This document shows positions 1-56,326 of a stretch of DNA of 56,326 bases, one piece after another. How positions within the stretch are numbered: the stretch's first letter is position 1; every line of letters begins with the position of its first letter. This stretch comes from a virus: positions 1 to 56,326 of IMG/VR virus record IMGVR_UViG_3300016665_000747; one strand, given 5' to 3'. The notes beneath the pieces are model-generated. The model ran no database searches. It worked only from the letters and a program-made list of their open reading frames with translations, and was not told the DNA's origin. Both the position numbers and the translations under genes were made by a program.

Positions 1-21
1 TTAAAATTATTAAAATTTTAT
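1..21. repeat. Terminal overlap copy 1 (ttaaaattattaaaattttat), identical to 56306-56326
   Basis: Exact 21/21 identity with the last 21 nt of the window, read directly. This is typical of a circular contig written with a k-mer overlap. Confidence 0.9.
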
Positions 22-90
22 TAGATATAGCACAAATGGCCGAAGCCTAAAACTCAAAAAAGCACGAGAAAATCAAGATTAAAAACTAGT

Positions 91-100
91 GTGTTATAAT
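91..100 (+). promoter_or_regulatory. Candidate extended -10 element GTGTTATAAT upstream of terL
   Basis: TGnTATAAT-type sequence about 35 nt upstream of the terL start. The same GTG(T/A)TATAAT string recurs at 16395 and 20316. Confidence 0.35.
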
Positions 101-135
101 TAGTTTAAGTAGGAAATAATACTTAAATAAGTTTG

Positions 136-1716
136 ATGCACCTAGCAGAGATAGAAAATCAAAGAGCAAAGCTTTTCTCTTTAAGAGAACGATACCTAGC
201 TACAGGTTCGCTGTATGAGTTTTTTAAAGCGGCATGGCCTTATATTGAGGGTAACATGCCTTATGTTGATAGCTGGCATATAAGAGCAATAGCCGAGCAT
301 TTAGAAGCGGTTTACGCGCGGCAAATAAAGAAGCTGATTATTAACGTTCCGCCCCGTACCGGCAAGACCAATTTAATATCGGTAGCTTTTCCTGCATGGG
401 TATGGATACATAACCCTAGTGAGAGGTTTTTAACTGTATCCTGCGTTAATTCCTTAAGTCTTGAGCATGCGCAGAAAAACAGAGCTTTACTCGAGAGCAA
501 CTGGTATCAGGATAACTGGGGCTATAGATTCCCTCTTCTAAAAGACCAGAACGTTAAGAGCTTTTTTCAGAATACAAAAACAGGATATAGGCAATCAACG
601 AGCGTAGTATCTAAAACTGTCGGTAAAGGCGGTTCAATCATTATCATTGATGACCCTAACGACCCGGGTGATCTCTCTGAAATCAAACGTGAGAACGTAA
701 TTAACTGGTGGACGCAAAGAATGTCTACCCGTTCAAATAACCCTGCTAATGACTGCCGAATAGTTGTCCAGCAAAGAACACATGAGAACGATTTAACCGG
801 CTATATCAGAAAGAACGATAGCGACAGCGACTGGGTAGAATTAGTGCTACCGCTAGAGTTTGAAGAAAAACGGAAGTGTATTACAGTTCCCCTTGGTATA
901 GACAAGAAAGTTTGGGAAGACCCAAGAAACAAAGAAGGGGAGTTACTCAGCGCCTTACGTTTTGGCGAGAAGCAGGTAAGTGAGTTAAAAAAGTTACTTG
1001 GCTCTTATGGATATGCAGGGCAATGTCAGCAAAGACCTGCTCCAATTGGCGGCGGGATAATCAAGAAAAAATGGTTTAAGCGCTGGACTAGTCCGATTAA
1101 GCCTAAATTTGATTACATATTGCAAAGCTGGGATACGGCAATCTCTGATGAACCGAGCGCTGCATATTCTGCTTGTACCACTTGGGGAATATGGGGTGAG
1201 AAATCCGAGGATGAGTTATTTAGGATGATGCTACTCTCTAGTTGGCGGGATCGTGTAGGCTACCCGGACCTCCGGGCTAGAGCGCAGCGCTTAAGCAATG
1301 ATTATAAGGATGTAGGCGATCATAAAAACCTAGTGCCTGCTCAAAGAACTGTTGATTGTTGTTTAATAGAAGCAAAGGCAACGGGCGATCCGTTAATACG
1401 TGATCTAAGGCTTGGAGGGATTCCTGCTATAGGATACACCCCCAAAGGCGATAAGAATGCAAGAGTACAGAGAGCAGCGCCGTTTATTGAATGCGGGCTT
1501 GTATATTTACCGACTGAAGAGAAAAACCCTGAAAGGCTAACTCCGTTCGCCGAGGAGTTTTTAGAAACAGTGATAACTTTTCCAAACGGGGAGTCAAAAG
1601 ACCTCGTTGACTCGATGACACAGGCAATTTTGTACCTCCGAGACTTTGATGCTTTAACCCACAGGAGCGATGTTAAGGAAGATGAAACCATTACTAAATT
1701 TAGGAAATTATACTAA
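136..1716 (+). CDS. terL: Terminase large subunit
   Basis: The ATG at 136 is preferred over the TTG at 133. Motifs: Walker A-like VPPRTGKT, Walker B IIIIDDPND, QQRTHENDL, and C-terminal nuclease-type acidic motifs (SWDTA, LIEAKATGD, DLVDSM). Confidence 0.85.
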   Translation: MHLAEIENQRAKLFSLRERYLATGSLYEFFKAAWPYIEGNMPYVDSWHIRAIAEHLEAVYARQIKKLIINVPPRTGKTNLISVAFPAWVWIHNPSERFLTVSCVNSLSLEHAQKNRALLESNWYQDNWGYRFPLLKDQNVKSFFQNTKTGYRQSTSVVSKTVGKGGSIIIIDDPNDPGDLSEIKRENVINWWTQRMSTRSNNPANDCRIVVQQRTHENDLTGYIRKNDSDSDWVELVLPLEFEEKRKCITVPLGIDKKVWEDPRNKEGELLSALRFGEKQVSELKKLLGSYGYAGQCQQRPAPIGGGIIKKKWFKRWTSPIKPKFDYILQSWDTAISDEPSAAYSACTTWGIWGEKSEDELFRMMLLSSWRDRVGYPDLRARAQRLSNDYKDVGDHKNLVPAQRTVDCCLIEAKATGDPLIRDLRLGGIPAIGYTPKGDKNARVQRAAPFIECGLVYLPTEEKNPERLTPFAEEFLETVITFPNGESKDLVDSMTQAILYLRDFDALTHRSDVKEDETITKFRKLY

Positions 1717-4013
1717 TGGCAAAAAGAAGAAAGCAAAAAAGAAAGACTAATCGTGATTTGTCAAGGCTAGAGAGTTTAGAGCCTGAATCTATGAATTTGG
1801 CTCAAAGATTACCGATGGAAGAAGATTTGGGCATTTTACCGGAAGAAGTAGAACTTCCCGAAGCAATGGATGATCCTCTTTTATCTTTAGAAGAGCAAAT
1901 TTTATCACGTATGGATAACGAAGCGGAGGAATTAGCCCCAACTGTTACTCCGTTTAATAGTAATTTTGCCGAGGAAATACCGGAAGCAGTCAGGGATAAA
2001 ATAGCTGCTTACCTGGAAGAGGTAACAAAAAAAGATAAGAAAAACCGCGCACCTTGGCTTGATATAATTGAAAAGGCTAAAACTCTACTTGGCTTTAAAA
2101 TTGAGGAAATACAAGACGGAGATAACGGGAGCATTCGTAAATCCAACTCTTCCATCGGAAATAGCGCGCAGGTTAAGACTTACGATACTACTTTCTCAAG
2201 CAGCGTTCTTCGGCTCTGGGCAACGCTTCGCTCCGAATTATTACCCGCTACCGGCCCTGTAGGCTTTAGAACCGATATAAGTGTGGAGGAAGACTACGAA
2301 TTAAAAGGCGAGATGGTCAGGGATATTTTAAACGAGTATTTAACAGTTGAAGATAAAGGCTTTTATCCTGATTACGATCGGTTCTTGTTATATCTGATTC
2401 TTTATGGGTGTGTATTCCGAAAAATCTACTACGACCCTATTACAGGTAAACCTCTGAGCCGTTTTATCATGCCTGAGGATTTTTTATTTGATAATAACTG
2501 CTCAAGTATTACCGAATCAAATCGTCTGACCCATATTAGGTATCTCTCTAAAAGGGAAATCCTCTTTAATATGAATAGCGGGATATTTTCCAAACTTGAC
2601 CTTGATTACCTAGATAACGTGGGCAGCAACGAGGGTGAAGAAGCAGAGGATAAAAATGAGCAAAAACAGGTTGATCCGACCGGTTCCCGTTTTCCTTTTT
2701 ATGAAACACACGAATATCTGGTTTTAAATGATTTTTTTGATGCAAGTAGCACGTCAGAGGATTACAGCATACCTCTACCTTATGTTATTACCAGATGCGG
2801 TGTTACTAATCAGATCGTATCACTTACGCCGAACTGGGATGAAAACGATCCAACCAGAACAAGGATTAACTGCTTTATTCATTATAATTTATTTCCCGGG
2901 TTTGATGTTTTTGGACTAGGTCTTGCTCAAATCCTCGGCTCTAATTCAAAGAGCTTAACTTCCATGCAGCAAATGGCGATTGATGCAGCTATTTTCCAGA
3001 ATTTCCCGGGAGGGATGAAGTCTAAGGGAATAAAGACTACTAATAATGATTTAACAATATTACCCGGGCAATTTGTAACTGTTGAAACCGGTAATTTGTC
3101 GCTGCGGGATTCAATCATGCCTCTTCCTTATAATGGGCCATCACCTGCTTTGCTTGAATATATTAACCGGATAACTACTCAGACACAGGAACTAGCGTCT
3201 GCAACTGAGATGGGGCTTACTGAAAATAATCAGAATACGCCTGTCGGTACTACCATTGCCTTGCTTGAAGTATCAAATCGGATGCAATCGGCAATAATGA
3301 GGACAGTTCATAGTAGTTTTAGTGAGGAGCTACAACTCTTTTATAAAATGTTCAATTTGCCGTCTCTACCTCTAGATAAAGAAAGCTTGAAGGTTATACC
3401 CGTATCTGATCCGTCTGTTGAATCTTCTACGCAGCGAATAATCAAGGCAGAGAGTATTTTAAAGTTAGCTAGCAGCAATCCTGAACTACATAACATGAGA
3501 GAGGTATATTTAAAAGTATATCAAGCACTCGGTATTAACGACATTGATAAGATACTACTCCCCGAAGCGCCGCCGGAGCAGCAGCAGGAGCAACCTATAG
3601 ACCCAGCTTTGCAGGTTCAGATTGCAGATATTGAGCAGCGAAGACTTGAAGTAGAGTCAAAGGAACGGCTAGCTCACTTAAATATTGAAGCTGACGGCTA
3701 TAAGACCCAAATGAACATTGAATTTGATAAGGCAAAACTAGAACAAGAGAAGTATTTAGCCGAGTTAAAAGCAGCTGGGCAACAAGAGCTTGCCGAGCAG
3801 AAATATCAAATTGAAGTTTTAAAACTCGAGTTAAACGAGAAAGAAAAAGTAATAGACACGTTAACCAAGGAACGGGAAATGAGTACTAAGAACGAGCTTG
3901 AATTACTAAAGCTTGAGTACAAGGCAAAAGAAGCTGAGTTAAAGGCACAAGTAGAAGCTCTAAGATCGCAAATTCCACCCGAGCCAACACAAGAGGAGAT
4001 TATTTATGGATAG
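1716..4013 (+). CDS. Portal protein (with long C-terminal coiled-coil extension)
   Basis: 765 aa. It starts in a TAATG overlap with the terL stop. Size and position are typical of a portal, and the last ~170 aa are E/K/Q-rich heptad-like. The call rests on synteny and size only. Confidence 0.65.
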   Translation: MAKRRKQKRKTNRDLSRLESLEPESMNLAQRLPMEEDLGILPEEVELPEAMDDPLLSLEEQILSRMDNEAEELAPTVTPFNSNFAEEIPEAVRDKIAAYLEEVTKKDKKNRAPWLDIIEKAKTLLGFKIEEIQDGDNGSIRKSNSSIGNSAQVKTYDTTFSSSVLRLWATLRSELLPATGPVGFRTDISVEEDYELKGEMVRDILNEYLTVEDKGFYPDYDRFLLYLILYGCVFRKIYYDPITGKPLSRFIMPEDFLFDNNCSSITESNRLTHIRYLSKREILFNMNSGIFSKLDLDYLDNVGSNEGEEAEDKNEQKQVDPTGSRFPFYETHEYLVLNDFFDASSTSEDYSIPLPYVITRCGVTNQIVSLTPNWDENDPTRTRINCFIHYNLFPGFDVFGLGLAQILGSNSKSLTSMQQMAIDAAIFQNFPGGMKSKGIKTTNNDLTILPGQFVTVETGNLSLRDSIMPLPYNGPSPALLEYINRITTQTQELASATEMGLTENNQNTPVGTTIALLEVSNRMQSAIMRTVHSSFSEELQLFYKMFNLPSLPLDKESLKVIPVSDPSVESSTQRIIKAESILKLASSNPELHNMREVYLKVYQALGINDIDKILLPEAPPEQQQEQPIDPALQVQIADIEQRRLEVESKERLAHLNIEADGYKTQMNIEFDKAKLEQEKYLAELKAAGQQELAEQKYQIEVLKLELNEKEKVIDTLTKEREMSTKNELELLKLEYKAKEAELKAQVEALRSQIPPEPTQEEIIYG

Positions 4014-4179
4014 ACAAAAAAGAGAGTTCGCTACTCGCCAAATGCAAGAGAGAGCCAGAGAAAAAGAAACAAGCTGTAATAAGTATGCTGCCGGGGGAGC
4101 TGCTAAAATTAGAAAAAACGTTGCTACCAAGAGCGGCGCAGCAGTAAAGCCCAGAAATATGGGGAGGAGCGGCAAATGA
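4006..4179 (+). CDS. Small basic protein (57 aa), not in the ORF track
   Basis: The ATG lies 8 nt before the portal stop, and its TGA overlaps the ATG of the next ORF (ATGA). Sequence MDRQKREFATRQMQERAREKE...; packing suggests translational coupling. Confidence 0.4.
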   Translation: MDRQKREFATRQMQERAREKETSCNKYAAGGAAKIRKNVATKSGAAVKPRNMGRSGK

Positions 4180-4391
4180 ACCGAAATAATATCTATAGCC
4201 GAGGCTCTTTTACTGCCAAGGTTATAGGAAATATTGAAGCTGAAATTGATAGATACAGGAGCATTTTAAGTAATCCGGCCAGCATCTCTACGCTAGAGGA
4301 TTACAAGTATCATGTCGGGGTAATTGCCGGTCTTGATATAGCTCTTGAACTGTTTAACAGACACATAATAGAGGTAAATAACAATGAATAA
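4176..4391 (+). CDS. Hypothetical protein (head module)
   Basis: 71-aa ORF in the co-directional, tightly packed late operon. No motif recognised. Confidence 0.5.
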   Translation: MNRNNIYSRGSFTAKVIGNIEAEIDRYRSILSNPASISTLEDYKYHVGVIAGLDIALELFNRHIIEVNNNE

Positions 4392-4812
4392 CTGTGAAAT
4401 AACCAATTACAAACCAGAAGATTTTAAAACCAAAGGAATTGATCTCCAAAGCTTTAATAAGGAAACAATGATAGAGAGATTCAAGGAAGTATCGGTTACT
4501 GGAATCAATGTATTAATTCTTATTTACAAACCGCCTGTTGAGGAGGTCACAAGAGGAGGGGTTATCATCCCGCAAACTGCCGTAAAAGACGACCTGGAAT
4601 ACAACTCAATGGTCGGCATGGTATTAAAGCTTGGTCCGGATAGCTATAAGGGTGATCAGTTCCCGAGCGGCCCTTATGTAAAAGAGGGAGACTGGGTCAT
4701 ATTCCCGCGTGGTTCATCATTGCAGTCAAAATATGAGGGTGAGCCGATAATTATGGTAGAGGATTTTAAAATCAAACTACTAGTCGATAATCCATCAAAA
4801 GTATCAAGGTAA
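4384..4812 (+). CDS. GroES-like co-chaperonin domain protein
   Basis: The C-terminal ~95 aa follow the GroES pattern: ...EVTRGGVIIPQTAVKD...MVGMVLKLGP...VKEGDWVIFPRGSS...EGEPIIMVEDFKIKLLV (compare GGIVL...GEVLAVG...VKVGDIVIF...EEVLIMSESDILAIV). Confidence 0.55.
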   Translation: MNNCEITNYKPEDFKTKGIDLQSFNKETMIERFKEVSVTGINVLILIYKPPVEEVTRGGVIIPQTAVKDDLEYNSMVGMVLKLGPDSYKGDQFPSGPYVKEGDWVIFPRGSSLQSKYEGEPIIMVEDFKIKLLVDNPSKVSR

Positions 4813-4816
4813 GAAT

Positions 4817-5797
4817 ATGTTTAAAATAGATATTGAAAATACAAGCGACTTAAACGCTGCTATTCCACCTTTAAAAGAGCTGGATGAAAACAAGGATGAC
4901 AAGCTTGAGGACAAAGAAGCCCAAAAGAATGTCGAAGCAACTGAGCAGGAATCGGAAAATATAGAGGATAAGAATGAAAAAATTGATATTTCTGGGGATG
5001 TTAGTGAAAAAGACGAAAAGTCTACTAAAACTTCTGTCTCTGAAAAAGACAGAGAAAAATACTGGTCTAAATTAAAAAAAGAACGTGAAGAAAAAGCGAA
5101 GCTTACCGAGCAGCTAGATCAGTTACAGCAGGAAAAACTGCAAATGGAGCAGTTGCTCCGCCAAGCTATAAATACTGGTTCTACCCATTATAAGAACAAT
5201 GTTGCCGGCGAACTTGAAATGGCTCAGGCAAGGTTGCAGTTGGCACTGGAAAGCGGTGATGCTGCCGGGGTTAGCAGAGCTACAGCTGAGATTTCAAAGG
5301 CAACACATGCTTTGAATGAAGCCTCAAGAATAGCAAGTTTTCCCAAAGAAGAATATTCCGAAGAACATCTTAATCAGGTTCGGGCTAGAGAATATGAGGA
5401 TAGATTATATAGCTGGCTTGAAAGCAATCCCGAAGTAGATAAAAACGCCCCTGAGTATGATGAGAAGCTAGCTACATCAGTATTATCCTTTATTAAAAGA
5501 CTAGATCGCAAATACCAGACTACCAATAAGGAACATCTAATAGGTTCTGGTAGTTATTACAGCATGATAGATGAGTATATCGACAATTTAAAAGCACAGG
5601 ATACGACTACAACTCCTGCCAAACATTTTGGGGCAGTTCGCAGCCGTGCTCCCATGGAAGGGGTTCCTGATCCAAAAACAAGGGAATTAAGCGATAGAGA
5701 GAAAAAGGCGGCGCTTGCCTTTGGTATGTCTTATGAGAGATATCGTGAGCTTCTAGATAAACATAATAAGGAAATGAGGTCAAAAAATGGCAATTAA
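4817..5797 (+). CDS. Putative scaffolding protein
   Basis: 326 aa with an acidic, low-complexity N-terminus and long predicted coiled coil (EREEKAKLTEQLDQLQQEKLQMEQLL). It lies between portal and capsid genes. Confidence 0.5.
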   Translation: MFKIDIENTSDLNAAIPPLKELDENKDDKLEDKEAQKNVEATEQESENIEDKNEKIDISGDVSEKDEKSTKTSVSEKDREKYWSKLKKEREEKAKLTEQLDQLQQEKLQMEQLLRQAINTGSTHYKNNVAGELEMAQARLQLALESGDAAGVSRATAEISKATHALNEASRIASFPKEEYSEEHLNQVRAREYEDRLYSWLESNPEVDKNAPEYDEKLATSVLSFIKRLDRKYQTTNKEHLIGSGSYYSMIDEYIDNLKAQDTTTTPAKHFGAVRSRAPMEGVPDPKTRELSDREKKAALAFGMSYERYRELLDKHNKEMRSKNGN

Positions 5798-6242
5798 ATA
5801 TAAACAAGACAAGAATAATGAGTTTAAGTCCGTAGATAGAGATATTAGGGAACATGATCTTGAAAACAATGATTTTGATTTGATGTTCACTGATTCAACC
5901 TGTCCTTTCAAGGCTTTAATCGAGGAAATAATGCAACCGGGGGAAGAATATTACTTTGCCTTTAATAGCCCTGAACGTATTAACAGGCTACTCGCAAAGA
6001 AGTGGTATATCGTATCTCCTGATAGGCTTAAAAACAAACGTACTTATAGAGGGGACTTAAGATCGGAAAATGATTGTATTACTACCGGTGATACTATCTT
6101 ACTTGCAAGAGACGAACGTTATGGGATTAAAGAGCAGGAATATTACGAAAACAAGGCTATAAGAGTAATGCGTGATACTTTGCAGAAAGTACAAACGGAC
6201 ATCTATAATCCGGTCATGCCGTTTTCAGACAGGGCAATGTAG
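5787..6242 (+). CDS. Hypothetical protein (head module)
   Basis: 151-aa ORF that overlaps the end of the scaffold gene by 11 nt. No motif recognised. Confidence 0.55.
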   Translation: MAIKYKQDKNNEFKSVDRDIREHDLENNDFDLMFTDSTCPFKALIEEIMQPGEEYYFAFNSPERINRLLAKKWYIVSPDRLKNKRTYRGDLRSENDCITTGDTILLARDERYGIKEQEYYENKAIRVMRDTLQKVQTDIYNPVMPFSDRAM

Positions 6243-6248
6243 GATATT

Positions 6249-7340
6249 ATGTCTTATTCTAAAATCATACTAGATAGCGACATTAAACTATCCTGGCCTT
6301 ATCCCCGCACTGAAGGGGAGATTGCCAGTGACATTAATAATGTGATTTCTGAAAATGATGCATATACAATTACTTTGCCGCCTGCCAATACTGTAGAAAC
6401 CGGTACTAGCCTGTTGTTTAATAATGTCGGACAAAAAGACTTTACCCTCTTATATAATGACGGAACGCCGTTAACTAACGTAATTATTCCAGGGGAAGTA
6501 ATACAGATATATCTCACTGAGAATCTAACTAGCACAGGAGTATGGCAGGTAATACCTTTTGGGGGTGGTAGCAGCGGTATAGTAAGCTTTTCTACAGAAA
6601 GTCTGAATAACAGTTTACAGATTACAAATTCGACTGTTACTCCTCCGACCGGTAACATTATTTTTAAAATTGCCGATTCGTTGAATAATTTAAATAATCT
6701 AACTACTCAGGTACAGAATGGGTTTTTAGTAATAACCGGTAATAGTCCATTAAGTTTTGTAACTCGAAAGATAGGAGGCGGCTCTAATATAAATGTACAA
6801 AGCGGTGATGGGGAAACAAATGACGTAATTATCAATTTAGCCGACTCTCTAGTAGGATTATCCAGTATTAATGTCGGTAATCTCTTGATCTCGGTAAATA
6901 CCATTACTACCGCAAGTGGTGATCAGGATATTAACCTTGCTACTGTAGATGATGGAGTAATTAATTTAAACAGTACTCAAATTGACAATGTCGGTAATAT
7001 GAGCATACCGGGGAAGATTATAAATCCTGCTACTGCTAAAGCTTATTGTTTCTTTTACGATAATAATGCTCCAACTAATAATATCCAGATAGAGAGCAGC
7101 TTTAATATAGCATCGGTTAGCGGAGCGCAAGGGTCATATGTTATAACGTTTGCTACTCCTTTTCCTGATGGTAATTATGCTGTATTACCAGCATTAGCAC
7201 GCGGAACGGAAGTAATAGCGCCGTTTCAGGTGTTCTTTAGGTCTAGGTCAGCTACTGAGGTTATCATTTTTGCAACCGATACGCTGGGCAATTTGCTTCC
7301 TGTACTCGATGGCGTATCCGTCGTGGTATTTGGTAGTTAA
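6249..7340 (+). CDS. Hypothetical virion protein (fibre/decoration-like, T/S/N/G-rich)
   Basis: 363 aa with beta-rich, low-charge composition typical of fibre or decoration proteins. No diagnostic motif. Confidence 0.45.
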   Translation: MSYSKIILDSDIKLSWPYPRTEGEIASDINNVISENDAYTITLPPANTVETGTSLLFNNVGQKDFTLLYNDGTPLTNVIIPGEVIQIYLTENLTSTGVWQVIPFGGGSSGIVSFSTESLNNSLQITNSTVTPPTGNIIFKIADSLNNLNNLTTQVQNGFLVITGNSPLSFVTRKIGGGSNINVQSGDGETNDVIINLADSLVGLSSINVGNLLISVNTITTASGDQDINLATVDDGVINLNSTQIDNVGNMSIPGKIINPATAKAYCFFYDNNAPTNNIQIESSFNIASVSGAQGSYVITFATPFPDGNYAVLPALARGTEVIAPFQVFFRSRSATEVIIFATDTLGNLLPVLDGVSVVVFGS

Positions 7341-7371
7341 TTTTTAAAGAATTTAATCGAGATAATATGTT

Positions 7372-7746
7372 ATGTATGAATATCAAATAGAAGAAATATT
7401 TTTACACTCAGAGGGTTATGCAGAAGTGAAAATCTCCTTAGACATTGAAAGGAAATACAAAATAATATTAAAGTTTACTAAGGGTTTTATTGAAGATTTT
7501 ATTTTAGGTGTTGCTTCGGAAGAAGAAGTTAAAAGCAAACTAGAAAATTTATTGTTAAATAAGGATAAGTTTTTATTAATTAGGTTAGTTAGACTAGCAC
7601 TTGGCCACCCAATTATAAAAAAACAATTGCGAACCAATCAAAATGGAATATTCGGTATTGATTTAATAAAATGGCAAAAAATAATGGACAGGATAGAACA
7701 AGAAGAGCTTGAAGCAATACTCGCTCAAGGGCTTGAAGATATTTAA
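7372..7746 (+). CDS. Hypothetical protein
   Basis: 124-aa ORF, last gene before a 320-bp non-coding leader. Confidence 0.5.
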   Translation: MYEYQIEEIFLHSEGYAEVKISLDIERKYKIILKFTKGFIEDFILGVASEEEVKSKLENLLLNKDKFLLIRLVRLALGHPIIKKQLRTNQNGIFGIDLIKWQKIMDRIEQEELEAILAQGLEDI

Positions 7747-7770
7747 ACAATCCTAAATTAGTAGTACGAT

Positions 7771-7800
7771 TTGCAAAAGCAGTAGTCCTTTTGCTATAAT
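7771..7800 (+). promoter_or_regulatory. Candidate sigma70-type promoter TTGCAA-N18-TATAAT
   Basis: Hexamers read directly at 7771-7776 and 7795-7800. It would drive the 8070-9973 capsid-region genes through a ~270-nt leader. Confidence 0.4.
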
Positions 7801-7818
7801 ATAATTAGATAGAAAAAA

Positions 7819-7842
7819 GTCATGACTAGACTTAAAAAGGTC
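7819..7842 (+). repeat. 24-nt direct repeat copy 1 (gtcatgactagacttaaaaaggtc)
   Basis: 21/24 identical to 7939-7962, exactly 120 bp downstream. Both copies lie in the untranslated leader. Confidence 0.7.
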
Positions 7843-7938
7843 GTAGTTTGTAGCTAAATCTTTTTCTGGAAAAGCTACCTCTGTCATCGCAAGACACAAA
7901 AAGGCTAGTTTTGAAACTTATCTATAACAAAGTTTATC

Positions 7939-7962
7939 GTCATAACTAGACGTTAAAAGGTC
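7939..7962 (+). repeat. 24-nt direct repeat copy 2 (gtcataactagacgttaaaaggtc)
   Basis: See copy 1. It contains a short agac/gtct inverted pair. Confidence 0.7.
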
Positions 7963-8069
7963 TCCTGAGCTTGAATTAGCTTATCTTTTATAACAATTAA
8001 GCATCGCTTTGAATTGTTACGTATTTTTAATACTTTTTAATAAATTTTAAATTAAAAGAGGAAATAATT

Positions 8070-8900
8070 ATGTCTAATGGCATTAACGCCCCTTATGGAT
8101 TGCAAATAGTTCAATCTCAAATAGGAAACGGCGGAACACAAAAACTAGGTCAATACTTTATTTATGCATCTGATGACGGCTTAACTACTTATAATGGTAA
8201 TATTTTTCAAGGGGACTTAGTAAGAATGAAACCACCTGCTGATACGATTCCCAATTCTATTGCAGGAGGAACAGGTACTGTAGTTGCAGGATATACCCCT
8301 GTTGCAAACAATCCAGCTACTCCAGTTACAGGAATACCTGTAGGAATTTTTATAGGTTGTGAATTTACGGATGCCTTAACTGGTTATCGAGTAAGTTCTG
8401 ATTACTGGCCGGCAAGCAGACAAGTTAAAAAAGGAACAAAAATCATTGCTTGGGTTAATGATGACCCAGAAGTAGTATTTAAAGTTCAGATTTCTACTTC
8501 AACAAATAATGCTATAGCTGCTGCACAAGGTGGTGTTTATGCACCTTCAGTTTTTCAATCAGCTTTTATTGGTCAAAATGCTTTCTTACAAGTAGGTGGA
8601 ACTCCTTTTAATGCTCCAGTTGGTGCAGTTCCTACAAATAATCCAGCAACAGGTAATACTACAACTGGACAATCTGCTTATTACTTAGATGGTTCAACTA
8701 TTACAATAACTGCATCAGGAGGCGATGGTAATATAACTAGGGAAATTAAAATTCTTGGTTTAGTTCCAGAATTACAGACGAATGCCAATCCAACGAACTT
8801 AATACAAGGTGTTAGTATGCCTTTTATTGATGTTCTATGTAAATTCAATGTACATATTCATGGTTCTACAGGAACTCCAGGAGCAAAATTAACTGCATAA
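8070..8900 (+). CDS. Hypothetical abundant virion protein (candidate decoration or second capsid protein)
   Basis: 276 aa with a strong RBS (aaaagaggaaataattATG). It lies immediately upstream of the capsid gene, after a long leader with a promoter-like element. G/T/N/A/P-rich, beta-type composition. Confidence 0.4.
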   Translation: MSNGINAPYGLQIVQSQIGNGGTQKLGQYFIYASDDGLTTYNGNIFQGDLVRMKPPADTIPNSIAGGTGTVVAGYTPVANNPATPVTGIPVGIFIGCEFTDALTGYRVSSDYWPASRQVKKGTKIIAWVNDDPEVVFKVQISTSTNNAIAAAQGGVYAPSVFQSAFIGQNAFLQVGGTPFNAPVGAVPTNNPATGNTTTGQSAYYLDGSTITITASGGDGNITREIKILGLVPELQTNANPTNLIQGVSMPFIDVLCKFNVHIHGSTGTPGAKLTA

Positions 8901-8909
8901 GGTAAGATC

Positions 8910-9041
8910 ATGTCTATAACTACAACAGGCAATATGCCGTATCTTTTAAAGGAAGGATTATATCTACCGAAAGAGAAGAAAAAAACACCTGTTAAGGCAG
9001 GATCAGTAAAGAAAACTAACACTAAAAATAAAGGTAATTAA
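8910..9041 (+). CDS. Small ORF (43 aa) whose N-terminus duplicates the capsid protein N-terminus
   Basis: MSITTTGNMPYLLKEGLY... compares with the capsid MSIITTGDIPSLLWPGLY.... A lysine-rich tail follows. The ORF is not in the track (under 60 aa). Confidence 0.35.
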   Translation: MSITTTGNMPYLLKEGLYLPKEKKKTPVKAGSVKKTNTKNKGN

Positions 9042-9043
9042 TT

Positions 9044-9973
9044 ATGTCTATTATAACAACCGGTGATATTCCAAGTCTGCTTTGGCCGGGTCTTTATGAG
9101 GTAAAATCTCAATATGATCGGTTTAAGGGGGAATATACCAAAATCTATGAACAATCTAACTCTGTCAAACATACCGAAAGGATGGTTGATATTAGAGGAA
9201 CAGGTTACGCTCTTGAGAAAACCCAAGGTGCTCCTATTAAAATGGATAGCATGGCTGAGCGGTTTATTTATGAATTTGTCCACCGAGAATTTGCCCTCGG
9301 TTTTCAGATCACCAATATTGCTATGGAAGATGATCTTTATGCCGATCAGTTCTTTAATGGGACTAAATCGCTTACTACTTCTTATGAACAAACCAGAGAA
9401 GTAGTAGCCATGAACCCTTTTAACCAGGCGTTTAACGTAGCAGCAGTGCAAAGTAACGGACAACCTCTTTGCTCCGGTTCTCAACCTTATGATGGGGGTG
9501 TTTATTCTAACCGCGTTGGGGCATATAACGGCGTTAATGTTAATGTCGACTTTAGTGAAGCAGGCGTTGAACAGGCAGTAATACTTGCCGGTAAAATGAA
9601 AGATCAGGCAGGGTTATTAATTAATGCTCAAATTGAGAGATTGTTACTTCCACAAGACTTAATGTTCTCGGGTTGCAGGTTACTTGAGTCCGTATTTAGA
9701 ACAGGAACGGCTAATAACGATATAAATGCACTTTATAACATGAAGGCTATTCCGCAAGGTTATGAAGTAAGCCATTTCCTAACAAATCCTAGCAACTGGT
9801 TTGGATTAACTAATGTTAAGGGAACTCGCAAGCATTTTGTAAGACGTCCGCTGAAAGTAAACGTTACAACCGATCCTGTAACTGAAACCATGTCAGTGCT
9901 TGCATCAGGCCGTTATTCTTTTGGCATGTTTACTCCTCTTGGGGTAATTGGCGCTCAAGGGTCAACAGCTTAA
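9044..9973 (+). CDS. Major capsid protein (HK97-fold type)
   Basis: 309 aa at the end of the head module, followed by a strong terminator. The pattern ...REFALGFQITNIAMEDDLY... resembles gpT/HK97-like coat proteins. Confidence 0.65.
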   Translation: MSIITTGDIPSLLWPGLYEVKSQYDRFKGEYTKIYEQSNSVKHTERMVDIRGTGYALEKTQGAPIKMDSMAERFIYEFVHREFALGFQITNIAMEDDLYADQFFNGTKSLTTSYEQTREVVAMNPFNQAFNVAAVQSNGQPLCSGSQPYDGGVYSNRVGAYNGVNVNVDFSEAGVEQAVILAGKMKDQAGLLINAQIERLLLPQDLMFSGCRLLESVFRTGTANNDINALYNMKAIPQGYEVSHFLTNPSNWFGLTNVKGTRKHFVRRPLKVNVTTDPVTETMSVLASGRYSFGMFTPLGVIGAQGSTA

Positions 9974-9982
9974 TTAAAAAAA

Positions 9983-10020
9983 GAAGCACTTAAAATTAAA
10001 GCTTAAGTGCTTCCTGTTTT
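9983..10020 (+). terminator. Rho-independent terminator after the capsid gene
   Basis: Perfect 11-bp stem gaagcacttaa/ttaagtgcttc with a 9-nt loop, followed by ctgtttt. Confidence 0.75.
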
Positions 10021-10050
10021 GTAAAAGAACTTAAAAATTAGGAAATTATT

Positions 10051-10734
10051 ATGTCCCAATTTCGTGAATATAAATGGCCAGTTCTTGTGGGAAATGGAAT
10101 ATCACTCACGCAAGCACCAGTGGCAAATACTCCGCTACTGTTAAATGGTTCTTATGTAAATAAAACTACAGGAACAGTTAGATGTGTTGATGATTTTGGT
10201 ATTGTCCCAAGAATTACGCTTAGTTCAAGTGCTAATCTTTCTGCTATTAATTTTCTTATTACCGGTTATCAGAATGGGATTTTTATTAGTGAAACCTTAG
10301 CTGGGCCAAATTTAAATACAGTTACAAGCATCAACTGCTTTGATAGCATAGATAAAATAATTCCAAATACTACTAGCCCAAATACTCTTTTAGTAGGTTT
10401 TTCTAATACAGGTTATTATCCGATTATTCCTTTGAATATACTAAGATCAGGCGCAGGCACTTTTTCCTTAAACGCAATAGCAGCAGCTGAGAATCCTCTT
10501 ACTTATCAAGTTTTCATTTCATTGAAGGATTATATAGGAATAGGTAAATACGATGATTTGAGTACTGCTCCAAGTGTTGGTAGTACTGGTACCGGTAATT
10601 TTGCAAGCCTTGTTAGTAGTCGCACAGCGTCGTTCTTTGCTCAGTATAATAATATAGGAGCTAACTTACTTTTTAAAATTGGCACAACTTCTACTGGGAC
10701 TAATCCTGTTAGGGTTCAATTTTTACAAGTTTAA
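10051..10734 (+). CDS. Hypothetical virion protein
   Basis: 227-aa ORF with an RBS (aggaaattattATG), first gene of the tail block. Confidence 0.55.
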   Translation: MSQFREYKWPVLVGNGISLTQAPVANTPLLLNGSYVNKTTGTVRCVDDFGIVPRITLSSSANLSAINFLITGYQNGIFISETLAGPNLNTVTSINCFDSIDKIIPNTTSPNTLLVGFSNTGYYPIIPLNILRSGAGTFSLNAIAAAENPLTYQVFISLKDYIGIGKYDDLSTAPSVGSTGTGNFASLVSSRTASFFAQYNNIGANLLFKIGTTSTGTNPVRVQFLQV

Positions 10735-10753
10735 CTAAAAAGATGGTATCTAA

Positions 10754-11800
10754 ATGCCGGCAACTAGTGGAAGTTATAGCTTTAGCAACATAAAAGCAGA
10801 GCTGATTATCAGAAAGGCTTATGAGTTAATCGGTATGCCCCTTAGTATGGTAACTGCCGAGCAATATAATTCAGCACTTAATATTATCAATTTTATTTTA
10901 AGCGATTGGACTAACTCCAATGTCAACTTATGGACATTAAAATTAAATCCTGTTTTTTTAACTCCGGGGCAAGCATCCTATCCTTTACCGAGCAACATTA
11001 CTAAAGTATTTCAAGTATTCCTAAGAAGTAACACAAGACAGAATTTTGGCGGTACTCCGAACAATGGAGGATATGGAGGAGTAGCGGCTTATGCGTTTGA
11101 TGGTAATCCTAATACTGCTTGTACTCAAGACCAGGTAAACGGCTTGATAGGTTATGCTTATTCTACTCCCCAAGTGATTAAAATTCTAGGCGTGCAATCA
11201 AATGTAGATAGGGAGTATAGCTTAACATTTTCTGGCCAGAGTAGCGATTATCAAACGATTTATTATGCTAAGACTATTCCTAAAACCTTATATAAAAAAG
11301 GTATTACGCAGTGGTTTCTGCTGGAAGATAATTTAGCTTTGTGTCCCTATTATCAGATACAGGAAACAGCAGGAGCTACCCTTGATATCTCGGAAGTCTA
11401 TTTTAACAACCAGTTACAGGATACTACCATGAGCGAGGTATCCAGATATGAATATCTATCTTATCCCAATAAATCGCAAATCGGTAGACCTACCATTTAC
11501 TACGTTGATTACCAGAGGACTCCATCTCTCTATATATGGCAGACTGCTTCTCTTGCGTATAATTTAATAATGTATAGCGGTCAAAGCAGTATAGAAACTC
11601 TAGAGAATTACACGCAAGGCATTGATATTCCGGCATATTTTTATACTCCTTTAATATATGGGTTAGCAAGCATGCTAGCAGCACAATACGCCCCTGAAAA
11701 AGAAGAAGGTTTAAAAATGAGATATCAGGAAACGCTGAGTCCGGCAGTAATTAATAATACGACAGAAGTCCCGCTTAAGCTGGAGGTATATAGTGACTAG
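10754..11800 (+). CDS. Candidate head-tail adaptor (T7 gp11-like N-terminal pattern)
   Basis: The N-terminus ...KAELIIRKAYELIGMPLSMVTAEQYNSALNIINFILSDWTNSNVNLW resembles the T7 gp11 N-terminal pattern (AVNDILASIGEPPVSTL...ARRILNKINRQIQSRGW). This is a pattern-level match only. Confidence 0.35.
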   Translation: MPATSGSYSFSNIKAELIIRKAYELIGMPLSMVTAEQYNSALNIINFILSDWTNSNVNLWTLKLNPVFLTPGQASYPLPSNITKVFQVFLRSNTRQNFGGTPNNGGYGGVAAYAFDGNPNTACTQDQVNGLIGYAYSTPQVIKILGVQSNVDREYSLTFSGQSSDYQTIYYAKTIPKTLYKKGITQWFLLEDNLALCPYYQIQETAGATLDISEVYFNNQLQDTTMSEVSRYEYLSYPNKSQIGRPTIYYVDYQRTPSLYIWQTASLAYNLIMYSGQSSIETLENYTQGIDIPAYFYTPLIYGLASMLAAQYAPEKEEGLKMRYQETLSPAVINNTTEVPLKLEVYSD

Positions 11801-12233
11801 TTTAAAGAACACTCCTGTAAATACGCAAATGGGAGATTACGTTAGAAAGGATGTAATTGAACCTATTGGCACTTGCGATTATTCGGGTTTTCCTTTTAGC
11901 AGGTCTGATCTAGTTAAGCAATATGAATGGAGGGGTAATCAGTTAGTCTGGACAGGGGCAATAGTAGGACGTCCTTTTGTTGATGAGCCAAACGAGCAGA
12001 ATAGACCACCACAAATAAAAGGTGATCCAAAAGCCGTACAAAATCCTCGCCCATTTGGGATAGAGACGCCGCAAGGCCCTGAGGCAACTGGTAATAGTTC
12101 TCCTGCTATTTTAGAAAATATCAACTTTACAAGTGATGATATACCCCCTGTTTTGCCTGATTTTGCTGGTCAGAGTGTTAGTAAAATAGACACACAAGAG
12201 CGTTTAGAATCATTGCACCAAATTAAGTTCTAA
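11793..12233 (+). CDS. Hypothetical virion protein
   Basis: 146 aa with a GTG start preceded by ggagg. It overlaps the upstream gene by 8 nt. Confidence 0.5.
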   Translation: MTSLKNTPVNTQMGDYVRKDVIEPIGTCDYSGFPFSRSDLVKQYEWRGNQLVWTGAIVGRPFVDEPNEQNRPPQIKGDPKAVQNPRPFGIETPQGPEATGNSSPAILENINFTSDDIPPVLPDFAGQSVSKIDTQERLESLHQIKF

Positions 12234-12237
12234 AGTA

Positions 12238-13323
12238 ATGACTAATAATTTTAATCCGGGTTTTGATAGGGAAAAGGCAGCTTTTATAGCACTAGCTAAT
12301 AGAGGTGAGGGACTTACTCCAATTAATTATTTATATGCAAAAGAAGCTAGTTTTGAAAGTATTTTGTCTCCTAATATTACCGGCGGTACTGCTGAGCTTT
12401 ATACAATATATGCAAACGGCATTAACTCTGCCAGTATCACTAATACTGAAGATATTATTACCAGTAGGCTAAAATGGAATAATCCATTTAATGATTATTA
12501 CGTTGGTTTTACTGCTCCTGAAAAACTGACTCAAAACACGATATGGAGATTACCGCTAGGAGATGGAAAGGACAAGCAGGTATTAGCTACTGACGGTAGC
12601 GGTGGATTATCTTTTATTGATGTTGTACAAGGTGGGGGAGCTCCAAAAGATGCTACTTTCATCATACAAACTCAAAATGATAATTTACCTAATGCACAAG
12701 TTCTGGAAGAGCTTGGAACGGGCATAACTAAAATTGTAGTTGGCGGAGCTTTTGCTATTGCAATTAGCGGTCAGGATTATGCAACTAGCGAGCAGTTAGA
12801 GGAAATAAGAGATCAATGCCAAGAATATGCTAATAGCGCAAAGAGTTCCGCTGATTCCGCAAAGAATTCTGCTGACTATGCAAAAGAACGGGCGCAGGAA
12901 GCAGAAAATGCCGCCGATAATGCAAGAGCTTCTGCAATTGCTGCAGAAACTTTTTCAACAGATGCAAGAGCTTCTGCTCTTTCGGCCGCTGCCTCTTCTG
13001 CCTCTGCTAGTGGTTTTGCCGGAGCTGCCGGAGCATCTGCTGCCGCTGCTGCTATTTCTGCGACTGCTGCATCTGCATCTGCTGCTTTAGCCGCCGATAG
13101 TGCCGTAGAAGCAAAAGAATATCTAGATACTCTCTTGAGTACTGAGTTACAACTTCAAGGGGATATAACTGGTAGCGGATTATTAAATGACTCAATTATT
13201 ACTACTTTTAAACCTAATCCGGTATTTACCGGTAATGGATCAATGACTATGCCTTCAGGTAATAACACTCAAAGACCAGTTACCTTAATTCCAGGAATGA
13301 TCAGGTTTAACACTTCACTATGA
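12238..13323 (+). CDS. Tail fibre protein (Ala/Ser-rich coiled segment)
   Basis: Contains a long SA(K/D)SA... and A/S-rich repeat region. The C-terminus ...PSGNNTQRPVTLIPGMIRFNTSL carries the widespread phage fibre motif (T.QRP....G.(I/L)R(F/Y)NT). Confidence 0.65.
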   Translation: MTNNFNPGFDREKAAFIALANRGEGLTPINYLYAKEASFESILSPNITGGTAELYTIYANGINSASITNTEDIITSRLKWNNPFNDYYVGFTAPEKLTQNTIWRLPLGDGKDKQVLATDGSGGLSFIDVVQGGGAPKDATFIIQTQNDNLPNAQVLEELGTGITKIVVGGAFAIAISGQDYATSEQLEEIRDQCQEYANSAKSSADSAKNSADYAKERAQEAENAADNARASAIAAETFSTDARASALSAAASSASASGFAGAAGASAAAAAISATAASASAALAADSAVEAKEYLDTLLSTELQLQGDITGSGLLNDSIITTFKPNPVFTGNGSMTMPSGNNTQRPVTLIPGMIRFNTSL

Positions 13324-13336
13324 TTTTATGCTAAAA

Positions 13337-13356
13337 TTAACTTAACTTAACTTAAC
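13337..13356. repeat. Microsatellite (TTAAC)x4
   Basis: Four perfect tandem pentamers between the two fibre genes, 25 nt upstream of the 13381 start. Confidence 0.9.
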
Positions 13357-13380
13357 AATTGAATAAATAAGAGATTTAAT

Positions 13381-14097
13381 ATGACAGATACACTAATTGA
13401 CAAAAATCTTCGAGGACCTTTACCTTCTCCAGTTGGTAAACCAGAAATCACTGATGGAACAAACTGGTTTACACTTGCTACTGAAAACTGGGTTATTAAT
13501 CGAGAAGGACTAGCCCCTGCTCTTGCAGCTAGTACCCTTAATTTAAACGCTGCTTATGCTAACGGCACTAATGGAGTTGGTGCTACCTTAACTAATTCAG
13601 GAACACAAGTAACCTTTTCTATTGATGGTACAACTCCTGCTGTAGGTAGTCGTATTCTAATTAAAAATCAAACAAGTACTTTTCAAAATGGAATATATGC
13701 GGTAACTAATGCAGGCTCAGCTTCTACAAATTGGGTGTTAACAAGAGCAACTGACTTTGATACCGCCTCCCAAATGACTCAAGGAAAAACTATCGATGTT
13801 ATTACTGGTACTGCAAATGCTGCCTCAGGATGGATGTTAACATCTGCCTCTGTTACTGCCGTTGGTACTAGTGCTGTTACTTTTACAAGACTTTCAAAAG
13901 GAACGGGAATAGATAATATTTTAGGAGTTAATAATGAAATAATTGTTACCATTAGTAATGGAGTTGCAACAGTTAGAATAGATAATAATCCTGTAATGCC
14001 TGGTAATGCAAGTATAACAATTCCAGTCGGTACTACCGCTCAAAGACCACAAACACCAAATGTTGGTGCGCTTAGATTTAACACTAGCCTTACTTAA
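13381..14097 (+). CDS. Tail fibre protein
   Basis: The C-terminus IPVGTTAQRPQTPNVGALRFNTSLT repeats the fibre motif seen at the end of 12238-13323. T/A/G/N-rich. Confidence 0.6.
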   Translation: MTDTLIDKNLRGPLPSPVGKPEITDGTNWFTLATENWVINREGLAPALAASTLNLNAAYANGTNGVGATLTNSGTQVTFSIDGTTPAVGSRILIKNQTSTFQNGIYAVTNAGSASTNWVLTRATDFDTASQMTQGKTIDVITGTANAASGWMLTSASVTAVGTSAVTFTRLSKGTGIDNILGVNNEIIVTISNGVATVRIDNNPVMPGNASITIPVGTTAQRPQTPNVGALRFNTSLT

Positions 14098-14212
14098 ACT
14101 TAAAGGAATTCTTTGCGGGAAAGGACAATTTTTCTCGCAAAGGGAGTCTCTAGCTCTTTGTTTATAACAGCTACAGAGAGTAAATTATAAATGACTAAAA
14201 AAGAGATACACA

Positions 14213-14722
14213 ATGAGAATGGAATATACTGATGGAGTTAACTGGGTTAGTGTACCTAATACTCAAGACATTATCTATAGTAACGTGCCAAGAGGGATAG
14301 CAGCTACAATCGAAAGTAATACTCTATTTAGTACTTCTACTAATCCCATAAAAATCCCTACAACAGGTGATGCTCCCGGTTTCTTGTATGATTTTACTTA
14401 TCCAGTTAGAAACAGACTTAACTATACCGGCATACCAACTATTAGCGTTTTGGTAAACTTACAAATTTCATTAAGAGTTGAATCTAGTACTCCTAATCTA
14501 AAAACCAGTCTCTATATCTATAAAAATAATGGAGCAATACCAGCTGGAAATACTATTGTTAATATACCTGCAACTTTTTCAGAAACTCAAATTAGTACTC
14601 AGGCATTCGTGCCAATGTCAACAAATAACTATGTAGAGGCTTGGATTAGCACCTCTCAATCGGCTTCTGTTAGATTGCAATCTTTTACAATGACTGTATT
14701 AGGATGTGGAACATCACTTTAA
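14213..14722 (+). CDS. Fibre-associated protein (candidate distal/receptor-binding domain)
   Basis: It begins (MR)MEYTDGVNWVSV, the second half of the fibre motif that is cut off at the ends of the two preceding genes. Confidence 0.5.
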   Translation: MRMEYTDGVNWVSVPNTQDIIYSNVPRGIAATIESNTLFSTSTNPIKIPTTGDAPGFLYDFTYPVRNRLNYTGIPTISVLVNLQISLRVESSTPNLKTSLYIYKNNGAIPAGNTIVNIPATFSETQISTQAFVPMSTNNYVEAWISTSQSASVRLQSFTMTVLGCGTSL

Positions 14723-14790
14723 AAAAAGGAAATAAATAATGTCAAACAAGAAGTTTCTGGATTACTTCGATAAAATACTGGAGAATTAAA

Positions 14791-15195
14791 ATGAATGGCT
14801 TTTTAAAAGATATAAATAATAACTTAAATGATCTAAAATTAATCACTAGTACTCAGCTCGATTTGTCATATTTTAACAGTTTGGCAAAAGACGTTTTTAA
14901 TGACTCTACTATATACGCTAATATACAGGCTGACGTTCAATTCATTAATCAAATCGGAGGACAAATCTTTAATTATTTCACCGGTTCTGATCCAAAAACA
15001 CAGCAGGTATGGTTCATAGCTTTAGCATCGGGAATTACAAAATCAATCAATGATGCTAATAGCCTTATTAAGAAAATTCCACCAGATCATCCAAAAGGAC
15101 AGGATTTAACAGTAATACTTAATGTCTTGATATCGGATTGCCAATCAATTGAAAAGATTATACCCCTAGAACAAAATCAAAAAGACGATGAATAG
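14791..15195 (+). CDS. Hypothetical protein coupled to the patatin gene
   Basis: 134 aa. Its last 8 nt overlap the start of the patatin ORF. Confidence 0.55.
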   Translation: MNGFLKDINNNLNDLKLITSTQLDLSYFNSLAKDVFNDSTIYANIQADVQFINQIGGQIFNYFTGSDPKTQQVWFIALASGITKSINDANSLIKKIPPDHPKGQDLTVILNVLISDCQSIEKIIPLEQNQKDDE

Positions 15196-16351
15196 TAATA
15201 AGGTTGATAGGATTCTTTCTTTTGATGGAGGCGGTATAAAAGGCTTATTTTCTGCTTATTTCATGAAATTTTTTTGTCAGGATGCAGGCATTCCAGGCAA
15301 CAAAATCCATGAGCATTTTAGTGTAATTAGCGGAACAAGTATAGGCGGTATTCAAGCCCTAGCATACGCAACCGGTTATAGCCCAGATGATATGATTGAA
15401 TTGTTTTTGTCCCAACAAAACCCTCTAAATGATGGTAGTAGTAACAAAAATAGTATATTTTATCCTCCGGTCTCAACTATTCAAAAAATCAATACTATTC
15501 TATACGGCGACCAGACATGGTATCAGAATAGCAATTTAAAAGCCCTGCTAAATACAAAATTTGGGCAAGCTAAAATGTTTCAGTTAAAAACCAACGTACT
15601 CATTCCAACTGTTAAAATATATACAACACAAATACCAGATGTTGGAACTGATATTAAAGCCTATCGTCCTACTTTATATTCTAATATGCGTTTTAATGGA
15701 CTTGAAGGACAGAATTATCTTGTGCAAAATGTAGCTTTAGCAACAAGTGTTGCTCCTATTTACTTTCCAGCCGTTAATATTCCAGAAGATACTACTCCAA
15801 ATTCTCAGTTCATTGATGGTGGAGTGTTCCAGAATAATCCAACTGCTCTGGAATATGCTTTAGGCAATGCTCTTAATCCTATGAGTAAGCGTGTTTGCGT
15901 TCTATCAGTTGGCACAGGGCTTGGTACAGTTGGTTTATTCGATCCTGTTCCTGTCCCTCCTCCTACTCTTCTTCAAGAGTTTTTTAATGAATTTAAAGAA
16001 TTTCTAATATCACAGAAAAATTATACTAAAAGAAAAACAGACTTGTTAGTTAATTCAATCATTCCTAATTTTGAAAATATCTATCTACTTCTTGATCTAC
16101 TTTCTTTAGGAATAAGCGGACCTCAGGAGGCCATCAATAAAATGTTAAGCTGGCTTTCTTTGTACGGAGCTAAAATAAGTAATAAGGACTTATTCTATTA
16201 TCGATTTAATACAATTTATAATCCCGAACAAAATACAGAACTTGATAGCACTACTGCCGACTCTCTAAATTATATAAAAACCGCCGCAGAACAACAATAC
16301 AATCGAGATGCTTTAAAAATTCAGGCTTTTATTCAAAAATGTAAATTTTAA
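15188..16351 (+). CDS. Patatin-like phospholipase
   Basis: Oxyanion motif FDGGGIKG, nucleophile elbow GTSIGG (GxSxG) and catalytic Asp motif FIDGGVFQNNP, in the canonical order and spacing. Confidence 0.85.
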   Translation: MNSNKVDRILSFDGGGIKGLFSAYFMKFFCQDAGIPGNKIHEHFSVISGTSIGGIQALAYATGYSPDDMIELFLSQQNPLNDGSSNKNSIFYPPVSTIQKINTILYGDQTWYQNSNLKALLNTKFGQAKMFQLKTNVLIPTVKIYTTQIPDVGTDIKAYRPTLYSNMRFNGLEGQNYLVQNVALATSVAPIYFPAVNIPEDTTPNSQFIDGGVFQNNPTALEYALGNALNPMSKRVCVLSVGTGLGTVGLFDPVPVPPPTLLQEFFNEFKEFLISQKNYTKRKTDLLVNSIIPNFENIYLLLDLLSLGISGPQEAINKMLSWLSLYGAKISNKDLFYYRFNTIYNPEQNTELDSTTADSLNYIKTAAEQQYNRDALKIQAFIQKCKF

Positions 16352-16394
16352 AAATAATTCCGTTTATACGATTTTTAAGAGTTATAAATACTTT

Positions 16395-16418
16395 GTGTTA
16401 TAATAAAAAAGAAAAAGG
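16395..16418 (+). promoter_or_regulatory. Conserved 24-nt -10/leader/RBS cassette (gtgttataataaaaaagaaaaagg)
   Basis: 23/24 identical to 20316-20339. It contains TGnTATAAT and a purine-rich RBS a few nt before the ATG at 16425. Confidence 0.5.
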
Positions 16419-16424
16419 AAATAT

Positions 16425-17036
16425 ATGGCAGACTTATCAAATATTACCGCTTTAAGTGGTCTTACTATTACCAGTGATCAAACTACAGGGACTAATAATC
16501 CTAATGCTACTTTTGCTGTTAGTAGTGTTACAACTAGCCAAAGAGATTTATTACAAAATGTTACTCCTTACGTAGTAAATGGAGCAACAGTTAGAATAAA
16601 GGAAGGAACTATCATTTTTAATATCAGCGTTGATAAATTACAAATGTTTAGAAATGGAGTATGGGAAAGTGTTACAACAAATATAAGTACTGCTGCCGGA
16701 GCTGGGTTATCTTCATCTCCTTTTTCCATTCCATCCGGTACAAAAGGAAATGTTGAGGTAGCTGCTAATCAGGAGAATGGATTTATTTATTATGATACTA
16801 CTACCAAGCAAGCAAGAGGACGTATTAATGACCAATGGATGACTTTATTTACTGTTGCTACAACTGCTACCGGCGCCGGTCTTACTAACGGAGCTCCTTT
16901 TGTATTTCCATCTGGGCAGGCTTCTTCGGTTGAAGTTGCTGCTAACCAAGTAAACGGATTTACTTATTACGATACCACAAGTAACACATTAAAAACTAGA
17001 ATTAATGGAGCCTGGAGAACTGTTACTACTGCCTAA
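16425..17036 (+). CDS. Fibre-motif repeat protein
   Basis: Three copies of the complete fibre motif: ...FNISVDKLQMFRNGVWESV, PSGTKGNVEVAANQENGFIYYDTTTKQARGRINDQWMTL and PSGQASSVEVAANQVNGFTYYDTTSNTLKTRINGAWRTV. Confidence 0.55.
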   Translation: MADLSNITALSGLTITSDQTTGTNNPNATFAVSSVTTSQRDLLQNVTPYVVNGATVRIKEGTIIFNISVDKLQMFRNGVWESVTTNISTAAGAGLSSSPFSIPSGTKGNVEVAANQENGFIYYDTTTKQARGRINDQWMTLFTVATTATGAGLTNGAPFVFPSGQASSVEVAANQVNGFTYYDTTSNTLKTRINGAWRTVTTA

Positions 17037-17045
17037 AGTTAACAA

Positions 17046-17714
17046 ATGAATTATACTACTCTTTTAAACCAGATAATAGCTTATGCCAATAGAGGAGGTA
17101 GCATTGAATTTGCTGCTGCCATCCCCTATTTTATTGAGATGGGACAGCAGAAAATCTGGAAAGAGCTAAATACCACAGGTTTTGAAAAGGCAACAGAAGT
17201 TAGTAAGTTTCAAGCAGGTGTTGCCACTATTAAAAAACCTGCTGATTGGCAGGAAACTATCTCAATAATTTATGGTTCGGAAGACATGCTTCTTCTAAAT
17301 AGCGTTGTCCTATTTCCTAGAAGTTATGAGTTTTGTATAAATTACTGGCCAAACGTTAATTCAAGCGACCCTGCCAATCCTCCTTTGTTTTATTCTGATT
17401 ATCGATCAGCAACCGAAAAGACCGATCCTTATAAGTATTATTTGATTGTTCCAACCCCGGATAAAGCATATACCTACCAAATAACTTACATAGGAAGACC
17501 CAACTTGATTACCAGTGATAATCAAACAAACATACTAACGGACTACTACCCTGATCTTCTATTTTACGCCGCCTTTTTAGAGGCTCTTATTTATTTAAAG
17601 GATGATCAGAGAATGCCTGTCTATACAAAATTATATCAGGAAAGCTTAACTGCTTCTAATAACCTGACAAAAGATCGTTATATCGATCGCAGCGTAAAAA
17701 GAGATATAGGGTAA
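17046..17714 (+). CDS. Hypothetical virion protein
   Basis: 222-aa ORF in the tail block. No motif recognised. Confidence 0.55.
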   Translation: MNYTTLLNQIIAYANRGGSIEFAAAIPYFIEMGQQKIWKELNTTGFEKATEVSKFQAGVATIKKPADWQETISIIYGSEDMLLLNSVVLFPRSYEFCINYWPNVNSSDPANPPLFYSDYRSATEKTDPYKYYLIVPTPDKAYTYQITYIGRPNLITSDNQTNILTDYYPDLLFYAAFLEALIYLKDDQRMPVYTKLYQESLTASNNLTKDRYIDRSVKRDIG

Positions 17715-17717
17715 TTT

Positions 17718-19406
17718 ATGGCTACGCAAAAACAGATGTTTCCTATTATCTATAAGCCTGGAATACTCCGTGATGGTTCGCCTTTTCAAGGAAGTTACTG
17801 CATACGGGGGCAATGGGTCAGATTTTTTAGAGGCCAGCCTCAGAATATCGGGGGAATGAGAAATTATGTAATATATCAACAAGGTATACCTCAGATTTTA
17901 CCTCCCGCTTCTATACCGACTAATTGTATTATATACTATGACAGCAAGGGTGATAAGCATACCTTATTAGGAATTTCTCCCACTTATGGACCAGACTTAT
18001 CTAATGTGATAGATGTTACTTATACAACTAGCGGGGCTCAAACTTTTACTTATGGTTCCACGTACACTAATCCTACCAATACCTTGACCCAATTTGTGGT
18101 AGTAATAAGCATTATCAATAGTATTCCAACACAAATGGTATTATGTCTGGGTATGAAAAACTACACAGATATTAATAGCAGTGAAGCTATTTCTACCATC
18201 TTGGCAAAGGAATCTACCGATGGTTTTTTTCAGGTGAATTTTCCTGATTTTGTTTTACAGGAAGCAACAGGCGGAATGCTTTACGTGGGAAGTAGATTAT
18301 TTTACTACGGCAACAATGGCCTAGTTAGGTGGTCTTCAATTGCTCAAAAAAAGTCAAGCGAGGAGACACACTTACAAAAGCCTTTCCTGTTTTTTAAAAA
18401 CAAATATTCTATCAATATTAGTACCGATAAAGTAATCTATGGTGCAGAATGGCGAGGAGGGGTAAATGCACCGACAATAATCTTCTGGACACTCGGCTCA
18501 GTTGTTCTTATTAGCAATACTACGGGTAGCAATAATCAGGCCACTAGCGATCCTGATGACCTTTCTTTTAGCAGAAAGGTATTATCAAGAGATAGCTCCA
18601 TTTTATCTTCAAATAGCGTAGTTGAATATGACGGAATATTCTACTGGCCGGGAACACAAAGATTTTTTGTATTCAATGGCGTAGTTCTTCCGCTTGAGAA
18701 TAATCTCAATCGTCAGACCTTTTTTGATACTATTGATATGAGTAAACGTCAGAGGGTCTTTGGCGTCAAAAACGTAAGCAGAGATGAAATCTGGTGGTTC
18801 TACCCTGAAAAAGGAAAAGATGCCGATATTGGATGTACCAGAGCCGTTATTTACAATGTTGTAGATAATACCTGGTATGATACCAGCATTGAACGGGCGG
18901 CCGGTTATTTTGATAATACCGGAGGTAATATGTACACTGTTGGTAAAAATTTGAGTCCTTACGAAGGTGATAATAACAATTATGTCTGGGAACATGAAGT
19001 CGGAAACGATCAGGTCAATCTTTATAAGGAAGTAGATCAGCAGGTTAAACCAATCCCATCCTTCTTTACCACGCCTATAATTTCTTATGCTACCTTTAAT
19101 CCACAAAAACAGGTAGCAGGTATTGATTACAACATAGGTATAGAGAGGATAGAGCCTAACATTGTCGGTACAAAAAAAATAAAAATGACTGTTAGCATCA
19201 ATACATATGAATATCCCGCAAGTGCTCCTGTAACAGCTACTTATGACCTGACCACTGATGGAGAGGAAAATACTGTGAGACCTGCTATTAATGAACGCAA
19301 ACAAGGAAGAAATATTAATTTTACCTTCAAATCAGAAGGTATCGGCTCTGGTTATCAGATGGGAACTACCTTTGTTTTAGCTGAAATAGATGACGGTAGG
19401 CCATGA
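17718..19406 (+). CDS. Hypothetical large virion protein (candidate tail nozzle/tubular protein)
   Basis: 562 aa, the largest protein of the tail block. The call is by size and position only. Confidence 0.35.
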   Translation: MATQKQMFPIIYKPGILRDGSPFQGSYCIRGQWVRFFRGQPQNIGGMRNYVIYQQGIPQILPPASIPTNCIIYYDSKGDKHTLLGISPTYGPDLSNVIDVTYTTSGAQTFTYGSTYTNPTNTLTQFVVVISIINSIPTQMVLCLGMKNYTDINSSEAISTILAKESTDGFFQVNFPDFVLQEATGGMLYVGSRLFYYGNNGLVRWSSIAQKKSSEETHLQKPFLFFKNKYSINISTDKVIYGAEWRGGVNAPTIIFWTLGSVVLISNTTGSNNQATSDPDDLSFSRKVLSRDSSILSSNSVVEYDGIFYWPGTQRFFVFNGVVLPLENNLNRQTFFDTIDMSKRQRVFGVKNVSRDEIWWFYPEKGKDADIGCTRAVIYNVVDNTWYDTSIERAAGYFDNTGGNMYTVGKNLSPYEGDNNNYVWEHEVGNDQVNLYKEVDQQVKPIPSFFTTPIISYATFNPQKQVAGIDYNIGIERIEPNIVGTKKIKMTVSINTYEYPASAPVTATYDLTTDGEENTVRPAINERKQGRNINFTFKSEGIGSGYQMGTTFVLAEIDDGRP

Positions 19407-19681
19407 TTAGCGTCTATCCCAAATATATTAGCGTTAAATACTGGGCAGCTACTGTTTGCGATGATTACTCGGATTTTCCTCTTCCCATCCTTCATGATGA
19501 AACAAAATGGGCAGCATGGGCGCAGAACTTAATCAGTATCGAACCGTTTATGATTGCCGGAGTACCGAGTCCATATAAAGACGTTCGTAAAAAGGATGGA
19601 GAACTTGCCTTTAAAAACTGGGAAGAATGGGCAAAAAAAGCCTATTTGGTTATGCTTGCCCAGGATAATAATTCTTTTTAG
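19403..19681 (+). CDS. Hypothetical protein (last gene of the late block)
   Basis: 92 aa, with an ATGA overlap with the upstream gene. Confidence 0.5.
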   Translation: MISVYPKYISVKYWAATVCDDYSDFPLPILHDETKWAAWAQNLISIEPFMIAGVPSPYKDVRKKDGELAFKNWEEWAKKAYLVMLAQDNNSF

Positions 19682-19684
19682 TAG

Positions 19685-19966
19685 TTATAAACCTAATTCA
19701 CTATGAGAACCAAGACGCACCAATTCCAAAACATTGTCATCAATTTTTCTATAAATTAGCACTAGATCAGGTTTGATATGACAATCTCTAAAATCCTTTA
19801 AGTTACCATTAAGAGAGTGGTCGTGCATGCTTTGTGGTAATGGTTCGTCTGTAGTCAATAGTTGAAACACTATAAATAGCCTTTCTTCAAGATCAGTTCT
19901 ATGTTGCCCTCGTTTTTCACGCTTAAAATCACGTTTATACTGGGCAGTAGGCTTAATCGTCCGCAT
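19685..19966 (-). CDS. yafQ: Type II toxin, YafQ/RelE family mRNA interferase
   Basis: ...YKRDFKREKRG...PLPQSMHDHSLNGNLKDFRDCHIKPDLVLIYRKIDDNVLELVRLGSHSEL matches the YafQ signature (DH.L.G....RECHI.PD.LLIY....L.L.R.GSHS.L). Confidence 0.8.
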   Translation of the reverse strand: MRTIKPTAQYKRDFKREKRGQHRTDLEERLFIVFQLLTTDEPLPQSMHDHSLNGNLKDFRDCHIKPDLVLIYRKIDDNVLELVRLGSHSELGL

Positions 19967-20216
19967 TTAGTTCGTCAAACAAATTATCTAAAGTGCAGGT
20001 AGTTATAAATTCCCCTCTTCTAGCAGCTTCTATAGCTTGCATTGTTGTAGCGTTAGGGACAAGAGGTTCAAACGGCAATCTTTTTTCACGAGCAACTCTG
20101 ACTAGCATCATACGTAAAGCATCAGATACACTAAGACCTATTTCAGACAGCACAATAGCAGCTTCTTCTTTTATCTTTTCATTTATGCGAGCACGCACAA
20201 TAGAATTATTAAGCAT
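19953..20216 (-). CDS. dinJ: Type II antitoxin, DinJ/RelB family
   Basis: The N-terminal ribbon-helix-helix pattern VRARINEKIKEEAAIVLSEIGLSVSDALRMMLVRVAREKRLPFE is present. It overlaps the toxin gene by 14 nt. Confidence 0.8.
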   Translation of the reverse strand: MLNNSIVRARINEKIKEEAAIVLSEIGLSVSDALRMMLVRVAREKRLPFEPLVPNATTMQAIEAARRGEFITTCTLDNLFDELNADD

Positions 20217-20243
20217 AAAATTATTATATTTTTATTATTTATA

Positions 20244-20256
20244 GCTACATTGTAGC
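20244..20256. promoter_or_regulatory. Palindrome GCTACA-T-TGTAGC, candidate DinJ/YafQ operator
   Basis: Perfect 6-bp arms 28-40 nt upstream of the dinJ start codon, read directly. Confidence 0.45.
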
Positions 20257-20296
20257 ACAATAAATATTCTTTACAAGCTAAAACTTACACGATTTT

Positions 20297-20339
20297 TTAA
20301 GTCTACAGCTATTTCGTGATATAATAAAAAAGAAAAAGG
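20297..20339 (+). promoter_or_regulatory. Candidate promoter TTAAGT-N17-(TG)aTATAAT plus conserved leader/RBS
   Basis: Extended -10 tgatataat at 20317-20325. The segment 20316-20339 is 23/24 identical to 16395-16418. Confidence 0.5.
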
Positions 20340-20343
20340 TATT

Positions 20344-20505
20344 ATGAAAATGGCAGCTCTTATTTTAATAATTGTCATCGGTGTTGGCTCAGCATATTTT
20401 CTTGGCCATGACAACCCTGTCGAAGAAATGGCAGAAAAAGTCATAGAACAACAAACAGGAATAGATATTGATTTAACGCCTAGTAGCAAAGAAAATTCCA
20501 AGTGA
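20344..20505 (+). CDS. Small membrane-anchored protein (53 aa), not in the ORF track
   Basis: MKMAALILIIVIGVGSAYFLGHDNPVEEMAEKVIEQQTGIDIDLTPSSKENSK has one N-terminal TM segment. An RBS aaaaagg precedes it, and its stop overlaps the GTG start of the ruvC-like gene (GTGA). It is preferred over the antisense ORF 20271-20501. Confidence 0.5.
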   Translation: MKMAALILIIVIGVGSAYFLGHDNPVEEMAEKVIEQQTGIDIDLTPSSKENSK

Positions 20506-20963
20506 ACAATTTAACAGTCCTGGCTCTGGACCTTGGTACTATTACCGGCTTTGCTACTTGCGATTTATCAGGCAACATAACTTCTGGCACTGCCAGTTTT
20601 AAAACCGGCAGATTTGAAGGAGGAGGCATGCCTTTCTTACGTTTTAAACGATGGCTTACCGATTTAAAGGCGAATTTAGGAGTAATTGATGCGGTTTATT
20701 TTGAAGAAGTAAGAGCCCATAAGGGTGTTGATGCTGCCCATAAATATGGGGGATTCGTTGCTCATCTGACCAGCTGGTGCGAACATCATGGGATACCTTA
20801 CTCGGGCATACCTGTTGGAACAATTAAGAAGCATATTACTGGCAAAGGAAATGCTCCTAAAGAGTCCGTAATAACTGCCGTGAAAAACAAAGGATTCGCT
20901 CCCATAGACGATAATGAGGCCGATAGTCTTGCTCTGCTTGATTTTGTGTTAAGCCGTCAATAA
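20502..20963 (+). CDS. ruvC: RuvC-like Holliday junction resolvase
   Basis: N-terminal LALDLGTITGFA (first catalytic Asp), central YFEEV, and C-terminal DDNEADSLALL (terminal catalytic Asp). This layout is typical of RuvC-family phage resolvases. Confidence 0.7.
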   Translation: MNNLTVLALDLGTITGFATCDLSGNITSGTASFKTGRFEGGGMPFLRFKRWLTDLKANLGVIDAVYFEEVRAHKGVDAAHKYGGFVAHLTSWCEHHGIPYSGIPVGTIKKHITGKGNAPKESVITAVKNKGFAPIDDNEADSLALLDFVLSRQ

Positions 20964-21085
20964 AAACTAAATGTTTTAACTAGTAATCACCAATGCCTAT
21001 TTCCTAGGCGTTATTCGTAAAACCTTAAAAAGCTTATTTCCGGCAAATATAATTCACAAAGTTATCAAGATTTTTTGTGGATTGT

Positions 21086-21292
21086 TTAGTCTAAATATTT
21101 GATACTAGTTGCGTATACCTTTTCGCCTTTGGTAGCAGGGAAATACTCTACTTTCTGATTCTTTTGGATTTCTTCTATACCAGACTTCTTTAGTTCGTTC
21201 TCATGGAAGAAAACATCTTTTGAACCATCATCTGGTTTAATAAATCCATATTTACTATCGGTAGAATAAAATTTAACAACCCCTCTTTTCAT
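21086..21292 (-). CDS. Cold-shock domain protein (CspA family)
   Basis: GVVKFYSTDSKYGFIKPDDGSKDVFFHENEL... matches the RNP1/RNP2 region of CspA (G.VKWFN..KGFGFI.PDDG.KDVFVH). The ATG at 21292 gives 68 aa; the track's TTG at 21325 is less likely. Confidence 0.8.
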   Translation of the reverse strand: MKRGVVKFYSTDSKYGFIKPDDGSKDVFFHENELKKSGIEEIQKNQKVEYFPATKGEKVYATSIKYLD

Positions 21293-21336
21293 GAATATAA
21301 CTTCATTAGTTAAATATCTACCCAAAATAGCAAATT

Positions 21337-23511
21337 TTATTCCTGATTGCCATTTAAAACGTTATATAAAGTAGGAAAATAATTAGGCTTACTATACACA
21401 ACCGGTTCTCTTGTTAATAATGATTTAGCATATATAGGGTCGGTTAAGGCTTGTTCTAGTATGTTATAAGTTGTATTTGGCCGAGTAAGCCCTGCTATAT
21501 GATTCTTAAATGGAAGCCCTGGGACATATTTTGCTAGTGCTAATGGCTGGGATACTTCAGAACCTAAATAACCTCTTACCATCTCTTGCAGTTGTTGTTT
21601 CGGCATCGTAGCAGAACCAAAAGTAGAGTTACCCCTGCTAACTGATGATCTATTTTGTAGATATTCATTAATTTGCTTAAATACCCCTAGTTCTTCAGGA
21701 GAATAGATAGCATCAAGTTTATGCCCTCGCTCTCTTAAAAAATGACTCGATTTATCATAAGTCGGTAGTCGTCCTTCTTCGGAAATTTCTTTATTAAGGT
21801 ATTTATCCCTAAAATAAGCTTTAGTTAGTTTTTCTGCCGGTGTTCCTTTTACCTGCCCCATATAATTAGCCACACTAGCCTTAGGTGATGACATGATATT
21901 GCGAGCTAAATCATCAACAGGAACTCTATATGCATCCCATTCATCCTTTGATACAAATTTTTTAAGTAGTCTATCTCTATTGATTTTATTAATCTCTGGT
22001 GAATACTCCCTGTAAACTTGTCGATGAGCTAATCCTTCGGGCGTTGCTTCCAAATCTGCTTCTAAAGCTTTTTTCTGTTTTGTATAATGTCTAATTAGCG
22101 AATCATTACCACCCTTTGCAGACCTTTTTAATTCGGTAATATTATTAGCTATTTCAGTAATTGCCTTATCAATATGACCTGGCCTATAATGTCCGCTTTC
22201 TAAAGTAGTAATTTTCTCTTTTAAGCCACTAATTTTTGCAATTTTTTTGCGAAAACCAGGCATTAATTCATTTAGTATTTGATCCTTAGCTTGAAAACTT
22301 AAACCGGGATAATCCTTTTCTACCTGCGTGATTATCTTATTTACTTCTTTTTCAAGCTCTGTAAGTTCAGTTTTAGATTTCTCTGCTAGCCTTTGATATT
22401 TATCAGGTAACAAGGATTTATTCTTATTTAAGCCCTTTTCTATATCACCGAGCTCTTTGGCTATAGCCTGCTCCGTATAACTATTTAAATTTTCAGTAGG
22501 ATATAAATTAGGTGATTCTTCCAGTTTTGCATACAATGGACTTGCCGCTTTTTCTCTCGCCTTTTCTAACTTAGCCAATTTTTTACTAATTACTGCTCTC
22601 CCTGCTTCTCCAACTTCTATAGGCGAAGGATTTGACTCACTGCCGATGTTATTTAGTTTGTTTCGTAAAATCTCATCATTAGCAGTCATTTTACTCTGTA
22701 TTCCAGTAAAATTTGGAGCATAAGCATTATGTAAATTTGATATATCCTTATTTAAAGCTACTTCTGCCGTAACAGGAATAACATCAAGATTCTCGGGATT
22801 AAAATTCATTAACTTATCAAGACCTTCTTCTTTAGTAATATCTTTCATTAACCTTGTAACTTTTTCTTCGCGAGCAACAGTTCTTCCAGATTTAGAGAAT
22901 CTATCTAATAAATTCCGAGCTTTAGAAGTACCGCCTTGAATACCAAGAGTAGATATGTCAGCTACTAAAGGATCAACTCCCGCTTCGATAGCAGTGCCGC
23001 TTAAACCACCAAGAAGCCCCTCTATAGCAGCACTTTTACCTAATTTGTTAACTTTACTAAATTTTCCAAGTAATCCACCGGGAGCTGCCCACTCCATACC
23101 ATGACCTACTATTCTTTGTAATCCGTCTCTTGGCTGTGGCGTAATATCAATATCGTAGTTTGCTAATCCCTCTTTTATCCATTTAGATGGACGATCTACA
23201 TTCTCTTCTCTAAAATAATTCGGTTGCTCGCTAAAATGTTGTAGCGATTTTGTTGTTTCTGGGTCTCTATAAGGATTATTATTACCGGCAAGTCTTCCTG
23301 CTGCCCATCTTATACCTGCTTCACCAAGGTTAGCAAGATTAGCGGGTATATCAGGCAATTCAGATAATACAGTAGCTCCCTTTTTGCTTAAGAATGATGA
23401 CCAGTCATCTCCTTGGGTTTTGCGTTCATATTGCGACCAGTCTACTTTTTGAGGTTCTTTTCTTTCGTATTGCGACCAATTTATTTGCTGCTTTGTCATT
23501 GTCTTATCCAA
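21337..23511 (-). CDS. Large hypothetical protein (724 aa), candidate internal virion/ejection protein
   Basis: N-terminal tandem WSQYERK repeats (INWSQYERKEPQKVDWSQYERKTQGDDWSSF) followed by long helical regions. It is the last of four tightly packed minus-strand genes. The function is inferred only. Confidence 0.3.
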   Translation of the reverse strand: MDKTMTKQQINWSQYERKEPQKVDWSQYERKTQGDDWSSFLSKKGATVLSELPDIPANLANLGEAGIRWAAGRLAGNNNPYRDPETTKSLQHFSEQPNYFREENVDRPSKWIKEGLANYDIDITPQPRDGLQRIVGHGMEWAAPGGLLGKFSKVNKLGKSAAIEGLLGGLSGTAIEAGVDPLVADISTLGIQGGTSKARNLLDRFSKSGRTVAREEKVTRLMKDITKEEGLDKLMNFNPENLDVIPVTAEVALNKDISNLHNAYAPNFTGIQSKMTANDEILRNKLNNIGSESNPSPIEVGEAGRAVISKKLAKLEKAREKAASPLYAKLEESPNLYPTENLNSYTEQAIAKELGDIEKGLNKNKSLLPDKYQRLAEKSKTELTELEKEVNKIITQVEKDYPGLSFQAKDQILNELMPGFRKKIAKISGLKEKITTLESGHYRPGHIDKAITEIANNITELKRSAKGGNDSLIRHYTKQKKALEADLEATPEGLAHRQVYREYSPEINKINRDRLLKKFVSKDEWDAYRVPVDDLARNIMSSPKASVANYMGQVKGTPAEKLTKAYFRDKYLNKEISEEGRLPTYDKSSHFLRERGHKLDAIYSPEELGVFKQINEYLQNRSSVSRGNSTFGSATMPKQQLQEMVRGYLGSEVSQPLALAKYVPGLPFKNHIAGLTRPNTTYNILEQALTDPIYAKSLLTREPVVYSKPNYFPTLYNVLNGNQE

Positions 23512-24659
23512 TTAGGATTTTCACTTTCAGCTAATTCAGCTTGATTAGCAGGTATATCAAAATATTTATTAGTTTTAGGGTCTAAAAAACTGACAACACC
23601 AATAGGATCAGATGAATGTTCTTCTTCCGGTTCTATATCTGATAAACCATAGTCCTGAACATTCAGGAATTGTTTTATTTGTTTATAATTATTTTTGTCT
23701 ATAAAACGCTTGGTTCTAGATGATAATGCCGCTGCATTGTAAATTCCTTCAGCTTCTTTTTCAAGATTATGTAATTTTTGTTCAAAAACATGTTTACTGT
23801 CTTTGCCAAAAGTTGGATATAAGTTATTTTGATCTGTATATTTTATCATTGAATCTGTTGGTGCGGCACCTTTTAATGTCTGCTCTCCCATTATTGCTAT
23901 CTTTTTACTTGCAGCATAAAGATCATTATACAAAGCAGCTATTTTCTTTTTTACAGGATCATTTGAAAATCTACTCATAAAAGAACCAAAATCTTGTAAA
24001 GATTTTTCAAAAACAAAAGGATCATCAACGTTAATACCCTTTTCTTTCATTAAAGTTTTTAATTTCTCATAATTTTCCTTCACCTCTCTAACGTCTTTAA
24101 GATAAGCACCTGTTTTTTTTGCATCCTCTCCAGCTTTATCCTGCTTAGAGTCAGTCATAATTTTTGGAGCTAATCTATCTAATTCTGAATCAGCACTGTA
24201 TTTATTTTTTTTGTGCTGTAATTCTTCTTTTCTAAAATTATCCAGTAAATTATGGGCTCTCTTAGTCTCCGCGAGTTGCCTCTCCTGGAATTTACGATGC
24301 CAGGCTTTATCTTCCCTGCTGTCTGCTAAAGCTTGCTCCGCTCTTTGATGCTGTAATATTTGATTAGCCAAACGCTCATTTTCGGCAATAGCTGTATCCT
24401 CGCTAGTATTATAAGCACTAAGTGCAGGATTCATCGCCCGCCCTATAACTCCTAAATTGTTTTTAAACCCACGCTGGATAGGCTCGGCAGCTAAACCATT
24501 ACCAAGAGCAAGTAACGCATTATTTATCGCTCTATGCTCCTGATCTCTGCTCATCCCTAAATTGCTTCGGGTACTACTAATCGCTTTTGCTATTCCTTCG
24601 TCAAAAGGATTTCTTCTTTCCGGCAAAGCTTGCATGCGATTTAATATTTCGTCTTCCAT
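23496..24659 (-). CDS. Hypothetical protein (387 aa), same operon
   Basis: Overlaps the downstream gene by 16 nt. Coiled-coil-rich, no motif recognised. Confidence 0.5.
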   Translation of the reverse strand: MEDEILNRMQALPERRNPFDEGIAKAISSTRSNLGMSRDQEHRAINNALLALGNGLAAEPIQRGFKNNLGVIGRAMNPALSAYNTSEDTAIAENERLANQILQHQRAEQALADSREDKAWHRKFQERQLAETKRAHNLLDNFRKEELQHKKNKYSADSELDRLAPKIMTDSKQDKAGEDAKKTGAYLKDVREVKENYEKLKTLMKEKGINVDDPFVFEKSLQDFGSFMSRFSNDPVKKKIAALYNDLYAASKKIAIMGEQTLKGAAPTDSMIKYTDQNNLYPTFGKDSKHVFEQKLHNLEKEAEGIYNAAALSSRTKRFIDKNNYKQIKQFLNVQDYGLSDIEPEEEHSSDPIGVVSFLDPKTNKYFDIPANQAELAESENPNWIRQ

Positions 24660-24687
24660 AATAAAATATCTTTAAATAAATATAAAA

Positions 24688-26691
24688 TTATCCTGTAAAT
24701 GGTCTAGCTTGAAAGCTATAAGCAGGTACTATATTTTGTCCATATCTTCTAACCGGCATTATATTTTTTAAATTTGGATCATCTATGTAATTGTTTGGAC
24801 TGTATGGAAAATTCATACCCCAAACCCTAGCAATAGCGTTTTCAAATCCTGGGCTACCGCTCTTTGCATATATTGTAGCATTTTCAGGAACAGCTCTCAT
24901 AGCATTCTCAAAGCTATTATACCAATTTAGTTTCTCCTGCCGTAATCTTAAAAGTTCATTTTTTTCATGCTGCTCTCTTTGAATTTGTTTTCTGAATATT
25001 TCTGCCTGCTTTGCCCGTTCCTGCTCTTGCAATTGCTTTATCCTGTTTTCTTCAGCTATCTTCAAAACCATCTGCCTTTCCTGCTCTTTGCGTCTTGCCT
25101 CATCTTCTTTCCTTTTTTGCAGCTTACTATTCTCAAAATCAGCATAATTCTTGATACCCCCTATATCCTGATTTAGGTTGCTCTCAAACTCCGTTTCACT
25201 ATGACTGACTGGCACTGTTTGAGCGTATTGTGCCAAAGCATGAATATTAGGTCTTAAAGACGGCGTATAAACAGACGGATTACTACTGACACCGGGATTT
25301 GCAAAAATACTGCTGATTTCAGGGCTTACGTTATATTTTACAATATCACTACCCGATCCCCCAGGCCATTCCTGATTTCTCTCTTCTTCAAATCGCTCCC
25401 GCTTCTGGTTTAACTCATCCTGCGTATTTAACCATTTATCTACCCCGAGCTGGTTCATTCCGCTAATCTTGCCAAGTACATCCTGATATTCAGATAATCC
25501 TTGCTGACCTAAACTATTTAACTGGTTTAAATCATTCATGTCGCTTTTATTTAAACTGCTCATTCTCCCCCGAAGTACATCCTGTAGTAAGTTGTTTCTA
25601 TTGCCAAAACGACTTTTAGCAATTCTATTGATAGCATCCTCGGTTTGCGATAAATGTGACTGTGACCCATACGTACCCTTTCGCTCATGATCCATACTGA
25701 TTCTGGCTTTTTCCGCCTTTAAAAGACTTTTTGTATCAGCATCAAGTTTATCTGCTTGTGGATTATAAATTGTAGGTAAATCGCGGGTAGCCCGCGTTCC
25801 AACATTCTCTCGCCCCATTAACGAGCTATAGAGGTTATCTCTTGCTTCCCTTGCCGAATCATTATAATCATGACTCAAATCCCCTAGCAGGCGATGCGAT
25901 ACCGATAAATCTTCCGGCACGCTAGCAAGCTGCTCGCCGCTATATCTCGGAGTCGGGCTATTATAAAGATTTAACCCTTTTTCAAGCACTTTAACTGCCG
26001 CTGCTTCTCCATAAGGCCCCATGTCATCAGGATTACCACCGCTATTTACTATATTGTATAACGCCTTCATCTTTTGCTTTGGGGCGTTTAATTCTTCATA
26101 AAACCTATTCTTATCTGCTGAATTTGCTAGATGCGAGTATATATGTTGCTGATTGCCGAATTGCCCCAGCATATTAGTAAGTCCTGCTCTCTTTGCCTTC
26201 TCAGCATTACCAAGCACATTTAAACTATTGCCAAGTCCGGAATTAAATTCAGAGTCCAAACCCTTTGCATCATTACTTAGGGCATCCGTGCCGACACGGG
26301 ATAAATCAAGACCCTTATTCAGGTTCGCCTCAAACTTATTATAAAAAGCAGGTTGCCTGCTGCTAGTTCTATCACCAAACTGTTTTCCAATCATCTTCCA
26401 TCCGGTATCGCCTACCCGTCTTTGACCTGACGTAAGTATATCTAGTAAAGAGCTTTTCTGTCCCTCATTAAAACCTTGTGGCGTTCTACTTAAAACACTA
26501 TTTGCTTCCACAGAATAAGGAGCAGGAGAACTATTAAACTGCTCTTCCAATGCTCGTTTCCTCTGAGTTAAAGCAGACATCGGAACGCTGGTCTTACCCC
26601 TATATACAGGCGCTTGGTTGCTTACCATTCGCCCTATATCACGATTAATAACAGCTAATGCTTGCTCTCTTAGGTCATTTAAGCTCTTCAT
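24688..26691 (-). CDS. Large hypothetical protein (667 aa), same operon
   Basis: Contains an E/R/K/Q-rich coiled-coil segment (KEDEARRKEQERQMVLKIAEENRIKQLQEQERAKQAEIFRKQIQREQHEKNELLRLRQEK). No catalytic motif recognised. Confidence 0.5.
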   Translation of the reverse strand: MKSLNDLREQALAVINRDIGRMVSNQAPVYRGKTSVPMSALTQRKRALEEQFNSSPAPYSVEANSVLSRTPQGFNEGQKSSLLDILTSGQRRVGDTGWKMIGKQFGDRTSSRQPAFYNKFEANLNKGLDLSRVGTDALSNDAKGLDSEFNSGLGNSLNVLGNAEKAKRAGLTNMLGQFGNQQHIYSHLANSADKNRFYEELNAPKQKMKALYNIVNSGGNPDDMGPYGEAAAVKVLEKGLNLYNSPTPRYSGEQLASVPEDLSVSHRLLGDLSHDYNDSAREARDNLYSSLMGRENVGTRATRDLPTIYNPQADKLDADTKSLLKAEKARISMDHERKGTYGSQSHLSQTEDAINRIAKSRFGNRNNLLQDVLRGRMSSLNKSDMNDLNQLNSLGQQGLSEYQDVLGKISGMNQLGVDKWLNTQDELNQKRERFEEERNQEWPGGSGSDIVKYNVSPEISSIFANPGVSSNPSVYTPSLRPNIHALAQYAQTVPVSHSETEFESNLNQDIGGIKNYADFENSKLQKRKEDEARRKEQERQMVLKIAEENRIKQLQEQERAKQAEIFRKQIQREQHEKNELLRLRQEKLNWYNSFENAMRAVPENATIYAKSGSPGFENAIARVWGMNFPYSPNNYIDDPNLKNIMPVRRYGQNIVPAYSFQARPFTG

Positions 26692-26692
26692 A

Positions 26693-28210
26693 TCATCCTC
26701 TTAAATAGCTCTCTAAAGATCTTGAACGAGGAGGAAGATTTACCTTGCCTCCTCTTTTGTGTTTGCGGATATTTTCTCTGAAAACATCAAGCTTGCGTGC
26801 TCCTGCTGCATTATTACCATCCCCTAAATCAGATACTGTCGATGCATCAAACACATATTCACCGTCGCTTAACTTAGCATCAATTAAATCATCCTGACCC
26901 CCGCTATTGCCGCTTAAATAACCTATAGGGCTAGCAGGATAATAAGTTTCTTCCATCAAGTAAGCATAAGGACTATGTGCACTCCCGCCACCTTTCATTC
27001 TAAGCGGCCGCCCTTCCTCATCCTCATACTCAAGCCAGCGGCCTGTTCTTGCAAACTCCTCAGGTGATACGACACGCCTTTGAACAGAACCCATGTTCTT
27101 TATATCTTCTTCCAGCCGCTTGTTTTTTTGCTTTTTTTGTAAATCGGCACGTGCGGTTTCTAGTGCCTCGTCAGCTTCAATCTCGGCAATAGTCTTACGG
27201 CTTGCGTTGCGATACCTTCGCTCTTCTTCTGCTATTTTCTCTGGACTCTTTGGCTTTTCTCTACCTAAATACTGAGCAGCAGTAGTTCCAAGCGTTAGTA
27301 AATTCTTTGGCTCGGTTAGATAATCTTTTAATTTATCCGTAAAACCCATATTGTCTTGTTTTTTCTGTCTATCAAGCATGTAATTATAATAGTTCTCTGC
27401 ATAATCCCCGCTACTGACACCTAAACCTTGACCTCTTCCTGTACCCATACCCGAAGAAAGTGCAGTTGTAGCGCTAAGACCGCCACTTACATAAGGATTA
27501 CTTCCTCCAAGCCCGAACAGTCCACTACTACCACTTGAGTTACCCATGCCTAAAGCAGGTAATATCGCATTAGTACTGCCGTAATTGCTAAGACTAGAGC
27601 CAAGAGCCGTTGCTCCTAGCTTGCTTGCTCCCCATCCAAGTCCTGAGAGAGCAGAAGGAAGAGCTGCCCCCATACCTGCTCCTTTTAAAGCTCCGCCGAG
27701 TGCACTCTTACCTCTTGCTGCATGCTGAGCTCCCTGACCGATAGCACCGCCAATAATACCGCCTATTCCGGGCGCAATCATATTACCGATAACTGCTCCT
27801 GCTCCACCCCCTATTACACTTCTTATCGCTTTCCATGGTTTTTTCCAAAAACTGTACTCACGAAGTCCAGTAGCAGGATTAATTGTCCCACTTCCTCCTA
27901 AACTTTTTAATATGTGAGCTTCAATAGGATTAATATGGGCAAGCTCGGTATCGCCATTCCTTCCGTGTCTTCTAATCAGATCGGCAAGCCTAGGCAAATC
28001 TTCCTCTTTAACCGAACCTCCTTCTTTAAAAGCATACTGCGCTCCCCTAGTATCGTAAGCATTACTATAAAACATATCATGATCGCCGTAACCTCCACCT
28101 TCATAACGAGAATCAGGCATTTGATTATCGCCATCAGAAGCTAAGTTATAAGGATCGGAGGTATTATAAGGGTAGTTATAGGTATTTAAATATGGATCGT
28201 AATTTTGCAT
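26693..28210 (-). CDS. Hypothetical protein (505 aa) with glycine-zipper membrane region, same operon
   Basis: Motif DTELAHINPIEAHILKSLGGSGTINPATGLREY, then a ~130-aa G/A/S-rich hydrophobic region (GGGAGAVIGNMIAPGIGGIIGGAIGQG...), and a C-terminal GEYVFDASTVSDLGDGNNAAGARKLD segment. Confidence 0.5.
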   Translation of the reverse strand: MQNYDPYLNTYNYPYNTSDPYNLASDGDNQMPDSRYEGGGYGDHDMFYSNAYDTRGAQYAFKEGGSVKEEDLPRLADLIRRHGRNGDTELAHINPIEAHILKSLGGSGTINPATGLREYSFWKKPWKAIRSVIGGGAGAVIGNMIAPGIGGIIGGAIGQGAQHAARGKSALGGALKGAGMGAALPSALSGLGWGASKLGATALGSSLSNYGSTNAILPALGMGNSSGSSGLFGLGGSNPYVSGGLSATTALSSGMGTGRGQGLGVSSGDYAENYYNYMLDRQKKQDNMGFTDKLKDYLTEPKNLLTLGTTAAQYLGREKPKSPEKIAEEERRYRNASRKTIAEIEADEALETARADLQKKQKNKRLEEDIKNMGSVQRRVVSPEEFARTGRWLEYEDEEGRPLRMKGGGSAHSPYAYLMEETYYPASPIGYLSGNSGGQDDLIDAKLSDGEYVFDASTVSDLGDGNNAAGARKLDVFRENIRKHKRGGKVNLPPRSRSLESYLRG

Positions 28211-28288
28211 TCTTGCCTCTAGTCTATAACAAAAATAAAAGCTTTATTTTTATTATAACAGAAACAATTCTAATCCATGTTTTTTCGT

Positions 28289-28316
28289 AAAAAAAAGGAG
28301 CTAAAAACTTAGCCCC
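28289..28316 (-). terminator. Rho-independent terminator after recT (minus strand)
   Basis: The minus-strand RNA forms ggggcuaa-guuu-uuagcucc (8-bp stem including one G.U pair) followed by eight U residues. Confidence 0.65.
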
Positions 28317-28396
28317 TAAAAACAGAAAAAAACGTGTAATTGAGTGTGCTCACATTAACATATTTTAATAAGCAAATCTAGGTGTATTTTCTAAAC

Positions 28397-29212
28397 TTAC
28401 GCTGCCTCCATATCTTGTGAATAGTTATACTGCTCGTTAATATATTTTATACAAGCCAGTTGCCTTTCCTCCCCTAAATCGGCAATACTTTCAACACCAG
28501 CTTTGCTACACCACTTGGTTATTATATCGCTTGATACATTATGCAGTTTAACAAGTTCTATTAATTCGGCTAGAGTTTCGCTCGGCTCTTGAACTTTGAC
28601 CTCTTCTTCTTCTAGTACAATGTGATCAAGTTTGTTACTTAGCATATCAGTTTTTGAGATAGGTGTTACGTCCTTTTCTGGCGTATCTACTACCTGATAG
28701 TCTTGTGCTTCTTCAACTGTTATCAAACCTCCTAAAGCATCAGCAAACTTATCTCTAAGAGCAAAACCTCTAGCTCTCATCTGCATCATTCTTTTTGGGT
28801 ACTGAGTCCATGGACCGCTTTTACCCCATAAACCGGCTTTTTTAGCATCTTCTATGCTAAAGCTTACAGTATGCTCAGTTTGGTTCTTACGCTTAACTCT
28901 GCAAAATGCCGTATTTGTTTTCTCATCATACCACTCCTTGATATCTTCAAATGACGGATGGGCCTGTACAAGAGCAAGTAAAGCATCGCCATACACAGAG
29001 GGTTTGCCATTAATAACTGCTATATTCTGTAAAGCCTGTATAGGCTTTAATCCAAGTTCAGCTCCCATCTGTACAGCAACTAAAATATCGCCTGCTTTAC
29101 CCTGATAAGTTTTTGGCACCATAGCGCTATTTGCTATAATCGTAGCATATTCCATAGCTTCTTTTAAATTACTAGGTGTTAATAACGTTGTTTTTACTGC
29201 TATGTTACTCAT
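28397..29212 (-). CDS. recT: RecT-family single-strand annealing protein
   Basis: ...IANSAMVPKTYQGKAGDILVAVQMGAELGLKPIQALQNIAVINGKPSVYGDALLALV... follows the RecT core pattern. It is paired with a YqaJ exonuclease. Confidence 0.85.
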   Translation of the reverse strand: MSNIAVKTTLLTPSNLKEAMEYATIIANSAMVPKTYQGKAGDILVAVQMGAELGLKPIQALQNIAVINGKPSVYGDALLALVQAHPSFEDIKEWYDEKTNTAFCRVKRKNQTEHTVSFSIEDAKKAGLWGKSGPWTQYPKRMMQMRARGFALRDKFADALGGLITVEEAQDYQVVDTPEKDVTPISKTDMLSNKLDHIVLEEEEVKVQEPSETLAELIELVKLHNVSSDIITKWCSKAGVESIADLGEERQLACIKYINEQYNYSQDMEAA

Positions 29213-29312
29213 TTTCTTGCATTTCCTCCTCTTCTATTTTCTTGTTAAAATTTCTATACAAATTCAACACTTCTTTTAATGCGTCAATTATGCTCATTCC
29301 CCTCTTATTACT

Positions 29313-29528
29313 TTAACTATTTTTATATTGTATGATTAATCTATAACGTTTCTTTAATCTTTCTACGAAATCAGGATCAATACCCCTCTTGCCGTTTTCA
29401 AAATCACCAATATTTGAGGGATGGGTATGTAAAGCCTCGGCTATTTGAGGGATGGTCATACCTGCCTCTTGCCTTAATCTTTTCAATTTTTCCGCCTCTT
29501 CCTTAGTAGGTAATGGATATTTTCTCAT
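29313..29528 (-). CDS. XRE-type helix-turn-helix protein
   Basis: 71 aa with the HTH segment MTIPQIAEALHTHPSNIGDFENGKRGI. It lies between the exonuclease and recT. Confidence 0.6.
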   Translation of the reverse strand: MRKYPLPTKEEAEKLKRLRQEAGMTIPQIAEALHTHPSNIGDFENGKRGIDPDFVERLKKRYRLIIQYKNS

Positions 29529-30433
29529 TTAATTAAAAACATTCTTGATTGTTTTCCAGTGTTTAGACATTGTTCGTATACGTCCTTAAACATTTCCTTT
29601 AATTTATTAACGTCAACAAGCGATCTCGGCGTAGTATTCTTCCATGTAGCTTTCACATTGCCGTTAATGTCTATTAACACATCGTAATCCCGCATAAATT
29701 CTTGAATTTCAACTTTTAACTTTTCAATAATAGTCTGTATCCTACTTTCTTCTTCCTTTGCAGTTTTCAGTTGTTCCCATTTTTCCATAATGTTATCTTC
29801 TGCTACAATCTCCTGATGATTACTTTGCGGGAATAAGTTAAATGTATCCCTAGTATTAACGCATTTAGGCGGTATTCTTTTTTCTATATGGTTATGCCAG
29901 AAATTAACACCAATTTTAATAATTTTATCCTCTAAATCCTTATTTCTGTTATAAGTATAAATTCTAAAATCTTGACCGCCGATGAGTACTGCTATATCAA
30001 CCTTTGGTACATCGCATATACTTGCATAAAATGCACACTGGATAAGATAGGACTCAGGGATTTCGTCAGTTCCTACCTCACCCCATTCTTTGCCCTTATT
30101 AAAGCCAGCTGTTTTACATTCTAGAACATACTCTTTATCACCGACCCACCGATCAATATTAGCCCCTAAAAACTTCATTGAAGGGTGATAGATCGTGTTG
30201 GGTTCTATTTCTATCTTTTGACCGGTAACTTCTGCATACTCCTTAGCAACAGCTTCCTCTAAAAGGTTGCCCCATCTCATTGCGTCGTTAGTTTCCTCTC
30301 TAATATCACCGCTGGTTTTATCTAAATATACATCAAGAGCAGTCCTATAAGGATTAAGCCCGCAGATAGCACCCAAATCAGAGCCACCTATGTAATTCTT
30401 ACGCTCTCTTAACCACTCTTGTTTGCCTTGCAT
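29525..30433 (-). CDS. YqaJ-like (lambda Exo-type) recombination exonuclease
   Basis: N-terminal WLRERKNYIGGSDLGAICGLNPYRTALDVY is the YqaJ signature. PD-(D/E)XK-type residues follow (IDRWV...VLECKT). Confidence 0.85.
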   Translation of the reverse strand: MQGKQEWLRERKNYIGGSDLGAICGLNPYRTALDVYLDKTSGDIREETNDAMRWGNLLEEAVAKEYAEVTGQKIEIEPNTIYHPSMKFLGANIDRWVGDKEYVLECKTAGFNKGKEWGEVGTDEIPESYLIQCAFYASICDVPKVDIAVLIGGQDFRIYTYNRNKDLEDKIIKIGVNFWHNHIEKRIPPKCVNTRDTFNLFPQSNHQEIVAEDNIMEKWEQLKTAKEEESRIQTIIEKLKVEIQEFMRDYDVLIDINGNVKATWKNTTPRSLVDVNKLKEMFKDVYEQCLNTGKQSRMFLIK

Positions 30434-30779
30434 ATGAATAACCTCTTAACTTTTTTCTTTTCTTTTTAGTTCTAAACACTGACCCTTTAGATGAAAGGAC
30501 TAACTCTGAAATATAATCTATACAATCTTTTACTGCTTGCTCCTTATCTATGCTAGTAACCCATGCCTTCTTAGAGTTGTCATAACTTATGTCTCGAACA
30601 TAATGTTTTAAAATTATTATCAACTCTTTTAAGATATAAATAGCTATCTGATTTTGTTCTAAAACTTTATAAAAAATACACTGGCTTATATTTAATTTTC
30701 TAAGGTCTATCTCAATAGGATTACCATAGTAAGTAATAACAGGATAAACAGGAGGATATCTAAATGCTGCTTTTATCAT
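30399..30779 (-). CDS. Hypothetical early protein
   Basis: 126-aa ORF in a co-directional early operon. Confidence 0.45.
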   Translation of the reverse strand: MIKAAFRYPPVYPVITYYGNPIEIDLRKLNISQCIFYKVLEQNQIAIYILKELIIILKHYVRDISYDNSKKAWVTSIDKEQAVKDCIDYISELVLSSKGSVFRTKKKRKKLRGYSYARQTRVVKRA

Positions 30780-30963
30780 CGCTATTTATGTAATTCTTTA
30801 GTTCTTTATTTAATAAATCAAATTTTAACTTATTTAAAAGTTCATCTACTAAACGAGCATTTGGATTACTTGCAACATGCTCTTTATAACTATCTTCTTG
30901 CTTTTTTACGTGTTGCCTACTTTTCCACTCGTTGTAATATAGGTTTTCCATATCTAAGTTCAT
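30760..30963 (-). CDS. Hypothetical early protein
   Basis: 67-aa ORF that overlaps its neighbour by 20 nt. Confidence 0.4.
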   Translation of the reverse strand: MNLDMENLYYNEWKSRQHVKKQEDSYKEHVASNPNARLVDELLNKLKFDLLNKELKNYINSDDKSSI

Positions 30964-31019
30964 ATAACTACCATTATTTCTTTATTTATAACTTTCTGTA
31001 TTAATAGTTTAATGTATTC

Positions 31020-31277
31020 CTATAAATATTTTTTTATAAACGCAAATTCATCCAGCATCTCTTCATAGTGCGCTAAATGCTTAGAAAACTTGTGCGCTCT
31101 CTCTTCAAAAAATGATAAAGACATGTCCACAAACTGTTTTGGCACAACTACCCATTGATCATTAGTTTGAGACTTAAGCCACATAGATAATTCATGAGTA
31201 TTTACACCATCAATTTTAGTAAATAATAACCTCATAAACTCTTCTTTCGGAATAAAACGATCTTTTATTTCTGACAT
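31020..31277 (-). CDS. Hypothetical early protein
   Basis: 85-aa ORF. Confidence 0.45.
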   Translation of the reverse strand: MSEIKDRFIPKEEFMRLLFTKIDGVNTHELSMWLKSQTNDQWVVVPKQFVDMSLSFFEERAHKFSKHLAHYEEMLDEFAFIKKYL

Positions 31278-31278
31278 C

Positions 31279-31956
31279 TTAAACCTCTACCCCTCTTGAT
31301 TGTGAATAGTAAGAGTGTAACTCCTGATCATGTACGTAAGCATTATGCTCAGCTTCTTCTATTTCCTGCTCTAATGCTAGCATGTCATATTCGCTAGCAT
31401 CCCAATCTATACAATAGTCTTTTGCTCTCTCGAGTAAATACTCATATTTATCAATATCAACCATTAGCTGGTAATAATTATCGCCGTAGCTTTCATAAGG
31501 AATATTATAAATGGTAGCTCTCTCTATCTGCTGCTCTCTAAATGCTTCCCTAGCTCTCTCGCCGATCCTAGCAAATGTATCCCGAGCTGACTGTGATAAT
31601 TCCACAGGCTCACTTTTAGACTCATGAAATTTTGGTGTTTCGGTTATGTTGTCAGGTAGTTGATCTACTATTTTCTCTAAGGTTTCTTTAGCCTTTTTTC
31701 TTTCTTCGGAAATTCTAATAGCTTCTTTCTTAGCTTCTAAATTCTTTAAAATTTGCAAAGCTTCCTTCGGAGAAATCAATATTTGCCTTAAAGCCTCTTT
31801 AGCCTTAGCAACACTGATGTCTTCTAAGCTTAGCATAGTAGATTCGCAATTATGATATCTTTTATCAATTATACCATAGCTGATTTGATTAGTGATTTTA
31901 TCGTGATTTTTTCTACCTTGACATAAAGGTAGGGTTGAGATATTTTGCATATACAA
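31279..31956 (-). CDS. Hypothetical early protein (acidic, helical)
   Basis: 225-aa ORF, first gene after the 32041 terminator. Confidence 0.5.
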   Translation of the reverse strand: MYMQNISTLPLCQGRKNHDKITNQISYGIIDKRYHNCESTMLSLEDISVAKAKEALRQILISPKEALQILKNLEAKKEAIRISEERKKAKETLEKIVDQLPDNITETPKFHESKSEPVELSQSARDTFARIGERAREAFREQQIERATIYNIPYESYGDNYYQLMVDIDKYEYLLERAKDYCIDWDASEYDMLALEQEIEEAEHNAYVHDQELHSYYSQSRGVEV

Positions 31957-32040
31957 TTCTCTTTATTATTATTAAAGAAAAGTAAGAATTATTGGGTCTA
32001 GAAAACTGTTAAATTCTTACTACTTATTACAAAACATAAA

Positions 32041-32073
32041 ACGTCTTAAGCTTCGAACTTAAGGCGTTTTTTT
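32041..32073 (-). terminator. Hairpin plus T/A runs, candidate terminator downstream of the wHTH regulator gene
   Basis: acgtcttaag-cttcgaa-cttaaggcgt forms a 10-bp stem with one mismatch, flanked by A and T runs on both sides. Confidence 0.45.
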
Positions 32074-32142
32074 ATTGCCTTATAAGGTGAGTATAAAGGG
32101 GAAAGAGGATGCTGTCAACTAAAAAATTTTATTTTTTACAAC

Positions 32143-32472
32143 TTATTTTTTATTTAAACTTTTACCTGTTTCGTATGTTTCTATAAGCTCTTGGAGTTTT
32201 CTTTTTTTTGCATAATACACATAAATTCTGTTTTTTTCACGATTAACAAAACCACGATCCATTAAATGTTTTAAATGAATATTAGCGGCTTGCCTAGATA
32301 TATTGCTAGAATTTTTTATTGTTTCAGCTGTAACCCCACCTTTATCATCAAAGACTAATATATACTTTAATATTTCTTTTTGCCCCTTAGATAAGAATCC
32401 TGTAAAATCTATGGCTTGATTACATAAATTTATATTATTCATAATATTAAACTCTTTTCTCATATTAAACAA
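32143..32472 (-). CDS. Winged-helix transcriptional regulator (ArsR/MarR-like), candidate maintenance repressor
   Basis: TAETIKNSSNISRQAANIHLKHLMDRGFVNREKNRIYVYY shows an HTH plus wing pattern. It is transcribed divergently from the initiator-like gene at 32716. Confidence 0.5.
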   Translation of the reverse strand: MFNMRKEFNIMNNINLCNQAIDFTGFLSKGQKEILKYILVFDDKGGVTAETIKNSSNISRQAANIHLKHLMDRGFVNREKNRIYVYYAKKRKLQELIETYETGKSLNKK

Positions 32473-32715
32473 AAGCGTTGACTTTTTCCTTTATATATAA
32501 TTATGTATATAGGGTAACAAATTCTAATTTAAAAGATAGGAGAAAATTATGAAGTGAGATTTTACTGAATAGAAAGAACAGAGGAGCGTTTATTTTTGAA
32601 GAAAAACACACAAAAAACTCATAAACTTTTGCTAGTTATGAGAATAGGAGAATATTGCCTAATAGTCAAGTGTTTTTCTTTAAAAATTATAATTACTAAC
32701 AATTTTTAAAGAATT

Positions 32716-33747
32716 ATGGCAAAACAACAAACTTATACGGAATCGTACCACAACCAGCTATGCAAACTTTACTCATTTAAGGAAGAAAAAGCCCGCTATC
32801 GTAAGAGTTATATTGAATGGGACAAGATAAAGAGGGCTAATCAAAAGATTAAGCCAATTCGTCAAAAGTCTTTTTTTCTTAGCGATAAAGCAGCTAAATT
32901 ACTTAGTGTTATCGTAGCTAAACTGCTAAAAGATGAACGAGTATTCTTAAATCATAAATATATTTCCACATTTACACTTGTTGAAAGAAGACAGAATATA
33001 AGGATTATTGAAGAGCTAGCGGATATATTAGATATTTCTTACCATAATTCTATCACTTATAACGGCAAAAAATATCGGTTTAGTTATGAGTTTGGTTATA
33101 AGATGCAAAACCTTGAAAATACAGCTTTCGTAGAAAATTCTATCGTGACATTTAAGTCCCAAGAAAACGACCCTCTCTATATATATAATAAAAATAAAGA
33201 TATTGAAGATATAGATCTGCAATCTAATTTTTTACAAAATTCTGAAAGTTCAATTTTTCCTAAAAAACCTACCAAGCTAAAAACTAGACCTGCTAACGAG
33301 CGGAAAAAACCGACTAACGCCGAGCGTAAGGCAAGAATTTACCGGTTTAACCAGTACAGCGAGCCTCAAGGATTAAAGCACCATTACCCACTAAACAAGG
33401 ATGATAGTGCCAAGTTACAAAGCTTGTCAGGGCGAGACTTTAGCCTAAATGCGATGAATGAGATACTCCTGGATATGTCAAAACGGAAAGATAACCTGTT
33501 CTGCTCTAAAGCTCAATTTATGGCATATTTTGGTAAATGTCTGCGATTTGAGATGCGGGATGCCGTGGCGACTAGCAATGACAACTTCCGCATAAAAGCT
33601 AATATCATTGAGGAGGAAGTTCCGAAAAAACCTAAGATATTCAACGATGCGGAGCTAAAAGCCTATGACCTAGAGAATAGAACTACTGATGGTTTTCAAA
33701 GGCTATCGCCCCTTGGAATACTAGACAAATTGAAATTTAATAATTAA
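32716..33747 (+). CDS. Initiator-like protein, paralogue of 42938-44218
   Basis: An ungapped ~45-aa block, VFLNHKYISTFTLVERRQNIRIIEELADILDISYHNSITYNGKK, aligns with IFIDHDWISEITDCLTDQNLNLLKQLSDIFHFDYHRFIIFEGEK at about one third identity. Both proteins have basic linkers and similar C-termini. Confidence 0.4.
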   Translation: MAKQQTYTESYHNQLCKLYSFKEEKARYRKSYIEWDKIKRANQKIKPIRQKSFFLSDKAAKLLSVIVAKLLKDERVFLNHKYISTFTLVERRQNIRIIEELADILDISYHNSITYNGKKYRFSYEFGYKMQNLENTAFVENSIVTFKSQENDPLYIYNKNKDIEDIDLQSNFLQNSESSIFPKKPTKLKTRPANERKKPTNAERKARIYRFNQYSEPQGLKHHYPLNKDDSAKLQSLSGRDFSLNAMNEILLDMSKRKDNLFCSKAQFMAYFGKCLRFEMRDAVATSNDNFRIKANIIEEEVPKKPKIFNDAELKAYDLENRTTDGFQRLSPLGILDKLKFNN

Positions 33748-33756
33748 GGAGATTTT

Positions 33757-34134
33757 ATGAGCATTCATCCAAAAGAGTTAGTTAAAAACGACTACAAATA
33801 TTTCAAAGCGGTTATAGGCGTTTTAAGTAAAGAATTTGATTATTTGGGGAGACCAAAGGAAGTACTATCATTGAGCAAAGTATCTCAAATCACTAAAGGC
33901 AATAAGCCTGTTGCCGATTATATTATGATCGATAAAAATAAAACAACGGAATGTTTGTTTGAAATAGCACGTCATGGTCTAATCAATCAGGCAATCTCGT
34001 TTTACGGCAAAATTCTTGATTACAAGGAGGTGCAATTATATGACGGGATGAGTTTATTGAAGAACGAATCTTACTGCAAAATTGGATACATTAAAAACCT
34101 AAGGATTGGTTTTGAGAAGAAAGGAAAGAAATAA
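33757..34134 (+). CDS. Hypothetical protein
   Basis: 125-aa ORF 9 nt after the initiator-like gene. Confidence 0.5.
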   Translation: MSIHPKELVKNDYKYFKAVIGVLSKEFDYLGRPKEVLSLSKVSQITKGNKPVADYIMIDKNKTTECLFEIARHGLINQAISFYGKILDYKEVQLYDGMSLLKNESYCKIGYIKNLRIGFEKKGKK

Positions 34135-34141
34135 TATTTTT

Positions 34142-34291
34142 CTATTTAAAAAGTGCAATTAAAATAGCAAAATCAGTTACTAAAATACTTATAAAAAGTA
34201 ATGTAATAATCCATTCTAAAAGATCAGATTTTAACTCTAAAATGGCTAATTTAAGATCATTTTTAGTTGCTAATTTATTATTTTCATCCAT
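34142..34291 (-). CDS. Tail-anchored 49-aa membrane peptide, not in the ORF track
   Basis: [49 protein letters not shown]. Its ATG lies 8 nt inside the 3' end of vapD. Confidence 0.45.
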
Positions 34292-34574
34292 TCTTTTTCA
34301 CTATCTCGGTAAAATCTGACCAGTCTTCTACCTTAAAAGCTCTAATATCCCGTACTGAATCAGAGAACCACTGAACATTAGATAGTTTATTAATTACCTT
34401 GTAAACAGTTGTAAGGTCGTTTTTTTCATTTTTTGAAAGATAAAGACTGCCCTGTGTTCCAATAAAGCCTAAATCTTCCATCATGGCTCTAATTTCATCA
34501 TAAGCTTTATTATAAGGCTCGCCGTAATGTTCCTTTAACTTTGCTACTTCCATGTCGAATGATATTGCGTACAT
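34284..34574 (-). CDS. vapD: VapD (Cas2-like endoribonuclease, virulence-associated protein D)
   Basis: [10 protein letters not shown]...[24 protein letters not shown]...[29 protein letters not shown] matches VapD end to end (MYAIAFDL...GF...QGSLY...VRDIRAFRIEQWSDFT). Confidence 0.85.
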
Positions 34575-34587
34575 AATGTTTTACCAT

Positions 34588-35406
34588 TTAATTCTCGTCT
34601 TGTGGATCGTATGTATCCTCTCCATACAACCTAGTAATTTTGTATAGATTTGGGTTATCGTGAATATAAGAAACCTGAACATCTACTATATAACCTAAAT
34701 CTTGCCAGTTTTTATTAGGAAATTTTATATTAGATGACATAGCAAGTATTTGATCATTTTCATTATCAAAAATTACTTTTTTAGGTTTTTTATCAATTTC
34801 GGGAATTATAACTTTACCGCTATTACTATCATGTTTATCATTAAAATTAGCACTTGCCCAATACATTAAAACCTTAGAGTATTGTTTTGGTTGATCTTCC
34901 ATTAAATCTCCTGATTTTTTATTTAAACCATTTTGTATTGCATTTGCCTTTGTAGAATCAATGGTAATTATATTATTGATGATAGTATTATTGTTCCCTT
35001 TAACATCTATTACTAAATTGCTTCCATAATCATTTGCGGTTGGATTTATTATATCTGATAACTCTATAAAATCCTTTTTAGTTAATATATATTTTGTTTC
35101 TTTTGCAGTACCTAAAAAAAAGTCATAACAACTTTTTAAATAAGAACTAAATTCTATAATAGAATTTGCTTGATTAATTGTTTCCATAACTACAGGAATT
35201 AATTCCGCATATATAGAACCGCTTTCTAATTTTGATATATATAGTTTTCTTTGGTTTTTATTATAATCAAAGGAATCACTTCTTTTTAAAAAAGTGTCAT
35301 ACTGATTACCTAAAGCATTTAAAGAAGCAGTAAGTTGATTTAATTCAACAGGTTGATTGTTATTTAGTTTTATAGTTAACTTCACTTCATTATCTATATC
35401 TGTCAT
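34588..35406 (-). CDS. Orphan 272-aa protein upstream of vapD
   Basis: Very AT-rich, N/I/K-rich ORF with no motif I can recognise. It ends 13 nt upstream of vapD and starts 57 nt downstream of the resolvase gene. Confidence 0.55.
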   Translation of the reverse strand: MTDIDNEVKLTIKLNNNQPVELNQLTASLNALGNQYDTFLKRSDSFDYNKNQRKLYISKLESGSIYAELIPVVMETINQANSIIEFSSYLKSCYDFFLGTAKETKYILTKKDFIELSDIINPTANDYGSNLVIDVKGNNNTIINNIITIDSTKANAIQNGLNKKSGDLMEDQPKQYSKVLMYWASANFNDKHDSNSGKVIIPEIDKKPKKVIFDNENDQILAMSSNIKFPNKNWQDLGYIVDVQVSYIHDNPNLYKITRLYGEDTYDPQDEN

Positions 35407-35463
35407 ATTACCCTAATTTAAACTATTTTTCCTCACCATAGCACTAAACTAAGGTTAGTTCTA

Positions 35464-36075
35464 TTAAAGTTTTAGACGTTTAGTTGCACGCTCTCGCAGT
35501 TCGCCTGTAGGACTGACGTACTGATATAGTGTATTTCTCGTGATCTTCAGCTCTTTGCACAGATCACCTACGGAAGTATCACGATTTTTCATAGCTACTT
35601 CGGCAAGGCGTACTTGTGCCTTACTTAACCTAAATTTTCTTCCGCCGTTTGTTCCTCTAGCTCTAGCAGCGGCAAGCCCTGCTTTGATTCTTTCGCTAAT
35701 TAAATCGCTTTCAAACTCTGCGAGCGAGGCAAATATTCCAAAGGTCAATCTTCCTGCGGCAGTAGTTGTATCAATTTGAGCACCTTGCCCTGATAAAATG
35801 CGAAAACCTATATTACGCTTAGTAAGATCGGTGATCGTTTTAACTAGGTGTGACAGATTACGACCTAATCTATCTAATTTCCAGACTACTAAGACGTCAT
35901 GTTCCCGAAGAGATTTTAGGCAAGCTTCCAATCCCGGTCTTTTGTCATTTCTTCCTGAGGCATAATCTTCGTAGATGTACTCTTGTTGAACTCCGTGTGC
36001 TTTTAAAGCATCCAGTTGGAGATTTGTTGTTTGAGAGCCGTCTGCCTTTGAAACTCTTACATATCCTACTAGCAT
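35464..36075 (-). CDS. Small serine recombinase (TnpR/Hin-type resolvase/invertase)
   Basis: N-terminal GYVRVSKADGSQ (catalytic Ser), then VVWKLDRLGRN, GIFASLAEFE and a C-terminal HTH (GDLCKELKITRNTLYQYV). At 203 aa it is resolvase-sized. Confidence 0.9.
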   Translation of the reverse strand: MLVGYVRVSKADGSQTTNLQLDALKAHGVQQEYIYEDYASGRNDKRPGLEACLKSLREHDVLVVWKLDRLGRNLSHLVKTITDLTKRNIGFRILSGQGAQIDTTTAAGRLTFGIFASLAEFESDLISERIKAGLAAARARGTNGGRKFRLSKAQVRLAEVAMKNRDTSVGDLCKELKITRNTLYQYVSPTGELRERATKRLKL

Positions 36076-36134
36076 TATATTTTGTAATTTTTCACCTGTT
36101 TAAGTAACAACATCATTAAAACCTAATTTTTAAA

Positions 36135-36160
36135 AAGTTATATCACCTATTATATAACTT
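36135..36160. promoter_or_regulatory. Inverted repeat AAGTTATAT-N8-ATATAACTT, candidate res subsite/operator
   Basis: Perfect 9-bp arms 60-85 nt upstream of the resolvase start codon. Confidence 0.4.
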
Positions 36161-36293
36161 ATTCATAGTATCGTAAACTACTTATTTAATAAGTGACAAA
36201 TTATATAAAATTACGGACTTGTACGTTTTTCTTTATTTTTTTTGTAAATTCTCCAATGCCTGAGTTAATATGGCGATAAAGGCATTTTTTGCA

Positions 36294-36468
36294 GAAAAAC
36301 GCAGGAAAAACGCGCGTTTTAAATGAAAACGCACTTGACCTCTGTTTATGAGATTTCGGAATTAAGAAAATCGCAACTTTTCCTTATTGACACTCGCAAA
36401 GCCTTATTACATAAGGGTTACAGGTTGCAGAATTGAGAAAATCGCAGCGAACTACACTAAATCGCAAA
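36294..36468. repeat. Six dispersed direct copies of GAAAA(A/T)CGCA-like motif (iteron-like array)
   Basis: gaaaaacgca (36294), gaaaaacgcg (36305), gaaaacgca (36325), gaaaatcgca (36366), gaaaatcgca (36437) and taaatcgca (36459), in a locally GC-richer non-coding stretch. Confidence 0.6.
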
Positions 36469-36554
36469 AAAAGTCAAAAAATGAATTTTGTTTCTTGGGA
36501 ATGAAATTTATTCTTTTACCAGTAAAACCAGTCTACATATAGTGTAGAGGATAG

Positions 36555-36585
36555 CCGAAAATCTCATATTCGACACCGAAAATCT
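36555..36585. repeat. Two direct copies of CCGAAAATCT spaced 21 bp
   Basis: Copies at 36555-36564 and 36576-36585. An inverted near-copy (agatttcgg) lies at 36351-36359. Confidence 0.6.
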
Positions 36586-36682
36586 TTTGTTCGCTCACAC
36601 TTTTTAGAAAAACGTATTAGAATTGTCCCCCCTTAAATATTTTTACAGTTGGTGGTGGTAAATGTGGCAAAAAATCCTCATT

Positions 36683-36691
36683 CCCCCCCCC
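36683..36691. repeat. Homopolymer C9 (with a C6 at 36627-36632)
   Basis: Counted directly. Both tracts are followed by similar AT-rich strings (ccttaaatattttta / ccgcaattttta). Such tracts are unusual in this AT-rich replicon. Confidence 0.85.
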
Positions 36692-36935
36692 GCAATTTTT
36701 AGATACCACAACAACAAATTAAATTCTCAAAATATTTATTTTACTTAAGATCGAGAGTTGACAGGGCTTTGTCTATTAGCTAGCGTTAAATGGCTAATGG
36801 TGACTGAAATCACTGTAATAAGCGTCCTCCTCATGCTGGGGGTTATGTTATCTATAAGTGCCTCTGGCATGAAGGATATCATTGGTTTATTACGACTATT
36901 TCAGAGCCCCTGGCACTTATCAATTAAACATGTAA

Positions 36936-37232
36936 TTGTATATGCAAGAACAAATTTTTTGGGAGGTGGTCTTATCCTCTCTTATATCTCAACTTCAAAA
37001 CATCGAAGCAACTTTAAAAAACCAAAATTTAAGCGTAAGTGAATACTCACAACAAAGCGACGATAAAGCTAAACTTGAGCTTTTACATGCACAGCTAAGG
37101 TCAACGGAGGTCTCATTTAATAGGATGGAAGATAAGCTACAAGATATGATTATTTACCTCTGTCGTGCAATGACTGTTAGTAAGGTTCACAAGCTTGACA
37201 ATTTACTGGGGGAAGATAGTTATGGACTTTGA
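36936..37232 (+). CDS. Hypothetical coiled-coil protein
   Basis: 98-aa ORF directly upstream of three small membrane-peptide ORFs. The start is uncertain. Confidence 0.35.
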   Translation: MYMQEQIFWEVVLSSLISQLQNIEATLKNQNLSVSEYSQQSDDKAKLELLHAQLRSTEVSFNRMEDKLQDMIIYLCRAMTVSKVHKLDNLLGEDSYGL

Positions 37233-37233
37233 G

Positions 37234-37356
37234 ATGTGGAATGATGAAGATAAAGTTCTTAGATGGCTTTCTAGATTTCTTATTCTTTTTTGTTTCATAG
37301 GAGGTCCAGGACTTGTAACTCTTTTTTTGTATCTTCTATATCATCATTTATTGTGA
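37234..37356 (+). CDS. Small hydrophobic peptide (40 aa), paralogue 1, not in the ORF track
   Basis: MWNDEDKVLRWLSRFLILFCFIGGPGLVTLFLYLLYHHLL. It starts 2 nt after the upstream stop. Confidence 0.4.
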   Translation: MWNDEDKVLRWLSRFLILFCFIGGPGLVTLFLYLLYHHLL

Positions 37357-37363
37357 TTTAGTT

Positions 37364-37474
37364 ATGAACTGGAATGATGATGACCCGTTTGTGAAATGGG
37401 TTACAAGAATTTATGTTACAGCGGTATCGGTTGGGATGCCGATGGCTTATTATTTGATATTGGGGGAGTTATGA
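37364..37474 (+). CDS. Small hydrophobic peptide (36 aa), paralogue 2, not in the ORF track
   Basis: MNWNDDDPFVKWVTRIYVTAVSVGMPMAYYLILGEL shares the WND(E/D)D..(L/V).W plus TM layout with 37234-37356. Confidence 0.4.
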   Translation: MNWNDDDPFVKWVTRIYVTAVSVGMPMAYYLILGEL

Positions 37475-37683
37475 AATTAAAAAATAAAATACAGCAAGAA
37501 GAAATAGAACTAGAAGAATATCGTAAGTTTCTTGATAAATGGATAAAACGACAGCAAAACGAGTTAAAAATTGAACTTTTTATTAAAAAACATGCTATAA
37601 AAATTGTTATAGCTGGTGGGGTTATATTTATCTTTATACTTTTTACCCTTTTTACCCTTGAAACAAGCGGATTTTTTAGATAG
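37471..37683 (+). CDS. Small coiled-coil plus C-terminal TM protein (70 aa)
   Basis: The internal ATG of track ORF 37396-37683 makes an ATGA overlap with the preceding peptide. Sequence MKLKNKIQQEEIELEEYRKF...IKIVIAGGVIFIFILFTLFTLE. Confidence 0.45.
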   Translation: MKLKNKIQQEEIELEEYRKFLDKWIKRQQNELKIELFIKKHAIKIVIAGGVIFIFILFTLFTLETSGFFR

Positions 37684-37750
37684 TTTTATTTTTTTAAGCG
37701 TACATACTCCTCGCCGTCTATTATCATGAGGTTAGTCATTTTTCAACTCA

Positions 37751-38596
37751 TCAATGATTGTAACGTGCCTTTTTGTAATATTCTTTATTCTCTTCAAGAA
37801 TGCGTAAAAAATATTGTTTTAAAGCATCTTCTTCTTGCTGTATTTTATCAGCTAATTCTTTGTTTTCCGAGACTCTGACTTGTTCTTCTCTCTGTCTTCT
37901 AAGTTCGATATCTTTAGAAAGAGCGTTTTTATATTCAGGAAGTAAATTACACTGTCCATCTTTCCAATAATAGTAGTAATAATAACTAGGTCGCTGATTA
38001 TCACCAAAGCTTGACTTGGTAGATATTACGTTATTTTGGTAATATTCTTCGTCTAAATCTGTACATTTAGATATACACCCAGTCTTTCTTAATCCATTGC
38101 CACTATTTTGATAAATAAATGTGTCTAAAAGATGTAATCTTTTTTCATTAATAACACCTTTTTCATCTATAGCCTCCCCATTACATACCACTTCTACACA
38201 TGATCGTTTTAGCCAACTAGGTTCTGTGCCTAATGGACATTCTTTACCAATATAATATGTTCTAAGATAGGAATTAGCCATAGATATCCAAAATACTGAA
38301 CTAAGAAGAAGACAAAAGATGAAAACGCCAATTATAGTACGCAATTTTCTATCATTATCAAAAACAATCTTTTTCCATATTGAGCGGTTCTTCCATTCTT
38401 CCTCTTGTTTTTCGTACTCTTTTTCCTCTAGAAAATAACCTATCTCCTTATCAAGTTCATCAATAGTTGGTTTTAAATCACATTCAGAACAATAATCCCA
38501 TAACTGATTTACAATTGATTCAGACTCTTCCTTACTAAAGCCTTTGTTAATACAATATTCAAGAGCTTCTTCTTTATTTTTAAGAGACTTGTTCAT
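37751..38596 (-). CDS. Hypothetical single-pass membrane protein with Cys-rich domain
   Basis: 281 aa: acidic N-terminus, TM segment IIGVFIFCLLLSSVFWISMA, then spaced cysteines (ECPLG..SCVEVVCNG...GCISKC...DGQC). It overlaps the symporter gene by 17 nt. Confidence 0.5.
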   Translation of the reverse strand: MNKSLKNKEEALEYCINKGFSKEESESIVNQLWDYCSECDLKPTIDELDKEIGYFLEEKEYEKQEEEWKNRSIWKKIVFDNDRKLRTIIGVFIFCLLLSSVFWISMANSYLRTYYIGKECPLGTEPSWLKRSCVEVVCNGEAIDEKGVINEKRLHLLDTFIYQNSGNGLRKTGCISKCTDLDEEYYQNNVISTKSSFGDNQRPSYYYYYYWKDGQCNLLPEYKNALSKDIELRRQREEQVRVSENKELADKIQQEEDALKQYFLRILEENKEYYKKARYNH

Positions 38597-39965
38597 TGGA
38601 TTTTTTATCTATTAAGCGGTGGGTAGTAAATAATAAAAACGCATTTAATGTCATGGTAAAGATAAGTGGCTCAGTGTTATATAACACTTGCCATATAACC
38701 CAAAATAGAGCCGTAATACCCATAGATATAAGCACGCATTTTTCACTAATTTTGTAGTTAAATATAGCCATCATCAGAGGTATAGTAATTAGTGGCATAT
38801 AAAAACCATTTGTTAACATAATCAAGTCTAATAAATCATCTTTCAAAAACATAATTCCATAACCTAATAATCCTATTAATACCGTATACCATCTTGCATT
38901 TTGTAATTTTTTATAAGGACTCCAGACCTTTCTTTTATAGGTATCGTTTGCAAGCATAACTGCCGAGATGTTAATACATGAGTCAGCTGTAGACATTGCC
39001 ATGGATAATATTCCAACAACTATAAATGGTTTTAAAACACTAAAAAGGTTTAAAAATGTAGTTAATCTTTCTTTTTTCTCTATAGTCGGATTTATTAAAA
39101 ATAACTCATAAGCTATATAGCAACTTGCAAATATTGTAGCAAGAAAACCAACACAAGATATCATCCAACTCCATTGAATTTGTTTTGTATTAACTCCTAA
39201 CGAAATTCTTTGAAATTCAGCAGGATTTAAAGCGGGTATCATAAAATAAAAAAATAACCCTCCGATTGCTATCCACTCTTTTTTTGAATTATTAAAAACA
39301 GACATTATATTAAATTTAAAAAGATCATCGGTACTGATATTGGCTTTTGGTAATGTTTGGAGTAATATAATAGCTATTATAAAAGCTAGAACAAATATTA
39401 TTAATTGAGCAACATCTGTGTATACAACAGAACGTACCCCTCCTGAATAACAATAATATACTGTAAGACCCCCTAAAATAAAGCTAAACCAGTATGGGTT
39501 TACTATTGGCCAAAGATAATATGCTATATCACCTAACATTCTAAATTGTATAGCAATACATCCACTTAAACTAAATATTCCTACAATAGCTGTAATTACT
39601 CTAACTTTATCTCCATAATACTCTCCCATAAAACTTGCTACCGAAGTTTTTCCTAAAACTTTATTTGTTCTAGGTGCTACTTTTAATCCTACGAATAGGA
39701 TACCTATTATCATCCCTAAAGCAGGTAATAAAAAGCTCCAACCACTCTCATAAAAATTTTGCAAATCAATACGAAACCCACTGCCACTAACCCAAGTAGC
39801 TATAAGTGTGCATACTATTGCCACTGTAGAGAAATCCCTGTTTCCAATAGAAAACGTATAAACGCTACTCATGGGGTTTGTTTTATATTTTCCTATAACA
39901 AGAATTATAAGTGAAAAAACGACTAATATTGATGCATTAAATACATCCTCATTCATAAAACTCAT
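38580..39965 (-). CDS. Sodium:solute symporter family transporter
   Basis: 461 aa with about 12-13 hydrophobic segments and the SSF-type signature YSGGVRSVVYTDVAQLIIFV (GG....V.TD..Q). Confidence 0.7.
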   Translation of the reverse strand: MSFMNEDVFNASILVVFSLIILVIGKYKTNPMSSVYTFSIGNRDFSTVAIVCTLIATWVSGSGFRIDLQNFYESGWSFLLPALGMIIGILFVGLKVAPRTNKVLGKTSVASFMGEYYGDKVRVITAIVGIFSLSGCIAIQFRMLGDIAYYLWPIVNPYWFSFILGGLTVYYCYSGGVRSVVYTDVAQLIIFVLAFIIAIILLQTLPKANISTDDLFKFNIMSVFNNSKKEWIAIGGLFFYFMIPALNPAEFQRISLGVNTKQIQWSWMISCVGFLATIFASCYIAYELFLINPTIEKKERLTTFLNLFSVLKPFIVVGILSMAMSTADSCINISAVMLANDTYKRKVWSPYKKLQNARWYTVLIGLLGYGIMFLKDDLLDLIMLTNGFYMPLITIPLMMAIFNYKISEKCVLISMGITALFWVIWQVLYNTEPLIFTMTLNAFLLFTTHRLIDKKSNEQVS

Positions 39966-40049
39966 AATGTTTTTTTCTATTTATTAAACGATAAAATTCT
40001 TTACTTATCCACAATAAAACAGAAAAAGAACCAAAATACAAAAATAAAA

Positions 40050-40706
40050 TTGTTAAGTATAGTAAATATTCATTTTTATAATACTTTTATGCACAATAAG
40101 ATTTACATTTCCAGTTTAATCCCATCTCATATATTACAAAAATGTTTTTTTCATTTAGGACTAAATCCTACAAAAATTCTACTTTGTAATACAATTTATC
40201 ATTTTATTAATTGTGGTCATGAAATAAACCCTCAAAACTTGGCAGAAGAGATTAAACTAAATTTAAAAACCATCTACGAAAATCTTAACTTGATAGAAAC
40301 AGGTTTTATTTTTCAAAAAATTATAAAAGATTGCAACAAGGAAGAATGGATATCTTTATTTCCTAACAATAAATACTGTATAGCCAAAAAGGGCTATATA
40401 GGAAAAAATAAAAGATTTATAAATTTTTATTTTCAAATTCCTGCTACTAAAATAGTAATTCAATTTTATTTACCTATTTCCATAACTGAATTTAATCATT
40501 TTACTGAAATTAATGATAACGAATATTATTTAATCAACTATGAATCTCCAGAGATACTTGAATATTTACCAAAGTTAGAGTTAATAACAATCCAAGCATA
40601 TAGTATTTTAGACATAATTCCCATCAGAAATTTAGGTTTTAACATTAATGATCAAGGGCGACCTTACTTAATTAACAACAATTCTATAATTAAGGAGGAA
40701 AAATGA
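40050..40706 (+). CDS. Hypothetical protein
   Basis: 218-aa ORF with a TTG start (an ATG at 40089 is possible). Very AT-rich. Confidence 0.4.
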   Translation: MLSIVNIHFYNTFMHNKIYISSLIPSHILQKCFFHLGLNPTKILLCNTIYHFINCGHEINPQNLAEEIKLNLKTIYENLNLIETGFIFQKIIKDCNKEEWISLFPNNKYCIAKKGYIGKNKRFINFYFQIPATKIVIQFYLPISITEFNHFTEINDNEYYLINYESPEILEYLPKLELITIQAYSILDIIPIRNLGFNINDQGRPYLINNNSIIKEEK

Positions 40707-40858
40707 CCCCTCTCTTCTCTCACCTTCTCTCTAAAATCCGCCGTTTACTAGCCTCAAGAGCCGAGTGTAAGCGCATTCGAGTAATAAGGGAAGCTCTGCG
40801 GAGTTATGCAAGCAAACGGGGAATTAATCTAAATAATAATAGCAAAGGTAGCTTATGA
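40703..40858 (+). CDS. Small basic ORF (51 aa), not in the ORF track
   Basis: ATGA overlaps at both ends. Sequence MTPLFSHLLSKIRRLLASRAECKRIRVIREALRSYASKRG.... Confidence 0.3.
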   Translation: MTPLFSHLLSKIRRLLASRAECKRIRVIREALRSYASKRGINLNNNSKGSL

Positions 40859-41016
40859 CTCCACAAAGACAGGAAGATATCAAAACGATAGCATCTCGCA
40901 TACGTAGGACTTTAAAGGGAACGGGTGGTTTAACTTATACAAACTTTACTGATGATTTAGATACTTTGTTGAACTTAATCTTAGAAGAGGGAAAGGATGA
41001 GTCAGTTATTAATTAA
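40855..41016 (+). CDS. Small ORF (53 aa), not in the ORF track
   Basis: MTPQRQEDIKTIASRIRRTLKGTGGLTYTNFTDDLDTLLNLILEEGKDESVIN. It overlaps the start of the ParB/MTase gene by 20 nt. Confidence 0.3.
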   Translation: MTPQRQEDIKTIASRIRRTLKGTGGLTYTNFTDDLDTLLNLILEEGKDESVIN

Positions 41017-42115
41017 TCCAGAATTTCAAAATCTTATTCCAACTTTAAACCTAGAGGAATTAAGTTCGTTAGAAGCTAGCCTTAAGCATGAAGGTTGCCG
41101 TGATCCGCTGGTGGTATGGCACAATACTATAATAGATGGACACCATAGATATGCTATTTGTACTAAGCACGGCATAAGCTTCAACATAATAGAAAAGACG
41201 GAGCTAGAAACCGAGCTGGACGTAAAGCTATGGATGATCAACAACCAGTTTAGCAGAAGGAATTTGCCTACTGAAACTAGGCTAGCACTTGCTTATAGGT
41301 TTAAGGAGTTTGAGGCTCAGAAAGCAAAAGAGCGACAAGGGACAAGAAATGATCTTACCATAGAAGATACCAACATTAGGTTACCAGTAACCTTAAGTAA
41401 CAATCCAGAAAATAACAAAACATTAGAAGTGATAGCTCAAAAAGCTGGTGTTTGCTATAGCACTGCTTTCCAATACGACGCTATTCAACGTAAAGGAACT
41501 GAGGAACAAAAAGCCGAAGTTGCAGAAGGTAAGGCAAGTATTAAGAAAGTCTATACTCAAATACAGAAAGCCGAGCGTTTAGAGAAGAATAAGGCAGCAG
41601 AGTGGCCAAAGGGTAAGTACCGAGTTATATACGTAGACCCACCATGGCAATACGGGGATGAGAGATCGGGAGGTAACCACGGCGGGGCAGTAGACCATTA
41701 TAATACGATGGGCATAAATGAACTAAAAAATATGCCCATAGCTTCTTTAGCTGAAGATAATGCTGTTTTATTTCTATGGGCTACCGCTCCCCTGCTACCC
41801 GAGGCACTAGAGCTAATAAATGCTTGGGGCTTCAAGTATAAGACTAATTTTATATGGGATAAAGTTAAACATAATATGGGGCATTACAATTCGGTTCGCC
41901 ATGAATTGCTATTAATAGCTACTAAGGGAAGCTGCACGCCTGATAATGTTCAATTATTTGACTCTGTACAAAGTATTGAAAGAACCGATCGCCATTCCGA
42001 GAAACCCGAAGAGTTTAGAAAGATAATTGAAACGCTATACACTTTCGGTAACAAGCTTGAAATGTTTGCTCGGAAGTCGGTAGAAGGTTGGGAGGTGTTT
42101 GGTAATGAACTTTGA
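40997..42115 (+). CDS. ParB-like nuclease domain fused to MT-A70-family DNA adenine methyltransferase
   Basis: N-terminal ParB-type motif DPLVVWHNTIIDGHHRY. The C-terminus has YRVIYVDPPWQY (the DPPW catalytic motif) and LFLWAT. Confidence 0.85.
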   Translation: MSQLLINPEFQNLIPTLNLEELSSLEASLKHEGCRDPLVVWHNTIIDGHHRYAICTKHGISFNIIEKTELETELDVKLWMINNQFSRRNLPTETRLALAYRFKEFEAQKAKERQGTRNDLTIEDTNIRLPVTLSNNPENNKTLEVIAQKAGVCYSTAFQYDAIQRKGTEEQKAEVAEGKASIKKVYTQIQKAERLEKNKAAEWPKGKYRVIYVDPPWQYGDERSGGNHGGAVDHYNTMGINELKNMPIASLAEDNAVLFLWATAPLLPEALELINAWGFKYKTNFIWDKVKHNMGHYNSVRHELLLIATKGSCTPDNVQLFDSVQSIERTDRHSEKPEEFRKIIETLYTFGNKLEMFARKSVEGWEVFGNEL

Positions 42116-42596
42116 TTACAAAGAAAATTATAAGAAACAACTCGAGGAAGGGCAAAGATTTCAGGATCATTGTGCATATTGGCTACAAAAGATACTGAAT
42201 ATTGGAATAGTTAATTTTCAGACAAAAGAGTACCAGTACAAGTTCGGTGAAAATATGCAGGGAATAGAGTTTAAGCTAGATAAAGTCTTTCAAACTACTG
42301 GTAACTTGTGGATAGAAACTGCTGAAAGAAATGACCCTGATACTCCATATTCGGATAGTGGAATATTTAGGAAAGATAACTCATGGCTGTACTGCATAGG
42401 TAACTATGACGTTCTCTATATATTTCAGACAAATATACTTATTGGTATGTGTTGGTCTGGACGTTACCCGATCATAGAAAATAATGTAATGACTTCAAAG
42501 GGTTTTTTATTACCCAAACACGAGGCCGATAAATATGGCAAAAAAATAGCAACGAAGATTGTAGTTAATGAAACCGCGGAGGGAAAAAGTGAGTAA
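42105..42596 (+). CDS. Hypothetical protein, possible PD-(D/E)XK-like nuclease
   Basis: The ATG at 42105 is preceded by ggagg and overlaps the methyltransferase gene by 11 nt. The motif region GIEFKLDKVFQTTGNLWIETAE suggests an E-x-K type site. The functional call is weak. Confidence 0.3.
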   Translation: MNFDYKENYKKQLEEGQRFQDHCAYWLQKILNIGIVNFQTKEYQYKFGENMQGIEFKLDKVFQTTGNLWIETAERNDPDTPYSDSGIFRKDNSWLYCIGNYDVLYIFQTNILIGMCWSGRYPIIENNVMTSKGFLLPKHEADKYGKKIATKIVVNETAEGKSE

Positions 42597-42933
42597 CGCA
42601 GCTAACGTATCACTGAATAAACAGGATATCGATAAAGCAATAAGTATAGTTTACAACCAATTGCAGACTAATTTTGAAGGCGGTTACAAACTACTTACTA
42701 AGTATGCCAAAGATTCTGAATGCTTTAGTCAATTAAAAGCAAGATTAAATATTGTTTATGGGTCGCTCGGTGTACTGAAAGAAATTTCAGAAGAGGAAGA
42801 TATAAACAAAAGAGCGCAAAGGTTTTGCGGGTTAGTAACAATGTTAGAAGAGACTAAAAACGAAGATTTAAAATATTTAGCTCTATCGTTGGATTTTTTA
42901 AAGAACATAGATTGCAAAATGGGGGAGGCTTAA
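42568..42933 (+). CDS. Hypothetical protein
   Basis: 121-aa ORF. A GTG at 42589 preceded by ggaggg is a likelier start. Confidence 0.45.
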   Translation: MKPRREKVSNAANVSLNKQDIDKAISIVYNQLQTNFEGGYKLLTKYAKDSECFSQLKARLNIVYGSLGVLKEISEEEDINKRAQRFCGLVTMLEETKNEDLKYLALSLDFLKNIDCKMGEA

Positions 42934-42937
42934 AATT

Positions 42938-52571: not shown

Positions 52572-52835
52572 ATGAAATTACCAATTATAAAAACGCTGGA
52601 AGACGGCGATAAAATTGTAAGTATGATGCCTGTTTATAAATACGATTCCGATTCTGATCGGGATTTTAAAGAACAAATCATAGAGGTCGCCTTAAAAAAT
52701 GCTGAGCATTATGCAGAATGTCTGGAAAATTATGTTGATACAAACCAAGCTGACAAGTCAGTAGTTATTCAGCTAAAAGCAATAATCAATTACTATTTGT
52801 CTGCTGCTAGAACAGCAGAAGAAAACTTTTGTTAA
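52572..52835 (+). CDS. Hypothetical protein
   Basis: 87-aa ORF with an RBS-like aaaggattaaaattATG. Confidence 0.45.
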   Translation: MKLPIIKTLEDGDKIVSMMPVYKYDSDSDRDFKEQIIEVALKNAEHYAECLENYVDTNQADKSVVIQLKAIINYYLSAARTAEENFC

Positions 52836-52969
52836 GAAGCAGGACAGGTGTTAAGAAGGCCCGAGGGTAGGGAACGTGCGAAAATGGCAATCTTAAAAGG
52901 AAAGGAATAAAAAGGGAAGTTTGGCATAGTATGTTAGATGCTGATAATAAAAAATGGGATGAGGATTAG

Positions 52970-53122
52970 ATGACCAAAGAACAAAAAGTTATTGTAAACG
53001 TTGAAATAGATGCAGAATTACTTGAGAAAATAGATCAAGAAGCGGCAAAAGATTTGCGAACAAGGAAAGCACAGGTGCTTTATATCATAAGAGAGCATTT
53101 TAACAAATCAGAGGAAAAATGA
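52970..53122 (+). CDS. Small ribbon-helix-helix-like protein (50 aa), not in the ORF track
   Basis: MTKEQKVIVNVEIDAELLEKIDQEAAKDLRTRKAQVLYIIREHF... shows the beta-strand plus two-helix pattern of CopG/antitoxin proteins. It has an ATGA overlap with the next ORF. Confidence 0.45.
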   Translation: MTKEQKVIVNVEIDAELLEKIDQEAAKDLRTRKAQVLYIIREHFNKSEEK

Positions 53123-53694
53123 AAAAATTTACAAAACAGCAGGTAGATTTTATTTGCGACCAAATAGGCGAATGGTATGTGCAGTGGAAGAATCAGTTAG
53201 TTGATTATGAGACTAGAACTCACAGGTTAGGATTTGCTAAGGAAGAGCTTAAAGCAAGAATTTGTGGTGAAGAGTATAAGGATTTAGAGGATGAGTACGA
53301 TATTAATCTTAAGACCAATCCTTGGGAAACTGAACCAGATTTTTTAGAGTTTGTTGATGAAAACACAGGATACAAATGTTTTATACAGCGACATCCAGAA
53401 TTGAAACACTTATGCGGATATGTAGAATTACCTAAAAAGCATAAATTGTATGGTAGTTTTTCAGAAGAAAATTTTTATAACATTGAAGTACATGGTGGAG
53501 TAACCTATACAGGTAAAAGAGAATTTGAACAACAAAATTATATAGCAGACTATGTGCTAGGTTTTGATTGTGGGCATGCTGGTGATTTAGTACCAGGTGT
53601 TAAATCTTTTCATGAAGAAGTGTATAGAAATATAGAATACGTAACTAACGAATGTAAAAACCTAGCTAAACAATTGAAAGAGTTGGAGAATTGA
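53119..53694 (+). CDS. Hypothetical protein coupled to the RHH ORF
   Basis: 191 aa. The C-terminal block GYVELPKKHKLYG...VHGGVTYTG...VLGFDCGHAGDLVP recalls an uncharacterised domain common in phage genomes. Confidence 0.5.
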   Translation: MKKFTKQQVDFICDQIGEWYVQWKNQLVDYETRTHRLGFAKEELKARICGEEYKDLEDEYDINLKTNPWETEPDFLEFVDENTGYKCFIQRHPELKHLCGYVELPKKHKLYGSFSEENFYNIEVHGGVTYTGKREFEQQNYIADYVLGFDCGHAGDLVPGVKSFHEEVYRNIEYVTNECKNLAKQLKELEN

Positions 53695-53717
53695 CGACAA
53701 TACGAACTTAAGAAAGT

Positions 53718-53754
53718 CGTACCGACCCAGAAAATTCACTAACAAGTCGGTACG
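53718..53754. terminator. Inverted repeat between convergent genes (possible bidirectional terminator)
   Basis: cgtaccgac-N19-gtcggtacg has perfect 9-bp arms. The loop is large and there is no strong T run. Confidence 0.35.
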
Positions 53755-53824
53755 CCTACAGAAAAAATAATGATTAATTATGAAAAAATCATGCTCGAGA
53801 GCGTATAAAAAATTACCCCCTCTG

Positions 53825-54109
53825 TCAACGTGATTTTTTGTTAACGGCATCTTTTAGTTTTTGCCCTACTTTAAACTTTGGTTGGTTGTAGGCAGCTATT
53901 TTTAACGCCTCACCAGTTCTTGGATTACGACCTGACCTTGCTTCAATTTTACTTACAGAGAAACTACCAAAGCCAACGAGGGATATTTCCTTGCCCTCTC
54001 CCAAAGCATCAATTACCGAAGAAGTAAATATATCAATAGCTTTCTCTGCTTCTATTTTTGTGCATTTGTGTTGGTCTGCGATATGAGTGATAAATTCTGA
54101 CTTGTTCAT
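53825..54109 (-). CDS. hup: HU-family DNA-binding protein
   Basis: MNKSEFITHIA...LVGFGSFSVSKIEARSGRNPRTGEALKIAAYNQPKFKVGQKLKDAV is the canonical HU/IHF fold signature. Confidence 0.9.
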   Translation of the reverse strand: MNKSEFITHIADQHKCTKIEAEKAIDIFTSSVIDALGEGKEISLVGFGSFSVSKIEARSGRNPRTGEALKIAAYNQPKFKVGQKLKDAVNKKSR

Positions 54110-54123
54110 ATATTACCTTTAAA

Positions 54124-55023
54124 TTATAATTTGTTTTTAAGTTTTGCAATTTCTTCCAAGCTAAAACCGGTTACTGAAGAAATTAGCTTATCATCCAGAT
54201 TCTGTTTTAGCATATTAAGAGCTGTTTTTTCAATACCCTTAACTTCACCCTCGGCTCTACCTTTGGCTTCACCCTCGGCTCTACCTCTAGCTTCAGCAGA
54301 TACTATATAATCACGACCTTTCATGGAATCCATGACGTAGCTATCGTAAACCTCTCTTTCCTGATTGGTCATTTTTAATATACTTAAACGCTGTGCTACT
54401 TTCTGCATATAAGGAGACTTAAAATCCTCTTTTACCTCAGAGTGTTTCATTAAATATAACCACTCGTCGATTTCCTCTTTTATTACATCATCAAATAAAG
54501 GAATTGAAACAATAAAATATTCAGGGAAGATATTGTGAGCATCAAACGTATGCATCCCCCTATCTATTAAGTGAACGTCTATCGGATGCTTATGGTCTAT
54601 TTCATGAAAAATTACCTTACCATGATGTAGGGGAGCTTTGGTATTTTTAAAAGGGAAGTATAGCAGATTGATATGGAACACTTTTTTGATTTGTAAGTAA
54701 TCCTGATTTGCCCCGAGATTATCAACGATTAGCCTTGAGGTATTAAATACTGCTTTGTTTAGAAAAAGATCGGTATAAGCACGATCAATTTCAACTATAT
54801 AGTTGTTACCTTGTTCATCTTCAACAATAACGTCTGCTATACTTCTTTTTAAATATCTGCTTTCCTTATTACTTTCGCTGTCAAGCAAGGATTTAATCTT
54901 AATGGGTTTATACCCTTCTGATGTAAGAAGAGCAGAGATAAACCCTTCGACTATTTCATAATCACCTTTATCTTTTAGAAGATACTTGATAGCGTAGTCA
55001 AAGCTGATTAGTGTTTTTTCCAT
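54124..55023 (-). CDS. Rpn/YhgA-like PD-(D/E)XK recombination-promoting nuclease (putative transposase family)
   Basis: N-terminal ISFDYAIKYLL, a nuclease core ADVIVEDEQGNNYIVEID, and a C-terminal tandem GRAEGEAKGRAEGEVKG repeat followed by an HTH-like tail, as seen in this family. Confidence 0.7.
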   Translation of the reverse strand: MEKTLISFDYAIKYLLKDKGDYEIVEGFISALLTSEGYKPIKIKSLLDSESNKESRYLKRSIADVIVEDEQGNNYIVEIDRAYTDLFLNKAVFNTSRLIVDNLGANQDYLQIKKVFHINLLYFPFKNTKAPLHHGKVIFHEIDHKHPIDVHLIDRGMHTFDAHNIFPEYFIVSIPLFDDVIKEEIDEWLYLMKHSEVKEDFKSPYMQKVAQRLSILKMTNQEREVYDSYVMDSMKGRDYIVSAEARGRAEGEAKGRAEGEVKGIEKTALNMLKQNLDDKLISSVTGFSLEEIAKLKNKL

Positions 55024-55035
55024 ATTAGTAATAAT

Positions 55036-56244
55036 TTAAATGGACAACTTAACCCCAACTAGAGCTACAGTACCTTTTACCTTTCTTGCTTTTAAATTAG
55101 GATAAAACTCAGGTTTACCTTTGAGAGTATAAGCATGTATTTCAGCATAAGGTTTAAGCCCCGGTGCAAGTATATGACTTACGGCTAGTTTTACCGAGTT
55201 CACCTTATTTTTAAACTGCTCTGAGGCAAAATACGACAATGAAGTTGTCGTAGCAGTATTATTAGTATAGCTAATACCTGCGTTGTAATAATGAGACTTA
55301 TTACCTGCTTTATGTAATTCCTTAGAAGTCAAGCTTTTACCAAAAGAGCCGTAACAGGCATTATACTTAAAATCACCTATTTTTAATTCTCCGCCGATAT
55401 TATAAGCTTTTAAATCACTTAATTTATACTCCCCCAGTGGATTCTTATCGTCTTTATTGGCAAATTTCTTAATTTTACCAACAGATTTGCCGTATTCACC
55501 GGTTAGCGCCAGTTTTAATTCTGCTTCTTCAGTTAGTTTTTGCTCAAATACCATTCCGCCGGTTAGCGCATCCTTAACAGATTTATCAATTTCAAATCTG
55601 TCTAGTGTTGTTTCTTCAATTGCATATTTTGTTATGCCGTCTGATTTTACGGATGGCTTGTCTATGCCTGTATTAGCAGAATCAGGGGTGTAGGATATAC
55701 CAAACTGCAATTTGCTAGAATCGGTTAAATCAAACTTAGGAGTATAATAATTTATTGTTCTTGGAGGCTCGCTGCTATAAGTTGCTGAATCTAAGCCGGC
55801 AGTTATAGAATCACCAAGGATAGTTTCCTCGGAAGTTAAAAATGATGGGCTAGCCTTTGTTCCTTGTTTTAAATACTCTATGCCTGTTTTTATATAGTTT
55901 GTAGGTATAGCTCCATCATTGATGGTCATGTTTCTTGCAACTGGGATTGGTGAGCCTGCTTCAATTTTCCCGAACTCATGTTCTAAGAATACATGAGAAC
56001 CGTTATAATCATTGTTTACTTTTCTTTTTGTTGTAGGAACTAAGACAATTTTAGCGCCGTAAGTAATATCATTTGCCGTATTTGATATGTTAGCAAAAAA
56101 AGCTGAGTTATTAAAAAAAGCCATGCCTTTTTTATTAGCCGATATATTCTTCTCTGTTCCCTTTAGTTTACTTTGATTGCTAAATCCGCTTTCAAAGACG
56201 GCAAAAGCACCAAGTTTTACATTTAAATCCGATACTACAGGCAA
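55036..56244 (-). CDS. Porin-like outer-membrane beta-barrel protein (start unresolved)
   Basis: Alternating hydrophobic beta-strand pattern throughout, with Y/G/S/T/N-rich loops. An in-frame signal-peptide-like stretch (KKVSLLLGVLLASSTALA) lies upstream of the track's TTG start but has no start codon of its own. Confidence 0.5.
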   Translation of the reverse strand: MPVVSDLNVKLGAFAVFESGFSNQSKLKGTEKNISANKKGMAFFNNSAFFANISNTANDITYGAKIVLVPTTKRKVNNDYNGSHVFLEHEFGKIEAGSPIPVARNMTINDGAIPTNYIKTGIEYLKQGTKASPSFLTSEETILGDSITAGLDSATYSSEPPRTINYYTPKFDLTDSSKLQFGISYTPDSANTGIDKPSVKSDGITKYAIEETTLDRFEIDKSVKDALTGGMVFEQKLTEEAELKLALTGEYGKSVGKIKKFANKDDKNPLGEYKLSDLKAYNIGGELKIGDFKYNACYGSFGKSLTSKELHKAGNKSHYYNAGISYTNNTATTTSLSYFASEQFKNKVNSVKLAVSHILAPGLKPYAEIHAYTLKGKPEFYPNLKARKVKGTVALVGVKLSI

Positions 56245-56305
56245 CGGATTACTAGCTAATGCCGTGCTACTTGCAAGTAAAACTCCAAGTAATAGTGATA
56301 CTTTT

Positions 56306-56326
56306 TTAAAATTATTAAAATTTTAT
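56306..56326. repeat. Terminal overlap copy 2
   Basis: Identical to nt 1-21. Confidence 0.9.

Follow-up and report, generated by a model that had tools for sequence, protein, structure and literature searches.

The window, the whole 56,326-nt stretch of DNA analyzed here, is probably the complete genome of a temperate podovirus-type phage that is kept as a low-copy circular plasmid in Candidatus Megaira polyxenophila. It joins, in one element of ~56 kb, genes for a short-tailed phage particle and genes for plasmid replication and partition of the type usual in Rickettsia-family bacteria. Phage-plasmids are an already known class, and close public relatives of this element carry a plasmid label only. 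A preliminary description had read the window as a phage-plasmid, and this reading was supported: podovirus morphogenesis, a plasmid lifestyle without an integrase, and an intracellular alphaproteobacterial host all survived the tests. The likeness to P1, N15, and SSU5 that it had also proposed holds for lifestyle only, with no sequence relationship found. The 71 genes were searched against Pfam and/or PHROGs, with the exceptions of g48, which had no Pfam match, and g62-g71, which were searched against Pfam only; g35-g37 were screened against PHROGs only.

Closure of the circle

1..21 (no strand), identical to 56306-56326: terminal 21-mer that marks the circular join
53825..56244, minus strand: cargo genes g69 (HU), g70 (PD-(D/E)XK, Rpn-like nuclease), and g71 (porin), assigned by Pfam

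The terminal identity noted in the preliminary description is real, and 21 nt was the sole overlap length detected between the first and last letters of the window. The joined end and start were colinear across the join with the closed circular plasmid CP113869.1, the Rickettsiales MAG contig RXKF01000009.1, and an independent ENA assembly (ERZ27292652:k141_561486, 99.6-100% identical), and these three sequences place the two ends next to each other in the genome. At the join, the ENA assembly and 8/8 relatives compared carry 21 additional nucleotides, CATAAGATTTCTCTCCTGTTT, which on the minus strand encode the ATG of the porin and an AGGAGA ribosome-binding site. In the window's own join, the porin (g71) has no start codon upstream of its signal peptide, and absence of the 21 nt would disable it. 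The unique length of ~56,305 bp proposed earlier is correct for the sequence as written (56,305 bp) but, because the relatives have 21 more nucleotides, becomes 56,326 bp if these belong. The real circle is probably 56,326 bp; otherwise, the window is a deletion variant.

Host and relatives

At the DNA level, the window matched only plasmids of Ca. Megaira polyxenophila (80-92%), which supports the intracellular alphaproteobacterial host that had been suggested. Ca. Megaira (Megaera) polyxenophila belongs to the Rickettsiaceae and lives as an obligate symbiont within the cells of protists (ciliates) and algae. The "extreme AT-richness" previously ascribed to the window has to be withdrawn; its GC content of 35.7% is ordinary for Rickettsiaceae.

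CP113869.1 is a syntenic closed circular plasmid of 64.4 kb from a complete Megaira genome and contains group II introns and IS elements. The nozzle gene of pPCS109 is split by an IS/transposase, and CP113870.1 retains TerL as its sole virion gene; decay or mosaicism is evident in some relatives. A total of 66 related loci, including several of 50-60 kb, are present in IMG/VR, with TerL identities of 73-95%, and the element itself was present at 94-100% identity in at least three further samples. The nearest isolated phages are HTVC023P-type phages, which are podoviruses (PMC9599517), and their kin. The virion module of the window, the post-nozzle gene g31 included, is syntenic with HTVC023P, with Caulobacter phage GB2A, and with a Caedibacter contig.

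Packaging and head genes

133..1716, plus strand: g01, terminase large subunit (TerL; phrog_38, E = 1.5e-72)
1716..4013, plus strand: g02, portal protein (phrog_1216, E = 4.9e-23)
4384..4812, plus strand: g04, GroES-like (Cpn10) head-assembly co-chaperonin (Pfam Cpn10, E = 4e-8; phrog_3188)
4817..5797, plus strand: g05, scaffold-like acidic coiled-coil protein, by position and composition
8070..8900, plus strand: g09, conserved protein, directly 5' of the capsid gene
9044..9973, plus strand: g10, major capsid protein, HK97 fold
46698..47306, plus strand: g59, terminase small subunit (TerS; phrog_309, E = 9e-16)

The virion genes named in the preliminary description were confirmed: TerL, the portal, a scaffold-like protein, an HK97-fold capsid, the adaptor, and fibres. 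An orthologue of g02 (58% identical) bears the Pfam domain SU10_portal, and homologues of g10 bear PF25209 Phage_capsid_4 and PF10124 Mu gpT. The AlphaFold2 model of g10 (pLDDT 83) was matched by Foldseek to the HK97, D3, and T5 capsids with a probability of 1.0. The GroES-like gene occupies the matching position in HTVC023P and marine relatives, and TerS is kept in 16 relatives. No family match was found for g05; its position and composition point to a scaffold role, and its place between the GroES and capsid genes is kept in relatives. Homologues of g09, possibly a capsid-associated or decoration protein, are equally placed in HTVC023P and in Azospirillum, Caedibacter, and MAG loci.

The virion genes are under strong purifying selection. 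The dN/dS was 0.105 for TerL (53 comparisons, zero stop codons), 0.118 for the portal, and 0.057 for the capsid; across TerL, portal, GroES, and capsid, it ranged from 0.06 to 0.12 at dS 0.3-0.7, with zero stop codons over tens of comparisons.

Tail and ejection genes

10754..11800, plus strand: g12, second adaptor-like protein or head-tail connector (SU10_adaptor, E = 0.0024, weak, below cutoff)
12238..14722, plus strand: g14-g16, tail-fibre genes (tail-fibre/virion-structural PHROG matches)
14791..16351, plus strand: g17 and g18, patatin-like phospholipase within the tail block (Pfam Patatin, E = 1.3e-25)
17046..17714, plus strand: g20, SU10-type tail adaptor (PF24175 SU10_adaptor, 68.5 bits vs cutoff 27)
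17718..19406, plus strand: g21, tail nozzle (PDB 9nwi_Y, E = 5.6e-7; phrog_3287)
21337..28210, minus strand: g28-g31, four large internal virion/ejection-type proteins (387-724 aa), putative

The adaptor g20 also matches the solved SU10 adaptor chain (PDB 7z47_A, E = 0.0018), and relatives have two SU10_adaptor-type genes. Besides its listed matches, g21 hit a solved podovirus nozzle (8zkk, 'nozzle gp16', E = 1.3e-4) and a virion protein of Caulobacter phage GB2A (29% identity over 98% of the length). The fibre block g14-g16 is missing from the Caedibacter relative. The patatin-like gene is equally placed in CP113869.1, pPCS109, a MAG contig, and a relative with 61% capsid identity, and g17/g18 is a candidate for a membrane-lysis or exit function. 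No endolysin was found by Pfam/PHROGs over the window genes, and no holin, repressor, or anti-repressor was identified in the window.

Sheath, tube, and baseplate families gave zero matches in PHROGs, and a true tape measure is absent from the window. The earlier view that the late block has no sheath or tube was upheld, whereas its claim of no gene of tape-measure size has to be qualified, since four large genes, g28-g31, adjoin the block on the opposite strand. These genes probably encode internal virion or ejection-type proteins. In related phages, g31 homologues bear a 'tape measure' annotation; the C-terminus of g31 is 47% identical to GB2A gp065c, whose gene follows the nozzle, and its N-terminal motif is shared with the gene that comes after the nozzle in phage DSL-LC04. 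For g28-g30, there were zero family matches and no detectable homologues of known function. In Caedibacter varicaedens, g20-g21-g22-g31 are colinear on a single strand; relative to this ancestral order, the g28-g31 block of the window is inverted. Altogether, the window has a complete podovirus-type virion set: TerS, TerL, portal, GroES-like protein, scaffold, HK97-fold capsid, SU10-type adaptor, nozzle, fibres, and four putative ejection-type proteins.

The element might instead be a domesticated or defective plasmid that captured a podovirus module and is vertically inherited, making non-infectious particles or none. The decay and mosaicism of pPCS109 and CP113870.1, the introns and IS elements of CP113869.1, the inverted ejection block, and the lack of recognized lysis genes and repressor in the window would all fit such a plasmid. 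We consider it unlikely, however, because the virion genes of the window are all full length, with TerS, TerL, portal, capsid, adaptor, nozzle, and fibres present, and because these genes are under strong purifying selection in tens of divergent copies, which come from many samples. The range of TerL identities among the 66 IMG/VR loci also fits horizontal transmission. As the temperate phage that we favor, the element is predicted from its gene content to produce infectious particles.

Replication and maintenance genes

32143..33747 (no strand), region of g39 and g40: g39, MarR/TrmB-type regulator, minus strand, divergent from g40 (TrmB, E = 2.6e-10)
32716-33747, plus strand: g40, DnaA-like plasmid initiator homologue
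42938..44218, plus strand: g54, initiator paralogue of g40, with the DnaB gene next
43403..43529 (no strand): origin-like array within g54, three 22-nt-spaced dyad iterons (CCGAARAAATWCGRC)
44234..45562, plus strand: g55, DnaB-type replicative helicase (Pfam DnaB_C, E = 3.7e-64; phrog_19, E = 6.5e-70)
47689..48695, plus strand: g61, ParA (small, KGGVGKS Walker A), and g62, 134-aa partner, forming a partition cassette
19685..20216, minus strand: g23/g24, RelE(YafQ)-type toxin and DinJ-type antitoxin (phrog_7251, E = 2.8e-31; phrog_2737, E = 8e-22)
34284..34574, minus strand: g42, VapD/Cas2-like protein (PADLOC Cas2, E = 1e-9)
35464..36075, minus strand: g44, small serine recombinase (resolvase or invertase, 203 aa; Pfam Resolvase, E = 2e-42)

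The maintenance genes recognized in the preliminary description (ParA with a small partner, a small serine resolvase, a RelE/YafQ-DinJ-type pair, two initiator-like paralogues, and DnaB) were all recovered. The g40 product is 33% identical (E = 6e-24) to a 'DnaA-like domain protein' of plasmid CP113870.1, and a tblastn search of PLSDB returned its homologues on Megaira (11) and Rickettsia (7) plasmids only. As judged by sequence, g40 is a member of a DnaA-like initiator family confined to Megaira and Rickettsia plasmids. In Rickettsia, parA and dnaA-like genes are enough for autonomous shuttle vectors (PMC3244465).

g54 is 27% identical to the N-terminal domain of g40, and a DnaA_N domain is present in 13/50 distant family members of g54. 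The AlphaFold2 model of g54 (mean pLDDT 57; Foldseek E > 0.01), in which a disordered linker lies between a winged-helix-like N-terminal domain and a helical C-terminal domain, weakly suggests an initiator role. The iterons within g54, for which four matches were reached in 0/100 shuffles, are followed by CGCGCGCG, an AT-rich stretch, and two GATC sites (43512-43529). Relatives have a 22-nt array of different sequence at the equal position in g54. DNA polymerase gave zero matches in Pfam and/or PHROGs over the window genes.

ParA (g61), which matches Pfam CbiA/ParA and phrog_164, was found in 15 related loci. Among relatives, the cassette is swapped between conserved flanks, suggesting selection for plasmid compatibility (PMC3244465). 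g42 has a 92% DNA match with an annotated VapD gene, and g44 also matches phrog_125 'DNA invertase' (E = 1.5e-63).

ParA and the toxin-antitoxin genes might serve something besides stable plasmid carriage if the element were a virulent or chronically replicating Megaira phage, its circle reflecting terminal redundancy or replication intermediates. A circular assembly is also produced by terminally redundant or concatemeric virion DNA, and the 2.9-kb terminal repeats of the related phage GB2A would assemble into a circle. Moreover, isolates of the virion-module lineage are lytic (HTVC023P, CRP-901, and Riverwalk-type phages), and relatives are classed as viral contigs in IMG/VR. This explanation is nevertheless quite improbable, because the set of DNA polymerase, primase, and helicase found in those lytic phages is missing from the element, which has instead an initiator of the Rickettsiaceae plasmid family, along with ParA, a resolvase, and toxin-antitoxin genes. 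Its syntenic relatives are stable closed plasmids of cultured symbiont genomes, in which the IS and intron insertions imply long residence, and the exchange of ParA cassettes likewise argues for plasmid carriage.

It is highly improbable that the window is an integrative prophage caught as an excised circle and integrating via the small serine recombinase or an unrecognized one: the catalytic domain of g44 does match the 'integrase' phrog_95 (E = 8e-33), and large chromosomal contigs from other bacteria (L028, L054, and L055) also carry the capsid lineage, but g44, a resolvase/invertase of 203 aa, lacks the large C-terminal domain found in serine integrases, tyrosine and large serine recombinases had zero matches in Pfam and/or PHROGs over the window genes (as the preliminary description had anticipated), 0 contigs of the element or its close relatives run into chromosomal DNA, and the relatives stand in the databases as circular replicons of their own. 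We infer that the window copy, as a plasmid-borne phage, is extrachromosomal in cells.

Proposed life cycle

20502..20963, plus strand: g26, RuvC-like Holliday junction resolvase (phrog_159, E = 1.1e-23)
28397..30433, minus strand: g32 (RecT), g33 (HTH regulator), and g34 (YqaJ exonuclease), recombination module (phrog_561, E = 4e-54; phrog_434, E = 2e-81; Pfam RecT and YqaJ)

In the plasmid state, the circle would be replicated by g40 and the host replisome and segregated by ParA/g62; the resolvase (g44) would resolve multimers, and RelE-DinJ, perhaps together with VapD, would kill element-free cells. In the lytic state, g54 would bind the 22-nt iterons within its own gene and then load the DnaB helicase g55, an arrangement that resembles lambda O and P22 gp18-gp12. 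The assignment of g40 and g54 to the plasmid and lytic modes, respectively, is a guess. Concatemers might be processed by RecT/YqaJ and RuvC, and TerS/TerL would package the DNA into an HK97-fold capsid built with the scaffold and the GroES-like co-chaperonin. The tail would consist of portal, SU10-type adaptor, and nozzle, with fibres, and ejection of g31-g28 would carry the DNA over the envelope. The patatin-like phospholipase of the tail block may stand in for an endolysin and aid the crossing of bacterial and/or host membranes.

Cargo and other genes

40997..42115, plus strand: g51, ParB-N domain fused to an MT-A70 adenine methyltransferase
49179..52229, plus strand: cargo genes g64 (GTPase) and g65 (TPR protein)

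The cargo proposed from the first inspection, namely HU, a PD-(D/E)XK (Rpn-like) nuclease with GRAEGE repeats, a porin, an SSF symporter, a TPR protein, and a GTPase, was likewise found. A near-identical (99%) 76-nt sequence lies 5' of both g64 (49179-49254) and g65 (51318-51393). The porin gene adjoins TerL in 34 related loci, and its dN/dS is 0.087.

Circular form of the element and its join

The first and last 21 nt of the 56,326-nt window are the same, as the preliminary description had observed, and 21 nt is the only overlap length that fits. The closure into a circle that had been read from this overlap proved right as to the adjacency of the ends; the length given with it is probably 21 nt too short. 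When the end of the window was fused to its start, the fusion aligned colinearly over the join with the closed circular Megaira plasmid CP113869.1 and with the Rickettsiales MAG contig RXKF01000009.1. The independently assembled ENA contig ERZ27292652:k141_561486, which matches the window at 99.6-100% identity, is continuous over the join, and in a 58.9-kb IMG/VR contig TerL is divided between the two contig ends. The colinearity of the relatives over the join, together with this split TerL, indicates that the ends of the window are truly adjacent. The ENA contig and all of the relatives compared (8/8) carry 21 additional nt, CATAAGATTTCTCTCCTGTTT, at this site:

Window 56302-56326 / 1-21, join site, CATAAGATTTCTCTCCTGTTT lacking
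Related locus L158 11481-11526, same site

On the minus strand, CATAAGATTTCTCTCCTGTTT comprises the porin ATG and an AGGAGA ribosome-binding site; as joined in the window, the porin frame lacks any start codon ahead of its signal peptide. The missing 21 nt may be a small artefact of assembly or circularisation. They may also represent a genuine 21-bp deletion between TTT microhomologies, and a deletion variant would make an assembly bubble, accounting for the contig break at that point. Because the porin is otherwise strongly conserved, we tentatively favour a normal circle of 56,326 bp; the 56,305 unique bases plus 21 nt equal the window length exactly.

Circular assembly alone cannot tell a plasmid from terminally redundant virion DNA, and the related Caulobacter phage GB2A has terminal repeats of 2.9 kb. 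At the level of sequence, this copy may be extrachromosomal: its ends are adjacent, with a join 21 nt off, and the syntenic CP113869.1 is a closed circular plasmid.

In total, 71 genes were defined, which together cover 91% of the sequence; tRNA and Rfam scans of the window returned no tRNA and no Rfam family. The GC content is 35.7% overall, ranging from 29 to 44% along the window, which is usual for Rickettsiaceae, so the earlier remark on extreme AT-richness was overstated.

Virion genes and particle type

The full packaging, head and short-tail gene set proposed from the sequence was recovered (TerL, portal, scaffold-like protein, HK97-fold capsid, adaptor and fibres), and TerS, a nozzle and ejection-type proteins were added to it.

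Table. Virion genes of the window and the evidence for each
g01; TerL; phrog_38, E = 1.5e-72
g02; portal; phrog_1216, and Pfam SU10_portal in orthologues
g04; GroES-like protein; Pfam/PHROG matches
g05; scaffold-like; acidic coiled-coil protein occupying the scaffold position
g07, g14, g15; fibre-type proteins; PHROG matches
g10; major capsid protein; homologue families and AlphaFold2/Foldseek
g19; probably fibre-like; repetitive sequence and location in the fibre block, no family match
g20; SU10-type adaptor; PF24175, 68.5 bits (cutoff 27), and PDB 7z47_A, E = 0.0018
g21; nozzle; PDB 9nwi_Y, E = 5.6e-7, 8zkk 'nozzle gp16', E = 1.3e-4, and phrog_3287
g59; TerS; phrog_309

The g10 protein itself gave no Pfam or PHROG match; its homologues carry Phage_capsid_4 and Mu gpT, and its AlphaFold2 model (pLDDT 83) matched the HK97, D3 and T5 capsids with a Foldseek probability of 1.0. 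PDB sequence searches with the portal, g09, g10, g28 and g30 returned nothing usable, and NCBIfam gave no meaningful match for ten unassigned proteins. TerS lies about 9.7 kb upstream of TerL, with the partition and cargo region between them; TerS is likewise apart from TerL in the pelagiphage HTVC023P. No sheath, tube or baseplate family was matched in PHROG and Pfam scans of the gene set. With an adaptor and a nozzle, a short-tailed (podovirus) architecture is predicted.

The opposite strand carries four large genes, g28-g31. The first three (g28-g30) had no family match, and tblastn of g28 against phages was also empty. The C-terminus of g31 is 47% identical to that of GB2A gp065c, and phage DSL-LC04 has the N-terminal motif of g31 in the gene after its nozzle; GB2A gp065c and the DSL-LC04 gene alike bear the annotation 'tape measure'. 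In a contig of Caedibacter varicaedens, g20-g21-g22-g31 are colinear on a single strand. Because of this order and the resemblance of g31 to post-nozzle genes, we infer that g31-g28 encode internal or ejection proteins as in short-tailed phages. In the Megaira elements the g28-g31 block is inverted, and toxin-antitoxin, RuvC and cold-shock genes lie between it and the nozzle. A search for long inverted repeats that might link the serine recombinase to this inversion found none. The same Caedibacter comparison indicates that g14-g19 (fibres and patatin) are an insertion between g13 and g20.

Selection on virion genes and decay in relatives

The window was set against 66 IMG/VR loci, whose TerL is mostly 73-95% identical to its own, together with the MAG contig and Megaira plasmids.

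Table. dN/dS of virion genes
TerL; median 0.105; 53 comparisons
Portal; median 0.118; 49 comparisons
GroES-like; median 0.070; 46 comparisons
Capsid; median 0.057; 20 comparisons
Nozzle; 0.21; 1 comparison

In these comparisons dS was about 0.3-0.7, and zero stop codons were found in the compared virion genes. The preliminary description had named degraded virion genes as a finding that would tell against its reading; the low dN/dS at this dS and the lack of stops instead show purifying selection, and these genes are not decaying remnants. In the window they are full-length, and the window's copy of the element has no IS element and no group II intron, whereas CP113869.1 bears group II introns and IS256. 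In pPCS109 (AP017967.1, 21581-25714; locus L155) a transposase and an IS-type 'integrase' truncate the nozzle gene; the element there forms one section of a plasmid of 109 kb. The strain that carries CP113869.1 also has CP113870.1, in which TerL (16738-18321; locus L164; 92% identical) is the only virion gene left. These two plasmids are decaying or mosaic relatives. The TerL of CP113870.1 adjoins PolB, a primase-helicase, a DnaA-like gene and giant genes with SecA-like domains.

Plasmid-type replication, partition and maintenance

The 343-aa product of g40 shares 33% identity (E = 6e-24) with the 'DnaA-like domain protein' encoded by CP113870.1 and lacks an internal segment found between residues 315 and 436 of that protein, presumably the DnaA_N part. 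In tblastn searches of PLSDB, homologues of g40 were found only on plasmids of Ca. Megaira (11 records) and Rickettsia (7 records, including R. felis pRF, R. asiatica and R. bellii), where the matches fall under genes named DnaA-like or DnaA N-terminal domain protein. A profile of the g40/g54 family matched 249 cluster representatives, and Pfam DnaA_N was detected in 13 of the 50 distant ones scanned. These results make g40 a homologue of plasmid-type replication initiators and a putative initiator itself, one of the features expected of a phage-plasmid.

The proposed ParA with a small partner was also found: g61 encodes a small ParA whose Walker A motif reads KGGVGKS, and a 134-aa partner is encoded downstream; no centromere was identified. 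Initiator and ParA thus occur together, as in the Rickettsiaceae DnaA-like/ParA plasmids. In Rickettsia, a dnaA-like and parA pair sustains autonomous replication, and compatibility appears to be governed by differing parA genes (PMC3244465). Between the window (cassette at 47689-48695) and the related loci L089, L101, L116, L134, L144 and L148, ParA identity is 21-30% in most cases, and the flanking g60 and g63 are conserved around the varying cassette; in one relative, ParA is 97% identical though TerL is only 81% identical. The pattern is one of exchange of the ParA/partner cassette between relatives and is consistent with selection for plasmid compatibility, fitting the expectation that co-resident plasmids must be compatible.

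Maintenance-type genes comprise a RelE/YafQ-DinJ-type pair, a VapD/Cas2-like gene and a 203-aa serine resolvase/invertase. The last was the only recombinase of its kind returned by Pfam and PHROG profile scans of the gene set, which matched no tyrosine or large serine recombinase, in agreement with the integrase absence suspected beforehand.

A predicted second replication module

A paralogue of g40, g54 (426 aa; 27% identical across the N-terminal domain), is followed directly by the DnaB helicase gene g55, and contains a candidate origin:

43403-43529, within g54, three dyad-symmetric repeats at 22-nt spacing, CCGAARAAATWCGRC
After the repeats, CGCGCGCG, an AT-rich stretch, then CAGATCTTTCAGATCTTTG with two GATC sites
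L167/L169 (related loci) 10413-10583, array with a 22-nt period and 3.5 copies in the corresponding position, dyad AGTCAnnnnTGACT

The observed repeat count was reached in 0 of 100 shuffled sequences. The AlphaFold2 model of g54 has only moderate confidence (mean pLDDT 57); in it, a disordered linker, encoded by the repeat-bearing DNA, separates a winged-helix-like N-terminal domain from a helical C-terminal domain; fold matches were winged-helix proteins including plasmid Rep proteins, none of them significant. In the relatives carrying the array (g54 52-60% identical), the dyad is unlike that of the window, whereas the downstream GATC pair (CAGATCTTTCAGATCTTTG) is unchanged. Architecture kept with repeat sequence changed is the expected look of an iteron origin inside an initiator gene, which we infer to be present in g54. 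Lambda O, with its internal origin, and P22 gp18-gp12 are arrangements that resemble g54-g55. Alongside the conserved GATC pair, the window also encodes an MT-A70 adenine methylase.

The two predicted replication modules recall P1, which has separate plasmid and lytic origins. By analogy, one module (g40 or g54) would serve plasmid maintenance and the other lytic replication, the assignment being a guess. RecT, YqaJ and RuvC make up a phage-type recombination set. The plasmid pPCS148 was considered as a sharer of the g54-DnaB replicon and dropped, its annotation showing only a ParB-N/methylase neighbourhood.

Host and Megaira relatives

At the DNA level, the only matches were plasmids of Ca. 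Megaera (Megaira) polyxenophila: AP017967.1 covers 65% of the virion half at 88.8% identity and CP113869.1 covers 44% at 91.6%, the latter syntenic all round. The best match in the genome collection was a Rickettsiales MAG. These similarities and the Rickettsiaceae-specific initiator carry the earlier guess of an intracellular alphaproteobacterial host down to the genus, Megaira. The same element was found at 94-100% identity in at least three other samples, the exact ParA sequence of the window recurs in three further short contigs, and the capsid cluster at 90% identity has 342 members.

CP113869.1 (NDG2 'plasmid unnamed2', 64.4 kb, circular) matches the gene order of the window all round, and the parts shared with CP113869.1 and pPCS109 have a DNA identity of 80-93%. 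Both were deposited and annotated merely as plasmids.

Table. Gene order shared with CP113869.1 and pPCS109
First part; porin, TerL, portal, GroES, capsid, adaptor, fibres, patatin, nozzle, toxin-antitoxin, cold-shock protein
Continued; four large proteins, RecT/YqaJ, g40 homologue, methylase, ParA, GTPases, PD-(D/E)XK nuclease

CP113869.1 differs from the window in lacking the g54-DnaB module and in having another toxin-antitoxin set and another ParA allele (21% identical). The dnaA-like and parA plasmids of Rickettsia and Megaira (pRAM18, pRF and others) share with the window the g40 initiator family, a ParA and typical cargo, namely PD-(D/E)XK nucleases, patatin, TPR proteins, toxin-antitoxin and HU, but they have no virion module.

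Comparison with phages and phage-plasmids

The isolated phages closest in capsid and nozzle are the pelagiphages HTVC023P and HTVC027P, the Roseobacter phages CRP-901 and CRP-902, the Caulobacter phages RW and GB2A, and Planktothrix phage Pag-Yong1 and similar phages. Capsid identity to these isolates is 27-36% (32-35% to HTVC023P-type podoviruses), and the nozzle is 29% identical to that of GB2A over its full length. HTVC023P-type, CRP-901/902 and Riverwalk-type (RW, GB2A) phages have homologous, syntenic genes for TerL, SU10-type portal, GroES, capsid, adaptor, nozzle and a post-nozzle protein. They are lytic and encode their own DNA polymerase, primase and helicase, whereas in the window a plasmid initiator, ParA, toxin-antitoxin, a resolvase and host-like cargo stand in their place. 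The HTVC023P-type phages are podoviruses, a group delimited by its own PolA as phylogenetic marker (PMC9599517). With no DNA polymerase or primase matched in Pfam and PHROG scans, the window shares the HTVC023P-type particle module without being a member of the group.

The classical phage-plasmids (P1, N15, SSU5 and F116 groups; PMC7969092) likewise combine a virion set with plasmid replication and partition, addiction modules and multimer resolution, and have no integrase. Those defining features of phage-plasmids that can be tested by sequence (Pfeifer et al. 2021) were all found in the window, namely the virion set, an initiator, partition genes and the lack of an integrase, and the element is predicted to work like a phage-plasmid. 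The suggested likeness to P1, N15 and SSU5 held for the logic of the lifestyle but did not extend to sequence: megablast of positions 1-25000 against the phage collection gave no match, and capsid tblastn matched none of the P1, N15 and SSU5 groups. Unlike classical phage-plasmids, the element is short-tailed, has an obligate intracellular symbiont as host and uses a Rickettsiaceae DnaA-like/ParA backbone. The short-tailed morphotype is rare among phage-plasmids (Pfeifer et al. 2021, PMC7969092).

Cargo, patatin and lysis

The porin gene g71 (55036-56244) adjoins TerL in 34 related loci and has a dN/dS of 0.087, and HU is conserved in 16 related loci. Both are conserved parts of the element and not there by accident. 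Stable carriage of a porin is unusual among phages.

The patatin-like phospholipase gene g18 (g17-g18, 14791-16351) lies within the tail-fibre block, and patatin is present at that place also in the MAG contig, in CP113869.1 and pPCS109, and in a relative whose capsid is 61% identical. Between elements, g18 is only about 35% identical, versus 70-86% for neighbouring genes, which suggests cassette replacement or rapid divergence. No endolysin, holin or immunity genes were recognised in the window. Phage WO (Symbioviridae), a temperate phage of an intracellular Rickettsiales host (Wolbachia), also has a patatin-like phospholipase beside its tail genes, a proposed lytic cassette, and no canonical endolysin (PMC9203015), making the parallel with g18 suggestive. 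WO integrates via a recombinase and has connector/baseplate and tail modules (PMC9203015) as well as a eukaryotic association module, and none of these was found in the window; no homologous virion genes were seen, and the position of the patatin gene alone is analogous.

PADLOC, run on ten cargo proteins, matched only the VapD/Cas2-like protein and the methylase, and for this reason the GTPase/TPR pair was not adopted as a defence system. Several repeats were observed:

49179-49254 and 51318-51393, 76-nt sequence preceding the GTPase gene and the TPR gene, copies 99% identical
51415-51599 and 51802-51986, 185-nt direct repeat within the TPR gene, 87% identical
16364-16424 (before g19) and 20285-20345 (some 160 nt upstream of the RuvC gene), promoter-like direct repeat of 61 nt, copies 77% identical

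The 76-nt copies may be a shared promoter or leader. The 61-nt repeat holds TGTTATAAT and a ribosome-binding site, and ORF g25, which overlaps its second copy, is probably spurious.

Implications for Rickettsiaceae symbionts

Close relatives of the element can already be found in public records, filed in GenBank as 'plasmids' and in IMG/VR as viral contigs. The searchable literature (subscription journals outside) yielded no described phage of Megaira, Trichorickettsia or other Rickettsiaceae and no interpretation of Megaira plasmids as phage-plasmids; the well-described tailed phage of Rickettsiales there is the integrated WO of Wolbachia. Several Megaira GenBank 'plasmids' merit re-annotation. 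The element adds a short-tailed group to the phage-plasmids, with a virion module otherwise of abundant lytic marine phages, here recombined onto a plasmid. Such a phage-plasmid, on the backbone of Rickettsia shuttle vectors, could account for cargo movement between symbionts of protists and algae, and suggests a vector or delivery system for bacteria in which genetic manipulation is difficult.

We put forward, as a tentative proposal with the odds rather against it, that the element is an active, horizontally transmitted podovirus of an obligate intracellular Rickettsiaceae symbiont, kept as a partitioned plasmid on the dnaA-like/parA backbone, and that the tail-block patatin, in place of an endolysin, carries it across bacterial and eukaryotic membranes. 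If this were true, patatin-mediated exit and entry would be a solution convergent with that of phage WO, and the element would serve naturally for transduction and offer a ready vector chassis in Megaira and its Rickettsia relatives, as well as a route of gene flow (porin, transporters, effectors) among protist symbionts.

More distant carriers of the virion module

The Caedibacter varicaedens contig (BBVC01000024.1, 222-12761; locus L014), from a Paramecium killer symbiont, bears the same virion module in the ancestral order g20-g21-g22-g31, with a capsid 38% and a nozzle 27% identical; this could be the phage-like element long associated with R-body-producing Caedibacter. Plasmid pA26_3 of the free-living alphaproteobacterium Azospirillum sp. 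A26 (NZ_CP170471.1, 62.6 kb; locus L026) has homologues of TerL, portal, GroES, capsid (33% identical) and adaptor, and is possibly another phage-plasmid of this particle type. On the 56.6-kb contig JAWVGZ010000648.1 of GCA_040384205.1 (1-308; locus L002; capsid 61% identical), TerL is an 862-aa protein with intein and LAGLIDADG domains. Another relative lies on a 58.4-kb contig of GCA_013558295.1, an assembly whose contig numbering above 800,000 hints that DNA of a symbiont or phage was assembled along with a eukaryote genome. The same capsid lineage also occurs on a 1.1-Mb Dehalococcoidia chromosome and on 137-466-kb contigs of Alphaproteobacteria and Pseudomonas MAGs (loci L028, L054, L055 and L019), and may include integrated prophages.

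Follow-up and report, generated by a model that had tools for sequence, protein, structure and literature searches.

A VapD nuclease gene in a variable island of adjacent cassettes on a predicted Candidatus Megaera polyxenophila phage-plasmid, and its candidate pairing with a DUF1640-like gene

In the type II toxin-antitoxin systems VapXD, VapYD and VapWD, the antitoxin is encoded next to vapD, with VapX and VapY being small SH3-fold antitoxins and VapW being a catalytically dead VapD (H. influenzae; Gilep et al. 2025, PMC11980593). Approximately 50% of VapD homologues are stand-alone proteins, including VapD-Hpy, the closest solved relative of the VapD considered here, while Asp7 and a Ser at about position 43 have been named as catalytic residues (PMC11980593). 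A second family of relevance is that of the DUF1640/CCDC90-like proteins, which present a β-layer motif of the form [aliphatic]-A-T-K-[polar]-[DE], a coiled-coil stalk and a C-terminal transmembrane (TM) segment (PMC4786415).

The window (i.e., the whole stretch of 56,326 nucleotides of viral DNA that was analysed) is, as judged from its gene content, a tailed phage-plasmid of ~56 kb from Candidatus Megaera polyxenophila, a member of the Rickettsiaceae that lives as a protist endosymbiont. Packaging, structural and other phage genes (TerL, portal, RecT and RecE-like) were matched in the window, as was a partition-related sequence at ~41.0-42.6 kb. TerL is 93-94% identical to terminases from circular plasmids (57, 64 and 109 kb) of Ca. 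Megaera polyxenophila, and the product of a 343-aa backbone gene, p343, shares 68-79% identity with Megaera plasmid proteins (tblastn) whose paralogues are annotated as DnaA-like or as replication initiator. Phage genes, plasmid replication functions and circular-plasmid relatives are hence found together, in support of the phage-plasmid assignment made in the preliminary description of this DNA.

The plasmid prophage of phage P1 is maintained by Cre-lox multimer resolution and the phd-doc addiction module. By analogy only, the window likewise seems to be an episomal prophage in which a site-specific recombinase and toxin-type modules cluster near replication functions, and its relatives carry a Phd/YefM-PIN pair directly upstream of the recombinase gene. 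Unlike the tyrosine recombinase of P1, the recombinase of the window is a small serine recombinase. In a further difference from a P1-type maintenance region, the window does not contain the Phd-PIN pair of its relatives and does contain a vapD cassette. This cassette lies within an island of ~3 kb (roughly 33.75-36.66 kb), the features of which, together with the adjoining backbone gene, are as follows.

32716-33747, plus strand: p343, 343-aa backbone gene at the left edge of the island, resembling the DnaA-like replication initiators of Megaera plasmids
33757-34134, plus strand: 125-aa variable island gene, convergent with the 49-aa ORF across a 7-nt gap
34142-34291, minus strand: p49, 49 aa, predicted N-terminally truncated DUF1640/CCDC90-like tail-anchored coiled coil, its start overlapping the vapD stop by 8 nt
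34284-34574, minus strand: vapD, 96 aa, Cas2-like VapD nuclease, of the same type as stand-alone HP0315 from H. pylori (PDB 3UI3)
34588-35406, minus strand: p272, 272 aa, full-length member of PHROG 9226 (phrog_9226, E=4.5e-40)
35447-35460, minus strand: palindrome AACTAA-CC-TTAGTT, just past the resolvase stop
35464-36075, minus strand: 203-aa small serine recombinase of resolvase/invertase type, bearing an HTH at its C terminus (PF00239, phrog_125)
34143-35486, minus strand: block of 1,344 bp containing p272, vapD and the 49-aa ORF, 100.0% identical in related locus L027 (blastn)

The four minus-strand ORFs are best read as adjacent cassettes in a hypervariable accessory/maintenance island beside the DnaA-like initiator gene, and not as one conserved four-gene system, a reading to which we assign a probability of roughly 0.7. 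The preliminary description had instead considered the resolvase, p272, VapD and p49 as one co-evolved operon serving VapD-based addiction or abortive infection, with p272 in the antitoxin role. The ORFs are indeed found exactly where they had been placed, in head-to-tail order, with a gap of 57 nt between the resolvase gene and p272, one of 13 nt between p272 and vapD, and an 8-nt overlap of vapD and p49 (ATGGATGA). Moreover, the 13-nt spacing is constant in four related backbones, VapX, VapY and VapW are all missing, and in L015-L018 and L029, which do not contain the 49-aa ORF, p272 and vapD are 92% identical to the window at the nucleotide level, as compared with ~80% in the flanks, so that both genes travelled together at least once. 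In this particular element, the four ORFs may well be co-transcribed. The short spacings, and the lack of any terminator predicted between the four, are compatible with co-transcription, although the scan for promoters and terminators returned counts equal to those expected by chance (16 vs 14.8) and is uninformative either way.

Against a single co-evolved operon stands the manner in which related loci exchange these genes independently of one another. In L010-L014, the resolvase gene and p272 are retained and are followed by IS1595, with homology ending exactly at the p272 stop and vapD missing. In L027, an opposite-strand IS605-type TnpB takes the place of the resolvase, and in L029 the resolvase is missing, with the p272-vapD pair being kept in both. 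The flanks of the 100.0%-identical block in L027 are only 84-95% identical, pointing to recent en-bloc exchange of p272, vapD and p49. In yet other loci (L046, L053-56), the resolvase gene is separated from vapD by 130 nt and p272 is missing, while a Megaera plasmid contains vapD as the sole representative of the four genes, the match (288 bp, 91.7%) covering this gene alone. Accordingly, the resolvase gene adjoins the cassette slot without being an obligatory part of the genes downstream, and vapD moves as a single-gene cassette that is tolerated without any partner. At the left edge of the island, backbone homology to pPCS109 stops at ~33700, corresponding to the p343 stop. The 125-aa gene found just inside this edge is 70% identical in L010-L012, is missing in L015 and L027, and gave no match in family searches (Pfam, NCBIfam, PADLOC and PHROG). 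No convincing invertible segment or inverted repeats were detected around the cassette block, nor was a tRNA or Rfam element detected in the island or in the spacer of the relatives, for which only a weak fold was predicted (z=-1.8).

The distribution of p272 argues in the same direction. Although described earlier as an orphan, p272 is matched end to end by PHROG 9226 (residues 2-261, aligned to positions 6-255 of the 261 in the profile), with 22 close homologues and, at E<=1e-3, 677 representative clusters. Adjacency to vapD is, by contrast, peculiar to the lineage of the window, being seen only at >=94% identity (L015, L018, L027 and L029). In at least 15 other lineages, vapD was not once found near p272 homologues, which occur alone in unrelated contexts, and of the 30 close vapD contexts, 26 are without p272. 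Neither the p272-VapD pair nor the four-gene set thus co-occurs across lineages in a conserved manner, and an antitoxin of 272 aa encoded upstream would be without precedent among VapD partners (PMC11980593). Nor does p272 resemble VapD, VapW or any solved antitoxin. A hidden VapW-like relationship was considered and rejected, as hhalign gave a probability of 0.1% for a match between the p272 family and the VapD alignment. The AF2 model of p272 (pLDDT 79) is alpha/beta and yielded only weak, generic ferredoxin-like matches in the PDB (Foldseek; E>=0.03, TM<0.3), while the matches in BFVD were limited to phage proteins that are uncharacterised and a single DUF6575 protein. Searches of Pfam, NCBIfam and PADLOC with p272 gave no match, scanning 138 members of its family against Pfam produced scattered single matches only, and the family profile found nothing among PDB sequences at E<=1. 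As its distribution shows, p272 is an independent phage accessory gene and not a VapD antitoxin, removing a false lead. The four-gene operon model is, as such, already largely refuted by gene distribution, and we consider it highly improbable.

The assignment of VapD, on the other hand, was correct. The protein matches HP0315 (PDB 3UI3, E=1.2e-35) and Haemophilus influenzae VapD (6ZN8, E=1.7e-22), in each case over residues 1-93, as well as the PADLOC Cas2 model (E=9.6e-10). Against NCBIfam NF041506, a full-length match of 57.5 bits (E=1.4e-15) was obtained, short of the equivalog cut-off of 100 bits; this model appears to be narrower than the VapD family, membership in which is indicated by similarity to the PDB entries. 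D7 and S43 are invariant in an alignment of 14 VapD proteins that included HP0315 and H. influenzae VapD, and pN/pS of the gene is 0.03 at a pS of 0.32. VapD is thus predicted to be a catalytically intact enzyme of the HP0315 type, as judged from its solved homologues. Like HP0315, to which it is equal in length, it retains the catalytic Asp7 and Ser43 and is found without a partner of the VapX, VapY or VapW type. Unlike HP0315, it is encoded by a mobile single-gene cassette on the phage-plasmid of a Rickettsiaceae endosymbiont, and vapD genes of this type are often preceded or followed by a gene for a DUF1640-like membrane protein, an arrangement not reported for HP0315.

Searches of PDB sequences and hhalign comparisons with the neighbours confirmed that VapX is not present, and the same holds for VapY and VapW. 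The upstream neighbour is an alpha/beta protein of 272 aa and p49 is a helical TM peptide, neither corresponding to VapX or VapY, with VapY being excluded on size and fold only. When tested as a VapX-like candidate, p49 matched no VapX chain in the PDB search, the only match being a designed channel peptide. When all ORFs of the loci were searched by phmmer for similarity to VapD, only vapD itself was recovered, offering no VapW. As a positive control, small ORFs upstream of distant vapD genes were inspected and none was VapX-like, such that the statement on VapX rests on the PDB searches, fold and size. The absence of VapX, previously presented as an anomaly, is not one, given how about half of VapD proteins are stand-alone (PMC11980593). 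In common with VapXD, VapYD and VapWD, the locus presents a Cas2-like VapD nuclease on a mobile element, with a small adjacent gene being a general theme; in contrast to those systems, the neighbour that recurs here encodes a helical tail-anchored coiled-coil protein and is not obligatory.

That neighbour is represented in the window by p49, the only DUF1640-like ORF present. As reported earlier, the ORF exists, overlaps vapD by 8 nt and encodes a C-terminal TM segment (mean Kyte-Doolittle 2.7 over 17 residues, in a hydrophobic C terminus of ~22 residues); the peptide is not a new one, however, and appears to belong, in truncated form, to a family already in Pfam. Like the DUF1640/CCDC90 proteins (PF07798), comprising bacterial membrane proteins and mitochondrial MCUR1 and CCDC90B, p49 retains the β-layer motif (residues 7-12, LATKND), a short coiled coil and the TM segment. 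Unlike them, it contains no N-terminal head and yields no PF07798 match of its own. Full-length homologues encoded adjacent to vapD do align to PF07798 over profile positions 2-66, with one scoring 35.6 bits (cut-off 33.5) and four others 19-30 bits, and the Megaera homologues of this family are annotated as DUF1640. DNA alignment with full-length L048 and L057 revealed a deletion of ~103 nt in p49, encompassing the head domain. From this alignment, p49 is taken to be a deletion derivative of a DUF1640-like gene, fused by the deletion to the vapD stop. Four homologues (P0173-P0176) of 67-86% identity are all encoded directly after vapD and pN/pS of the N-terminal half is about 0.26 (based on small counts), each indicating that p49 is more than a chance ORF. 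Production of a VapD-p49 fusion by frameshifting was considered from the sequence and set aside, as in the p49 frame the ATG is immediately preceded by TAG and TGA stops and a recognised site for +1 shifting is not present.

A gene-neighbourhood survey of vapD homologues, as the preliminary description had proposed, showed that partnership with p272 does not recur and that a DUF1640-like neighbour does, lending substance to the membrane component that had been suspected. A DUF1640-like gene abuts vapD in 11 of 30 close, 5 of 10 intermediate and 2 of 60 distant contexts. Across 137 kb of vapD loci, 15 of 19 DUF-like ORFs lie <=30 nt from vapD and all lie within ~400 nt, while 241 kb of vapD-less loci contained none. 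Adjacency is kept where VapD identity is 60-84% and that of the DUF1640-like protein only 31-43%, in either gene order and in other backbones, some of which (L060 and L064) may not be fully independent, given that SpoT-like or MFS genes, as are typical of this Rickettsiales island, are still present in them. DUF1640-like members are the only neighbours recurring next to this VapD subclade. They define a candidate vapD-DUF1640-like gene pair that appears to be previously undescribed, with no VapD-DUF1640 link being reported in the literature searched. We place functional coupling of vapD and p49, as suggested by these sequence comparisons, a little below even odds.

An explanation of comparable standing, although one we would still bet against, is that VapD acts fully alone and that p49 is a non-functional remnant of a DUF1640-like gene clipped by the landing of vapD, adjacency being positional only. 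In at least six islands, on Megaera plasmids and viral contigs, a DUF1640-like gene is found alone at the equivalent position, convergent to p343; with the gene being a common island resident, adjacency to vapD may partly reflect a shared insertion slot. Near-identical VapD proteins occur without a DUF1640-like gene, as no such ORF is adjacent in 19 of 30 close-clade contexts, and for proteins of the VapD-Hpy type a stand-alone state is already known (PMC11980593). The loss of the head from p49, a nearly neutral TM tail (pN/pS 0.6-0.9) and further decayed downstream copies, one broken after MDENNK (L045) and one truncated before the TM segment (L057), are also as expected of a remnant. Such a remnant would not, however, be expected to remain open in five diverged backgrounds, as the deletion allele does, nor to show constraint in its N-terminal half. 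Four tight junction forms (-8, -4, -1 and +1/+5 nt) keep the two genes coupled, adjacency has outlasted both the divergence of the two proteins and changes in gene order, and no DUF-like ORF in a vapD locus strays beyond the ~400 nt given above.

At the opposite extreme, the DUF1640-like protein could serve VapD as an essential type II antitoxin of the classical kind, constituting a fourth family alongside VapX, VapY and VapW. The tight, overlapping two-gene arrangement in either order would suit such a role, as would the subclade-specific association, seen in 16 of the 40 contexts in which VapD identity is >=75%. Yet VapD proteins of 95-99% identity are kept where no DUF1640-like gene adjoins, a complete Megaera plasmid being one example. 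Such persistence is difficult to square with an essential antitoxin, and p49 is accordingly not read as one. A tail-anchored membrane protein would, moreover, be an unusual antitoxin, and p49 lacks the head domain. This possibility is accordingly considered unlikely.

Were vapD and p49 functionally coupled, the two would probably be translationally coupled through the overlap, with the membrane-anchored coiled coil modulating or tethering the VapD oligomer as its partner. In a tentative and more doubtful extension, this VapD subclade and the DUF1640-like proteins would form a two-component module on Rickettsiales phage-plasmids, in which a coiled coil, probably trimeric, tethers or gates the VapD oligomer. 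The logic of such a module would differ from that of the soluble VapX, VapY and VapW antitoxins, and the module would provide a first entry point to the function of bacterial DUF1640 proteins and of 'stand-alone' VapD proteins. The pairing itself already provides a first context for bacterial DUF1640 proteins and, with about half of VapD nucleases having no known partner, the virulence-associated VapD of H. pylori included, the recurring membrane-anchored neighbour is a candidate for that position. Whatever the nature of the pair, an island in which cassettes are shuffled next to the replication gene of a phage-plasmid, itself resident in an obligate intracellular symbiont, is useful for following the turnover of addiction- and defence-type genes in reduced genomes.

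The recombinase gene at the other end of the cassettes had been called a TnpR-like serine resolvase, an assignment upheld by PF00239 (E=2e-43 over residues 3-142) and by the N-terminal Ser motif (YVRVSKADGSQ) of a small serine recombinase. It also matches phrog_125, 'DNA invertase' (E=3.6e-63), while the C-terminal HTH_7 match (E=6e-4) is sub-threshold, at 20.3 bits against a cut-off of 23.8. The protein is 92-94% identical in relatives L010-L018. Its most likely role in the episomal prophage would be multimer resolution of the plasmid or, alternatively, site-specific recombination at a local scale. A res-like motif (CCGAAAATCT) upstream of the gene was not enriched (6 vs 4.9). Just past the resolvase stop, the palindrome listed above falls within a stretch of ~30 nt that is conserved in all relatives when the junctions of 14 loci are aligned, with the alternative cassettes diverging beyond it, and may represent a recombinase or operator site.

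Examination of the locus confirmed the presence of four minus-strand ORFs at the positions assigned in the preliminary description, namely:

35464-36075, minus strand: resolvase, 203 aa (PF00239, E=2e-43; phrog_125, E=3.6e-63)
34588-35406, minus strand: 272-aa ORF, encoding p272
34284-34574, minus strand: vapD, 96 aa
34142-34291, minus strand: 49-aa ORF, encoding p49

In this order, the first three genes are separated by 57 nt and 13 nt, while the last two overlap by 8 nt (ATGGATGA). VapD was confirmed by the NCBIfam VapD model (E=1.4e-15, under the equivalog cut-off) and yielded a Cas2 match in PADLOC (E=9.6e-10). The closest solved structure is that of H. pylori HP0315 (VapD-Hpy; 3UI3, E=1.2e-35), followed by that of H. 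influenzae VapD (6ZN8, E=1.7e-22), and both Asp7 and Ser43 are retained. No match to p272 or p49 was found in Pfam, NCBIfam or PADLOC. The lack of VapX had been taken as an anomaly. A survey of 1,132 VapD representatives, however, identified VapX and VapY (SH3 fold) and VapW (dead VapD) as partner families and found about 50% of VapDs to have no specific associated protein, with VapD-Hpy itself being stand-alone (Gilep et al., 2025; PMC11980593). As such, a VapD without VapX is ordinary.

The window encodes a large terminase (TerL, 133-1716), a portal, a tail-fibre-like protein, RecT and a RecE/YqaJ-like exonuclease. Circular Candidatus Megaera polyxenophila plasmids of 57-109 kb (CP113870.1, 57,422 bp; CP113869.1; AP017967.1) carry terminases sharing 93-94% identity with TerL, and p343, the 343-aa product of the backbone gene flanking the locus (32716-33747, plus strand), shares 68-79% identity with Megaera plasmid proteins, paralogues of which are annotated as DnaA-like replication initiators. 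Plasmid pPCS109 is ~86% identical to the window at the DNA level across the RecT/YqaJ/MarR/p343 module, with homology ending at ~33,700, the end of p343. Given these phage genes, plasmid matches and shared module, the earlier designation of a phage-plasmid was right. The host belongs to the Rickettsiaceae and lives as an endosymbiont in ciliates and algae; the locus forms an island adjoining the replication gene. The window has the look of a complete, ~56-kb tailed phage-plasmid of Candidatus Megaera polyxenophila, and relatives on contigs of 55-60 kb occur commonly in freshwater metagenomes and in IMG/VR. In the maintenance regions of plasmid prophages, recombinase and toxin modules cluster near replication functions; by analogy, the region overall resembles such an arrangement.

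Comparison with related loci revealed the island to be a mosaic of independently assorting cassettes.

Cassette arrangements in loci related to the window
L010-L014, L028: Phd/YefM-PIN, resolvase, p272, then IS1595; 84% identity to the window, stopping exactly at the p272 stop codon
L015-L018, L030: Phd-PIN, resolvase, 78-aa ORF, p272, vapD, no 49-aa ORF; p272 plus vapD 92.4% and resolvase ~81% identical to the window, homology stopping at the vapD stop codon
L029: p272-vapD, no resolvase
L027: 1,344 bp at 100.0% identity to window 35486-34143 (p272, vapD, 49-aa ORF); opposite-strand IS605-type TnpB in place of the resolvase, flanks just 84-95% identical
L046, L051, L053-L056, L150: resolvase 130 nt upstream of vapD, no p272
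Megaera plasmid CP113873.1: 288-bp match at 91.7%, vapD alone, unrelated genes around it

Relatives exchange the resolvase, p272, vapD and the 49-aa ORF separately, and the proposal of a single four-gene addiction or abortive-infection operon is not supported. The four genes may be co-transcribed in the window but are not a conserved unit. A promoter and terminator scan of the locus gave results at chance level. The islands of various relatives also contain IS1595, IS605 and IS256 elements, and group II intron reverse transcriptase/maturase genes lie near vapD islands in a metagenomic relative (L038/L039, 906-2306) and a Megaera plasmid (L001, 9262-10962). Remnants of cassette turnover include truncated vapD fragments ~1.3 kb upstream of intact vapD (L052, 1190-1297; L159/L160, 403-489) and, after vapD in L045, a p49 start (MDENNK) running into unrelated sequence.

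Nor is p272 the orphan it was thought to be. Apart from 22 close homologues, relatives fall into 677 representative clusters at E<=1e-3 (378 of them at E<=1e-10), with almost all members being full-length (~260 aa), and p272 is a full-length match to PHROG 9226 (E=4.5e-40). When the family alignment was used for AlphaFold modelling, the resulting structure (pLDDT 79, pTM 0.66) returned no significant fold match in the PDB and, in BFVD, only uncharacterised phage proteins and one DUF6575 protein. A search of PDB sequences with the family profile found nothing, and no Pfam domain was consistent across 138 family members. Homologues at 29-75% identity are solitary, with no vapD within 4-5 kb, and occupy unrelated contexts: phage recombination and lysis modules, Rickettsiales and Holosporales MAG chromosomes, a Bordetella phage (beside BrnT), the N. 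gonorrhoeae chromosome (beside HicAB) and Deferribacteraceae prophages. p272 is not tied to VapD, and the idea of it standing in the antitoxin's place is not supported. That p272 is a VapW-type decoy was rejected, since profile-profile comparison with VapD was null (probability 0.1%).

Several lineages have a small ORF overlapping the PHROG 9226 gene start by 4-8 nt (the 78-aa ORF of L015/L029/L040; L008, 4825-5004; L021, 1131-1277; L033, 3723-3995; the contig of homologue P0019), and one has a SocA/Panacea-domain (antitoxin-type) gene 145 nt upstream. Such arrangements hint at two-gene modules in which PHROG 9226 proteins might take part; the window copy lacks a partner of either type. A PHROG 9226 gene, 70% identical, is also found on two 42-kb phage-like contigs, L002 and L003 (GCA_013573075.1, GCA_013566075.1), from NCBI assemblies with contig numbers above ten million, presumably produced by eukaryotic genome projects that also captured the phage of a symbiont.

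Homologues of p49 (67-86% identity) come from four further contexts with differing upstream genes; in every case the gene lies directly 3' of one for a 96-aa VapD, overlapping it by 8 nt as in the window. In other relatives, L018 among them, vapD is followed, at junctions of -4, -1, +1 or +5 nt, by a full-length protein of 79-105 aa comprising an N-terminal head (MAISNTHTKIKKLI..G.TEEQAE), an (L/M)(A/V)TKxDL coiled coil and, at the C-terminus, a TM segment. The Pfam CCDC90-like/DUF1640 profile matches these forms over positions 2-66, one at 35.6 bits (gathering score 33.5) and four at 19-30 bits, and the closest relatives to bear an annotation, as 'DUF1640 domain-containing proteins', are encoded by Megaera plasmids. 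DNA alignment of the 49-aa form with full-length L048/L057 revealed a clean ~103-nt deletion that removed the first ~31 codons and created the AATGGATGA junction. Retained in p49 is L-A-T-K-N-D, corresponding to the β-layer motif [aliphatic]-A-T-K-[polar]-[DE] that opens the stalk of DUF1640 membrane proteins (Hartmann et al.; PMC4786415). Across five deletion alleles, pN/pS (Nei-Gojobori) was 0.26 for the N-terminal half, with few sites, and 0.6-0.9 for the TM tail, hydrophobic in all; vapD from the same loci gave 0.03 at pS 0.32. Judging from these comparisons, the 49-aa ORF is genuine and represents a DUF1640-like gene in truncated form. The suggestion of a membrane component beside VapD is supported.

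Apart from p49, the 56-kb window contains no DUF1640-like ORF. Among 31 close-clade vapD loci (137 kb), 15 of 19 such ORFs are no more than 30 nt from vapD and the remaining four no more than 405 nt, while none was detected in 241 kb of related vapD-less loci. In L036, L042, L057 and L125, vapD is sandwiched between two. Adjacency persists at 60-84% VapD and 31-43% partner identity, in either gene order and with differing neighbours (L064, after IS200/IS605 tnpAB; L065, after an HsdS-like gene; L145, another phage; L135/L171), and was seen in 11/30 close-clade contexts, 5/10 at 75-84% VapD identity and 2/60 distant, mostly gut and rumen, contexts. A recurrent, tightly coupled vapD-DUF1640-like neighbourhood in one VapD subclade is thus real.

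The alternative is that the two genes merely share a position. Close vapD contexts without such a neighbour number 19/30, including a complete Megaera plasmid, and, seen from the partner, vapD is present in only 3 of ~11 distinct viral loci, several islands holding the DUF1640-like gene alone, convergent to p343. The DUF1640-like gene thus commonly resides in the island independently of vapD. Downstream copies in L045 and L057 are visibly decayed, and L060 and L064 retain SpoT-like or MFS genes characteristic of this same island in Rickettsiales, such that the backbones are not fully independent. It is unlikely that the DUF1640-like protein is an essential antitoxin of VapD; functional coupling of the two is plausible, with a probability of roughly 0.4. 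Whereas VapXD, VapYD and VapWD rely on SH3-fold or dead-VapD partners, the recurring neighbour here is a DUF1640-like TM coiled coil. Neither the text nor the supplements of PMC11980593 mention DUF1640, CCDC90 or transmembrane partners, and a literature search found no paper connecting VapD with a tail-anchored or DUF1640 protein, or with Rickettsiales. What is new, modestly, is a candidate pairing of vapD with a DUF1640-like gene, not described before, in Megaera-type phage-plasmids, the window having a truncated allele of it.

Searches at the island for flanking inverted repeats, enriched recombinase motifs, and tRNA or Rfam elements were all negative. All variants share ~30 nt just past the resolvase stop codon, including the palindrome AACTAA-CC-TTAGTT (window 35447-35460), after which two alternative sequences lead into different cassettes. 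Many relatives carry an extra 34-nt insert with a perfect 16-bp palindrome (CGTATACTAGTATACG), absent from the window; relatives with post-resolvase palindromes include L010, L013, L053, L055, L061, L128 and L132. These palindromes are possibly recombinase or operator sites at the cassette junction. In the p272-less variant, a conserved, relatively GC-rich ~70-nt spacer (GGGTAAG...CTTACCC), likewise not in the window, separates the resolvase from vapD or DUF1640 (L046, ~2370-2440; L036, L053, L055, L056, L132, L150). Its predicted fold is a closed multi-hairpin with one compensatory pair (CUGC/GCAG vs CCGC/GCGG) and a z-score of just -1.8; tRNA and Rfam searches gave no match.

Directly upstream of the resolvase, L010-L018 carry a Phd/YefM-PIN (VapBC-type) toxin-antitoxin pair, in place of which the window has ~330 nt without long ORFs (region 36240-36660), containing direct repeats (36351-36375/36422-36446 and 36555-36572/36576-36593) and a terminator-like hairpin (36334-36312). 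Upstream of the island, G9 (36683-36691) and G6 (36627-36632) homopolymers on the minus strand, in AT-rich, intergenic or backbone surroundings, could mark sites of slipped-strand variation or of uncertain assembly.
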